Origin: Alphaproteobacteria bacterium
GTDB lineage: Bacteria > Pseudomonadota > Alphaproteobacteria > Rhodobacterales > Rhodobacteraceae
Assembly: GCA_024279075.1 (NCBI GenBank)
Contig: JAJRRX010000126.1
Coordinates: forward strand, 1 to 30,919
Length of the DNA stretch: 30,919 bases
Direction of reading: 5' to 3'
The stretch's first letter is position 1, and every line of letters starts with the position of its first letter. The translations under genes and the position numbers were made by a program. The notes under the pieces are model-generated. The model saw only the letters and a list, made by a program, of their open reading frames with translations, did no database searches and was not told the DNA's origin. Shown here piece by piece: positions 1 through 30,919 of the stretch.

Positions 1-254
1 CCCGTGTCAGGGGTGAGTGTATATGCCGCCCCATTCGCCGTGGTGAGCGCCTGCAAGCTCTTAACAGGCTGGCTAAAGCTGCTATTCCCCCGCACCAGCT
101 CGGCCAGCTTGGAAATGCTTGGGCTGCCCGTTGCGTCCAGCATGTTGCTGGCGGATGTCATATCCCACCAGTAGGTGTTTGCATCTACCGTGAAGGGGGT
201 GCCGCTGGGGGGTATCAGCCAAAACCTGTCGTTGATGTCAAATCGCCTAGCCAT
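1..254 (-). CDS. Putative fibre/spike-type virion protein, N-terminal fragment (runs off the left edge)
   Basis: Not in the ORF track. ATG at 254 overlaps the upstream stop by 8 nt (ATGGCTAG) and the frame is open to the edge: MARRFDINDRFWLIPPSGTPFTVDANTYWWDMTSASNMLDATGSPSISKLAELVRG... Function is inferred from position only. Confidence 0.6.
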   Translation of the reverse strand, partial: MARRFDINDRFWLIPPSGTPFTVDANTYWWDMTSASNMLDATGSPSISKLAELVRGNSSFSQPVKSLQALTTANGAAYTLTPDT

Positions 255-540
255 GATCGACGCTCACTTGCCCGGGCAAGCTATAGCTGATTGCGTGCAA
301 GTAGCCCGATGTGGGCTGGCTCGGGAACAAATCAGCCATGGTGCCGGAAATCGGGTCATTGCCTTCCAAGCGGATTGCGCCTGCCCAGTCGGTAGGCGGG
401 GTGATGGTGGCGGCGGCCTTTACCAGCAGCGGGGTAGCGCCAACATTCTGCACCCGAAACGTGCCGGAAATAGCGACGGCCGGATCAGAGATAAGCGTGC
501 CGGTATCGCGTGGGAGGGTTGCCGTGTTTTCAAATGCCAT
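247..540 (-). CDS. Small beta-rich virion accessory protein (97 aa)
   Basis: Start refined to MAFENTATLPRD (ATG at 540, AAGGA upstream). It follows the tail fibre and ends in ...DLFP...VSVDHG, resembling small proteins of Rhodobacteraceae prophages (recalled, not searched). Confidence 0.7.
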   Translation of the reverse strand: MAFENTATLPRDTGTLISDPAVAISGTFRVQNVGATPLLVKAAATITPPTDWAGAIRLEGNDPISGTMADLFPSQPTSGYLHAISYSLPGQVSVDHG

Positions 541-574
541 GGTGTGATGTCCTTGGTTTGGTGTGAATTGCAGA

Positions 575-1915
575 TTATCGTATCGCCTGCACAATTAGGC
601 GGTGCTTCCAGTTTGCCTCTGTTAGTGGCGCGGAAGCCGAGGCATAGGGAACCAGCCAACCGTAATTCCCACGCTCAATATACAGCGTCGATGCGTTACC
701 GTAAACATTCACACCCGTGCCACTTTGCGCCTCAAAGAATGAGGTGAACGACATGGTGTCACCCAATGCGAACCCGAGATCGGCAGTTGTGCACTCCAGA
801 ACCAAGACCAACGTATCGGGTGTGGCCCCAAGGCTGTGGGCGTATGGGGTTGTTGCGTTGATTGGTGGCAATCCCGCGACCCATGCCGATTTGTAGGAGG
901 TCGTTGTTTGTGCCGTGATGGCAGATTTTATGTTCGATGGTCGGCACATGCTAGGCTTTGTGCTTGTGCCAGCCTCCCAATCGGACGTTGCTGACAAGCC
1001 GCTAAACCAAACCATCTCCCAATCGCCAACCTCATACTTCCTGAACACCGCCCAGTCACCAGCCGCCACCGTAATATCGGCCGCACCTAGCAACACCAAA
1101 TCCGCAGCATGGTGAGCCAGTGTCGCCGCACCTGTGAATTTCAACATGATAATTGAACCAACCGGCCAAGCGTTCGCAGTGGTTTCAATGCTGGCAATCG
1201 TCGTCGTGCCGGTTACGTTAAAGCTGTTCCCGTCCCGTAAGACCAGCAGCTCGGCAGCGCTGGCCACATCCGCGCCCTGTGACCAATCAATGGGGTTGCC
1301 GTTACTGTCAAGCGCACCGCTAAGTTGCGGTGTCGTGTCGTCTTCCAAATTATCCATAACCCCTGCGCCCAAGGTCACACGTGCAGTGTCGGCATCTGGG
1401 TCATCGAGCAGGGTGGCGGCAAAAGGTGTGGTAATCAAAGTGGTGGTAGAAGGAATGCCCACACTCAACACATTAGATGAATTAAAGCCGATCCAAAGGT
1501 TTTCTGTGTCGAGCGGTAATTCAGGCGCACGGTCGGAGGGAAGCTTTATTGCGCGCGCTACGGCTTCGTCTACTTCCTGAAGTCGTTGGGTAATGGCATC
1601 GAGCTGAGCCTCTAAGCCTTTCTCCAGCGCCGTTTTCCCAGCCCAGCCTTGATCGGCCACGCTGATGCGGCGGATTAGCAGTTTGGCACCTGTATAGGCC
1701 GAAAATATTGAACTGCTCAGGGTCACATCTCCGGTGGTTTCCGAGCTGCTCGGGGATACCGTGAAATCGGTGCTGTCGACTAGCTCCACAATGGTGGCGC
1801 CATGAAAGATGGTGCAGGCAATCTCGGCAACGTCTTGGTAGGGGTGGGTGATCGGATGTGGGCCAGCGGTGCTGATGGTGTAAAGCGGCGAGGGCGTGAA
1901 AATTTCGCGGGTCAT
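575..1915 (-). CDS. Tail fibre protein (446 aa)
   Basis: N-terminus resembles the T7 gp17-type tail-attachment region (...LLIRRIS...LEAQLDAITQRLQEVDE). Central GADVASAA...VTGTTTI...LGAADITVAAGD fibre-type segment. Located directly after the internal virion genes. Confidence 0.85.
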   Translation of the reverse strand: MTREIFTPSPLYTISTAGPHPITHPYQDVAEIACTIFHGATIVELVDSTDFTVSPSSSETTGDVTLSSSIFSAYTGAKLLIRRISVADQGWAGKTALEKGLEAQLDAITQRLQEVDEAVARAIKLPSDRAPELPLDTENLWIGFNSSNVLSVGIPSTTTLITTPFAATLLDDPDADTARVTLGAGVMDNLEDDTTPQLSGALDSNGNPIDWSQGADVASAAELLVLRDGNSFNVTGTTTIASIETTANAWPVGSIIMLKFTGAATLAHHAADLVLLGAADITVAAGDWAVFRKYEVGDWEMVWFSGLSATSDWEAGTSTKPSMCRPSNIKSAITAQTTTSYKSAWVAGLPPINATTPYAHSLGATPDTLVLVLECTTADLGFALGDTMSFTSFFEAQSGTGVNVYGNASTLYIERGNYGWLVPYASASAPLTEANWKHRLIVQAIR

Positions 1916-4369
1916 CTAGTTGGCTCCTGCAATGTTGGAAAGGTCGGGCGCGCGGCGGGGGAGGAGGTCGCCACGCGCCCACCAGCTGGCATTGCCATAG
2001 GTGCGCTGCTGGCGCTTTTCAGCACGGCGGAATTGCGCTTCGGCCTCGGGGTCAAGAAAGCGCTGGAGGTTATCCCATGCCCAGCGGTCCAGTGCCACGC
2101 GGGTGGGCCATAGGCTGGTGAGTGGCATGTAGCGGCGCGCGAGGTTGGAAATATCGCGGCCAACATAGGTGTTTTCGTCGTTCAGGGCGCGGGTGGTGTT
2201 GCTCGCCACCAGGCGGGTGAGGTCTCCTGCCAAGCCCACCACGGGGCCGCCTAGGGTCTCTGCCAGCCCGCCACCGGCGCGGCTGGTCTCTGACTTGAAG
2301 AAATCGCCAAAAATGCCAATGCCACCGCCTTGCGCCATAGCAGCCCCCCAAAAGCCGAGGTCATCCATCGGGCGCGGATCGCGGCCTTTGCTTAGCTCTT
2401 TGAGCTGCACCGCCAGCGCGCCCATGATCGTCATGCCGCCCACCAGCTGGGCCGCATAGATCGCCCGCGCGGTTTTGGTTTCCAGCGCCATGATGCGGCG
2501 ATACTGGTTCAGCGTCAGCGAAATCGCATAGTTCTTATACATGGCGCTGGAGCGCAGAAGCTCGCCGCCAATGGTGCCAGGGGCGCTATCGCCGATAAAC
2601 TTGGCGCGGCCCTCGAGGGAAACACTTGGAATGGCAAATTCCATTTGCTGCTCAAACACCGCTTGCAGGCGGATCGCGAGGCCCTCGGCCTCGGCGCGGG
2701 GCAGGCTGGTGGCTTCCAGCCAGTACTTGGTGGCAATGAATTTGGAGCCGTTGGGGGCGGTAAACAGCGCCGCAGGGTCGGCAATTTTGGCCCAGTCATC
2801 GGCAGTAATGCCGCCCATTTCCAGCGCGCCCCGCATCAATGGGTCCATGTCATCAAACTTTTTACCCACCTGTTGGGCAAGGTGCGCACCAAATTCCATT
2901 TGAAACGCAATGCGGTTCATATCGGTCCAGTGGTTCAGGCCGCTGGCCTTCATCACAAAGTTGCTGAAGCGCTCGGTGATCTCTGGCGACCACACATCGC
3001 CAAGGTAGCGGGCGCTGGCGCTGCCGGCATCGGCCAAGGTATCAGCCACATAGCCCATAGCGGCGGCCTCTTGGCGGCTGGCATGGCTGGCGATCAGCTT
3101 GGTGGCACGGCTTATGGTATTGTTGGGGTTCATACCCACGGCCTTGGCCGCCATGCGCACGGTCGCAAGGTCGGTCACCGCCGAAAGGGTGGCAGAGCCG
3201 AGCTGGGCGCTGGTGAGCATTTGGCGGGTGCCGGCTAAGAAGGCAGCCCATGCGTGATTGGCCGGCACATTGCCCGAGCCATCGAGATGAGCCAGCATAG
3301 CGCGGGCGAGCTTGGCTTTGGCTGATAGCTTGGCCGCCATCTTGTCATCGAGCGCGAGGTTGGCCTGCTTTTCCAGCACCTGAATGGCATGGTCCAGCCC
3401 CGCTTGCGGGTTGGGGCCAAAGTTGCGCATCAGGGCAATGTCGCGGGCCATGCCGTCAAGGTGGCTCACGATGCTGTCAAACGGGTTGGTGCCGCCAAAG
3501 CGCTTGTTATAGGCCATCCATTCATCGGCGTTTTTGAAGTGCAGAATGCGGGCATCGGCGCGCTGGTTGTAAAGCGCCTTGCCACCAGGGGCAAAGCTGG
3601 CCTCGCGCTTGTTCCAGCCGCGGGTGGTTATGCCCTCATAAACGTCTTTCAAAAAGCGGTCCGCCGCCGCGCGGTTGGGGCGGCCGCCAAGGGCAAAGGG
3701 CTTGCCGGTTTGGGTGTCGGTGATCCGGTTCCAGTCGATCCGGTCAAACACATCAGCGCGCCAGGCTTCAAAGCCCGCTTTGCGCAGCTTGGCCACATCA
3801 TGCACATGGGGCAGGCCAAAATCGGCCAGATCGCCAATGTCGCCGCCATGGGCGTTGAACAGCGTGCGCAAGCGGGTTTGGGCTTGTTGAATGGCCTCGG
3901 CCATTTGCGCGGCATGGGCGTTGGCGGTTTTCTCGCCGTGCAGCTCGCGCACCACATCGCCCAGCAGGGCCTTGTTTCGTGGGTTGCCGAAAATACCGCG
4001 GGCGTTTGCCTGAAAAAACGCGGCAAGGCCACCATGAGTTTGCTTCATAATGCCGTCGCGCTCAAAGCGGGTGCGCTCAAGGTTGCTGATCAGCAGGTTT
4101 GGCGTGGCGTCTGCCCCGCTATAAATCGCTTGGTTGCGCTGCGCGGTTTTGAGTTGCTCAATTACAGAATGCGCGCGGGAATTGGCAGCGCGGCGGGTGG
4201 CAACCTTAATGTCATCAGCCGCGCGGGCCTGTGCGGCGTGCAATGGCATAGAGGCGCTGTAGCGGTCCACCAGTTCGGTGAACGCGCGCTGCGCATCTCT
4301 GCCGCGTGTCAGGTCGATCTCGCCATTGTCCATGGCCACTTGCAGGCAGTCGTTCATGTTAGCCATCAC
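1916..4369 (-). CDS. Large internal virion (ejection) protein, epsilon15 gp17-like (817 aa)
   Basis: Size, position before the tail fibre, hydrophobic Gly-rich C-terminal segment followed by GRDPRPMDD...GGGIGIFGDF. ATGA overlap with the upstream gene. Confidence 0.8.
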   Translation of the reverse strand: MMANMNDCLQVAMDNGEIDLTRGRDAQRAFTELVDRYSASMPLHAAQARAADDIKVATRRAANSRAHSVIEQLKTAQRNQAIYSGADATPNLLISNLERTRFERDGIMKQTHGGLAAFFQANARGIFGNPRNKALLGDVVRELHGEKTANAHAAQMAEAIQQAQTRLRTLFNAHGGDIGDLADFGLPHVHDVAKLRKAGFEAWRADVFDRIDWNRITDTQTGKPFALGGRPNRAAADRFLKDVYEGITTRGWNKREASFAPGGKALYNQRADARILHFKNADEWMAYNKRFGGTNPFDSIVSHLDGMARDIALMRNFGPNPQAGLDHAIQVLEKQANLALDDKMAAKLSAKAKLARAMLAHLDGSGNVPANHAWAAFLAGTRQMLTSAQLGSATLSAVTDLATVRMAAKAVGMNPNNTISRATKLIASHASRQEAAAMGYVADTLADAGSASARYLGDVWSPEITERFSNFVMKASGLNHWTDMNRIAFQMEFGAHLAQQVGKKFDDMDPLMRGALEMGGITADDWAKIADPAALFTAPNGSKFIATKYWLEATSLPRAEAEGLAIRLQAVFEQQMEFAIPSVSLEGRAKFIGDSAPGTIGGELLRSSAMYKNYAISLTLNQYRRIMALETKTARAIYAAQLVGGMTIMGALAVQLKELSKGRDPRPMDDLGFWGAAMAQGGGIGIFGDFFKSETSRAGGGLAETLGGPVVGLAGDLTRLVASNTTRALNDENTYVGRDISNLARRYMPLTSLWPTRVALDRWAWDNLQRFLDPEAEAQFRRAEKRQQRTYGNASWWARGDLLPRRAPDLSNIAGAN

Positions 4370-7300
4370 GCGCCACCTTTCGGGTTACAGAGGTTTATGA
4401 TGTCCGCCAGGTTGGCATCGGCATCGAGGTCATCGAGGATCTCTGAGGCGCGGTAGGTTTGGCCGTCAGCCGTGGTGATTTCGAAATCATCGGCAGCTAC
4501 AATGCTCTCGCGCACCTCTTTCAAGGCCTGCGAAACCTGCACCTCTTGAATTTTATCGGTGGATGTGATATCCAAGCCTTGCCCGGTTGCATCAGGAATT
4601 CGCGATGGTGCACTTGCAGGTGGCTCGTCCGAAGTCTGCACCTGCCGGGCAGTTGTTCCTCTTTGGTCGTCAAAACTGGTAACCAACCATGTTTTTTGCT
4701 GGCCATCATAATCCAGCCTAATTACGGCCGCCCTGGGCGGCGTGTCGTTCGTTTGAATATACACACGGTCTGATAATTGTTTGGTGATGTGTCCATCGCG
4801 CAAAACACGAGGCAGATCGGCCAAAACATCATCACCGTGTTTATACTGGATATGCCGCAAACCAAAGTTTTCATTCCCGTAAACAAAGGCAATATTGCCT
4901 AAATCAGGGTGTTCAAAAGCATCGGTAACTTCACCGCTTTTGGTCTCCATCAAGCGCTTGATTGCCCCTTCAGGATTGTTTCGGAAGCCACTTATTTCTG
5001 GGCCAAATGGCAAAGAAGGGCTATTTGATACTGCCGCTCGAAGGTCCGCTGCACCCTGCGCATCTGCGGCAATCGAGCCATCGCTTTGCGCCCCGTCTAT
5101 GTAGCCTTGTTCGTCGATCTGGCTGGTGTCGAGCGGCGCTCTAGCTTGTCCGCCGCCGCTTTGAGCTGCGGGTCGGTTTGGCTGGCGGTAGAGGCTTTCA
5201 TCGCGCGGGCGAGTGCCAGGCCCGCCAGGGGCGAAAAGGTCGGTTTCTTTTTGGATTGCATCGAGCACCTCCATGGGGCCGCTAGACAATTCATCACTGA
5301 AAAGCGCGGCATCGGTTTTGCCCACTATGCGGGCTTCATTGGTGTAGCCGTCCAGCAGCTCGGTGATCTCGCGATCAGGGCGCACACGGTCGCCCTTGCG
5401 GAAGATTTGCACCAGCGCTTCGGTGAGCGGGTGGATTTGGCCATCGAGGCTGATTTGTGCCAAGGCATCATCAATCGCCCCTGCGGTGCTGCCGCCACCC
5501 TTGCTGGCATTTCTGCGTGCATCGCCAATCAGCCGCACCGCATCGAGCAGGTGGGCGGTCAGGTCCATCTCGGGCTTGATCAGCCCCGCCTCGATGTCAG
5601 CCCGCAGGGCAGACCACGCGGGCGCAGCTTCAGCCAGCGCGTCAATCAGCGAGCGCATGGCAGGGTCAGCGGCCTCGGTGTGTTTGGCAATCAGGTCCGG
5701 TGCGCCATATGCGCGGGCAAAAAGCGCTTGTTTCAAGCGTCGCTCGCCATCAAGGTTCAAGCGGCCCTCGGCAGTGGTCAGGGCGGCGCGCTCATTGGCG
5801 GGCAAGCCTTCCAAAAAAGCCCGGGCAAAGGTGGTGTTTTCCGGTGCGCTTATAGGTTTTCCCGGGCTGTATTGCGCCATGGTGTGACTGGAAAGCCCCC
5901 GGGCATCTTGCGCGGCCTGCTCGGTGGCGCTCATGCGGGCAATCGAGCTGGTGTTGGCGTCGTTCACAAAATCAACGCGGGCCTCTGGGGTGAGGTCAGA
6001 TTGGCGGCGGGCCACCAGCACGGGGTCGGCCATGCCCTCGGGAATGTCAAAACCCGCCTCGTTAATGGCGGCGCGGTAAGCCGCTTTGCGGTCTGGCGCG
6101 GCTTGTTGAATAGCCGCCACGCGGCCATTGCCGCTCTCGATCACGTTATCAGGGCCAATAATAGGCGCGCCTCGGTCCGCCTCAGATGAAGGCATCAGGC
6201 GGGCAGGGTCCAGTTCGGCGGCAATCTGGGTGATCTGGGCATCACTGGCCGCGCGGGTGCGATCGCGCGGCTGAAGCTCGCCGCTAGCGCGGGTTAACAG
6301 GCTGGCATCCACCACCTCATAAGCCACATCAATGCGGGTGCCGGAGGGCGTGACCACTTGGCCAGGTGCGGTATATCCCGCACGGGTGCCGGTGGGGATA
6401 TTGCTAGCGCCATTGGTGGTGGCGCGGGGGCTGGTGGGAAGTGGAACTTCAAAAGGTTGGCCGGTTCGCCCAGCATTGATTGCTTTACCAAAATATGGAT
6501 CGAGCGAGGCTGAGCGTCTATCTGGCCCCCATGCGGCCACTGAGCCACCCCCAACATGCACACCCCAATCGTAATGGCCAAGGCCTGGAAACACAGCAGC
6601 AGCATTTGTGAAGAACCGCGCATATAATTCGGGGTCTTCGCTCGGTGTGATTTTCACACCATTTCGTGTGAGAACAAGATCCGCAGTATTGGAATGTCCG
6701 GATACATCAACGTCATGACGCACACTACCAGTCCGTGGGCCACCTGAGCCAATGGGCGCTTGCCCTGCCGACGTGACAATTATCCCGATATCTTCACCAA
6801 GTGGGGCAACAACGCCATTTAAACGGGCTTGAAAATCACTGCTAATCGGCATTGAACGAATTTTGCCTTCTAACTCAAATGTGATTGGAACTTCGCGAAC
6901 TGGCGCAACCGGCACCGGCTCATCATTGGCCAGCGCGGCCTCGGTGTCGCGCGCTAGGGTCTCGCCATCGACATCGCCTTCAGCCTGCATCTGGTTGCGG
7001 CCGGCGCGGTATTGATTAAAGCGCCGCGCGCCAGAGGCAACGGCGTGAACTGCACCGCCAAGCACACCGCCAAAAGCCGCGCCCATGGTGATTTGGGCGA
7101 GGGCATTCGGGTCTGGTATGTCTAGCTTTTCGGCTTGGTCATTCATGCGGGGCAGGATGGCCGCTTCGCCTGCGGCCCCAAGAGCCGCTTCTGTTGCGAC
7201 CGTGCGTAAAAATCCACCGCCAAAGCCTAGCGGGGCCATGGCAAGGCTAAGTTCATCGGTCATCGCTACAGCGCCACGGCCTATGAATTCGGCCAATCCA

Positions 7301-7746
7301 GAGCCTGCGCCGCCCATGTTCAAGGTTTTTTGCGCATCCTCGTATTCAGCACGCCGGATGCGGATAACTTCGGCATCCAGCGCCTCAACGGAATTGATCG
7401 TAATGTCACCCCATGCAGCGGGGTCTTCTGCCTGCTTTGCCGCCAATGCCTCAAAAATCTTGGCTTCAAGGTCTGGGCGGCGGGTATCATGGTTAAAGCC
7501 GGATTGCTGAAACTCCGCCAAAACATCATTGGCAAAATAGTCTGGCGGAAAGCGGGAGGTGATTTCCTGCATGATCCCCATGCGGGTGCGGCCTTCCTGA
7601 TCCCAAGCGTTTGTTTCCAGGCTTTCCGAGGTGGCCGCTGCCCCAATAATATCACCAACCGAAGCCACTTCTCCTGTAGCGCGGCCACTTAGTGGTGGGG
7701 GTGGGTTTGCGAGCAATTCCTCACGGCTTGGCAAAAATGTGGTCAT
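4366..7746 (-). CDS. Multidomain (polyvalent) internal virion protein: M15-like peptidase segment, DdrB-ParB domain, PBECR-type RNase domain (1126 aa)
   Basis: Start refined to MTTFLPS (ATGA overlap at 7743-7746). Motifs: GSVRH...ADL...GVHVG; VAYEVVDA...LQPRDR...GAPIIGPDNVIESGNGRV; DAFEHPDLGNIAFVYG...GLRHI..KHG...WLVTSF. Confidence 0.8.
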   Translation of the reverse strand: MTTFLPSREELLANPPPPLSGRATGEVASVGDIIGAAATSESLETNAWDQEGRTRMGIMQEITSRFPPDYFANDVLAEFQQSGFNHDTRRPDLEAKIFEALAAKQAEDPAAWGDITINSVEALDAEVIRIRRAEYEDAQKTLNMGGAGSGLAEFIGRGAVAMTDELSLAMAPLGFGGGFLRTVATEAALGAAGEAAILPRMNDQAEKLDIPDPNALAQITMGAAFGGVLGGAVHAVASGARRFNQYRAGRNQMQAEGDVDGETLARDTEAALANDEPVPVAPVREVPITFELEGKIRSMPISSDFQARLNGVVAPLGEDIGIIVTSAGQAPIGSGGPRTGSVRHDVDVSGHSNTADLVLTRNGVKITPSEDPELYARFFTNAAAVFPGLGHYDWGVHVGGGSVAAWGPDRRSASLDPYFGKAINAGRTGQPFEVPLPTSPRATTNGASNIPTGTRAGYTAPGQVVTPSGTRIDVAYEVVDASLLTRASGELQPRDRTRAASDAQITQIAAELDPARLMPSSEADRGAPIIGPDNVIESGNGRVAAIQQAAPDRKAAYRAAINEAGFDIPEGMADPVLVARRQSDLTPEARVDFVNDANTSSIARMSATEQAAQDARGLSSHTMAQYSPGKPISAPENTTFARAFLEGLPANERAALTTAEGRLNLDGERRLKQALFARAYGAPDLIAKHTEAADPAMRSLIDALAEAAPAWSALRADIEAGLIKPEMDLTAHLLDAVRLIGDARRNASKGGGSTAGAIDDALAQISLDGQIHPLTEALVQIFRKGDRVRPDREITELLDGYTNEARIVGKTDAALFSDELSSGPMEVLDAIQKETDLFAPGGPGTRPRDESLYRQPNRPAAQSGGGQARAPLDTSQIDEQGYIDGAQSDGSIAADAQGAADLRAAVSNSPSLPFGPEISGFRNNPEGAIKRLMETKSGEVTDAFEHPDLGNIAFVYGNENFGLRHIQYKHGDDVLADLPRVLRDGHITKQLSDRVYIQTNDTPPRAAVIRLDYDGQQKTWLVTSFDDQRGTTARQVQTSDEPPASAPSRIPDATGQGLDITSTDKIQEVQVSQALKEVRESIVAADDFEITTADGQTYRASEILDDLDADANLADIINLCNPKGGA

Positions 7747-9797
7747 TGCTGCATTGCCTCCACAAAGGCACGCATATCGAGCCAATAAGGCTCGCCTGTG
7801 CCACCCGCTTCAATCGGCCATGTGTTTCCACCTGCGCTGTAGAACACCTGATAAACGCCATCACCAACGGCTCGGAAATGAAGGTTTGAAACATCTTCAG
7901 CAGTTAGGTCTCGGCCTGCAAATGTAGGCGCATCACCCGTAAGACTGGCATCGCGCCAAACCGCGATCGGGTCGCCATCATCAGCACCAAAAGCGTCTAC
8001 GGATTTCCCCCAAGCTTCGTTAAATTCTCCAGCCGTCATGCCGATGGGCATTAAAGTATCAACACCCTTTGCAAACAGTGTCCACGCTGGATCATTGCCA
8101 ATTTCCTGAATGCCGCCGGTTTGCTGGCCGCGTGCATTAATGCTGGCCCCAAGGGCGGCTGATAACGCTTTTTTGAAATCAGTTTCAAACGTGTCACCCT
8201 CAGCATCTTGGCCATTGGCTGTGCTGGCCCAAATAGCAGTGGCCGTTTCCAGCAAAACGCTCTTGAGCTGCTCACCACCGCTAATATCCTGAAACAGATT
8301 TGCATAGCGATCATAAACCAGTGTGCGCGCTTCGGCGCTGCTGGGCAGGTCCACGGTGCCAGCGGCAATGGCCTGCTGTCCTTTGAATGCAGCTTCAGCA
8401 ATGGCAGGGTTTCCGCCGCCTGCGAGCTGCCCTGCCATATGGGTGAACACCGGATCAGCGCCGAGGTTGGCGAGCGCTTGGTGGGCGTTGTCGCCAAAAC
8501 CTGTGCTGAGTAGGGCCGCGGCCTCCACGCGGGCGGCGGGGTCTTGGTCCGGTGTTGTCATGGCCGTGATCTGGTCGCGCTCGGCGGCGGTGAAGAAAAC
8601 CGGCGTATCTGTGTAGCCGTCTTCTACCAACCCGTTGGCAAATGTGGCGCGTTTTGAGAAGAATTCTATCAGCGCTTGCGGATCGGCATTGGCAAGGTCT
8701 TCTGGCGCGGCTGGGGCAGGCAGGCCCACGGCTTGGGCGCGCGCAATCGGGTCATCACGCCAACCCTTTTCGGCTTCCTTCAGGATGCTTTGCATGGCGG
8801 CGAGCCGATTGTTATCATAGCCATTGGCCACGGTGCGCTGGCTTTCCTCGGCAATAGCGGCGCGGAGCTGGGCCGGCGTCATTTGCGCCATTTCCGGGCG
8901 CTCGTCGCGCAGCTGCACGGCGGCAAGTGCCTCGCCGAATTTCGGGTTATCGCGAAATTCCGGCGTGTTGAGGATATCCTCTTCACTTTGGGCAATGCGG
9001 CCCTGGTTGGCGGCGGTGATCACAAGGCTAAGCTGGTTTTTGGCAATCGCGTCCACCTCACGCGCCGCTTGTGTTGCGGCCTTTTCGGCGGCGGTGCTGG
9101 CGCGGGCTTGCAGAGCGGAGCGCTGGGGGCCGGTAATGCCCGCATATTCGCCGTTGCCAAGGGCTTCGGCGAGGCCTGCGGGGTCATCCACCAGGCGGGC
9201 ATTGGCGGCGGTCAGGTCTTGCTGGCTGGTGAAGCTGGCAATCTCGTCTCCTGCTTGTTCAGGTGTCAGTGCGCCGGTGGTTACCGCATCCACCACGCTT
9301 TCAGAAAAGTTGGTAGTGCTGGTGGTGCGGGTGGCTTCATCCGTGCCAGCGGCATTGGCCACGGCGGTGCGGCGCGCAGCTTCGAGATTGGCGCGCATGG
9401 TGCTTTGGTGCAGATCGGTGGCGCGGGCACCGATGGCCAGCGTGTGGCGGTTGGCCAGCTCGTCAAAGGCCATGCCGGCGCGGGGCTGCAAGCGCTCGGT
9501 TAGATTGCCCATCAGGTTGGCGCGAATTTCCTGAATGCGCGTTGGAAAATCTCGGTTAAGCACCGTTGGGTCTGATATGTTGTCAAACTCTTGCCGCAAC
9601 TGCCCAAGCTGCATTTGCATGTCGATCTGCGCTTGGGAAAGCTCGCGGGCGTCCTGCTCGTTGCGGATTTTCATGCCGTTGTTGAAAAGCGATTGGCCAA
9701 ATTCCGCCACGGCACCGCCCGCGCTTTCATTGCTCACGCGGACCTGGGCGGCGCGGCCGCCGCTGATCGGGGCGGTGGGGACAATCAGATCAGCCAT
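7743..9797 (-). CDS. Internal virion (ejection) protein (684 aa)
   Basis: Ala/Gln-rich helical protein in the conserved position between the small internal protein and the large ejection proteins. Confidence 0.75.
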   Translation of the reverse strand: MADLIVPTAPISGGRAAQVRVSNESAGGAVAEFGQSLFNNGMKIRNEQDARELSQAQIDMQMQLGQLRQEFDNISDPTVLNRDFPTRIQEIRANLMGNLTERLQPRAGMAFDELANRHTLAIGARATDLHQSTMRANLEAARRTAVANAAGTDEATRTTSTTNFSESVVDAVTTGALTPEQAGDEIASFTSQQDLTAANARLVDDPAGLAEALGNGEYAGITGPQRSALQARASTAAEKAATQAAREVDAIAKNQLSLVITAANQGRIAQSEEDILNTPEFRDNPKFGEALAAVQLRDERPEMAQMTPAQLRAAIAEESQRTVANGYDNNRLAAMQSILKEAEKGWRDDPIARAQAVGLPAPAAPEDLANADPQALIEFFSKRATFANGLVEDGYTDTPVFFTAAERDQITAMTTPDQDPAARVEAAALLSTGFGDNAHQALANLGADPVFTHMAGQLAGGGNPAIAEAAFKGQQAIAAGTVDLPSSAEARTLVYDRYANLFQDISGGEQLKSVLLETATAIWASTANGQDAEGDTFETDFKKALSAALGASINARGQQTGGIQEIGNDPAWTLFAKGVDTLMPIGMTAGEFNEAWGKSVDAFGADDGDPIAVWRDASLTGDAPTFAGRDLTAEDVSNLHFRAVGDGVYQVFYSAGGNTWPIEAGGTGEPYWLDMRAFVEAMQQ

Positions 9798-9798
9798 G

Positions 9799-10254
9799 CT
9801 ACGTTGCCTCCGCTGCGCCGAGGTTTGGCCAAATCTCTAGTGCTCCAGTAAGGGCGCTGCTGGCGGCGCCAAGCGTGCCGGTAAGCAGGCCAAGGCGGCC
9901 ACGGGCAAGGGCGGCGCGGCGAGCTGCACTCAGCTCGGTTTGGCGCGCCGCCCCCTCCGAGCGCACGGATTGACTGGCAAACGAAAGCTCCTCGGCCGCC
10001 TGCTGGCCCATATAAACCGCTTGCGGGCTATCAAGGCTCACGCCACGGCCAGAAATCTGCAAGCGCTGCTTGGCGATTTGCCCAGCCATTTGCTTGCGCA
10101 GGCGTTCGTCTTTGATCGCAGAAAGCTGGGCTTCGGTGGCGGCCTGTTCGGCGATCAGGGCGGCATTTTGACGGCCAGCCTTGTTGGCAGCCACGCCCTG
10201 GGATATTTTGCCGCCAACACTCAAGCCAAGGCCTATAAGTTCAATGCTACACAT
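9799..10254 (-). CDS. Small internal virion protein (151 aa)
   Basis: MC-start, hydrophobic N-terminus, Ala/Gln helix and SGRGVSLDS motif. Abuts the stop of tubular B. Confidence 0.75.
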   Translation of the reverse strand: MCSIELIGLGLSVGGKISQGVAANKAGRQNAALIAEQAATEAQLSAIKDERLRKQMAGQIAKQRLQISGRGVSLDSPQAVYMGQQAAEELSFASQSVRSEGAARQTELSAARRAALARGRLGLLTGTLGAASSALTGALEIWPNLGAAEAT

Positions 10255-12471
10255 TTAGCGGTCCGCCGTATCTAATACTGGCACAAGGGCCAAAATGGTC
10301 ATCGGGGCACCGCCGAAGGGGCGGAATTCATATTCCACCTCTTTGGCCATGCCAGAGGGTATAGGCACACGGCGAATGCCGGAATAGGCCACCGTGGTGT
10401 TTGAAGGCACGTTTGGCTTGGTGATATCCTGAAACCCTGTGGGGCGCTCGGCAGTGCCAAATTCGAGCGAAATACTGCGCGCCAGCGCAGCTGCGGTGCG
10501 GTGCATACGAATGCCCGCTGCTTTAGCGCGCTTCTGGCGGCCCATAGTGGCCCCGTCTTGGGCGGCAGACACAATATCGAGCGTGCGGGCTGATTGCTCG
10601 ACTTGCGCGGATATTCCGATGGTTGCCTGATTAACCGGCCCGGCAAGAGTTACGCTGCCAGAGGATACGGTCACGGGTCCCATTTCGCCTTCATCCGTCC
10701 AGGCATAAACTTCCTCGCCCTCAAGGTGGTCCAGCCCTGTGAAGGTGGCTGTCGGGCTGGCATGGGTGAAGGTTTTGGCGGCGTAAATATGCACGGCGTC
10801 TGCGATAGGGGTGCTTTCAGGCAGCAGGCCAAAAATAGGGGCAATCGCCTCCACATGGCGCTCAACGCTGCCGTTGATTGTGCGCTTCACAATCAGGGTG
10901 ACAATGTCATCGGTGCCGGCGGCATTTTTGGTCACGCACATGCTTTCGACTTCGCCGCCCACGGGCATGGTGGCCCAGCCCAGCACTTGCTCGGCGGGGT
11001 CATAAATCACCACGGCCAGCTCGCCGTTGCTGCGGCGTATCCAGCCAATGGGGGCAAGGCCATCTTGCCAGACGATTTCTTCCATGCCTTCGGCGGCGAT
11101 ATGCTCGGCGGGCAAGCTCAGCTCCAATGGCTCGTTTTGGTCTTGGGTGAAACTGAAGCCGATTTCAAACAAGCGGCGCTTGTCGCGGGAAATGAAAATC
11201 GGCTTGCTGGCGGGGGCAACGGGTGTTGCGGCGGCACTGCCAATTTCGGCATCTTTGCGAAAGGCGATATTGAGGGCTGATATGGCCTCAAAGTCATTGA
11301 GCGAGGTAGAGGAATAGGTTTCCCCAAGCGCGCCAACATGCAACCCACGGGAGCCGCCTTTAAGCCAGACAATTTCATTCAGGCTGCCATTGCCATCAAT
11401 ATTTGGGGAAAAGGCGGCATCAATATCCACGGTTGGCTCAAAGTTTTCCGGCACGCCTAAAAGCGAAATCCACATAGTGCGGGGGCTGGCGGTATTGTTG
11501 GCTGTGATCAGGCGGTTATCATGCTGGGTGATGGCGCGCGGGTAGCCGTTTTTGTCATTCCACGCCCCCTCGGCCCAGCGATAGGTGGGGTTGGAAACGC
11601 AGCCTTCTGGAATGCGCTTTAGCACATCGGACGTGGCCGAGGTGGCGCTGGCAACGGAGGTGATGCGCACAATGCCGTGGCCGTCGGAAATGAACTTCCA
11701 TTTTGCGCCGGTGGTTTTATCCACCAGAACCTCGCCGCTCGAATGCGTGGGCGGGTTGGCGCCGGTATCTGTGCCAGTTGTCAGCTCGTAGGTTTTGCCA
11801 TCATAGCGCATACGCTCACCAACGGCGATGGTGGTGTTGCCTGTCCATGTTGGCACCGTGGTGTCGTCGGTTGTGCGAAAGCTGAACAAGCTGCCAACGT
11901 GGGCAGCTTCAAAGCTGGTGCCAACACCCGTAAGCGTGATGCCCGCGCCGGTTTCAGCGCTGGCTTGGATCGTGATCGCCTCGTCAAGGTTCTGGGTCTG
12001 AAACGGGCCTGTGTCAATCGGAGCATCGGCAATGACCCAGTTGTCCAAAGCAAAGCGCTTTAACTTTTGCAGGGGATGGTTCCCGTCTACAATGTAGATT
12101 GCATCAGCGCTTTGGGTATATTGCAAAGTGTCCAGCTCGGCCGCGCCAAAGGGGGTGGCCAGCTCATAGGGCAAACCGCCCGATTGCACCAGCGAACCAT
12201 AGCGCCACACGCGCATAATATTGGGGGTGAATTCCAGCACCACGGCGTCATTTACCGCAAATTCAAAAGCCACCAATTTGGCGGCGCTGTTGGATTTGGT
12301 ATTGCCGTAAAACAACGTGCCAGGGGCGCGGGTTATGCCGCCTTGGCGCAGGGGCAAAAAGCCTCGGCATTTCTTCAGGCCGGTTTGCACGCGCGCATAA
12401 TCCGGTCGGCCATAAAGCAGGGGCGAGATTTCCCCTGCACTCATGGCATATTGTGGCGGTGAGCTTCTCAT
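10255..12471 (-). CDS. Tail tubular protein B / nozzle (738 aa)
   Basis: Start refined to MRSSPPQYAMSAGEISPLLYGRPD (ATGA overlap with tubular A). AGEISP...R.D and GGITRAPGT are N-terminal motifs typical of podoviral tubular B. Confidence 0.9.
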   Translation of the reverse strand: MRSSPPQYAMSAGEISPLLYGRPDYARVQTGLKKCRGFLPLRQGGITRAPGTLFYGNTKSNSAAKLVAFEFAVNDAVVLEFTPNIMRVWRYGSLVQSGGLPYELATPFGAAELDTLQYTQSADAIYIVDGNHPLQKLKRFALDNWVIADAPIDTGPFQTQNLDEAITIQASAETGAGITLTGVGTSFEAAHVGSLFSFRTTDDTTVPTWTGNTTIAVGERMRYDGKTYELTTGTDTGANPPTHSSGEVLVDKTTGAKWKFISDGHGIVRITSVASATSATSDVLKRIPEGCVSNPTYRWAEGAWNDKNGYPRAITQHDNRLITANNTASPRTMWISLLGVPENFEPTVDIDAAFSPNIDGNGSLNEIVWLKGGSRGLHVGALGETYSSTSLNDFEAISALNIAFRKDAEIGSAAATPVAPASKPIFISRDKRRLFEIGFSFTQDQNEPLELSLPAEHIAAEGMEEIVWQDGLAPIGWIRRSNGELAVVIYDPAEQVLGWATMPVGGEVESMCVTKNAAGTDDIVTLIVKRTINGSVERHVEAIAPIFGLLPESTPIADAVHIYAAKTFTHASPTATFTGLDHLEGEEVYAWTDEGEMGPVTVSSGSVTLAGPVNQATIGISAQVEQSARTLDIVSAAQDGATMGRQKRAKAAGIRMHRTAAALARSISLEFGTAERPTGFQDITKPNVPSNTTVAYSGIRRVPIPSGMAKEVEYEFRPFGGAPMTILALVPVLDTADR

Positions 12472-13052
12472 GAAAGCGCCTCGCTGGCCCACATGGCGGG
12501 CGTTTCTCCGCCATTGTAATTTTGCATCGAGGCGCTGTTGCGGTCGGCGCGCAGCGCGTCCATGATCGCACGCTCAAAAGCGCCCTCAAGATAGCGCGCG
12601 CGGGTCGAGCTAACCCAGCGCAGGGCTAGGTTGGCGGCCAGCCGAAGCGCCACCGCGCGCTTGAAAAGAGAAGGCAGCTTGGCTTCGTCGGTGATTTTCA
12701 TCATGTAGCGGATAGTGAGCGGGGCGGCTTGATCAGCGCGCAGCGCGTCTTGGTCCAGGCGGTATTTCACGGTGAAAGGCTGCACCTCGATCAGGCGCAA
12801 CAGGTCGCCCGGGCGCACATAGCTATAGGGCAGGTTTTGATCGGCTGGCAGCTCGGGGGCCTCGGAAAGCTGTGCAAATTTGCTGGCAAATGACCAGTCT
12901 GCACGCTCAAGGCATTGCTGGATGGCTTCGGGATATTGCTCGGCGGCGGCGGTGGCTTGTTCTGTGTCCTCCCCAAAGGCGCTGATCGGGTCCACCTCCA
13001 TTTGCCGGAAGGCATCGGAAACGATTGTGCTGGTTGCATAATTAAGCGCCAT
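12468..13052 (-). CDS. Tail tubular protein A / adaptor (194 aa)
   Basis: YPEAIQQCLERADWSFA...YSYVRPGDLLRL...F..A+ALRLA pattern, size and position. Confidence 0.9.
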   Translation of the reverse strand: MALNYATSTIVSDAFRQMEVDPISAFGEDTEQATAAAEQYPEAIQQCLERADWSFASKFAQLSEAPELPADQNLPYSYVRPGDLLRLIEVQPFTVKYRLDQDALRADQAAPLTIRYMMKITDEAKLPSLFKRAVALRLAANLALRWVSSTRARYLEGAFERAIMDALRADRNSASMQNYNGGETPAMWASEALS

Positions 13053-13076
13053 GGGTCAGCCTTTTGCGAGGGAAGA

Positions 13077-13098
13077 CGCGGGCCGGTTTAGGCCCGCG
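13077..13098. terminator. GC hairpin between decoration and tubular A genes (probable partial or bidirectional terminator)
   Basis: CGCGGGCC-ggttta-GGCCCGCG 8-bp stem, followed by CTTTT on + and TCTT on -. Confidence 0.55.
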
Positions 13099-13120
13099 CT
13101 TTTGGCAATGGGGTGGGGCG

Positions 13121-13576
13121 TTAGTTGTCAATCGATACCAGATTGAACTTCATCGAGCCTGCGCCCGTCGCTCCTGCAATAGCATGGGCATAAATCGTGA
13201 TCATCCCGCCCGGGTCGGCAGCAAGGCCCAGCACTTCCCACCAAGATTTGCCGTGGTTGGCATCAAGCGCGGCGAATGGCGATTGCGTGGTGGCGGCGGC
13301 CGAGGTGGTGTTTACGAGTGCGGTGACATCGTCTTTGGTGCCAATGCGAAGGTCGGTAAATCCCCATGCAGACGCCTGAAAGATAGTGTCAGGGTGAGGC
13401 ATCGCAGCCGATGGCACCTCGCCCAGCTTGTAGGTGGAGCCGGAACTGGCGGCCGCGTCATGGGCGACGGTGCCGGTGACGGCGTGAATGCGGCCATGGA
13501 CTTTCAATGACTGAGGGATTGCCTCACCCAAAAGCTCATTCCGATACACATCAGAGGTTACATTTTCAACGGCCAT
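13121..13576 (-). CDS. Capsid decoration/cement protein (151 aa)
   Basis: Strong SD (AGAGGAGG). Beta-rich, directly after the major capsid gene as with epsilon15 gp10 and BPP-1 cement protein. Confidence 0.75.
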   Translation of the reverse strand: MAVENVTSDVYRNELLGEAIPQSLKVHGRIHAVTGTVAHDAAASSGSTYKLGEVPSAAMPHPDTIFQASAWGFTDLRIGTKDDVTALVNTTSAAATTQSPFAALDANHGKSWWEVLGLAADPGGMITIYAHAIAGATGAGSMKFNLVSIDN

Positions 13577-13606
13577 TTCGGCCTCCTCTTGTTCATGTCA
13601 AAATCG

Positions 13607-13631
13607 TGTGGCCAGCGGGAAACTGGCCACA
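13607..13631 (-). other. Hairpin between the capsid and decoration genes
   Basis: TGTGGCCAG-cgggaaa-CTGGCCACA 9-bp stem, followed on - by CGATTTT. Confidence 0.55.
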
Positions 13632-13638
13632 TCGTAAT

Positions 13639-14547
13639 TTACTCAGTGCACTCGCACTTAATCACACCATTGTCCTGCTTGCGGGTCACATCAAAGCGCC
13701 CCTCAACTTGAGCATATGGGGTGTTGCCCGCATGGGTGTCGTTCCAGATATCGCCATTGATATCTTCCCAAACGCCGAGCACCAAATTTGAGGGCATCCA
13801 GGCCACGCAGTCGCGGGTTGTGCCGACAATTGGCAGGCGCGTGCTTTCAATGAAGTTCATATTCATAAAACGCGTCACCTTGCCATCTACCAACTGGGCC
13901 TGCTCAGCAAGGTTGATGCTGGAACCTGCTGCATCGACAATCCCGAGCAGATCGGTCATCTGGGTCGGGGTGATCGCCATTACAGGGTTTTCGCGGTCCA
14001 GATCATAGTCAGCCCACGCAAATTGCTCTCGGATCGCCTTCAGCTTAGCCATGGTCAGGCCAGCACCGCCATGCACAATGGTTTGTGCTGATGGAAAGCC
14101 CACGGTTGTGCTTGGGGTTTCCCCTTCCACAACGCTACCCAGCAAGCCGCCGTTATTAACAACGCCGTTTTCATCGAGGCCAATATAGAGATCATCCAGC
14201 TCACGCTGCACAGCGGCCATATGGCCAGCAATAATCTCACTTTGCGGGTTGTTGACCGAGCGCAATACGTCTTCGTCGTCAATGTAATCGCCGCTTTCAA
14301 TTTCATCGCGAAAAACCAGCCAGCGGCGGGTGCGCTGCGCGGTGTTTTCAAAATTCGAACGGTCTTTGCTGCGGCGGCGCCGCGCCTTGACCGTACCAAG
14401 CATATCGCTGGCAGACATTGCTTTGCCGCTGCCGATCTTTTCTACAGAAAACTGGCGGAATTTGGAACGGATTTGCTGAGATACCAGCGTAACCATGTCC
14501 TGATAAGTGTATCGAAAGGATTGCTCGATGAGCGTATCATTGGCCAT
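13639..14547 (-). CDS. Major capsid protein (302 aa)
   Basis: Start refined to MANDTLIEQSF (SD AGGAGG). QQ..SK.R, FMNMNFIESTRLP and ..R.QDNGVIKCEC motifs typical of epsilon15/BPP-1-type capsids. Follows the scaffold gene. Confidence 0.9.
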   Translation of the reverse strand: MANDTLIEQSFRYTYQDMVTLVSQQIRSKFRQFSVEKIGSGKAMSASDMLGTVKARRRRSKDRSNFENTAQRTRRWLVFRDEIESGDYIDDEDVLRSVNNPQSEIIAGHMAAVQRELDDLYIGLDENGVVNNGGLLGSVVEGETPSTTVGFPSAQTIVHGGAGLTMAKLKAIREQFAWADYDLDRENPVMAITPTQMTDLLGIVDAAGSSINLAEQAQLVDGKVTRFMNMNFIESTRLPIVGTTRDCVAWMPSNLVLGVWEDINGDIWNDTHAGNTPYAQVEGRFDVTRKQDNGVIKCECTE

Positions 14548-14709
14548 TGGTGGCCCTCCTGAAAAAACAAAGTTGATGGTTTTTCGGAAGGGATACCCGG
14601 CTGTTATTTCGCTCCGGACCCGGCCTGTGCTGTAACGTAGCCTTGGCGGCAGTCTGTTCCTGCGGTCAACCGGACGCGAGCTTGGGAGCAGCGATCCCCG
14701 ATGCGTTAA

Positions 14710-14738
14710 AGCAGACTCCAAAATAGATCGAAAGTCAA
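14710..14738 (-). promoter_or_regulatory. Candidate capsid (late) promoter
   Basis: TTGACT -35 (14738-14733) immediately after a terminator. The hexamer 17 nt downstream (TCTGCT) is a poor -10. A GANTC site lies at 14714-14718. Confidence 0.4.
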
Positions 14739-14739
14739 G

Positions 14740-14777
14740 AAAAAATTAAGTGGCGGTGAATTTCTCCACCGCCACTT
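14740..14777 (-). terminator. Intrinsic terminator after the scaffold gene
   Basis: Perfect 11-bp stem AAGTGGCGGTG/CACCGCCACTT (14748-14758/14767-14777), followed on - by AATTTTTTCTT. Confidence 0.85.
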
Positions 14778-14801
14778 GTGTATGTGCCTTGTTTTATCGC
14801 G

Positions 14802-15779
14802 CTATTCTTGCGCAACAATCTTATTCAGGCGCGCTATCTCTTTGCTAATTTCGGCCTGTTTGGCTTTATCGCCTGCCTTCATAGCTTTGCTCCATGGCCC
14901 ATCAGAGGCCATGAGCTGCGCCTTCTTCGCCTTCGCCTCAGCTGGCGTGGTGGTCAGGCCTGCACCGCTGCCAAGGCCTTTCAGGCTGTCCTCGCCCATC
15001 AGGTCCGCAAGGCTAGCAAACATTTTCATCACCATCGGGTCGCCGGTTTGCTTGCTCAGGGCCGAAGCAGCCGCGAGCTGCTCGTCGGCATCCATGCCCG
15101 CCGCCTCCGCCAAAGCCTGAAACGCTGTTTGCGCTTGGCCGATTTTGGCATCTGTCTGGTCGCCCCAGTCCTTTTGCAAGGTGGCGCGCATTTCGTCATT
15201 GGCTTTTTTGAGGTTGCCATCGGCGTTGCCAACAATCGTCCCCATGCGTTCGGCATAAAGCCCTTGCAGCTTTTCCAGCGCGGCGGGCGGAATGCCCTCT
15301 TCAAAGGCGATCTGGCGCGCGCCGTTCATCAGCTCGTCATCCACCGGCATGCCGTCGGGCAGATTCAGCTCGGGCAACTCGTAGCCCTCTGGCTTGTCCG
15401 GCAGGCCAAAAGTTTCGGCATTGGCGCGCATCCACTCGGCGGTGGTCTGCCCTTCAGCGGGGCGGTCCATCAGGCTTTCGGCGGGTTTTCCAAGGCGGGC
15501 CTCGGCATTGCGCCAGCCCTCAATCGCCTTGCCAAGCACCTCGCCCTGGTCTTCCTTCAGCAGGTCTTTCTTGGTCATCCAGTCTTTGGCAGGGGCATAG
15601 GTTTCCCCCTCCCACCAAAGCTTTTCATCACCGCCGCCCTCACCAGTGCCGCCGCCTTCACCTTGGCCGCCATCTCCACCAGCGCCGCCCTCGCCGCCGC
15701 CTTCACCACCAGCGCCGCCTTCATCGGCAGGATACCAAAGCGGGTGGCCGTTAATCATGTTCATCAGGTGCGTGTTCAT
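14802..15779 (-). CDS. Head scaffolding protein (325 aa)
   Basis: Gly/Glu low-complexity N-terminus, RLGKP...GLPDKPEGYEL and LQKDWG motifs, basic C-terminal helix. Lies between portal and capsid genes. Confidence 0.8.
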   Translation of the reverse strand: MNTHLMNMINGHPLWYPADEGGAGGEGGGEGGAGGDGGQGEGGGTGEGGGDEKLWWEGETYAPAKDWMTKKDLLKEDQGEVLGKAIEGWRNAEARLGKPAESLMDRPAEGQTTAEWMRANAETFGLPDKPEGYELPELNLPDGMPVDDELMNGARQIAFEEGIPPAALEKLQGLYAERMGTIVGNADGNLKKANDEMRATLQKDWGDQTDAKIGQAQTAFQALAEAAGMDADEQLAAASALSKQTGDPMVMKMFASLADLMGEDSLKGLGSGAGLTTTPAEAKAKKAQLMASDGPWSKAMKAGDKAKQAEISKEIARLNKIVAQE

Positions 15780-16086
15780 AAGTGTTCTCCTTCAAGAGTT
15801 GGTTAATTTCAAAATTGGAAACGTGCATCATGGCCAAAATGGCGAGGCCAAGGTCTCGGCGGCCGCGATCGTAGGCCAGCTCCAACGCGATGGCGTTAAG
15901 GCGATCAGTCTCGCTCACATCGCCGTAAGCCATGATCTTGGCCATGATGATAATATCTTCAGCCATTTCCGGCTGCTTGGCATTGGCGCTGGACCAGCGC
16001 GCAATGCGGTCACGAACTTCGCGCGGCACCGAGCGGCCGCCAAAGGGGCGCGTCAAAATGCCAAGGCGGGTGAAAAACCCGCTCAT
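15751..16086 (-). CDS. Small head-associated protein (Bbp19-like position, 111 aa)
   Basis: ATGA overlap with portal stop. ...ELAYDRGRRDLGLAILAM motif. Confidence 0.7.
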   Translation of the reverse strand: MSGFFTRLGILTRPFGGRSVPREVRDRIARWSSANAKQPEMAEDIIIMAKIMAYGDVSETDRLNAIALELAYDRGRRDLGLAILAMMHVSNFEINQLLKENTYEHAPDEHD

Positions 16087-17732
16087 GGCGCACCGCCCTC
16101 CGCTTGGGCTTGAGCGAGGTCTTTCACCATGCCAGCGCCGTCTTTGCCCATTTGCATGGCCTGCTGGGCCTGCATGGCTTGTTGGCGATCTGCGGCCATC
16201 TGGTCGGCCTCGTCACGCGAGCGCAGGATGTCGTTGGAAGCGCCACGGGCTTCCACCAACCGCTCGACCAGCTCGTCTTCGTTGATCCGGTCCAGCAAGC
16301 GCGGCTTGGCTTGGGCCAGCGGGGTGAGGTCATTGACCACACGCAGGGCGGCCACGCCCTCGGTGGCCTTCTGGGCCATGCTGGCCGCCGAAAGGTATTT
16401 CACATCCAGCGGCTGGCCCTCGGCCTCGGGTGGGGGTGGCGGAATTTGGCCCGCGCGCCACAGCATGCTAAAGCGCCGCGTGATTTTGCGCACAAGGTAT
16501 TCCTCTTGCAGGCGGCCCATATAGGGGGCCATCAGGCGGGCGTATTGCTCCTGCCGTTCAAGGCTTTCAAGGGTGGAAACCCCAGTTCGTCCCACCATCG
16601 AGCTAAGTGTATACATGAAGATTTCGGCAATATTGCCAGCTTCCTCCCGTTGCATTTCCAGCGAGAGGCCGGTGCCGCGCGAGGTGTCCAGAATGTCCAC
16701 CTGCCTGCGGCCGTTGATCATGCCACCATAGAGCACACCCTCGGGGCGGCGCTGGCCATGCAGGGGCCAGCCGTCCTTGTCGGGGGCGAGCATGGTGGGC
16801 GAGGCGGCAAATTGGGCCGAACGGATGTTGGCTTCCTTCTGCAAATTCAGCAATTTGGAGCCAGCAAGCGCCATATGGCCAAAGCCAGTGCCGTAGGTCT
16901 GGCCAGTTTCGACATCGAGGCGCGGGGTATGGAAGGGCATTTCCATGTAGCCGCTCTCGCGCACCACCGCGCGGCCCTCTTCCGCGCCATAGGTGGATAA
17001 CCAGCGCTTGCCCTTGGGGCCAATATATCCACCCATGAAATCGGTGTTTTTCTGCACATGGTGGTAGAAGGTGAAGTCATCATTGCTACCTTTTTCCACC
17101 GCAACACGGATCTTCTCGGGCAGGTTATCCAGCCCGAATTCAGCGGCGGCTTGGCGGGCTTTCCAGCTGAACTTGCGCACCACCTCCACCACACGGCCCC
17201 AACCGTCAATCGCATACACAATCTCGGCCATCGGGATAGTTACATCGAGGATGCGGCGCTCTTTGGTATTGATTTCATCGTAATTGGCGGCATTGCCAAT
17301 CATCACCGTGTCACCGATAACCTGAAGGGAGGACGGGTAAAACGAGCTGATATTGGGGCCAAAGCTGGCCAGCACGCGCGCGCTCACAGCTTCTTCCCAC
17401 TGCTTCACAGCATGCACCTTGCGGCGGTCCTTATCGCCGATCTGCATACCAAACCACTTGTTGCCAGGGTTCATCATGGTGGACCACATGGTGCTGGTCA
17501 GGGCTTTCTGGTAAAGCACCGGCTCGCTGGAAAGCACCTTGTTGGCGGTTTTCTTGTTGCCGGCATTGGCGCGGAAAGGCAAAGCGCCCATAAAGCGCTT
17601 GATGTCCTGCCAGTCCGGCTTCAGGTGGCTGCGCGCACTGTCCAAATCCTCCCAGCGGGTCACCATTTTATCAACGCGGCTATCCTTTTCCAAAGGGCCA
17701 ACTGTCTCATTCGGGGAGCTATCAAGCGGCAT
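16083..17732 (-). CDS. Portal / head-to-tail connector (549 aa)
   Basis: Size and motifs (VVEVVRKF, PR...GQTYGTG, T.E..ER..., GQIPPPPPE, YLSAASMAQK) typical of T7/BPP-1-type connectors. Confidence 0.92.
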   Translation of the reverse strand: MPLDSSPNETVGPLEKDSRVDKMVTRWEDLDSARSHLKPDWQDIKRFMGALPFRANAGNKKTANKVLSSEPVLYQKALTSTMWSTMMNPGNKWFGMQIGDKDRRKVHAVKQWEEAVSARVLASFGPNISSFYPSSLQVIGDTVMIGNAANYDEINTKERRILDVTIPMAEIVYAIDGWGRVVEVVRKFSWKARQAAAEFGLDNLPEKIRVAVEKGSNDDFTFYHHVQKNTDFMGGYIGPKGKRWLSTYGAEEGRAVVRESGYMEMPFHTPRLDVETGQTYGTGFGHMALAGSKLLNLQKEANIRSAQFAASPTMLAPDKDGWPLHGQRRPEGVLYGGMINGRRQVDILDTSRGTGLSLEMQREEAGNIAEIFMYTLSSMVGRTGVSTLESLERQEQYARLMAPYMGRLQEEYLVRKITRRFSMLWRAGQIPPPPPEAEGQPLDVKYLSAASMAQKATEGVAALRVVNDLTPLAQAKPRLLDRINEDELVERLVEARGASNDILRSRDEADQMAADRQQAMQAQQAMQMGKDGAGMVKDLAQAQAEGGAP

Positions 17733-17922
17733 TGGGCACCCCCCCGAGCGTGTTGGTGGCCGGAATGCCGCGTGGGCTGGTCAGAATGTTGGCGGCGGCA
17801 CCGCCGCGCAACTGGCGCAAGCGCGCCTCGATGTCGCCTTGGCGCTGGCTTTCCTGGTTGGTGGTTGCCGGAATAATGGCAGGGCGCGGGGCGGCGGTGG
17901 CTTGCTTTTGATACAGGCACAT
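17722..17922 (-). CDS. Small virion protein preceding portal (66 aa)
   Basis: SD AGGAG, MC-start, RxxRGG..xILTS..G...TLGG pattern in the usual pre-portal slot. Confidence 0.75.
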   Translation of the reverse strand: MCLYQKQATAAPRPAIIPATTNQESQRQGDIEARLRQLRGGAAANILTSPRGIPATNTLGGVPNAA

Positions 17923-17926
17923 GGGG

Positions 17927-18475
17927 TTAGGTCTCCTTCTGGGGGTAAGATGGGGGGCGGGGGATGTAATCAGCGAGCCAAACCCATTGGTTCAGGTTCA
18001 CCTCGCCACTATGGCCAAAGCCGATCATCTCGGCGTCCAGCTCAAAGCCGATGGCGCGTAGCAGGCTGGGGGCGGTGGGGTGGCCTGCCCAGCTGCGCGC
18101 CTCGATGCGGTGCAGGCCCATGGCACGGGCCTGCGCGGGGAAGCCGTCGCGGATCGCGCGGGCAGCTGGCACCAGCGCGCGCCTCCAAATCCGATGGTCG
18201 CGCGCCAGCATGGCCGCATGGCCAAGCCCGGGCGTGCCACCGCGCACAATCGCCATCACGGCAATCGGCTCGGCATAGGGCGGCGCAACCTGCGCCACAA
18301 AGCACGCGGCCCCCTGTTTTTCCAGCGCCATCCAGTCTGCCAGCATGTCATACGGAAGCGCTTTATCACCGCGCATCACCTCGGCTTCGAGCTGGTCGTT
18401 TTCGTCCAGCATTTCAAAAACACGCAAGGCATCCGGCGGGTTAAATGGCGCAAGGGTCACAAGGGGCCGTGTCAT
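17927..18475 (-). CDS. GNAT-fold protein (T7 gp13-like head assembly factor or acetyltransferase, 182 aa)
   Basis: GLHRIEARSW...LLRAIGFELDA is a RimJ/GNAT-like C-terminal motif. Confidence 0.7.
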   Translation of the reverse strand: MTRPLVTLAPFNPPDALRVFEMLDENDQLEAEVMRGDKALPYDMLADWMALEKQGAACFVAQVAPPYAEPIAVMAIVRGGTPGLGHAAMLARDHRIWRRALVPAARAIRDGFPAQARAMGLHRIEARSWAGHPTAPSLLRAIGFELDAEMIGFGHSGEVNLNQWVWLADYIPRPPSYPQKET

Positions 18476-18487
18476 AGGTCAGGCCTC

Positions 18488-19267
18488 CTAAGCCGCGTCT
18501 TGCTGCGCAGCAATCCGCCGCACCGCCGCCGCCCAGTTTTTCAGGGCATTGTGAAAGCCAGCTGGGCCAGCGGCGATCAAGCCATAAATCTTGACCGTGT
18601 GGATAGGGGCATCGCCGTCAAATTCAGCCCCATTGATCTGCACAAGCTTGGCTTGCAGGGCCGAAATATCGGTGGGCATGTCGCCCAGCTCACCGGCCAG
18701 CAAAATCGCGGCATTCATGTCCTTTTCGTTGATCGCCTGCGGCTTTTTGAGGGCGCGCTCTTTGGCTTTGGCGCGTTTTTTCTTCTCGGCTTCGCGCTTT
18801 TTCGCGCCCGCATCGGCCTCTTTGGCCTTGGCTTCCTCTGCGGCCAGCCGCGCCTTTTCAGCCTTGATCGCCTCAGCATTGTCCTCGGCATCAGCAATGA
18901 TCTTGGCCGCTTTGGCCTCGGCCTGTTCAATAATCACATCAGCATCATTCTGCGCATCTGCAATCTCATCATCCGTCAACTCGGCCTTTTTGTCGGCTTC
19001 AGAGGTTATATCAGCCGCCTGCGCCTTGGCATCCTCAATGATCTTGGTGGCTTCCTTCGCGCCAATGGTTGCGATCTCCTGCACCTTGTTGGTGCCATCC
19101 TCCACAATTTTAGCCGCCTTGGCCTCGGCCTCGGCAATCAGCCCACTGGCACGGGCTTCTGCATCAGCCACAATATCGGTGACCTTGGCATCATCTGTCA
19201 GAGCTTCAGGCGCACCCTTCACTTCATCAGCGGACAGGGTATCACCTGCAATTTTGGTCTTGCTCAT
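18488..19267 (-). CDS. Hendecad coiled-coil protein, function unknown (259 aa)
   Basis: 11-residue repeats (IVADAEARASG, LIAEAEAKAAK, IIEDAKAQAAD, IIEQAEAKAAK...), a Lys-rich linker and a globular C-terminus. Confidence 0.8.
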   Translation of the reverse strand: MSKTKIAGDTLSADEVKGAPEALTDDAKVTDIVADAEARASGLIAEAEAKAAKIVEDGTNKVQEIATIGAKEATKIIEDAKAQAADITSEADKKAELTDDEIADAQNDADVIIEQAEAKAAKIIADAEDNAEAIKAEKARLAAEEAKAKEADAGAKKREAEKKKRAKAKERALKKPQAINEKDMNAAILLAGELGDMPTDISALQAKLVQINGAEFDGDAPIHTVKIYGLIAAGPAGFHNALKNWAAAVRRIAAQQDAA

Positions 19268-19270
19268 AAT

Positions 19271-21019
19271 CTAATCTCCATAGGGGTTGGTTACGTCATA
19301 TCCGGTCTCGATCCCGCCACCGTTCATCGGCGGGCCTCCGTTATGGCCGAGTTTTTCAGGCACATCATTGCGCCCAAAACTGTTGGGGCTGGAGCCGTCA
19401 GGCTTCGCCTTTGAAAGCAGCAGGTATTGCAGCCCGTCCATCACATTGGCCTCGACCTTGCTCTTGTCAGGCACCTTGCGCTTGTCGCCGCTGTTGTTAA
19501 TCTCTTCGGCCCACACATAGCGCGCCTCAAAGCCTGCGATCAGGTATTTGCAGCTCGGGTCAATCAATATCCCGGGCTTGCCATTGCGGATAAATTCGAG
19601 CTGGGCGCGCACCGCTTCCAGCCGCGGGTTAATCCGGTTGGTGCCCATGCGCTGCGGCTTCACCCGAAAGCCCGCCGCCTTGCCCACCATCAGGTTCCAT
19701 GTGGCGTTTTCATCCGCCGCTTGGCTGGCGCCGTGTTCGCCCGCCATGTCGCCCCAGGCACCACCCACGCGCATGCCAGGAAAGCGCTTGCGCAGTATAT
19801 CCTTCAGCTCTTGGCCAAATTTCACCGCCATAAGTCGCTTTTTGGGGAACATCAGCTCGGCCAAAATCACCCAATGACCAGGCTCATGGTATTGCGCCAC
19901 CACGGCCGCACCCTTGAAGCCTTGGTCAAGGCCAATATAGAGCGGCTTGCCGGCATCGGGCTGCAATTTGGTCGGGGATACATGGATTTGGCGGCTGAAT
20001 TCATCCTCAAAAACAGGGTCACCCACCTTCAGGTAAACCGTTTGGTTATAAACCAGCCGCTTCACTAGGTCGCCCCGCCCTGCCAGCTTCATGGTGGCGA
20101 TCTGGGTCGGATAATAGCTGGCGGGCAGGTTTTGCAGGTTTTCGCACCTGTCCTCGCCATAGCCAGCCTGTTTGTGGAAGCCGATCTCTATCGGGTGGAA
20201 ATCGGTGCCGGCCTTTTCCGCCTCGGCTTGCAGCGCCCCGTTCAGCGTGGCAATCACCTCTTTGCGCTTTTCCTCGTCATAGAAAAAATCAAAGGACCAG
20301 TTATCCTCATCCGGTGCGTTGAAATCCCCCACCAGCTGGCCATAGTCGCGATATTTTGCAGGGTAACCCTTAAAATGCGCCTGATCGGGAAAGCGCTTGA
20401 TGCGGGTAATGCCGTTCACCAGCACATCGAGCGGGTTGGTGTCCATCTCATGCAGCCAAATGTCGGTGGTCTGAATGCCCCGCATCGCCGCCACCACATC
20501 ATCGCCAAAAGCCATGAACTCCACGGTGAACTCGATCCGCCCGTGTTCATCCTCAAACCACATCACAAAGTTAACCGGCCCGCCGCGCCCGCCAGACCAC
20601 TCTCCAAGGTCTTTCGGGAATACCTTTAGAAAATCCGGAATGGTGGTAGACCAAAGCTGGCGATAGGTGGCGCGGGTCACCATCAGCTTGTAGCGCCGCA
20701 CCCCGTCAATCACCGACATGGGCATCATCACCGCGCGCCGCAGGCGGGATTTGAGCAAGGTGGTGGTCTTGCCCGAGCCAACAGGCCCGTTGATCCCCAC
20801 CACGGCGCTATCATCCCAATACATTTTCTCCGCCACCCGACCGGGGAAATCCAGCGCCTCGATATCGGGCTTGTCAGTGGCCAGCTCGCCGGTTATCGTC
20901 GCCAAGCCGTCCTCGATCGACAGGGTGTGAAAATCAGCATCGCTCATTCCCCCTGACCCCGTGGCCGGATTTTCCTGCAACCCCGTGCCCCCGTCCAAAT
21001 TGTCCATCGTCGCGGTCAT
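19271..21019 (-). CDS. terL: Terminase large subunit (582 aa)
   Basis: Walker A GPVGSGKT, Walker-B-like IWLHE, RNase-H-like YIGLDQG and C-terminal MDGLQYL. Start at ATG 21019 (SD GAGGT); ATG 20947 is an alternative. Confidence 0.92.
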   Translation of the reverse strand: MTATMDNLDGGTGLQENPATGSGGMSDADFHTLSIEDGLATITGELATDKPDIEALDFPGRVAEKMYWDDSAVVGINGPVGSGKTTTLLKSRLRRAVMMPMSVIDGVRRYKLMVTRATYRQLWSTTIPDFLKVFPKDLGEWSGGRGGPVNFVMWFEDEHGRIEFTVEFMAFGDDVVAAMRGIQTTDIWLHEMDTNPLDVLVNGITRIKRFPDQAHFKGYPAKYRDYGQLVGDFNAPDEDNWSFDFFYDEEKRKEVIATLNGALQAEAEKAGTDFHPIEIGFHKQAGYGEDRCENLQNLPASYYPTQIATMKLAGRGDLVKRLVYNQTVYLKVGDPVFEDEFSRQIHVSPTKLQPDAGKPLYIGLDQGFKGAAVVAQYHEPGHWVILAELMFPKKRLMAVKFGQELKDILRKRFPGMRVGGAWGDMAGEHGASQAADENATWNLMVGKAAGFRVKPQRMGTNRINPRLEAVRAQLEFIRNGKPGILIDPSCKYLIAGFEARYVWAEEINNSGDKRKVPDKSKVEANVMDGLQYLLLSKAKPDGSSPNSFGRNDVPEKLGHNGGPPMNGGGIETGYDVTNPYGD

Positions 21020-21225
21020 GTTTTTGCCACCTCGATTTGAAAATGCCCCTTGGCCTCTGTGCGAGGGGCAGAGGGGGCGAGCGCGGGGGGCACCCCCCCC
21101 GTTTTTGAAATCCGGCCGCTGCTGGCCAAAAAGCAAGGGGGGGTGGGGGCAATCGTCCGAGCGCAACTATTTTCTAAACAGTAGGTTTGCAGGTGATTGT
21201 TGTTTGTTTTCAATAGGTTGCTCAT
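21016..21225 (-). CDS. 69-codon ORF bridging terS and terL; product not protein-like
   Basis: ATGA overlap with the terS stop and ATGA overlap with the terL start. Confidence 0.35.
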   Translation of the reverse strand: MSNLLKTNNNHLQTYCLENSCARTIAPTPPCFLASSGRISKTGGVPPALAPSAPRTEAKGHFQIEVAKT

Positions 21226-21857
21226 ATCGTCCGACCATCCTTTAAATTGTCGCCGCTTTCAATTTCGCTAACCGCTTGATTTTGTACAATTTCTTTTGGC
21301 ATAGGTGGCGGTGACATCGCCCGCCCTTTGCGGCCCTCAATCACGGTTGGCGCGGGGCCATCGCTGCCGCCTGGCATCACAATCTGGGTGATCTGCGAGG
21401 TGTTCACGTTCACATCAGGCGTGACCTTACCCAGCCCGAAGGGCAGCACGGCCTCGGCCCGCCTGCCCATATCCTTGTAAAGATCAGTAAACACTGCCAG
21501 CCGCTGGCCCACCGAAGCCTGAAAGTCGCCAGGATGCTGCCCGCCAGCCCATGCCAACACCTCTTCGGCGCGCTGCATGGCCAAAATGTGAGGCGGCAAG
21601 CGGCTGTCCAGCCCTGCCATCAGGGCCAGCACGTCCTCGGGCTGTCGGAACCCCTTGGCGGCCAGCATGGCCTTGAGCTGGGAGCTGCTCTTGTTTTTCG
21701 CCCCCTTCGGACGGCCAGCACCGCGCTTTTCCGGCACCAGCTCGCCGCCCTCGCCATCATCAGACGGCAGAAACGTCAGCTGCTCGCCCAGCTCCCGCGC
21801 CTGATCCAGCCGCTTGGCAATCGCCTCTGCCTCAATCTCTGCCTTGGCCCTTTTCAT
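21222..21857 (-). CDS. terS: Terminase small subunit (211 aa)
   Basis: KRGAGRPKGAKNK motif, size and position upstream of terL. Confidence 0.7.
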   Translation of the reverse strand: MKRAKAEIEAEAIAKRLDQARELGEQLTFLPSDDGEGGELVPEKRGAGRPKGAKNKSSSQLKAMLAAKGFRQPEDVLALMAGLDSRLPPHILAMQRAEEVLAWAGGQHPGDFQASVGQRLAVFTDLYKDMGRRAEAVLPFGLGKVTPDVNVNTSQITQIVMPGGSDGPAPTVIEGRKGRAMSPPPMPKEIVQNQAVSEIESGDNLKDGRTI

Positions 21858-22372
21858 CCAATAAATCCCCGATAAACAAACGGTTTTTTCATCATATTGA
21901 ATGAAAACAATGACTTACCACTATTTAGGCAAGCGAGCTTAACAGGCTTGCACCACCTAGCGGTTGCGAGGTGCAACGGTGCAACAAAAGCGTTGCACCG
22001 GCGTTGCAGTAAAACTTTTAATGAAATCAGAGCCTTATAATACTTATGCAACGGTGCAACGGTGCAACGGTATATATGCGTCGTGTGCGCGCGTGTGTGT
22101 GTGTGTGTGCGCGCATACGCGAGGCTTTTGCGCGCAAAACCGTTGCACCGTTGCACTTGCTGGCTAAAGCCCTGATTTTGTTTGTTTTTTTGCTGCAACA
22201 TTGCTGCAACATTGGTGCAACAAAATCGAAAATGTTGCACCCTGCAACCGTGGGTATAAGGAAACCGACGCGCACGGGCTGCAAAGCCTACGTTACGCGT
22301 TTGGGCGCATCCGGTCAAGGGTGCGGGGTGAAGAAAACGGCGGCGCGGGGTCTGGGGCGCGGGATGGGGCAT
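21854..22372 (-). CDS. 172-codon ORF spanning the putative origin; product not protein-like
   Basis: SD AAGGA 7 nt before ATG 22372. Stop overlaps the terS ATG (ATGA). Confidence 0.3.
   Translation of the reverse strand: MPHPAPQTPRRRFLHPAPLTGCAQTRNVGFAARARRFPYTHGCRVQHFRFCCTNVAAMLQQKNKQNQGFSQQVQRCNGFARKSLAYARTHTHTRAHTTHIYRCTVAPLHKYYKALISLKVLLQRRCNAFVAPLHLATARWCKPVKLACLNSGKSLFSFNMMKKPFVYRGFIG
21963..22248. repeat. Iteron-like TGCAAC/GTTGCA array, putative replication origin
   Basis: 9 TGCAAC (21972, 21980, 22047, 22055, 22063, 22194, 22205, 22216, 22243) and 5 GTTGCA (21992, 22003, 22142, 22150, 22234) in 8- and 11-bp periods, immediately downstream of the helicase gene. Confidence 0.75.
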
Positions 22373-22383
22373 AACGCAGTCCT

Positions 22384-24222
22384 TTACTCGAAATCTTGGA
22401 TGTCGGCGGGCTGTGGGGGCTTAGGCGGGGCCTCTGGCGGCTCTGCCGCCTCCGGCGAGCCTTCTTCGCCAAAAAGCCCAGGGATCGAAGCCAGCGGGAA
22501 CTTCCAGCACCGGCTCTTCACCATGTTGAAGCTAAGCGCACTCGTCGCGGTTGCGCTCGGAATGCGCCGCGTGGCTTGTGACCACACACCATTGCTGGCG
22601 CTTGATGAATACCAGCGGGTGTCTTTGAACAGGCGCGCGAGGCCGTCATGGCTGTTGGCAATGGCGAGCTGTGCGCCCTCCTTGCGGCCATAGACGCGAA
22701 TGCCGATTGAGCTTAAAGCGTGGGTTGCTTTGGCCATATCCTCGCCATCATCCAGCCCTGCGGCCACCAGTATCCAGCGGCCCACGGTGAGCTTTTCACC
22801 GCCGCGAAATACATCGAGCTGCTGGCCGAAAAGATAGTTGAGGCAGCGCTGCCAGTCGCTACTCTGCTGAGCCTGGTCTTGCACCACGCGGGCCGATAGC
22901 TTCTCGCTCCAGTTGTTAAGGCGGGCCTCGTCCGGCTCGCTGTCAAATAGCACTAAATCGGCCATGGTCAGCAGGGTGCCGAACTGGTCGCAGCCACGGT
23001 GGCTGTGGCCGGCCGCGGCCAGCGCGCCGCGATAGGCGTTGAGCGTGTCGTGCATCCGGTCCCAATTTGCCAGCACCATGCTGCGCAAAGCTTGGCCCAC
23101 TCTGCCCCATTTTTTGGGGTCCGGCTTGGGGGCCTTGGAGCCTTTTTTAAGGGTGAGCAGGTCCAGCACCGCGATGCGGCTTATGTCCTGGTCAAGCATA
23201 TCAGGAACAAGGATCGAGGAAAACAGGTAGCTGTTTTTTACCAGAAACTCGCTGGCCTTGTGGTCCTGCCCGCCACGAATAACCTTGCCGCCTGAGCTGG
23301 CGAGGCGGGCGAGCTTGACCACGTCTTTCACCCGGCGGCTGTCGGCCTCGGCCTCCAGCTCGTCAATCGCCACGGGGATGGTGCTTTGGCCGGTATATTG
23401 CCGGATCGCCGCCTCGGTCGCCCCTGCGGGCTGTAGCAGGCTGTTTTTGCCAAAAATATCGCCGATGATCTCTTGCAGGGTCGATTTGCCGGTGCCCGCG
23501 TCGCCGGTGAGCCACACCATGGGCCGCCAGCGCAGGGCACCGCCAAACAGGGCCGAGCATATCCAGCCAAGCAGCAAATAAGCGTCCACGTCGCCCCGGA
23601 GCCAGTGCCAGCTCTTTAAGGTGGCGAGCAGCTCGGCGGCGGGGGATTGGTCATCGGCGCTTATGAATTCGGTAAGGGGGCGCGGGGTGCGGATATCTGA
23701 CGGGTAAACATAGCCGTCAATCTCGCCTGGTTCTTTCCAGTTGCCCTTGTAAAGCACCGCGCCGCCGCAATGCAGAATGATGCCGCCCTCGCCATCAGGC
23801 CATGCGCCAAGCCCGCGCACGCGCTCGGTGGCGTTCCACACGCCCTTATCGGTGCAGGCGCGCACCATGGCCTCGGCGGCGGCCGCCTGATCAAAGCCGA
23901 TCACCTGCGGCGGCGAGGTTTCGCTGCCCTTTGACCAGCGCGGGAATTCGCCTTTCAGCAGGTCCACCCGCCCGCCAAATATGCCGCGAATGCGATCAAG
24001 GTCATGCTTTTTAACATCGGCAAGCTGGCCCAGATAATCGAGATAATAATAAACAGGCCCCTGCACGCCAAGCGCGGTGACCGGAGAATTCGGAAAGATC
24101 ATCCCGCGCGTCTCCAGCGGCCCCTCGGCCGCCTCGTGCTCGCTGGCTTTGGGCGGGTCCAGCTCGCCGCGCAGCAGCTCAAGGCTGGGCTTTTTCGGGT
24201 CTGTTGTGGCGGGCTTGGTCAT
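22384..24222 (-). CDS. Replicative helicase / P-loop NTPase (SF3-like, 612 aa)
   Basis: Walker A GDAGTGKST, Walker B PVAIDE. Located after the Toprim primase. Confidence 0.85.
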   Translation of the reverse strand: MTKPATTDPKKPSLELLRGELDPPKASEHEAAEGPLETRGMIFPNSPVTALGVQGPVYYYLDYLGQLADVKKHDLDRIRGIFGGRVDLLKGEFPRWSKGSETSPPQVIGFDQAAAAEAMVRACTDKGVWNATERVRGLGAWPDGEGGIILHCGGAVLYKGNWKEPGEIDGYVYPSDIRTPRPLTEFISADDQSPAAELLATLKSWHWLRGDVDAYLLLGWICSALFGGALRWRPMVWLTGDAGTGKSTLQEIIGDIFGKNSLLQPAGATEAAIRQYTGQSTIPVAIDELEAEADSRRVKDVVKLARLASSGGKVIRGGQDHKASEFLVKNSYLFSSILVPDMLDQDISRIAVLDLLTLKKGSKAPKPDPKKWGRVGQALRSMVLANWDRMHDTLNAYRGALAAAGHSHRGCDQFGTLLTMADLVLFDSEPDEARLNNWSEKLSARVVQDQAQQSSDWQRCLNYLFGQQLDVFRGGEKLTVGRWILVAAGLDDGEDMAKATHALSSIGIRVYGRKEGAQLAIANSHDGLARLFKDTRWYSSSASNGVWSQATRRIPSATATSALSFNMVKSRCWKFPLASIPGLFGEEGSPEAAEPPEAPPKPPQPADIQDFE

Positions 24223-24965
24223 AGGGCAAAACTTTTCTTTTGATCAGGGGTTGACAACAGCGCCAATGGCGCTAAATTGTAAGATGTCACAAGGGCAATG
24301 AAGCCCGCCAAATAGGAGATGACATTATGAAAAATGAAGCCAAAATTTACAAAAATATGCGCGAAATAGCAGCGGATTTGGAACCCAATCAAATCAAGCT
24401 GGTCATCATGAAAAACTACAATGACTTCGAGGTTCCTACGGAGGCCATCAGCGCTTTGCTGGATGTCCTCGAAGCTAAAATCGGCAGCGCCGAATTTGTC
24501 GGCTTTTGCAACATCCTCAACCAATAAGGAGCCGAAAAAATGACAAATTTTGAGAAAGCCGTTCGCGAAGGTTACAAGATTGAAAAATACGGGGATAATA
24601 GCCAGTGGTTCGTCGTTGACAATTTCGGCACTTGCTGGGGCTATTATTTCACCGAGCGTAAGGCTATTAACGCCATGAGCCGAATTGGCAAGGGCTACAA
24701 CTAAAACAACTGGCCCGCTTCGGTGGGCCATGAAAAACAGGGAGACACCATGACCCCCGAAGAATTCAAAGCCGCCCGCAAATCCTTGGGCCTTACGCAA
24801 GCCCAGCTCGGCCACGTGCTGGATACCGCGCCGCAAACCATCCGCAAATGGGAAATGCCGGCGGGTCGCAGCACAGCGCGCGGGGTTAACCCCGTAGCGG
24901 CCCGCGCCATGGGCTGGATGCTGGCAGGCTTCCGCCCACCCGAATTTCCGAAGGATCAGCGCCAA
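24219..24965 (-). CDS. 248-codon ORF antisense to the three-gene cassette, coupled to the helicase start
   Basis: GGGGAGG SD then in-frame TTG at 24965, 2 nt after the upstream stop. Ends with a TGA overlapping the helicase ATG. Composition is shadow-like. Confidence 0.3.
   Translation of the reverse strand: MALILRKFGWAEACQHPAHGAGRYGVNPARCAATRRHFPFADGLRRGIQHVAELGLRKAQGFAGGFEFFGGHGVSLFFMAHRSGPVVLVVALANSAHGVNSLTLGEIIAPASAEIVNDEPLAIIPVFFNLVTFANGFLKICHFFGSLLVEDVAKADKFGAADFSFEDIQQSADGLRRNLEVIVVFHDDQLDLIGFQIRCYFAHIFVNFGFIFHNVISYLAGFIALVTSYNLAPLALLSTPDQKKSFAL
24251..24278 (+). promoter_or_regulatory. Sigma70-type promoter with a 15-bp palindromic operator
   Basis: TTGACA (24251)-N16-TAAATT (24273). 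AGCGCCA-A-TGGCGCT at 24259-24273. Confidence 0.75.
24327..24527 (+). CDS. Hypothetical protein (66 aa), cassette gene 1
   Basis: SD AGGAG, AT-rich (33% GC in 24301-24360). Confidence 0.8.
   Translation: MKNEAKIYKNMREIAADLEPNQIKLVIMKNYNDFEVPTEAISALLDVLEAKIGSAEFVGFCNILNQ
24540..24704 (+). CDS. Hypothetical protein (54 aa), cassette gene 2
   Basis: Below the ORF-track cutoff. SD AAGGAG. MTNFEKAVREGYKIEKYGDNSQWFVVDNFGTCWGYYFTERKAINAMSRIGKGYN. Confidence 0.75.
   Translation: MTNFEKAVREGYKIEKYGDNSQWFVVDNFGTCWGYYFTERKAINAMSRIGKGYN
24711..24730 (+). other. C(UUCG)G tetraloop hairpin between cassette genes 2 and 3
   Basis: TGGCCCGC-TTCG-GTGGGCCA 8-bp stem with one G-U pair. Confidence 0.65.
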
Positions 24966-24971
24966 GCCTAA
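24750..24971 (+). CDS. XRE-family helix-turn-helix protein (73 aa), cassette gene 3
   Basis: MTPEEFKAARKSLGLTQAQLGHVL....QTIRKWE is a classic HTH. SD GGGAG. Confidence 0.88.
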   Translation: MTPEEFKAARKSLGLTQAQLGHVLDTAPQTIRKWEMPAGRSTARGVNPVAARAMGWMLAGFRPPEFPKDQRQA

Positions 24972-25150
24972 ACCCTCCCCATAGCCGCGCGGCGGCGGCG
25001 TTGGCGGGTCATTTTGTCGGCGCTCGGGGTGTTTTCCCAGATCTTGCGGTGCGCCTCCAGCCGCGCCGCTGCCCGCTTGTTGGCGGGGGTAGGCTTTTTT
25101 TGGCCGTAATGTGGCTTGAAGAGTTGCTTCAAAAGATCGTAAAAATTCAT
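24968..25150 (-). CDS. Small basic hypothetical protein (60 aa)
   Basis: MNFYDLLKQLF...RQRRRRAAMGRV. ATGA overlap with the primase stop. Confidence 0.65.
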   Translation of the reverse strand: MNFYDLLKQLFKPHYGQKKPTPANKRAAARLEAHRKIWENTPSADKMTRQRRRRAAMGRV

Positions 25151-26298
25151 GCTGCACCTGCGCTTTCCTGTTGGTTTTTGATCATCATCAGGGCATCGTT
25201 TAGGTCTTTGCCCCCATGGGTGTTTTTCCAAATGCTCACCTCGCGGCCTTGCTTCAAAAAATGAGTTTGCGCCTGGTCAATCAGCCGCAGCTGCTCTTTG
25301 CCGTCATCATTATCGGCCACAATGGTGACGCGGGTAATGGCGGCAGGTAGCTGCACCTCTTTGAGATTGCCAAGCGAAATGGCACAAAGCACGCGCGCGT
25401 GGGGGTGGATCACCGCCACGCTCAGCGCGTCCTCGATGCCCTCGGTAATGTAAACATGGTCACCAGCTGGCGCTTTGCTCAGGGGCGCGGCTTTGCCGCC
25501 GCGCGGGCCGGTGCCGGTCCAAAGGCGGATATAGCCGCCCTGCATCGAGCCAAACACTTTTTTAGGGCTGGGCACAGGGGCCTTGCCCCAGTTTCCGGCA
25601 TCATCTTGTGCAAGATACGTGCGGTGAACGCCCCAAAATTCCGGCGCGCTGCCATCCTCATGCGCAGGGCCATAAATGGCGGCGATCATGGCGGGGTAGG
25701 GGGTTTCGCTATATTCGCCGGTTTCGGGGTCCGTATGGAAATAGGTGCAATGGGGCATGTAGCGCAAAGAGCCAGGGGCGCGGCCGAGCACATCGAGGCC
25801 GATGGCGCGGTTGGCGAGGTAGGCCGCCACAGGCGTGCCTGTCAGATCCTCTTGCGCCTGTATGAACATCGCATGCGCGCGACCGCGCTTTTGCTTGGTC
25901 AGGGCCTCGGCATCCTGCGCGGCGCGGGCGCGGCGGGCCTTGGCTTCGGCTTGCTTGCGCAGGCGCAGGGCCTTTTGCTCGGGGGTTTCGGTATCCATGC
26001 CCAAAAACTGGCGGGCCTCGGTAAGCGCGGTGCGGGCATCGCAGCCAAGCGCATAACGGATCAGGTCCAGCATGTCGCCATCTTCACCGCTGGCATGGTC
26101 ATGGTAGCGTCCGGCATAGGCGCCGGTCAGGTTTACATAAAACGAGCCAACGGCGCGGTCGGTGCGCCAGGGGTTCAGCGCCCAGTATTTGCCCTTGTCC
26201 ACCCGCCCGCCTGGCGCATAGCGCTCGGCCACCTCGAGGGTGCGGGCCTTTAGGGCCTCGGCAATCTCCTGAATGGTGGGCAGGGCGGGGCGGCTCAT
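25147..26298 (-). CDS. Toprim DNA primase (383 aa)
   Basis: Toprim motifs YITEGIEDALS, IVADND and GKDLND. N-terminal degenerate DnaG zinc-finger-like region (SFYV...GDMLDLI). Confidence 0.9.
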   Translation of the reverse strand: MSRPALPTIQEIAEALKARTLEVAERYAPGGRVDKGKYWALNPWRTDRAVGSFYVNLTGAYAGRYHDHASGEDGDMLDLIRYALGCDARTALTEARQFLGMDTETPEQKALRLRKQAEAKARRARAAQDAEALTKQKRGRAHAMFIQAQEDLTGTPVAAYLANRAIGLDVLGRAPGSLRYMPHCTYFHTDPETGEYSETPYPAMIAAIYGPAHEDGSAPEFWGVHRTYLAQDDAGNWGKAPVPSPKKVFGSMQGGYIRLWTGTGPRGGKAAPLSKAPAGDHVYITEGIEDALSVAVIHPHARVLCAISLGNLKEVQLPAAITRVTIVADNDDGKEQLRLIDQAQTHFLKQGREVSIWKNTHGGKDLNDALMMIKNQQESAGAA

Positions 26299-26301
26299 GG
26301 C

Positions 26302-27366
26302 TTAGGCCGCCTTGCGGGCAAGCTGGGCATGGGCGGCAAGGGTCTGCTTGAGCTTGGTCTGGCGCTCGGTGAACGGGCCTGCGGGCATCGCCTCGATCAG
26401 GGCGTTATAGCGCGCCACGCAATCCGGCTTGGTGCGCTCCAGAATGATTGACACATCGAGCATAGGCAGGCCCCGGTGATGCTCGCTCACAAGATCAAGG
26501 TCATCCTCGATCGGCCAGTTTTCATCAGGGCAGGGGCGGGGCAAAATGCCCTTGCCGCCCTCGGCCTTTGAGGCAGTTGTGGGGGCGGCGGAAACGGGGC
26601 CAACCACCTTTGAGGCGGGCGTGACTGCCGGTTTTTCCTGAGCATCCCGCAGATTATAAAACTTTTGCGTCACACCCTTAACAGGCCGGTTCAACTTCAG
26701 CGCAATCACCTTAAACGGCACGGCTTCTGCGCGCATCTCCAGCAAGCGCTTTTCTTCGTCCAGTGTCCACGGGCCTTGCTCATAGATAGGCGTGGCTGGG
26801 ATTTTGCTCTCTGGCTCCATCTCCGCCTTTATCCGCTCGATGCGCGCCGCGCAGTTCTTGGTCAGCCAGAACATTTTCGAGGCGCAGGTGCGCTCTTTGC
26901 GGCCCAGCAGCTCGGTCAGCGCCTTGAACGGCTTACCTTGCAACCGCCCCTTGATCAGCACGTCCTCTTCATCTTTGGTCCAGCGCACGCCATGGCTGGA
27001 ATGGTCTTCGAGCCTTTCCTCTACCGCCTCCGGCGCTTCGGTCTGCTCCGGCACCGGCGCAGGGCTAAAGGCCGCTTGCGGGGCTATCGCGGTGCGCGGC
27101 TGCGGTGCAGGGCTTTCTGGCTCTGTCTCTATGTCCGCCAGCACGTCCTTCATGTCGCGCTCTGCCATGCTTTTCAAAAATTCTGGTGTTCGTATTTCAA
27201 TCGTTGGCCTGCCTTCGATCTCGATGCGATCTTCCGGCACGCATCCGTGTATCTCCACCGCGTCCAGCACTATGCGCAAAACGCCGAAGTTAAACTCAAC
27301 CGGCAGGTTGAGGCCTTCGATGTCGTTCATAATGGCGTCAATGTCTGTTCCCGAAAATCGCTTCAT
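26302..27366 (-). CDS. Protein with three Myb/SANT/GcrA-like HTH repeats (354 aa)
   Basis: WTKDEED.L...G....L...LGR; WTLDEEK.L......IA.KLNR; WPIEDD..L.......+...LERT. Start refined to MKRFSG (ATGA overlap). Confidence 0.8.
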   Translation of the reverse strand: MKRFSGTDIDAIMNDIEGLNLPVEFNFGVLRIVLDAVEIHGCVPEDRIEIEGRPTIEIRTPEFLKSMAERDMKDVLADIETEPESPAPQPRTAIAPQAAFSPAPVPEQTEAPEAVEERLEDHSSHGVRWTKDEEDVLIKGRLQGKPFKALTELLGRKERTCASKMFWLTKNCAARIERIKAEMEPESKIPATPIYEQGPWTLDEEKRLLEMRAEAVPFKVIALKLNRPVKGVTQKFYNLRDAQEKPAVTPASKVVGPVSAAPTTASKAEGGKGILPRPCPDENWPIEDDLDLVSEHHRGLPMLDVSIILERTKPDCVARYNALIEAMPAGPFTERQTKLKQTLAAHAQLARKAA

Positions 27367-27695
27367 GGTTTTTTCCCTTGGCTTTGCTGCCACGCGCCCA
27401 TTGAAAGCGCGTGTTTCCAGCGGTGGATTTTTTCCAGGCTGGCAGCCAGGTGAAACTGGGCCGCTGTCAGGCCCGCGCTGCCCCGCTTGGGGTGGTAATG
27501 CGCCACCAGCTCGTCAACGGCAGTGGCAAGGTCATCAATCAATCGGTTTTCGCGGGTCACCTCTGGCAGCACGTCCTTGAAGGTGGCGAGCGCATCCTGC
27601 ATGGCCGAGTGGTTGCGCACCCGCGCCACCGCGATCTCGGTCGCGGCATTAATCAGGCAATGGTCCGCAAGGCTGAACTTTTTGGGCTTATCCAT
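27363..27695 (-). CDS. Hypothetical early protein (110 aa)
   Basis: Start refined to MDKPKK (8-nt overlap ATGGATAA). Stop overlaps the next ATG. Confidence 0.7.
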   Translation of the reverse strand: MDKPKKFSLADHCLINAATEIAVARVRNHSAMQDALATFKDVLPEVTRENRLIDDLATAVDELVAHYHPKRGSAGLTAAQFHLAASLEKIHRWKHALSMGAWQQSQGKKP

Positions 27696-28029
27696 TGATA
27701 TCCGCCCTTTGCTGCCAGGCATACATATCCGGCCCTGCGGCCTCGGCCGCGTGCAGCGCCGCCTCGGTGGCAATGGCGCGGGCAAAGCGCGCGGGCCCAA
27801 TGTAGCTTTGCAAAAATGCGCCCAGCTGCTCACCAGCGGCCACCTGGTCGCGCTGGCACAGGTTGTTAAACACCAGCACCGCCGCGCACACCTCGTCATC
27901 CTCACGGAAAAACGCCAGCGCATCGGTGAGCAGGTTCAGCCGGTCACGCAAGCCAAGCTGCCCCGCCTTTGCGGCCATGCTCACCTTGGTTAGCCGCAGG
28001 CCAAATGCTATTTTCGGGTCAAATCCCAT
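27688..28029 (-). CDS. Hypothetical early protein (113 aa)
   Basis: Helical protein ending in a WQQRADI motif. Overlaps the downstream start. Confidence 0.72.
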   Translation of the reverse strand: MGFDPKIAFGLRLTKVSMAAKAGQLGLRDRLNLLTDALAFFREDDEVCAAVLVFNNLCQRDQVAAGEQLGAFLQSYIGPARFARAIATEAALHAAEAAGPDMYAWQQRADING

Positions 28030-28306
28030 AGCCGCCCCCGCGCGAAACGGGCAGAAACAACGCGGGGGCAGCTCTCAGCGCTACTACGCTGCGGCTCAAT
28101 CCGGCTAAAACAGCCGACACCGGAGAGGGGAATTCACGCAAGGCGCGGCGTGGGTGTCTGACGGGACTTAGCCGCCACGCCTTGCGATTTTCGGCGGCAC
28201 GCCTGCTCTGCGCCGAAAATGGGAATAAAAAGCCGCGCGGCGCTACTTGGGGCCGCGCGGAAGTCCAACAGGGAAGTTTAACAAAAATACTCGTTACAAA
28301 ACTCAT
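28019..28306 (-). CDS. 95-codon ORF after cro spanning a terminator and an SD-sequestering hairpin
   Basis: ATGA overlap with the cro stop. Ends 11 nt into the next gene. Confidence 0.4.
   Translation of the reverse strand: MSFVTSIFVKLPCWTSARPQVAPRGFLFPFSAQSRRAAENRKAWRLSPVRHPRRALREFPSPVSAVLAGLSRSVVALRAAPALFLPVSRGGGYGI
28224..28260 (-). terminator. tR1-like intrinsic terminator downstream of cro
   Basis: CCGCGCGGC/GCCGCGCGG 9-bp stem (28233-28241/28252-28260), followed on - by CTTTTTATT. Confidence 0.7.
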
Positions 28307-28590
28307 GCCGCCACCTGCACGCTGTCCGGCGCGGGCATCAGCGCGGCTATCTCGGCCTCGCTCCCGCCATAAATCAGGTGGTCCGCCGTCAGCGCAATGC
28401 GCCGCTGCGCAGCCGCCGCCAGCAAGGTGCGCATAATGCGCGGGCTGGGGATATCCCCTGCGTCACGCATTTTGGACCCGTTCTTCCACGCAATCGGCGT
28501 CTTTTCGTGCTGGCCAAGGATGGCCGCCACGCCCTTATAGCCGCCAAGCAGGCGGAAAGTGACATCGGTTGGTGTAAGGTGGCTACTCAT
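28303..28590 (-). CDS. Cro-like repressor (95 aa)
   Basis: LGGYKGVAAILG...T.IAW...G.IP HTH pattern. Divergent from cI. Confidence 0.85.
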   Translation of the reverse strand: MSSHLTPTDVTFRLLGGYKGVAAILGQHEKTPIAWKNGSKMRDAGDIPSPRIMRTLLAAAAQRRIALTADHLIYGGSEAEIAALMPAPDSVQVAA

Positions 28591-28653
28591 GCCCTAGGCT
28601 TAGATTAACAGGTGTGAGCCTGTCAATGGGGTTTGTTCAAAAAATGAACAAAC
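28571..28653. promoter_or_regulatory. cro/cI divergent promoter-operator region
   Basis: TTGACA on - at 28626-28621. Palindrome GTTTGTTCA-N5-TGAACAAAC at 28631-28653. 18-bp box GGTGTAAGGTGGCTACTC at 28571-28588. Confidence 0.75.
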
Positions 28654-28685
28654 AAATTCGAGAGCTGCGCATTATATCTCACAGT

Positions 28686-29306
28686 ATGAATATAGATTGG
28701 TTCAAGCGCAGGCAGCAAATTGCCAATGTCACCTCTTTTGATCTGGCCGAGGCGATCGGGCGGAACAGGGCGGTAATATCGCGCATCTATCACGGCAAGC
28801 AAAAGATGACGATGCAGCAAGCTGAAGCCTTTGCCAAGGTTCTGGACGTGCCGCTTTCCGAAGTGCTGCTCAATGCCGGCATTGCCAGCAAGGAAACGGT
28901 GCAGGAGCTTAACCCTGGCTTCGCTGAAAGCGACGTGGCGCAATGGGTGCCAAAGCCGGAAAGGGCAGAGGGGCCGGATATCGAGGCTATGGCCAAAGCC
29001 CTCGGCGGTGGCCGTAACGGGGTCGATATCTGGCGGGTTAAATCCCGCGCTATGGCCTTGGCGGGCTATCTGGAAGGCGATTATATGCTGGTGGACACCC
29101 ACCAGCGCGACACCTGCCAGTCAGGTGATGTGGTGCTGGCACAGGTCTATGATTTCAATGTCGGGGCCGCCACCACCATCTTTCGGCGCTTCCAAGCCCC
29201 TGTTTTGCTGGCCGCAAGTGCCGATCCGGCAGAGTGGGGCGTGCATGTGGTGGATCATAACGCGGTGGTAATCATGGGCAAGGTTGTGGGGAGCTGGCGG
29301 ATTTAG
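28686..29306 (+). CDS. CI-like repressor, HTH plus S24-type C-terminal domain (206 aa)
   Basis: N-terminal HTH (TSFDLAEAIGRNRAVISRIYHG) and LexA-like C-domain. No SD; TATATC lies 7 nt before the ATG, consistent with a leaderless mRNA. Confidence 0.92.
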   Translation: MNIDWFKRRQQIANVTSFDLAEAIGRNRAVISRIYHGKQKMTMQQAEAFAKVLDVPLSEVLLNAGIASKETVQELNPGFAESDVAQWVPKPERAEGPDIEAMAKALGGGRNGVDIWRVKSRAMALAGYLEGDYMLVDTHQRDTCQSGDVVLAQVYDFNVGAATTIFRRFQAPVLLAASADPAEWGVHVVDHNAVVIMGKVVGSWRI

Positions 29307-29572
29307 AGGTTTTTCAGCGCTGCCTGATAGGTTTCGCTGTAAACAGCCAAAAAGACCCGTTCCGGCACCCACACTTGCAAGCCAATATGAGCCCAGAACG
29401 CTATAAAAATGATGAATTCACTAGCGCTTTCATATCTAAAAAACAGGTAATCTATCAAATAGCCTGCGATGATGACCGCAATCAGAATTATCACCCGTGA
29501 TCTGTTCTGCCACTGGCCAGCAATTTCGCTGGCCATCTGTGATGCGCGGCGCCGTTTTTCAGCTTCATCCAT
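29303..29572 (-). CDS. Two-transmembrane-helix membrane protein (89 aa), superinfection-exclusion candidate
   Basis: Start refined to MDEAEK (SD GGGGAG). Two hydrophobic segments, 27% GC in 29401-29460. Stop overlaps the cI stop. Confidence 0.75.
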   Translation of the reverse strand: MDEAEKRRRASQMASEIAGQWQNRSRVIILIAVIIAGYLIDYLFFRYESASEFIIFIAFWAHIGLQVWVPERVFLAVYSETYQAALKNL

Positions 29573-29626
29573 CTTTGCTAGCTCCCCGTGATTTTGCACT
29601 TAGTCGGGCATTCTACCGATCAAATA

Positions 29627-29689
29627 TGAACACAAATATTTAAAAAATGAACAAAACCCCTTGACGGTGTGAGGTGGCTACTCTTATCT
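29627..29689 (+). promoter_or_regulatory. Second lytic promoter (PL-like) with operators
   Basis: TTGACG at 29661, then N17-18, then TTATCT/TATCTA. ATGAACA half-sites near 29626 and 29647. 18-bp box at 29666-29683. Confidence 0.7.
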
Positions 29690-29737
29690 AAAGGCTGCAA
29701 GGCGCGGCAATCGCGCGCAGTTCTGAAAGGGTAAATC

Positions 29738-30013
29738 ATGCCGAATGCACCAAAACTGGCCAATGCAGGGCCAATCACCGATGAACAGCTGGAAGCGCTG
29801 ATAGAGGTTGGCGAGGCCCATGCCGCAGGCCAGCCTGTCAGCAATCCCGAAGCGGTTTTCTACCTCGTCACCTCCCCCGCGCTCCTGCGCGAGCTGCTGC
29901 ACCGCCGCCACGCCCAAGCGGGGGTGGATTGGCTGAACCGCCCTTCCAACGTGGTGGAGCTGGCACAGGCTCGGCCCCAACTGCGCATGGTGCAGCCGGA
30001 GGGCGCAGCATGA
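29738..30013 (+). CDS. Hypothetical early protein (91 aa)
   Basis: First gene after the promoter (SD AAGGG). ATGA overlap with the next gene. Confidence 0.75.
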   Translation: MPNAPKLANAGPITDEQLEALIEVGEAHAAGQPVSNPEAVFYLVTSPALLRELLHRRHAQAGVDWLNRPSNVVELAQARPQLRMVQPEGAA

Positions 30014-30273
30014 CCGGGCGCAAGTTTGTAACCGCAGGCGAGATCGCGGGCATCATGGGCCTGCAATCCGCCGAGAGCTTTCTGGCGCGGCGGGCCAAGC
30101 TGGAGCCGCTGGGCTTCCCCAAGCCGGTAAGCTGGTGCCAACGGCCCATGCGCTGGCGGGCAGCGGCCGTGCATGAGTGGATCGAGGCCAGCGAAGCCAT
30201 CGAGGCCGCGCGTGGCTCTGAGGGCTTTGACGCCGAAAACGTGGTGATGATGCAGAAAGCGCAGGTGGCGTGA
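30010..30273 (+). CDS. Excisionase/AlpA-like winged-HTH protein (87 aa)
   Basis: FVTAGEIAGIMG...GFPKP...RWRAAAVHEWI pattern, upstream of the integrase. Confidence 0.8.
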   Translation: MTGRKFVTAGEIAGIMGLQSAESFLARRAKLEPLGFPKPVSWCQRPMRWRAAAVHEWIEASEAIEAARGSEGFDAENVVMMQKAQVA

Positions 30274-30617
30274 TGTGCGGAGCTAAAGCCAGAACCGATA
30301 TTTACAGCAGCGCCCGCACTTACAGCAGCGCCCCCGTTCTGATCACACTGGACAACCCACACAGCCCTATAACTGCGCCAGAGCAGTGGAACGATTATTT
30401 TGTTGAGCAAATGACGAAGGCCTTTACTCGCATCCTCGGGGTAGATGAAGAAGCGAAGGACCTTTCAGAAGAACAAAAGGTCACGGGGCTAACAATCGCC
30501 TCAGGCTTGCTCTCGATCATCATTCCACTGATAGATATGCTTGAGATCGACAACCTTTCAGGTGCGGATTTCATTCTGAATGTCGTTAGCAACTTGAAAG
30601 CCGACGGCTATGTCTAA
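30270..30617 (+). CDS. AT-richer hypothetical protein between xis and int (115 aa)
   Basis: Overlaps the xis stop (GTGA) and the int start (8 nt). Start codon uncertain. Confidence 0.6.
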   Translation: MMCGAKARTDIYSSARTYSSAPVLITLDNPHSPITAPEQWNDYFVEQMTKAFTRILGVDEEAKDLSEEQKVTGLTIASGLLSIIIPLIDMLEIDNLSGADFILNVVSNLKADGYV

Positions 30618-30919
30618 GCCCCGCAAGCCCATTGCCCGCCCACCGGCGCGCCTGCGCCAGCGCTGGCGGGCGCGCTCTGAAAGCTGGCGCATCTGGTGGG
30701 AGCCAAGCAATGATATGCGCGCCGTGGGCATGCAAACCACCGAACTTTCAGGCCTCACGCGCACCAAAGCGGTGCACAAAGCCGAGCAGATGAACGCCGA
30801 TGCGGCCAAGCGGCTGGGCCGCGCGCGCCCTGCACCTGCCCCGCAGCTCTCGGCCCGCAAGGGCACGGTCGCCGCCCTGATAGAAGCCTACATGAAATCC
30901 CCCGCATGGGATCAGCTCA
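30610..30919 (+). CDS. int: Tyrosine integrase, N-terminal fragment
   Basis: Not in the ORF track. MSKPRK...WRIWWEP...GTVAALIEAYMKSPAWDQL resembles an arm-binding domain plus the start of the core-binding domain. The catalytic domain is outside the window. Confidence 0.75.
   Translation, partial: MSKPRKPIARPPARLRQRWRARSESWRIWWEPSNDMRAVGMQTTELSGLTRTKAVHKAEQMNADAAKRLGRARPAPAPQLSARKGTVAALIEAYMKSPAWDQL

Follow-up and report, generated by a model that had tools for sequence, protein, structure and literature searches.

Untranslated mRNA invites Rho-dependent polarity. How, then, could a long phage transcript be carried past a terminator, an origin and other stretches that hold no ordinary gene? 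The question is raised by the window, a stretch of 30,919 nt from a temperate podovirus-like prophage contig of Rhodobacteraceae, in which the early, replication and packaging genes form one compact minus-strand train. The initial annotation had claimed that the minus strand has no untranslated gap longer than 12 nt between the cro-like gene (28590) and the scaffold stop (14802) if four ORFs that do not look protein-like are counted, and had inferred that these frames may be selected for openness and register rather than for their peptide. The coordinates confirm the tiling, and the interpretation is partly supported. We consider it fairly probable that cis-acting elements are each overlaid by a stop-free frame in which selection acts on openness, register, junctions and DNA motifs, but not on the peptide. 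The window alone is only suggestive in this respect; the decisive evidence comes from relatives, ~55 distinct prophages and viral contigs with a TerL identity of 54-78%, whose hosts are Rhodobacteraceae wherever the record names one.

A gap-free gene train

The features of the train, and of the elements that it crosses, are as follows.

28303..28590, minus strand: cro-like first gene of the operon, 95 aa (a positional label), divergent from the cI-like repressor at 28614-29306
28019..28306, minus strand: bridge ORF B1, ATG start, 95 codons; the ATG overlaps the cro stop (ATGA)
28224..28260, minus strand: intrinsic-terminator-like hairpin within B1, read from sequence
25147-26298, minus strand: primase, upstream of the helicase-like gene
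24968..25150, minus strand: small coding-like ORF, 60 aa, with an ATGA overlap with the primase stop
24219..24965, minus strand: bridge ORF B2, TTG start, 248 codons, with an ATGA end on the helicase-like gene
24327..24971, plus strand: antisense three-gene cassette (66 + 54 + 82 aa), last gene XRE-HTH-like
22384..24222, minus strand: helicase-like replication protein, 612 aa (phrog_21086 and the C-terminal part of phrog_35358 'DNA primase')
21854..22372, minus strand: bridge ORF B3, ATG start, 172 codons, over the iteron origin, with an ATGA end on terS
21941..22253, no strand: origin-like array, at least 16 (G)GTGCAAC(G) copies in both orientations
21222..21857, minus strand: putative small terminase terS, 211 aa (a positional label)
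21016..21225, minus strand: bridge ORF B4, ATG start, 69 codons, with an ATGA overlap at each end
19271..21019, minus strand: large terminase TerL, 582 aa from the ATG at 21019 (phrog_2)
14802..19267, minus strand: remainder of the gap-free chain (three small ORFs, portal, a 111-aa ORF, scaffold/protease-like gene)
17732-16083, minus strand: T7-type portal
15779-14802, minus strand: scaffold/protease-like gene

All four bridge ORFs lie where they had been placed, and the labels of what they cross (terminator, antisense cassette, origin and terS-terL spacer) hold. B2, B3 and B4 each end in an ATGA overlap with the next gene, while the end of B1 overlaps the start of its neighbor by 11 nt, and B3 starts 11 nt past the helicase stop. 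The initial annotation lacked the 60-codon ORF (25150-24968), which covers the 181 nt that separate the B2 start from the primase stop and has coding-like GC1/2/3 of 0.57/0.46/0.74; the B2 frame is also open from an upstream GTG at 25157. No Pfam HTH match was found for the cro-like gene in a Pfam search, and its homologues occupy the same location in relatives. The P-loop and SF3-helicase Pfam matches of the 612-aa helicase-like protein are below threshold only. As had been claimed, B1-B4 do not look like proteins: profile searches returned no Pfam or PHROG family for any of them, and GC1/2/3 is flat in all four, unlike in every other ORF of the chain. Cro through scaffold may be read as a putative single transcript.

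Conservation of the bridging frames in relatives

B3 overlies the origin, where GGTGCAAC occurs at least 16 times, in both orientations, around an alternating purine-pyrimidine tract (22082-22121); this architecture is fixed in relatives, with the iteron word differing between lineages. The helicase-terS intervals form 17 clusters with less than 70% nucleotide identity, and one ORF spans the gap at 51 of the 52 loci (shuffle mean 0.007). The B3 frame has zero stops, compared with 4.7-6.5 in each of the other five frames, and only ~1 of 175 control frames is open. Random placement of the observed substitutions would leave the frame open with a probability of only 0.02-0.03 per pair (permutation test), and dinucleotide shuffles of the window alone give 0.0066. 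B3 always ends between -3 and +14 nt from the terS start; the geometry of the junction varies, and a conserved AAGGAGG-like SD of terS lies inside its last codons. Divergence of B3 is 2-6 times below that of third codon positions in its neighbors. A conserved block directly upstream of terS could be a late promoter or operator, in which case B3 would be irrelevant for late expression.

B4 keeps its register. The lengths of the terS-terL spacers, taken modulo 3 (residues 1:0:2), are distributed 28:7:0 (p = 1e-8). In 32 of 35 loci the frame can be followed back to terS without a stop, and in 33 of 35 the terL start is an ATGA, conserved in relatives as ATGA(G/C)CGCGA. Indels that separate the spacers of close relatives measure 6 or 12 nt, or come as 1-nt pairs that compensate each other. 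The constraint is not absolute, since ~10-20% of the spacers are unbridged under the bridging rules used and one close pair (L022/L023) differs by an uncompensated 1-nt indel. Shuffles of the window alone are uninformative for B4 (~0.49).

B1 covers a hairpin (CCGCGCGGC/GCCGCGCGG, then a T run) at 28260-28224, with a 9-bp GC stem, a 10-nt loop and then CTTTTTATT. In 36 of 40 loci the cro stop overlaps an ATG in an ATGA junction with a bridging ORF next. Of the post-cro ORFs of relatives, 14 of 36 contain a terminator-like hairpin, compared with 5.9% of random segments. The openness of B1 itself has a chance of 0.077 in dinucleotide shuffles of the window alone.

B2 is a different case. Its frame is the shadow of all three plus-strand cassette genes, in exact codon register with them; for such a frame the dinucleotide-shuffle value (0.0004) comes from the wrong null, a shadow-frame null gives ~0.005, and the in-gene part is still open in 36% of synonymous resamplings. 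B2 is in large part an ordinary shadow frame, yet the phase alignment of antisense genes recurs: the arrangement is also present in two relatives (L016 and L026), which brings to three the loci, partly different in gene content, where the genes of such a cassette all have a single codon register. This phase alignment is what makes the B2 frame continuous.

The comparison with related prophages had been proposed by the initial annotation, and its outcome was positive for B1, B3 and B4: the frames and junctions are kept in at least 17 diverged lineages and the peptides are not, length changes are multiples of 3 or compensated, and frequent stops or frameshifts were not found. Judged from these alignments, three of the four ORFs are not products of chance.

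Peptides, DNA motifs and rival explanations

The B1, B3 and B4 frames carry no sign of protein-level selection. Substitutions are spread evenly over the three codon positions. dN/dS is ~1 (0.65-1.6 in B3 and 0.45-1.9 in B4, whereas the helicase-like gene and TerL lie at 0.02-0.3), and pN/pS is ~0.4-1.6 for B1, against 0-0.4 for cro. GC1/2/3 is 0.59/0.61/0.58 in B1 and 0.56/0.53/0.54 in B3, compared with 0.67/0.49/0.80 in real genes. The B3 peptide changes wholesale whenever the iteron word changes. AF2 with the family alignment finds no fold for B3 (pLDDT 57, pTM 0.23) or B4 (pLDDT 61, pTM 0.13). B4 overlies a TGATyGrAAATCA-type palindrome and a C-run/G-run palindrome, both conserved DNA motifs, and its conserved 'peptide' blocks are best read as DNA motifs because they keep third positions and use AT-rich codons, which are disfavored by the GC-rich third positions of the family. 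A dN/dS of ~1 is also possible where DNA-level constraint masks weak peptide selection.

It could nevertheless be that B1, B3 and B4 are real if unusual small proteins (disordered, fast-evolving and of biased composition) whose product is needed, with the DNA elements merely lying inside genes. The conserved ORF positions, SD-like signals and tight junctions would fit this, cis sites within functional genes are well known, as in lambda O and P22 gene 3, and gene callers have already annotated some of these ORFs as hypothetical proteins. In B4, moreover, GC3 (0.71) is weakly coding-like and the peptide pattern can be aligned. Such proteins would, however, have to show a dN/dS of ~1 with equal change at all codon positions, flat GC in B3, peptide blocks that coincide with DNA motifs, replacement of the peptide along with the iteron word and tolerance of compensated frameshifts, all without a family match or predicted fold, and we regard them as an unlikely explanation. 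Far less probable still, to the point of being barely credible, is that the tiling reflects only chance and ordinary shadow ORFs in GC-rich DNA, without function. At 58-60% GC, long spurious ORFs are common, the finding was picked after the sequence had been read, the window-only shuffles for B1 and B4 are unremarkable, and the in-gene part of B2 often stays open. Chance is opposed by family-wide conservation of the frames, by the internal control of the other five frames, which are not open, by the permutation test and the spacer register, and by the host genome, where only ~2 of 54 comparable gaps are bridged by a non-protein-like ORF. For B1, B3 and B4 it is already contradicted by these comparisons; for B2, the single register of the antisense genes in three loci speaks against it.

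The frames might also be open solely for translational coupling, by termination-reinitiation or by unfolding of GC-rich mRNA, so as to set the expression ratios of the next genes, with processivity, Rho and the terminator irrelevant. ATGA overlaps are known to support termination-reinitiation coupling, and their strong conservation at cro/B1 (36/40) and B4/terL (33/35), as well as the constant proximity of the B3 end to the terS start, would favor this idea, as would the weak SD of some downstream genes (strong cores precede the helicase-like gene in only 29% of loci). But the SD of terS is strongly conserved and SD-like cores precede terL in about half of the loci, so that initiation at these genes need not depend on upstream ribosomes, and coupling is not obviously needed at terS. 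Given also that the B3 junction varies in geometry and that the enrichment of terminator hairpins inside B1 is left unexplained, coupling as the sole cause seems to us quite unlikely.

Known systems and a possible role of translation

Several known arrangements resemble parts of this one. In trp and pyrBI attenuator leaders, and in short ORFs that shield 5' leaders from Rho, translation matters and the product does not. The bridge ORFs share with leader-peptide and upstream ORFs a conserved position and frame, an unconstrained peptide and a proposed action through ribosome occupancy of the mRNA, and B1 likewise covers a terminator hairpin. They differ in being longer (51-172 codons against 10-30), in lying between genes inside the operon rather than at its 5' end, in overlying DNA-level elements (origin, palindromic sites) and in having no evident sensing role; their translation is itself presumed. 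Ori-lambda is embedded in gene O, and the pac site of P22 in gene 3. In both, as here, an origin or packaging-type site within an operon ORF is transcribed and translated through, but those ORFs encode functional proteins under purifying selection, whereas here dN/dS is ~1 and the overlying ORF has neither a codon-position signature nor a predicted fold. Shadow ORFs, and antisense genes inside operons (non-contiguous operons or excludons), are the nearest parallel to B2, an in-register antisense frame with stops only opposite TTA, CTA and TCA codons, whose cassette is convergent with the operon transcript. An ordinary shadow ORF requires neither shared register nor ATGA run-through, unlike the B2-type loci (n = 3), in which all cassette genes are in one register and the frame continues across the spacers as far as an ATGA on the following gene. 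A further parallel is the pri-rep-ori replicon of SaPI/PICI elements, where the SaPI ori is placed downstream of the rep reading frame (PMC9371898). The order of primase, initiator-helicase-like gene and repeats is the same, as are 8-13 short iterons, in opposite orientations, on both sides of a central meltable tract and the lineage-specific iteron words (PMC9371898); here, however, the center is an alternating purine-pyrimidine tract that is not plainly AT-rich, the origin is kept translatable and the identity of the helicase rests on weak matches.

To return to frames selected for being open, three cis-acting elements interrupt the train: the terminator-like hairpin after cro, the SaPI-type origin past the helicase-like gene and the palindromic motifs between terS and terL. 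Each is overlaid by a relay ORF that has an SD-like signal of its own, starts at or beside the upstream stop and is kept stop-free as far as the start of the next gene; B2 uses the naturally stop-poor shadow frame of the antisense cassette. Strong SD cores precede 64% of B3, 47% of B4 and 32% of B1 starts, against 11% of random positions. Ribosomes would be carried over 160-520 nt of otherwise untranslated RNA, thereby shielding the read-through transcript from Rho loading and decay, and would be delivered to the next start site or unfold it. In the pyrBI leader, for example, a ribosome that follows closely can suppress a terminator hairpin, and the hairpin after cro might be suppressed under close coupling of translation to transcription. 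The host encodes Rho. C/G ratios in bridge RNA (1.03-1.21) are only slightly higher than in coding RNA (0.87-0.95), so that nothing marks these RNAs as unusually good Rho substrates. The purpose could be protection from Rho, but a role against mRNA decay or in translational coupling would fit equally well.

Antitermination by N and Q in lambdoid phages has the same proposed role, taking early transcription past a post-cro terminator and long non-coding stretches into later genes, but here the agent would be ribosomes and not a modifier of RNA polymerase. No N/Q homologue or nut/qut site was recognized in the window; such elements are poorly conserved, and their absence is therefore not established. 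Ribosomes may stand in for N/Q antitermination against Rho. Because the frame is kept open while the encoded peptide is ignored, we suggest that being translated is possibly itself the function of the B1, B3 and B4 frames.

Gene order and tiling of the minus-strand chain

The analysed contig is the complete contig C234 of a metagenome-assembled genome (82% complete). It is phage-like across most of 1-30919, and its placement in the genome bin was made by binning alone; from its relatives in isolate genomes, we infer a Rhodobacteraceae host. The initial annotation held that the minus strand can be read as an unbroken tiling from the cro-like start to the scaffold stop, provided that four "bridge" ORFs without protein-like character (B1-B4) are counted. 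This description was confirmed: the four ORFs are present at the positions listed here, and their inclusion leaves no untranslated gap longer than 12 nt in 28590-14802.

From 28590, minus strand: cro-like ORF, first of the gene train, divergent from a cI-like HTH/S24 repressor (label positional or from a weak match)
28306-28019, minus strand: B1, bridge ORF after cro
Minus strand: two small genes between the cro-like ORF and the Myb-repeat regulator
26302-27393, minus strand: Myb-repeat regulator, 363 aa; matches weak to Myb-like DNA-binding domains, and one to the PHROG 'transcriptional regulator, D5-like'
26298-25147, minus strand: primase (DUF7146 and Toprim_3; phrog_510, DNA primase)
24965-24219, minus strand: B2, bridge ORF with a TTG start, opposite the antisense cassette
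24327-24971, plus strand: antisense three-gene cassette, its last gene XRE-HTH-like
Minus strand, after the primase in the train: P-loop helicase-like protein (label positional or on weak matches)
22372-21854, minus strand: B3, bridge ORF from the helicase-like gene to terS
Minus strand, after the helicase-like gene: putative small terminase, terS (label positional or on weak matches)
21225-21016, minus strand: B4, bridge ORF from terS to terL
Minus strand, after terS: TerL
Minus strand, after TerL: T7-type portal (PF12236)
Ending at 14802, minus strand, after the portal: scaffold/protease-like gene
Minus strand, after the scaffold: T7-type capsid protein, last of the listed train

A coding-like ORF of 60 codons (25150-24968), absent from the initial annotation, fills the space from the primase stop to the TTG at which B2 starts. 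Within the chain, a flat GC content over the three codon positions is confined to the four bridge ORFs, and none of the B1-B4 peptides matched a Pfam or PHROG family. In PHROG, the helicase-like gene hits phrog_21086 as well as phrog_35358 ('DNA primase'), the latter in its C-terminal part; the gene's P-loop, RNA_helicase and DUF5906 Pfam matches are all below threshold, and no PDB relative was found by sequence. The chain ends its gap-free tiling at the scaffold stop, directly past which lies a strong hairpin of 13 bp that carries a T run (14748-14777, minus strand). Beyond it, the capsid frame (14550-14721) is open for ~170-200 nt upstream of the likely ATG, the extension being non-protein-like.

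Statistics from the window alone are modest. Dinucleotide shuffling, proposed earlier as a check on chance openness, set B3 apart (0.0066), was less telling for B1 (0.077) and was uninformative for B4 (~0.49), while B2 needs a null of another kind. As a baseline, non-protein-like ORFs bridge about 2 of 54 comparable co-directional gaps in the host genome and evident small proteins bridge a further 13; the raw count of 15/54 'bridged' gaps was inflated by real small genes and was re-read by composition and peptide. The scaffold-to-capsid interval could not serve as a negative control because its gene content is too variable.

Open frames and free peptides among related prophages

Relatives were gathered with TerL as the query since the helicase-like protein yielded few: no match in genome contigs, one locus in viral contigs and, against 60 related genomes, a single distant match. 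With TerL, relatives were found on 53 IMG/VR contigs and at 22 genomic loci (53-78% identity), together with one partial contig at 94%, and the comparison comprised ~55 distinct loci. The organisms named in the genomic records are all Rhodobacteraceae (Sulfitobacter, Salipiger, Mameliella, Palleronia, Puniceibacterium, Cereibacter and others), a few records carrying just Pseudomonadota or Rhodobacterales as a name. Among isolated phages, no TerL exceeded 32% identity (the nearest being that of Burkholderia phage BcepC6B), blastn of the region gave just two short matches, and no annotated reference phage was found for the TerL-defined prophage family.

The expectation that relatives would keep the open frames and junctions while the peptides vary was borne out for B1 (ATGA junction in 36/40 loci), B3 (spanning ORF in 51/52) and B4 (open frame in 32/35). 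The helicase-terS interval measures 417-526 nt and falls into 17 clusters below 70% nucleotide identity, and a single same-strand ORF spans it in all loci except one, with a mean shuffle probability of bridging of 0.007. This ORF starts between -10 and +11 nt from the helicase stop and ends between -3 and +14 nt from the terS start; in the lone unbridged locus the frame is open too, without a nearby start codon. The two other sense frames and the three antisense frames of B3 serve as an internal control, holding 4.7-6.5 stops each, and essentially none is open. When the differences observed between gap-free B3 pairs (20-35% divergent) were reassigned to randomly chosen sites, just 2-3% of trials per pair left the frame open.

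Register is kept between terS and terL as well. The TerL start is recognisable in 35 distinct loci. Among them, spacer lengths modulo 3 (residues 1:0:2) are distributed 28:7:0 (p = 1e-8), TerL starts at an ATGA, its ATG overlapping the upstream TGA stop, in 33, and in all but three the frame closed by that TGA can be followed back to the terS stop with no interruption. The prediction that indels would come in multiples of three held in part: in close relatives the bridge indels are of 6 or 12 nt or form compensating 1-nt pairs, and one uncompensated 1-nt indel breaks B4 in one of two related loci (L023 versus L022), which indicates that the constraint on B4 is strong, though not absolute. Indels were scored on close pairs alone, since pairwise nucleotide alignments at >=70% identity gave artefactual 1-nt gaps. 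After cro, an ATG overlaps the cro stop in 36 of 40 distinct loci, and the ORF that it opens has 51-123 codons in most loci, usually shows a non-coding-like GC pattern and extends into the next conserved gene.

Strong Shine-Dalgarno (SD) cores precede the starts of B3, B4 and B1 in 64%, 47% and 32% of cases, versus 11% at random positions, and their frequency is at least that of the operon's real genes. Together with the junction geometry, these SD-like signals suggest that the bridge ORFs are translated.

Amino-acid sequence follows a different course. Substitutions in B3 and B4 are spread equally over all three codon positions in close and intermediate pairs, and dN/dS is 0.65-1.6 for B3 and 0.45-1.9 for B4, near 1 as had been anticipated; pN/pS for B1, from few informative pairs, is 0.4-1.6. 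The flanking helicase-like gene and TerL have dN/dS of 0.02-0.3, with change mostly at third positions. GC1/2/3 is 0.56/0.53/0.54 in B3 and an intermediate 0.65/0.60/0.71 in B4, versus 0.67/0.49/0.80 in real genes. AlphaFold2 with family alignments (32-36 sequences) gave no fold for B3 (pLDDT 57, pTM 0.23) or B4 (pLDDT 61, pTM 0.13). B1, B3 and B4 thus lack the purifying selection of amino acids, the codon-position composition and the family or fold of conventional protein-coding genes. Another way of making B4 part of a protein, a -1 frameshift fusing it to terS or terL, found no evident slippery site at the terS end in the window. Frame and position are kept and the peptide is free, as expected of a regulatory ORF that acts through its translation alone. 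Our results show that the open frame, its register and its junctions are under selection, that the peptide is not, and that functional DNA lies beneath.

DNA elements beneath the bridges

The DNA of B3 diverges 2-6 times less than the third positions of its neighbours, which indicates selection at the DNA level. B3 contains a lineage-specific word of 7-9 nt in 8-13 copies (iterons, at 21941-22253 in the window), and the words include GTGCAAC, CACAACG, CTACGAC, CCATACC, CCACTAC, GGTAACA, TAACACA and others. In all lineages their number, spacing and orientation are nearly fixed (+,+,-,-,+,+ before a central tract and -,-,+,+,-,- after it), the tract being 16-40 nt of alternating purines and pyrimidines. 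What look like peptide motifs in B3 are the translations of these iterons, of the alternating tract and of the SD of terS (AAGGAGG, giving 'KKGGF'). In pri-rep-ori regions of the SaPI/PICI type, 6-12 short iterons lie directly downstream of the initiator-helicase gene, on both sides of an easily melted tract and in opposite orientations, and the origin of SaPIs is described as downstream of the rep reading frame (PMC9371898). The element under B3 has this layout, with a primase gene upstream of the helicase-like gene and then iterons on both sides of a central tract, and is a putative origin. The initiator of such regions is a self-loading helicase with a DNA-binding C-terminal domain, for which the helicase-like gene is the candidate here. 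The element differs in that its centre is alternating purine-pyrimidine rather than simply AT-rich. With its changing word on a fixed layout, the element also provides a set of natural variants from which the sequence recognition by the initiator could be deciphered.

Some near-identical prophages have exchanged modules. Two loci (L010 and L012) have terS and TerL in common (3% divergence) and differ by 35% in the putative origin; in another two (L021 and L055), the one pair informative on which neighbour B3 follows, B3 with its putative origin goes with the helicase-like gene, whose amino-acid divergence is 1%, and terS has diverged by 24%. These exchanges place recombination breakpoints on the flanks of the bridge ORFs. 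At 20-60 nt upstream of terS (21858-21900) lies a conserved block, cTAAcCCnyTGAAA...AAAAAAGGGGGTTTT, found at the same place in relatives, which may combine the terS ribosome-binding site with a late promoter or an operator.

B4 contains conserved blocks, among them a TGATyGrAAATCA palindrome with compensatory changes and a CCCCsGGGGG palindrome. In the terS-terL spacer alignment (A3), the former appears as CTGATyGAAAATCAG with compensatory changes in 4/6 pairs, and the C-run/G-run palindrome is invariant. Third positions of the blocks are as conserved as the first two, and the blocks use AT-rich codons that are disfavoured by the ~80% GC3 of the family. Our guess is that they form a packaging site, an RNA hairpin or an operator for a protein such as TerL. 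Under B1 lies a terminator-like hairpin (28260-28224), also found in 14/36 relatives versus 5.9% of random same-strand segments. Rfam gave no match above threshold; the below-threshold matches, to SorX/SorY, concern the terminator hairpin alone.

B2 calls for separate treatment. It lies in exact antisense register with the three plus-strand genes and could be closed solely opposite TTA, CTA and TCA codons, of which the cassette genes have none among 11 Leu and 6 Ser codons. When the genes were synonymously resampled under the codon usage of the phage, 36% of resamplings kept the frame open inside them, and B2 is therefore largely an ordinary shadow ORF, that is, an open frame antisense to real genes. 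One register common to all three genes has a chance of 1 in 9, and the frame also crosses 161 nt of spacers, reaching an ATGA on the helicase-like gene. In two related loci (L016 and L026), 3 or 4 antisense genes in one register lie opposite a matching sense ORF, which has 248 or 416 codons. Their cassettes are partly different, having the XRE-like gene alone in common with the window; homologues at 74-79% identity occupy the same place beside unrelated small genes. The shared register is suggestive, weaker than the evidence for B1, B3 and B4, and comes from three loci that are only partly independent. The cassette, placed within the replication operon, may represent a moron or a module of toxin-antitoxin-like type, and its phase alignment hints that the site and manner of moron insertion could follow a rule.

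Ribosome passage as the proposed selected property

We infer that ribosome occupancy is the property for which the bridge ORFs are selected. The most likely purpose would be twofold: ribosomes on the bridges would cover the read-through transcript, such that Rho, which the host encodes, could not load on 160-520 nt of naked RNA, and translation close behind transcription would prevent folding of the post-cro hairpin. The phage would also gain from ribosomes being delivered to the next start. That translational coupling alone explains the bridges is a real alternative, against which it can be noted that terS has an SD of its own, as does terL in many cases. The RNAs of B3 and B4 have just a slight excess of C over G relative to coding RNA, and this skew, a proxy for Rho entry, is uninformative. 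The search for an N- or Q-type protein with nut or qut sites gave no antiterminator match in PHROG or Pfam within the chain and no Rfam match above threshold; such proteins are poorly conserved and may have been missed. The 363-aa Myb-like protein is a candidate phage transcription factor that may act in late expression or antitermination.

The broadest form of the occupancy reading is that this phage family uses peptide-neutral, translated 'relay ORFs' of 50-170 codons as a principle of genome design, laid over the origin, the post-cro terminator, the packaging-region site and, via phase-aligned morons, antisense cassettes, so that ribosomes never leave the 12-16-kb early-to-late transcript and protein antitermination factors are replaced. 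We would give this proposal even chances of being right.

To our knowledge, ORFs that matter solely through being translated are known just as short 5' leader peptides, and origins or pac sites inside translated genes solely within functional proteins (lambda O, P22 gene 3). Leader peptides and Rho-shielding uORFs span tens of codons in a 5' leader, whereas the bridges here have 51-172 codons and lie between genes of an operon; likewise, lambda O and P22 gene 3 carry their cis sites in genes for functional proteins, whereas the bridges are peptide-neutral. Our literature searches found no description of long, peptide-neutral ORFs internal to an operon. In the present family, such ORFs lie over three different cis elements and are kept across its members; the phase-aligned antisense cassettes are a possible fourth case of an overlaid element.

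Bridge-type ORFs are annotated as hypothetical proteins or skipped by pipelines, and screens for dN/dS < 1 would miss them. Because the related prophages reside in named, sequenced strains, several of them from culture collections (NBRC, DSM, CGMCC), transcription-translation coupling and Rho polarity in Alphaproteobacteria could be studied in them; the strains include Sulfitobacter profundi NBRC 113428, Salipiger marinus DSM 26424, Mameliella alba CGMCC 1.7290, Palleronia pelagia DSM 26893 and Puniceibacterium antarcticum SM1211. If confirmed, some conserved phage ORFs would be selected solely for being translated, and relay ORFs would be a class of their own among conserved ORFs, one that counts neither as genes nor as non-coding DNA. 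The phages themselves would have a way past terminators and Rho, over long cis-acting sites, that needs no protein factor, and an origin could sit mid-operon without breaking the operon.

Follow-up and report, generated by a model that had tools for sequence, protein, structure and literature searches.

A closely following ribosome can repress intrinsic terminators, as seen in an engineered E. coli reporter (Li et al. 2016, PMC4824070), and translation of a uORF in Mycobacterium tuberculosis is reported to block Rho loading (preprint 10.1101/2022.06.01.494293). In leader-ORF and uORF control, including attenuation of the trp type, it is likewise the act of translating, and not the peptide, that decides the progress of RNA polymerase. 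Phage systems such as processive antitermination by lambda N/Q and polarity suppression by P4 Psu rely on a dedicated factor that modifies RNA polymerase or inhibits Rho (PMC11718236). Noncontiguous operons, in which antisense genes are nested in an operon, occur in Staphylococcus phages as well (PMC11087260 and PMC11034616). For shadow ORFs and translated antisense overlapping genes of G+C-rich bacteria, it has been argued that purifying selection acts on the encoded proteins (PMC8850804).

The window (the whole stretch of 30,919 nucleotides analyzed here) carries a temperate phage whose rightward operon runs along the minus strand between the following features.

28614-29306, plus strand: cI-like repressor gene, divergent from the cro-like gene
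28303-28590, minus strand: cro-like gene (95 aa), first of the rightward operon, identified by position and divergent orientation
14802-19267, minus strand: remainder of the tiling, with genes of 259, 182, and 66 aa, then the portal gene, a 111-aa gene, and a scaffold/protease-like gene
17732-16083, minus strand: portal gene (phrog_332, 5.8e-95)
15779-14802, minus strand: scaffold/protease-like gene, the last tiled gene
14748-14777, minus strand: strong terminator hairpin (13 bp plus T-run) after the scaffold gene, where the tiling ends

When we rebuilt the tiling, 19 ORFs, each with one terminal stop, covered the minus strand from 28590 to 14802. Their junctions range from -29 to +12 nt, and the largest untranslated gap is the 12 nt from g259 to g182, in agreement with the claim of an earlier note that no gap exceeds 12 nt between cro (28590) and the scaffold stop (14802). 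Four of the 19, which we call B1, B2, B3, and B4, lack coding signatures; they are the ORFs at 28306-28019, 24965-24219, 22372-21854, and 21225-21016 that the same note had singled out as not protein-like. The elements it had them crossing (a terminator, an antisense cassette, the origin, and the terS-terL spacer) were verified, with the DNA of B3 being origin-like or packaging-site-like, and the exact ATGA end overlap it reported for three of them is found at B2 (with the helicase), B3 (with terS), and B4 (with terL). The cro-like gene, by comparison, has a normal coding signature (GC1/2/3 0.65/0.52/0.76) and a dN/dS of 0.21-0.25 against close relatives. The operon strand has promoter-like hexamers within B2 and also farther downstream, and the 13.8 kb may therefore comprise more than one transcription unit. 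A Rho gene was found in the MAG.

We consider it likely that B1 to B4 are translated placeholder ORFs, in which selection keeps freedom from stops and the register of the junctions, and not the peptides. That selection acts on openness rather than on a product is well supported by the comparisons that follow.

28019-28306, minus strand: B1, placeholder ORF of 95 codons from cro to the next gene, with no PHROG match
28224-28260, minus strand: forward-facing intrinsic terminator within B1 (8-bp G+C stem, 12-nt loop, TTTTTATT tail; -20.9 kcal/mol)

The ATG of B1 overlaps the cro stop in an ATGA, and its end overlaps the next gene by 11 nt. About 75 nt into it stands the hairpin, CCGCGCGG-N12-CCGCGCGG followed by TTTTTATT; a hairpin with a TTTTTATTC tail is kept within B1 in 7/9 genomes, where the stem sequences vary among relatives and the pairing appears to be kept. 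Base composition is flat over the codon positions of B1 (GC1/2/3 0.59/0.61/0.58), and change is equal across all three, with a dN/dS of 0.56-0.84. The reporter of PMC4824070 provides a direct mechanistic precedent for read-through of a terminator inside the cro-coupled B1; that system was engineered, whereas the phage arrangement is natural, present in 7/9 genomes, and part of a wider tiling. B1 overlaps an intrinsic terminator as leader ORFs do. Leader ORFs, however, are usually shorter than 30 codons, lie at the 5' end of operons, and act as sensors, whereas the placeholders have about 60-430 codons, are internal to the operon, each span a whole cis-element or cassette, and are chained to their neighbors by overlaps. 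Neither an alternative antiterminator structure nor sensing codons, as found in leader control, could be identified in the placeholders.

24968-25150, minus strand: 60-aa real gene (GC3 0.74), overlapping the primase stop as ATGA
24219-24965, minus strand: B2, placeholder ORF of 248 codons (frame open from 25157), antisense in register to three plus-strand genes
24327-24527, plus strand: antisense cassette gene, 66 aa
24540-24704, plus strand: antisense cassette gene, 54 aa
24750-24971, plus strand: antisense cassette gene, XRE-type HTH, 73 aa (HTH_3, E 3e-6)
22384-24222, minus strand: gene for a DNA primase/helicase-like protein, 612 aa (phrog_21086 8.8e-75, phrog_35358 3e-46)

B2 starts with a TTG 2 nt past the stop of the 60-aa gene (homologous genes of 62-64 aa are called in relatives L009 and L010), has GGGGAGGG upstream, and ends in an ATGA with the helicase start. 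Its frame is stop-free, whereas the two remaining frames of the region hold 11 and 15 stops. The three cassette genes (24327-24971, plus strand) lie in one phase, lack TTA, CTA, and TCA codons, and have GGAG-type Shine-Dalgarno sites, as read from the sequence; their antitoxin-like matches are weak and all fall under curated cut-offs. The cassettes of the window and L010 share 94% identity; two of their genes differ, and 17/31 differences between these fall at third codon positions. Cassettes of differing gene content (window/L010, L009, L005, L014, and L011) each lie under one forward ORF of 248-434 codons, and these B2-type ORFs end on the next forward start codon. The embedded antisense genes are mutually in phase, and the forward frame is therefore their in-register antisense frame. 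TTA, CTA, and TCA account for 0 of their 1401 codons vs 0.9-1.1% in other genes (combined P 1e-4 to 1e-8, conditioned on amino acid content). The embedded genes are thus under a constraint on both codons and phase.

21854-22372, minus strand: B3, placeholder ORF of 172 codons across the iteron region, with flat GC1/2/3
21941-22253, no strand assigned: iteron array, alternating Pu-Py tract (22082-22120), and AT-rich patch, within B3
21222-21857, minus strand: putative small terminase gene (terS), 211 aa, assigned from its position before terL
21016-21225, minus strand: B4, placeholder ORF of 69 codons from terS to terL, with an ATGA overlap at both ends
19271-21019, minus strand: large terminase gene (terL), 582 aa from the ATG at 21019 (phrog_2, 8.5e-12)

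The lambda origin lies inside gene O, which encodes a conserved initiator protein, and that of P22 lies inside gene 18. B3 likewise would place iteron DNA inside a frame that is translated as part of the rightward early operon, but unlike lambda O its peptide shows neither constraint nor a confident fold (AlphaFold2 pLDDT 48, pTM 0.20, two low-confidence helices). Its ATG stands 11 nt past the helicase stop, and its end forms an ATGA overlap with terS. The 8-bp GGTGCAAC/GTTGCACC recurs in the array at least 12 times, in both orientations and at spacings of 8 or 11 nt; judging from ORF translations, the iteron unit appears to vary among relatives, with the Pu-Py tract kept in all. The putative terS, whose coding signature was checked by GC1/2/3, has phrog_15261, of unknown function, as its sole family match.

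For comparison we used 13 related loci (12 distinct relatives), found with the helicase as anchor (436 homologues) and having helicases 87-42% identical. In the bridged gaps one forward frame is stop-free and the other two mostly contain stops, up to 16 per frame. The gap from cro to the next gene is bridged by a B1-equivalent open frame in 9/9 genomes (the window and 8 relatives), helicase to terS by a B3-type ORF in 13/13, terS to terL by a B4-type ORF in 10/10, and the antisense genes embedded in the rightward operon in 6/6, counts that come from relatives of shared ancestry and are not phylogenetically independent. In-frame stops numbered 0 in 748 codons for B1-type frames, 0 in 2069 for B3-type frames, and 0 in 718 for B4-type frames, vs 0.033, about 0.05 (0.051), and 0.040 per codon off-frame, respectively. 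B1- and B4-type starts mostly lie in an NTGA overlap; those of B3 fall 8-13 nt past the helicase stop in 10/13 genomes, mostly as ATG, and the others overlap the helicase 3' end. Placeholder ends are mostly ATGA or 8-11 nt overlaps. Unbridged gaps in relatives (L013 7307-7435 and 7725-7898; L015 15721-15992) adjoin recently inserted accessory genes.

Openness and register are thus conserved, and peptide constraint appears to be absent. Placeholder dN/dS is 0.54-1.06 (most pairs 0.55-0.7), values that protein-guided alignment and DNA-level constraint both lower, vs 0.10-0.31 for primase, helicase, and terL (0.10-0.22 for terL itself), with one distant primase pair at 0.37. B3 covers the whole placeholder range (0.54-1.06) and has indels that are not multiples of 3. 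Differences per codon position are flat, e.g., 0.28/0.25/0.31 vs 0.13/0.08/0.35 in the helicase, as is GC1/2/3, vs about 0.65/0.45/0.73 in real genes. Indels of 1, 2, 4, and 5 nt are many, merely 45-85% of aligned bases remain in the same phase, and conserved DNA is read in different frames among relatives after compensated 1-2 nt indels. Between the B4 of the window and that of L005 (79% nucleotide identity), for instance, a 35-nt conserved block is read in two frames and resynchronized by 1-2 nt indels, so that CTTTTTGGCCAGCAGCGGCCGGATTTCAAAAACGGGGGGG yields CFLASSGRISKTGG in the window and YLFGQQRRDFKKGG in L005. A PHROG search gave no family match for the placeholders, and their peptides show no conservation beyond the underlying DNA motifs. 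The earlier note had predicted that openness and ATGA junctions would persist while peptides diverged, which held in every relative examined. Its expectation of dN/dS near 1 and indels in multiples of 3 was borne out in part: the ratios reach 1.06, but the indels are mostly compensated 1-2 nt changes. A disposable peptide is better supported by this than indels of 3n would allow, because identical DNA is read in different frames. A dN/dS below 1 leaves room for weak peptide constraint.

The probable purpose of the placeholders, from the arrangement of the reading frames, is to spare the long early-to-packaging message any untranslated stretch. Ribosomes finishing cro, the 60-aa gene, the helicase, or terS would reinitiate immediately on a placeholder through the junction register (ATGA, overlaps of 8-11 nt, or a start 8-13 nt past the previous stop), pass over the cis-acting element (DNA or RNA), and terminate right on the next real start codon. 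The rightward transcript, if single, would then be ribosome-free for at most about 12 nt from cro to the scaffold gene. Coupled transcription and translation could allow read-through of the forward-facing terminator just after cro, and Rho would have no naked RNA to load on in the 270-1300 nt stretches lacking a forward gene. In cassette-bearing genomes the helicase, with its weak ribosome-binding site, may be initiated by coupling. For the opposite-strand cassettes, the cheapest solution seems to have been adopted, with all genes kept in one phase and TTA, CTA, and TCA, the complements of the three stop codons, avoided. N/Q and Psu solve the same problem of keeping long phage transcripts from termination; here no dedicated factor is recognized, and the proposed solution is the arrangement of reading frames alone.

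It is also conceivable, although unlikely, that the frames are open for translational coupling only, for ribosome delivery and fixed stoichiometry, with transcription termination uninvolved. This fits the junctions, nearly all of which are ATGA or short overlaps, and the very weak Shine-Dalgarno site of the helicase after the antisense cassette (window -1.1, L010 -2.4 kcal/mol). However, good sites at least equal to the operon average (median -7 to -8.6 kcal/mol) precede terS, terL, and the gene that follows B1, and coupling is therefore not required to initiate them; this is one limit on the earlier note's reading of disposable ORFs as ribosome conduits, which is partly supported. A short upstream ORF would also suffice for coupling, which leaves both the whole-gap span of about 70-430 codons and the conserved terminator inside B1 unexplained. 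Rather improbable, too, is a reading of B1, B3, and B4 as ordinary small phage proteins that evolve fast (ORFans, possibly disordered or basic), with coding signatures masked by the cis-elements that their DNA would also carry, in the way lambda O carries ori. Their position, approximate length, and start/stop context are conserved in every genome examined, gene callers call several of them, dN/dS is mostly below 1, and B3 has short recurring motifs (PAPxxxG at the N terminus and NPLK near the C terminus) besides its two predicted helices. Yet these motifs coincide with DNA repeats found in several frames and both orientations; equal substitution at the three codon positions, the lack of a GC3 excess, the frame changes, the missing PHROG matches, and the poor B3 model also speak against such proteins, which would in any case leave the B2-type ORFs across unrelated antisense cassettes unexplained.

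It is very improbable, and already contradicted by the controls, that openness simply follows from base composition and codon bias, as in shadow ORFs of G+C-rich DNA, together with shared ancestry. Long spurious ORFs, e.g., of 444 and 342 codons, do lie opposite real genes in the window, and the in-register antisense frame is open in 28-49% of ordinary genes (about 40-49% of small ones). Dinucleotide shuffles, a check proposed in the earlier note, gave chance probabilities of openness in the window of 0.04 (B1), <0.0005 (B2), 0.0065 (B3), and 0.2 (B4); from the window alone, B1 and B4 could be chance openings, and their pattern is only suggestive. Per genome, B1 and B4 gave 0.04-0.5, and under substitution-only drift from an open ancestor they stay open with P 0.2-0.3 per lineage. 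Because they are short and drift leaves them open this often, the case for B1 and B4 draws on many diverged lineages, compensated frameshifts, and controls. With the comparative data as its basis, the openness pattern is far more than chance: it recurs in all genomes with each gap while other frames mostly contain stops, B3 gave a shuffle P of 0-0.06 in each of 13 genomes, junction register is conserved, frameshifting indels are compensated, and the embedded genes are phase-locked without a single stop-complement codon. Leftward operons, moreover, leave similar gaps unbridged. Opposite-strand genes embedded there were bridged in 0/4 cases, with 3-14 stops in every frame, and gaps of 288 and 460 nt showed no bridging. 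The scaffold-to-capsid gap (218-254 nt) had no properly joined ORF in 8/8 genomes and stops in every frame in 7/8; in L016 one frame is free of stops but enters the capsid gene out of frame, for 271 nt, and has no proper junction.

The literature found on nested genes described no operon-strand ORF maintained through them and no phase-locking or avoidance of TTA, CTA, and TCA, and a term search of PMC11087260 did not return the words Rho and untranslated. As in noncontiguous operons, opposite-strand genes with their own promoter-like sites lie here between primase and helicase, a variable accessory-gene spot; the likeness is one of gene layout, co-transcription being a presumption. B2-type ORFs resemble the shadow ORFs of PMC8850804 in being long and in-register antisense. 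Unlike those, they run across several unrelated genes along with spacers; from one cassette to another their sequence is wholly different, and what defines them is how they join the operon genes on either side.

The window is the whole of contig C234, 30.9 kb long, from a metagenome-assembled genome (MAG) that is 82% complete, and its minus strand bears a temperate-phage module. The features needed here are as follows.

Repressor and operon of the window, with the four ORFs that lack coding signatures (B1 to B4, the placeholders)
28614-29306, plus strand: cI-like repressor with an HTH and a weak, sub-threshold Peptidase_S24 match, divergent from the operon
Minus strand, in order from the repressor: cro-like gene, two small genes, gene with weak Myb-like matches
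Minus strand, continuing: Toprim primase, primase/helicase-like protein (helicase), putative small terminase (terS), large terminase (terL)
Minus strand, continuing: T7-type portal (phrog_332), scaffold/protease-like gene, major capsid protein
28306-28019, minus strand: B1, starting in an ATGA overlap with the cro stop
24965-24219, minus strand: B2, with a TTG start after GGGGAGGG, 2 nt past the stop of a real 60-aa gene
22372-21854, minus strand: B3, starting 11 nt past the helicase stop
21225-21016, minus strand: B4, with ATGA overlaps with both terS and terL

The earlier note held that the rightward operon, from cro to the scaffold gene (28590-14802), is tiled by ORFs once the four placeholders are counted. 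This is confirmed: 19 ORFs cover the interval, with neighbors overlapping by up to 29 nt or separated by up to 12 nt, and the four ORFs have the coordinates and junctions reported for them. Neither Rfam at gathering thresholds nor ARAGORN found an RNA gene in the window, so the interruptions in the operon are not known RNA families.

Each placeholder has distinctive DNA content. The B1 frame holds a forward-facing intrinsic terminator 75 nt from its start, consisting of a hairpin (8-bp G+C stem, 12-nt loop, -20.9 kcal/mol) and a U-run (TTTTTATT tail). The hairpin is kept in 7/9 genomes and is the only stable element in a single fold of the B1 region. If B1 is translated, as we infer, it shares one feature with leader-peptide transcription attenuators, a translated ORF overlapping an intrinsic terminator. 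Within B3, GGTGCAAC occurs at least 12 times, in one orientation or the other, together with a (CA/CG)n tract and an AT-rich patch. The iteron region is a candidate origin or packaging site. Judging from ORF translations, every relative has the alternating purine-pyrimidine tract (22082-22120 in the window) at the center of its iteron region; the iteron sequence differs between phages although the tract persists, and the tract may serve in unwinding or be prone to form Z-DNA. An NPLK(T/N)-like motif (DNA about AACCnnTTGAAAAC) occurs ~30 nt upstream of the terS start and again just past the terS stop (about 21890-21915 and 21205-21222) and is seen in the translations of most relatives, which implies a probable repeat flanking terS. 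Inside B4 there is a G8/C8 hairpin followed by a T-run (21085-21100, plus strand), facing antisense relative to the operon. We considered this terminator-like hairpin as the conserved reason for B4 and rejected it, as it is present only in the window and one related locus, L005.

It is important to ask whether the placeholders are simply conventional coding genes. In favor of this, an open frame with its start and stop is conserved in 9/9, 13/13, and 10/10 genomes for B1, B3, and B4, respectively. The remaining evidence argues against it. dN/dS, computed on pairwise alignments, was 0.54-1.06 for B1, B3, and B4, with differences spread flatly across codon positions (0.28/0.25/0.31 for B3 in the window and locus L009; 0.36/0.36/0.33 for B4 in the window and L005), which speaks against purifying selection on a peptide. 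The helicase, terL, and most primase pairs gave 0.10-0.31, with differences concentrated at the third position (e.g., 0.13/0.08/0.35); values for cro and terS were somewhat higher in distant pairs. Composition likewise fails to show the GC3 > GC1 > GC2 pattern of coding genes: GC1/2/3 is flat in B1 (0.59/0.61/0.58), B3 (0.53/0.49/0.51), and B4 (0.49/0.56/0.61), and is about 0.65/0.45/0.73 in every neighboring real gene. A PHROGs search gave no match for any of the four, and an AlphaFold2 model of B3 from a 12-sequence alignment was not confident (pLDDT 48, pTM 0.20).

The reading frame itself is not preserved along the DNA, which also speaks against conventional genes. Indels in multiples of three had been predicted, and this was not borne out; instead, nucleotide alignments of the placeholders contain many 1-, 2-, 4-, and 5-nt indels that compensate one another, and only 45-85% of aligned bases stand in the same codon phase. 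In B4 of the window and L005 (79% nucleotide identity), a near-identical 35-nt block reads CFLASSGRISKTGG in one and YLFGQQRRDFKKGG in the other, with small flanking indels bringing back the common frame. A frame switch over conserved DNA is also seen between loci L012 and L014 (85% identity). Peptide motifs that recur in the placeholders are DNA motifs in translation: SAR...APRGFLF corresponds to the terminator stem and U-run, and QRCN and CTVAPLH are iterons at 8-nt spacing, which are thus read in different frames.

Openness in the window alone is no more than suggestive. In dinucleotide shuffles, the probability of an open frame was 0.04 for B1, 0.0065 for B3, 0.2 for B4, and <0.0005 for B2. 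For B2, the shuffle is the wrong null, because 28-49% of genes in these phages have an open in-register antisense frame owing to the rarity of TTA, CTA, and TCA (about 1%); spurious ORFs of up to 444 codons lie opposite real genes in the window.

It is the relatives that decide the question. We identified 436 helicase homologues and compared contigs of homologues from 87% to 45% identity, together with one IMG/VR contig at 42%, all oriented with the operon as the plus strand. Relatives usable for comparison were obtained from the protein collection and from contig look-ups. Among 60 genomes related to the MAG there was only one helicase homologue, a distant one; a scan of genome contigs returned none, the phage collection gave matches at ≤37% identity only, and IMG/VR gave one locus. 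Related prophages are found in Rhodobacterales isolates, Albimonas donghaensis (L016), and Roseobacter sp. N2S (L017).

Genomes with a stop-free forward frame across each interval (window counted), with stops per codon in and out of that frame
cro to the next gene: 9/9 genomes; 0 in-frame stops in 748 codons; 0.033 off-frame
Helicase to terS (440-550 nt, G+C about 0.5): 13/13 genomes; 0 in 2069 codons; 0.051 off-frame
terS to terL: 10/10 genomes; 0 in 718 codons; 0.040 off-frame

The other two frames at these bridged gaps mostly contain stops, up to 16 per frame. Junctions are conserved as well. Equivalents of B1 and B4 start at an NTGA overlap with the preceding stop in nearly all cases, equivalents of B3 start 8-13 nt past the helicase stop in 10/13 genomes (mostly with ATG), and the bridging ORFs end in ATGA or 8-11-nt overlaps onto the next start.

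B2 runs antisense, exactly in register, to three plus-strand genes, including one for an XRE-type HTH. The 60-aa gene and the helicase flank these nested genes, which have GGAG-type ribosome-binding sites and a promoter-like site (24251-24278, plus strand). The nesting is shared with noncontiguous operons, in which opposite-strand genes with their own promoter, here a predicted one, are enclosed by co-oriented operon genes and one operon transcript, as may be the case here, reads through them. The primase-helicase interval is a variable accessory-gene spot, with forward genes in some relatives and opposite-strand cassettes in others. Each opposite-strand cassette nested in the rightward operon is spanned by one forward ORF, 248-434 codons long, that ends on the next forward start.

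Opposite-strand cassettes spanned by a single forward ORF
Window and L010: HTH, 54 aa, and 66 aa
L009: HTH and 189 aa
L014: HTH, 95 aa, and 185 aa
L005: 132 aa and 113 aa
L011: DUF4145 gene upstream of cro

In these cassettes, the real coding frames are those of the nested genes; between the window and L010, 17/31 differences in the two cassette genes that differ fall on third positions of those genes. Within each cassette, the nested genes share a single phase, so that the forward frame always runs antisense to them in register and its stops can arise only from TTA, CTA, and TCA codons of the nested genes, which are avoidable by synonymous choice. None of the 1401 nested-gene codons is one of these three, compared with 0.9-1.1% elsewhere. 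Given the Leu and Ser content of the nested genes, the combined probability of this is 1e-4 with average codon usage and 1e-8 with low-G+C usage, to which phase-locking and open spacers add. The window and L010 cassettes (24219-25150 and L010 3138-4069) are 94% identical in DNA and hence not independent; the adjoining helicases are 68% identical in protein, which points to a probable recent lateral exchange of the cassette. In L011, one 393-codon forward frame (476-1657) starts in an ATGA overlap with the upstream gene, crosses the DUF4145 gene in antisense, the cro-like gene in an alternative frame, and then the B1 region, and closes with an ATGA overlap onto the gene that follows.

Shadow ORFs are already known (PMC8850804), and the frames opposite the cassettes could be by-products of codon bias, as the many open antisense frames in these phages would allow. 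The complete absence of stop-complement codons speaks against this reading, as does the leftward repressor-to-integrase operon, in which the gaps holding four nested opposite-strand genes carry 3-14 stops whatever the frame. That operon also has unbridged gaps of 288 and 460 nt. In the rightward direction, the scaffold-to-capsid gap (218-254 nt, similar in size to those spanned by B1 and B4) has stops in all three frames in 7/8 genomes; the remaining one, L016, has a stop-free frame without a proper junction. This gap of about 250 nt is the one large rightward gap left unbridged in all genomes examined, which suggests that the transcript is deliberately ended or processed before the capsid gene. 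Immediately past the scaffold gene, the window has a strong terminator, a 13-bp hairpin followed by a T-run (14748-14777, minus strand), and L005 has it too. A few other unbridged rightward gaps occur beside recently inserted accessory genes in L013 (Acb2/Tad1-hairpin and Lockin genes) and L015 (one 270-nt gap), so the tiling is strong but not absolute.

Taken together, openness and junction register are conserved among relatives while the peptides are unconstrained. The evolutionary half of the earlier proposal is thus strongly supported: selection keeps the placeholder frames open and in register, and the peptide is not its target. The physiological half, avoidance of Rho and of terminators, is plausible. 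Ribosomes passed on from the preceding gene would translate the placeholders, so that the rightward transcript would be continuously covered. One plausible benefit would be that RNA polymerase reads through the intrinsic terminator after cro; in Escherichia coli, translating ribosomes repress intrinsic terminators (PMC4824070). Another would be to deny Rho naked RNA over stretches of 270-1300 nt; the MAG has a Rho gene. A third could be coupled initiation of the helicase, which behind the cassette has a very weak Shine-Dalgarno site of its own (in the window, -1.1 kcal/mol). We also considered that downstream genes in general lack ribosome-binding sites and depend on coupling. Good Shine-Dalgarno sites precede terS, terL, and the gene that follows B1, which argues against coupled initiation as the general reason; we rejected the idea for these genes and kept it only for the helicase. 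Alternatively, translation might protect the mRNA from RNases or from pairing with cassette transcripts.

Lambda-type N/Q antitermination would be a factor-dependent solution. None of the early ORFs scanned matched an antiterminator family in Pfam, PHROGs, or NCBIfam, and the window had no Rfam match; N/Q-type proteins are poorly conserved, so such a factor may still be encoded. We judge the chances to be evenly balanced that sequence-unconstrained conduit ORFs are an evolved alternative to such antitermination, with one lineage of Rhodobacterales temperate phages keeping its whole rightward early-to-packaging transcript continuously translated by way of placeholder frames over terminators, iteron DNA, and spacers, and with opposite-strand accessory genes in the operon forced into the one phase without the three stop-complement codons.

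Several ingredients of this conduit reading are familiar, including translational coupling, polarity, and leader ORFs in which translation and not the product counts. Lambda gene O contains ori, and B3 likewise has iterons inside an ORF; unlike the lambda O-type initiator, it has no peptide constraint, PHROGs family match, or confident fold. Noncontiguous operons occur in phages (PMC11087260). Our literature searches turned up no case of long ORFs inside an operon that are kept solely for their openness over cis-elements, nor of operon-strand frames preserved through nested antisense genes whose phase and codons are constrained.

If the conduit reading is true, selection acts on the reading frame as a physical ribosome track, and a long phage transcript can be shielded from Rho and intrinsic terminators by purely architectural means, without an N-, Q-, or Psu-like factor. 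There would then be a class of ORFs without a functional product, missed by annotation pipelines or called "hypothetical protein." The phase of an opposite-strand gene and its synonymous codon choice could be dictated by the translatability of the other strand, which would predict rules for where and how accessory genes (morons) insert into phage operons. A synonymous change in a nested gene could create a stop in the conduit, and a compensated frameshift that rewrites the entire peptide should be neutral. The same arrangement could serve as a design principle for long synthetic operons.

With respect to the accessory genes themselves, the cassette HTH has weak antitoxin-like matches, all below curated cut-offs; PADLOC made no defense-system assignment for the embedded cassette genes, giving only weak HTH-only matches, and Pfam and NCBIfam returned nothing informative for the small early genes. 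The early region (the primase-helicase interval and nearby) is an accessory-gene hot spot in L004, L005, L011, L012, L013, L015, and L017, and unbridged gaps flank some of the insertions. L004 carries a PAPS-reductase-like gene there, and several relatives carry anti-defense-type Acb2/Tad1-hairpin, Tad2-like, and Lockin genes. Finally, the 259-aa gene after terL (18488-19267, minus strand) has no family match and is highly Ala/Glu/Lys-rich and repetitive, and the protein at this position varies in length from 87 to 349 aa among the relatives.

Follow-up and report, generated by a model that had tools for sequence, protein, structure and literature searches.

An open frame antisense to backward accessory cassettes in a phage replication operon is a putative ribosome bridge to the helicase

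The contig analysed here (JAJRRX010000126.1) is a temperate phage, and we refer to the whole stretch of 30,919 nucleotides as the window. Its replication operon is encoded on the minus strand in the order primase, 60-aa gene and helicase, and is interrupted by a cassette of plus-strand genes. The operon genes are as follows.

25147..26298, minus strand: primase, 383 aa, with DUF7146 and Toprim_3 domains (Pfam and PHROGs matches)
24968..25150, minus strand: conserved 60-aa gene, ATGA-coupled to the primase, with stop TAG at 24970..24968
22384..24222, minus strand: helicase, 612 aa (phrog_21086, 8.8e-75; phrog_35358)

In the sequence, the primase stop TGA (25149..25147) and the ATG of the 60-aa gene overlap as ATGA. 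Homologues of the 60-aa gene were found in the related loci L005, L006, L007, L126, L127 and L174. The helicase matches the C-terminal half of primase-helicase proteins and has 436 homologues. Finding its relatives required an alignment query: single-protein scans recovered 1 locus in viral contigs and 0 in genome contigs, and a single-query search of 60 related genomes did not detect the helicase in 59, with one distant match in G060 (32% identity). Prophage relatives were found in cultured Albimonas, Roseobacter sp. N2S, Zavarzinia, Cohaesibacter and Xanthobacter. The ATG at 24222 is the sole candidate start of the helicase, and no Shine–Dalgarno (SD)-like motif is present in the preceding 20 nt, which agrees with a preliminary description of this DNA. 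A long-range helix surrounds the helicase start in the RNA of the window locus (z = -2.7). The idea that helicase starts are generally hidden in RNA structure was rejected, as the pairing probability of the start codon ranged from 0.33 to 0.99 across loci.

The backward cassette is situated between the 60-aa gene and the helicase, and contains the following features.

24251..24278, plus strand: sigma-70-like promoter read from the sequence (TTGACA, 16 nt, TAAATT)
24260-24272, plus strand: palindrome GCGCCAATGGCGC in the promoter spacer, a putative operator
24327..24527, plus strand: cassette gene 1, 66 aa, GC 0.43, SD AGGAGA
24540..24704, plus strand: cassette gene 2, 54 aa, GC 0.45, SD AAGGAG
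24750..24971, plus strand: cassette gene 3, XRE-family HTH regulator, 73 aa, GC 0.64 (HTH_3, 2.6e-6; phrog_14076, 1.9e-14)

For cassette genes 1 and 2, neither Pfam nor PHROG gave a family and the Atlas gave no usable neighbour; the copy of gene 2 in L174 is 100% identical to that in the window. Clustering placed the XRE gene at the distal end of the cassette in 9 loci, as a conserved "bookend". The palindrome GCGCCAATGGCGC, which is kept in L006, L043, L174, L095 and L021, is probably the operator of the XRE regulator. No terminator-like site was found on the cassette strand at the window locus; such sites are present 3' of the cargo genes in L006 and L127. The cassette is absent from L005 and L175, and other loci carry other cargo. 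An origin as an invertible segment or transposon was unsupported, as no inverted repeats flank the cassette.

Each of the three cassette genes begins at a multiple of 3 (24327, 24540 and 24750), with a 12-nt spacer after gene 1 and a 45-nt spacer after gene 2. These coordinates from the preliminary description hold, as do the stop-free directly opposite frame, which ends in a TGA that overlaps the helicase ATG, and the SD-like motif with an in-frame TTG 2 nt past the upstream stop. The codon-aligned minus frame is in fact longer than had been stated, as it is stop-free for 321 codons from 25181 to the TGA at 24221..24219. Within it, we define the following features.

24219..24965, minus strand: bridge ORF, 248 codons, from TTG at 24965 to TGA at 24221..24219, codon-aligned antisense to the cassette
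24973..24980, minus strand: SD-like sequence GGGGAGGG, 7 nt upstream of the bridge TTG
24711..24730, minus strand: GC-rich hairpin with a U-rich tail inside the bridge ORF, resembling an intrinsic terminator

The bridge frame covers the promoter region as well as the three cassette genes and the spacers between them, and its upstream extension to 25181 includes a GTG at 25157. At its downstream end, the TGA and the helicase ATG (24222..24220) overlap as ATGA (24222..24219). At its upstream end, GGGGAGGG (24980..24973) precedes the TAG of the 60-aa gene (24970..24968), which is followed by gc and the in-frame TTG (24965..24963). Both ends thus have the stop/start spacing of termination-reinitiation coupling. 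The terminator-like hairpin (24730..24711) is identical in L174 and missing from the other loci, and was therefore rejected as a general feature of the bridge.

Next, we looked at relatives. Thirteen further related loci carry a backward cassette at the same place, giving 14 loci with at least 10 different gene contents, although the XRE gene and promoter bookends are common to 9 of the 14, and these are therefore not fully independent events. Their cargo includes ArdC anti-restriction proteins, pentapeptide-repeat proteins and small proteins of no assigned function, with genes mostly called by a simple gene finder and confirmed by database calls in L006, L007 and L174 only. L005 was left out of this set, as the low-scoring gene miscalled by the finder is a PAPS reductase that is real by Pfam. 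The register and the open frame are kept in relatives with other cassettes: the helicase-strand frame is open across the whole cassette in 12 of the 14 loci (including L038, where the bridge is in frame, and L069, which is truncated by the contig end), and is broken by one stop each in L065 and L124. The bridge stop is at +1 of the helicase start (ATGA) in 10 of the 14 loci and at +5 or +7 in two. In one further locus it lies at +7 of the start of a 63-aa gene, which in turn is joined to the helicase by an ATGA, and in another it lies in frame, 3 nt upstream of the helicase start. All bridge ends are found at -6 to +7 nt from a start. The 5' junctions are similarly tight, with ATGA in L021, L043 and L046, TGATG in L097, L095 and L038, GTGA in L007 and L124, and TAG-gc-TTG in the window locus and L127, the latter with the same layout as the window (GAGGAGG, TAG, gc, TTG).

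The helicase start of cassette-less relatives overlaps the upstream stop by 4 nt in 47 cases and lies within 15 nt of it in 82 of 113. Judging from these sequences, the ancestral helicase start overlaps the stop of the upstream gene, rather than having an SD of its own beside the ATG. The earlier suggestion that the insertion parted the helicase from an ancestral SD is therefore unsupported. GGGAGG, which had been proposed as the former helicase SD, belongs to GGGGAGGG, and this simply encodes the C-terminus of the conserved 60-aa gene (..MGRV before the stop). The helicase of L127 is preceded by a good SD (GGAGG). As some relatives have a good SD, coupling at the helicase start does not appear to be obligatory in all of them.

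We consider it likely that the minus-strand frame is a translated ribosome "bridge" ORF that provides coupling, protection from polarity or both, and that it is not an ordinary protein gene. In this model, stop/start overlaps would hand ribosomes on the early or replication operon from one gene to the next. The accessory cassette, with its own promoter and operator, variable cargo and an XRE regulator, lies in reverse orientation between the 60-aa gene and the helicase, and would be tolerated because its genes share one register and avoid TTA, CTA and TCA, and because each spacer is a multiple of 3 in length without stops in the bridge frame. After termination at the TAG of the 60-aa gene, ribosomes would start again 2 nt downstream at the TTG with the aid of GGGGAGGG, cross the cassette through about 248 codons and end at the ATGA overlap with the helicase start, which has no SD; there they may reinitiate or unfold the site. 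Their passage would keep an antisense stretch of roughly 750 nt translated and should protect the operon mRNA against Rho loading, against the hairpin at 24730..24711 and against duplexes with the cassette mRNA. The recurrence in 13 further loci appears to be the decisive support for this model. The comparison also supports the earlier proposal that an in-register cassette was retained for ribosome delivery to the helicase; we infer both the translation of the bridge and the effect that is selected from the sequences. The public sequencing runs listed for this sequence included none of RNA type. Counterpoints to the bridge are that its start codon in the window is TTG, that a terminator-like hairpin lies within it on the helicase strand, and that promoter-like sites on this strand in the AT-rich cassette (24622..24595 and 24352..24324) might give the helicase its own transcript.

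It is possible, though we think it unlikely, that only an effect on transcription or RNA protection has been selected, with translation blocking Rho polarity, the hairpin or a duplex with the cassette mRNA, and that reinitiation at the helicase is incidental. The untranslated gap would otherwise be about 750–1400 nt, a Rho gene was found in the host MAG, the window locus and L174 have the terminator-like hairpin, and some helicases have their own SD. There are also precedents where translation itself matters, in ambigrammatic narnaviruses (PMC8316113) and in P4 eta (PMC10111431). However, a frame that served only this end would have no need of a precise stop position near the helicase, whereas ATGA is the exact terminus of 10 of the 14 bridges and all of them end within the narrow range given above. 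ATGA is moreover the junction that is used between real genes in this helicase family, and the hairpin is not general.

A real antisense overlapping protein, perhaps arisen by overprinting, is very improbable. The ORF is long, has plausible start signals and is coupled at both ends, and E. coli is reported to have antisense overlapping genes (PMC7103648, PMC9927249). Against this, the bridge ORF has no Pfam or PHROG match, the frame lies partly in promoter and spacer DNA, and the codon-usage log-likelihoods of the two strands favour the plus-strand genes as coding. Bridge peptides are unrelated between cassette types, and identity was higher for the cassette protein than for the bridge peptide encoded by the same DNA in 12 of 12 comparisons, yet at 37–57% protein identity the bridge is still free of stops. 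Given this lower conservation of the bridge peptides, it is the openness of the frame that is selected and not its product. Substitutions between the window and L174 cluster at codon position 3 of the cassette, which is codon position 1 of the bridge, and purifying selection on the bridge amino acids was not found.

Selection for openness is also seen in the register, spacers and codons of the cassettes. For the window locus alone, we estimated the probability of this arrangement by chance at roughly 1e-3, as the product of three terms: (1/3)^3 for the register, ~0.15–0.3 for the 0 mirror-stop codons (TTA, CTA or TCA) in 193 cassette codons (from a base rate of 79 per 7946 codons in the other genes of the phage), and ~0.13 for the stop-free spacers (from the 2 stops in each of the other two frames at this locus). 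Adjacent cassette genes were in one register in 18 of 19 pairs, compared with 134/1035 and 37/296 (13%) in controls. The 14 loci contained 2 mirror-stop codons in 3984 cassette codons where 21–23 were expected (Poisson, about 1e-7), although in GC3-rich loci fewer than one would be expected per cassette regardless. The spacers (2288 nt) contained 1 stop in the bridge frame, whereas the remaining two frames had 29 and 44. Of about 45 antisense islands with several genes at other places in these loci, 6 were bridged, compared with 10 of 12 here. A nucleotide search of GenBank phages gave a single, distant XRE match, in Paracoccus phage Pkon1. A chance "shadow" ORF with an accidentally shared register is scarcely credible: codon-aligned antisense frames of GC-rich genes are often open, TTA, CTA and TCA make up 0.2–1.7% of codons in these phages and other antisense ORFs in the window reach 350–440 aa, but the tests above reject it, the pattern is repeated in 13 further loci with other cargo, the control islands are mostly unbridged, and so is the homologous XRE pair of Pkon1, in another context between holin and amidase genes.

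The putative bridge resembles several known systems. Termination-reinitiation coupling occurs at overlapping stop and start codons such as ATGA and TGATG (PMC12548453; Huber et al., PMC10666635). Both bridge ends use such junctions, and the start of this helicase family normally overlaps the upstream stop. Unlike in ordinary coupling, the upstream partner here is a stop-free frame that runs antisense through genes, spacers and a promoter, and is not a functional gene. In the eta/kil nested frame over the immunity region of satellite phage P4, translation of an upstream-coupled ORF, and not its product, permits transcription across a regulatory region into the genes downstream by preventing termination (Forti et al. 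1999, PMC94026, as summarised in PMC10111431). The bridge likewise has coupling signals, and only in the window locus and L174 does a terminator-like hairpin lie inside it. P4 eta covers a region with a small RNA and terminator on the same strand, whereas the bridge runs across opposite-strand protein genes and is found again with many different, exchangeable cargos. The bridge also has the properties of a genetic ambigram: a directly opposite register, avoidance of mirror stops and a reverse peptide that is not conserved as a protein. The reverse ORF of ambigrammatic narnaviruses (Culex narnavirus 1) is likewise codon-aligned with mirror-stop avoidance, and its translation itself has been proposed to matter, as the peptide is apparently no functional protein (PMC8316113, PMC8155312). 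Those are eukaryotic RNA viruses in which the whole genome is an ambigram, whereas here the ambigram is restricted to a cassette in a DNA phage and has coupling overlaps with its neighbours. We found no prior description of such a bridge device in open-access papers or bioRxiv.

On balance, we lean slightly towards a general rule in which backward cassettes in phage operons would persist only as ambigrams with a translated, doubly coupled mirror-frame bridge, so that the ribosome traffic and transcription of the operon continue uninterrupted. Under this rule, the cargo (anti-restriction genes, regulators and small proteins of no assigned function) exchanged between the conserved bookends would have to keep to multiples of 3 and be free of mirror stops, with consequences for the codons and amino acids that it uses. 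Translation of the bridge, if it occurs, means that a reading frame can be maintained for no other purpose than as a ribosome track. In that case, the need for continuous translation, and not gene function alone, would constrain the mosaicism of phage genomes. Long shadow ORFs that face real genes could then not always be dismissed, and annotators would gain a signature for cassettes embedded in operons, with accessory genes predicted to lack TTA, CTA and TCA and to have spacers in multiples of 3. Coupling and Rho polarity can be separated by single changes that are synonymous in the cassette and create a stop solely in the bridge.

Phage morons are autonomous accessory transcription units between conserved genes. 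The cassette is similar to these, as it has its own sigma-70-like promoter, its cargo varies between close relatives, and its genes 1 and 2 deviate in GC. Unlike morons, it opposes the operon, has conserved bookends (the operator/promoter and the XRE gene), and carries an opposite strand that is under a constraint of its own.

The window is one complete contig (C234) of a MAG with 82% completeness and looks like a temperate phage whose large genes are almost without exception on the minus strand. Between a 60-aa gene and the helicase gene of its replication operon lies a backward, plus-strand cassette of three genes:

26298..25147, minus: primase (DUF7146 + Toprim_3)
25150..24968, minus: 60-aa gene, joined to the primase stop by an ATGA overlap
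24750-24971, plus: gene 3, 73 aa, XRE-type HTH (HTH_3 2.6e-6, phrog_14076 1.9e-14)
24711-24730: GC-rich hairpin between gene 2 and gene 3
24540-24704, plus: gene 2, 54 aa, SD AAGGAG
24327-24527, plus: gene 1, 66 aa, SD AGGAGA
24260-24272: perfect palindrome GCGCCAATGGCGC inside the promoter spacer
24251-24256, plus: TTGACA of the near-consensus cassette promoter, followed by 16 nt and TAAATT
22384..24222, minus: helicase, 612 aa (phrog_21086; C-terminal half of primase-helicase phrog_35358)

The GC content is 43-45% in genes 1 and 2, 64% in gene 3 and ~60% in the phage. All three cassette genes start at multiples of 3, and the minus-strand frame whose codons coincide with theirs, here called the bridge, is stop-free from 25181 to a TGA at 24221..24219 (321 codons). 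Together with the helicase ATG this TGA forms an ATGA overlap; the helicase has one candidate start, and no SD-like motif was found upstream of it in the window. At the other end, the SD-like GGGGAGGG (24980..24973) is followed by the stop codon of the 60-aa gene, TAG at 24970..24968, and by the bridge start codon, an in-frame TTG (24965..24963). The starts, register, open frame, ATGA, SD-like motif with TTG and SD-less helicase of the preliminary description were all confirmed. Codon-usage log-odds favoured the three plus-strand genes over the minus frame by +14, +24 and +7 bits, which points to these genes as the coding ones and to the minus frame as a mirror of them. Taken alone, the window gives a chance estimate of ~1e-3, which is suggestive and, given a scan over many windows, insufficient.

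We therefore turned to relatives. A search for helicase homologues gave 436 at E<=1e-20. The comparison covered ~135 non-redundant primase-helicase loci; their sources were viral contigs, genomes, metagenomes and Logan/ENA assemblies. A same-strand gene precedes the helicase in 113 loci, where the stop overlaps by 4 nt (ATGA type) in 47, by 1 nt in 7 and otherwise in 14, and a further 14 junctions are <=15 nt apart. A tight stop/start junction is thus the family default before the helicase, and the upstream partner is often the primase itself (L014, L040, L042, L045, L175). At the cassette site, the closest relative (L005, helicase 87% identical) holds a same-strand PAPS-reductase family gene (4213-5004) that ends TTGA on the helicase's TTG start. 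The ancestral state is a stop/start overlap with the upstream gene, and the earlier proposal that the insertion parted the helicase from an ancestral SD is not supported.

Backward genes lie directly upstream of the helicase in 14 loci, window included, with at least 10 gene contents by clustering (genes were called with a simple custom finder, whose results were checked against database calls in three loci only).

Cargo of the backward cassettes in the window and in related loci
Window, L174: 66 + 54 aa
L006, L043, L097: unknown protein, ~190-200 aa
L021 (5833-6708), L095 (1354-2250): ArdC anti-restriction (ArdcN + MPTase-PolyVal)
L127: 77 + 115 aa
L038: 76 + 60 aa
L007: 113 + 132 aa
L046: 89 + 145 aa (HTH_31)
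L124 (812-2710): two pentapeptide-repeat proteins
L065: other
L069: other

Nine of the 14 loci have in common the XRE gene at the distal end and, within the promoter spacer, a palindromic operator, and the cassette plan is therefore operator/promoter, exchangeable cargo and XRE gene. The palindrome, with the core GCGCCAATGGCGC and the longer form TAGCGCCAATGGCGCTA in relatives, lies between -35 and -10 wherever the XRE gene occurs (window 24260-24272, L006 2786-2804, L043 6552-6568) and is probably the XRE operator. XRE-type cassettes have these bookends in common, and cargo appears to be swapped between them. The window is 100% identical to L174 over ~390 nt (24476-24864: XRE N-terminal half, hairpin, gene 2 and end of gene 1), whereas identity outside this block is 71% over the first 600 nt of the helicase gene and 90% in the primase. 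This mosaic suggests recent cassette exchange between phages. Since the cargo includes ArdC-type anti-restriction and two pentapeptide-repeat proteins, this position seems to be a slot for accessory or anti-defence genes. The early operon also carries anti-defence genes in two other loci, where precomputed Pfam matches place members of the Tad2-like, Acb2/Tad1-hairpin and Lockin families immediately before the primase (L176 2150-2491, L177 2062-2725).

An open helicase-strand frame of 180 to 539 codons spans the whole cassette in 12 of the 14 loci, counting L038, where it is in the helicase's own frame, and L069, whose contig is cut at the 5' end. One stop breaks the frame in each of L065, where a GTG follows 3 nt after it, and L124. 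The bridge stop lies at +1 of the start (ATGA) in 10 loci, at +5 in L021 and at +7 in L007. In L043 it lies at +7 of a 63-aa gene, whose own junction with the helicase is ATGA, and in L038 the in-frame stop is 3 nt ahead of the ATG. The 5' junctions with the upstream same-strand stop are similarly tight: ATGA (L021, L043, L046), TGATG (L097, L095, L038), GTGA (L007, L124) and, in the window and L127, TAG-gc-TTG behind an SD.

That the frame is open by chance is argued against by four counts. A common register links 18 of 19 neighbouring gene pairs within the cassettes, against 134/1035 plus-strand and 37/296 minus-strand pairs among other adjacent co-directional genes of the same loci. Mirror stops, the cassette codons TTA, CTA and TCA that read as stops in the bridge, number 2 in 3984 codons where the same loci's other genes predict 21-23 (Poisson ~1e-7), and four low-GC3 cassettes besides that of the window have none against ~12 expected. 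The non-coding spacers (2288 nt) contain one bridge-frame stop, the L038 bridge's own, versus 29 and 44 in the other two same-strand frames. Finally, 10 of 12 multi-gene backward islands at the cassette site are fully bridged, versus 6 of ~45 elsewhere in the same loci.

The bridge could instead be an overlapping protein gene. When the same DNA was compared, however, cassette proteins were more conserved than bridge peptides in 12/12 pairs; for the ArdC pair the values are 57% and 32%, with both copies free of mirror stops. Between the window and L174, 17 of 31 substitutions fall at the third position of cassette codons, equivalent to position 1 in the bridge. So, judged from the sequences, the cassette genes are the selected proteins and the opposite strand keeps openness alone, which argues against a second protein gene.

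A ribosome bridge would explain these data most economically. On reaching the stop of the 60-aa gene, ribosomes would start again at the adjoining TTG, read through the whole cassette and end at the helicase start, just as they do at ordinary gene junctions of the family. The core claim that register and open frame are kept to bring ribosomes to the helicase is supported by the comparative data; bridge translation itself we infer. Termination-reinitiation coupling needs a stop and a start that overlap or lie very close together (PMC12548453, PMC10666635), and operon RNA left untranslated is subject to Rho polarity (PMC12548453); a rho gene is present in the host MAG. The exact ATGA endings speak for coupling to the helicase; protection of the RNA against Rho probably comes as an extra benefit or as an alternative one. 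The hairpin, which has a U-rich tail on the minus strand (24730..24711) within the bridge ORF and occurs in the window and L174 only, resembles an operon-strand intrinsic terminator and could make read-through dependent on bridge translation. Shielding from this hairpin, or from pairing with cassette mRNA, may be a benefit too. Coupling and shielding cannot be separated by sequence.

Weak points of the bridge reading are the TTG start of the window's bridge, promoter-like sites on the helicase strand inside the AT-rich cargo, the SD that precedes the helicase in some relatives, and the bookends common to the XRE-type cassettes. In the operon mRNA, a 10-nt perfect complementarity (24207-24216 with 24301-24310) could enclose the helicase start in a loop of 84 nt, and the predicted long-range helix has z = -2.7 versus shuffles. 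Comparison across loci ruled out a structured helicase start as a general feature.

Overlap coupling, polarity and morons are already known. PMC10111431, citing PMC94026, describes P4 eta, whose translation is coupled to that of the gene before it and keeps termination from occurring, and in ambigrammatic narnaviruses a codon-aligned reverse ORF stays open, seemingly without a functional protein (PMC8316113, PMC8155312). Both are published cases of 'translation for its own sake'. We found no published description of a stop-free mirror frame bridging backward cassettes in a phage operon in the open-access literature or bioRxiv.

In the cultured Paracoccus phage vB_PkoS_Pkon1 (L001, MK291442), an XRE homologue of 79% identity and the upstream partner that overlaps it as ATGA (4816-5213) lie backward between holin and amidase genes. 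No single bridging frame was found at this pair, which might be used as a natural contrast. Four of the six bridged control islands were examined, and all lie downstream of the helicase (L109 8752-9882, L114 5551-6723, L120 8896-10035, L032 9511-11822). A second site just downstream of the helicase holds backward multi-gene islands under one open operon-strand frame, which reaches up to 2.3 kb in L032.
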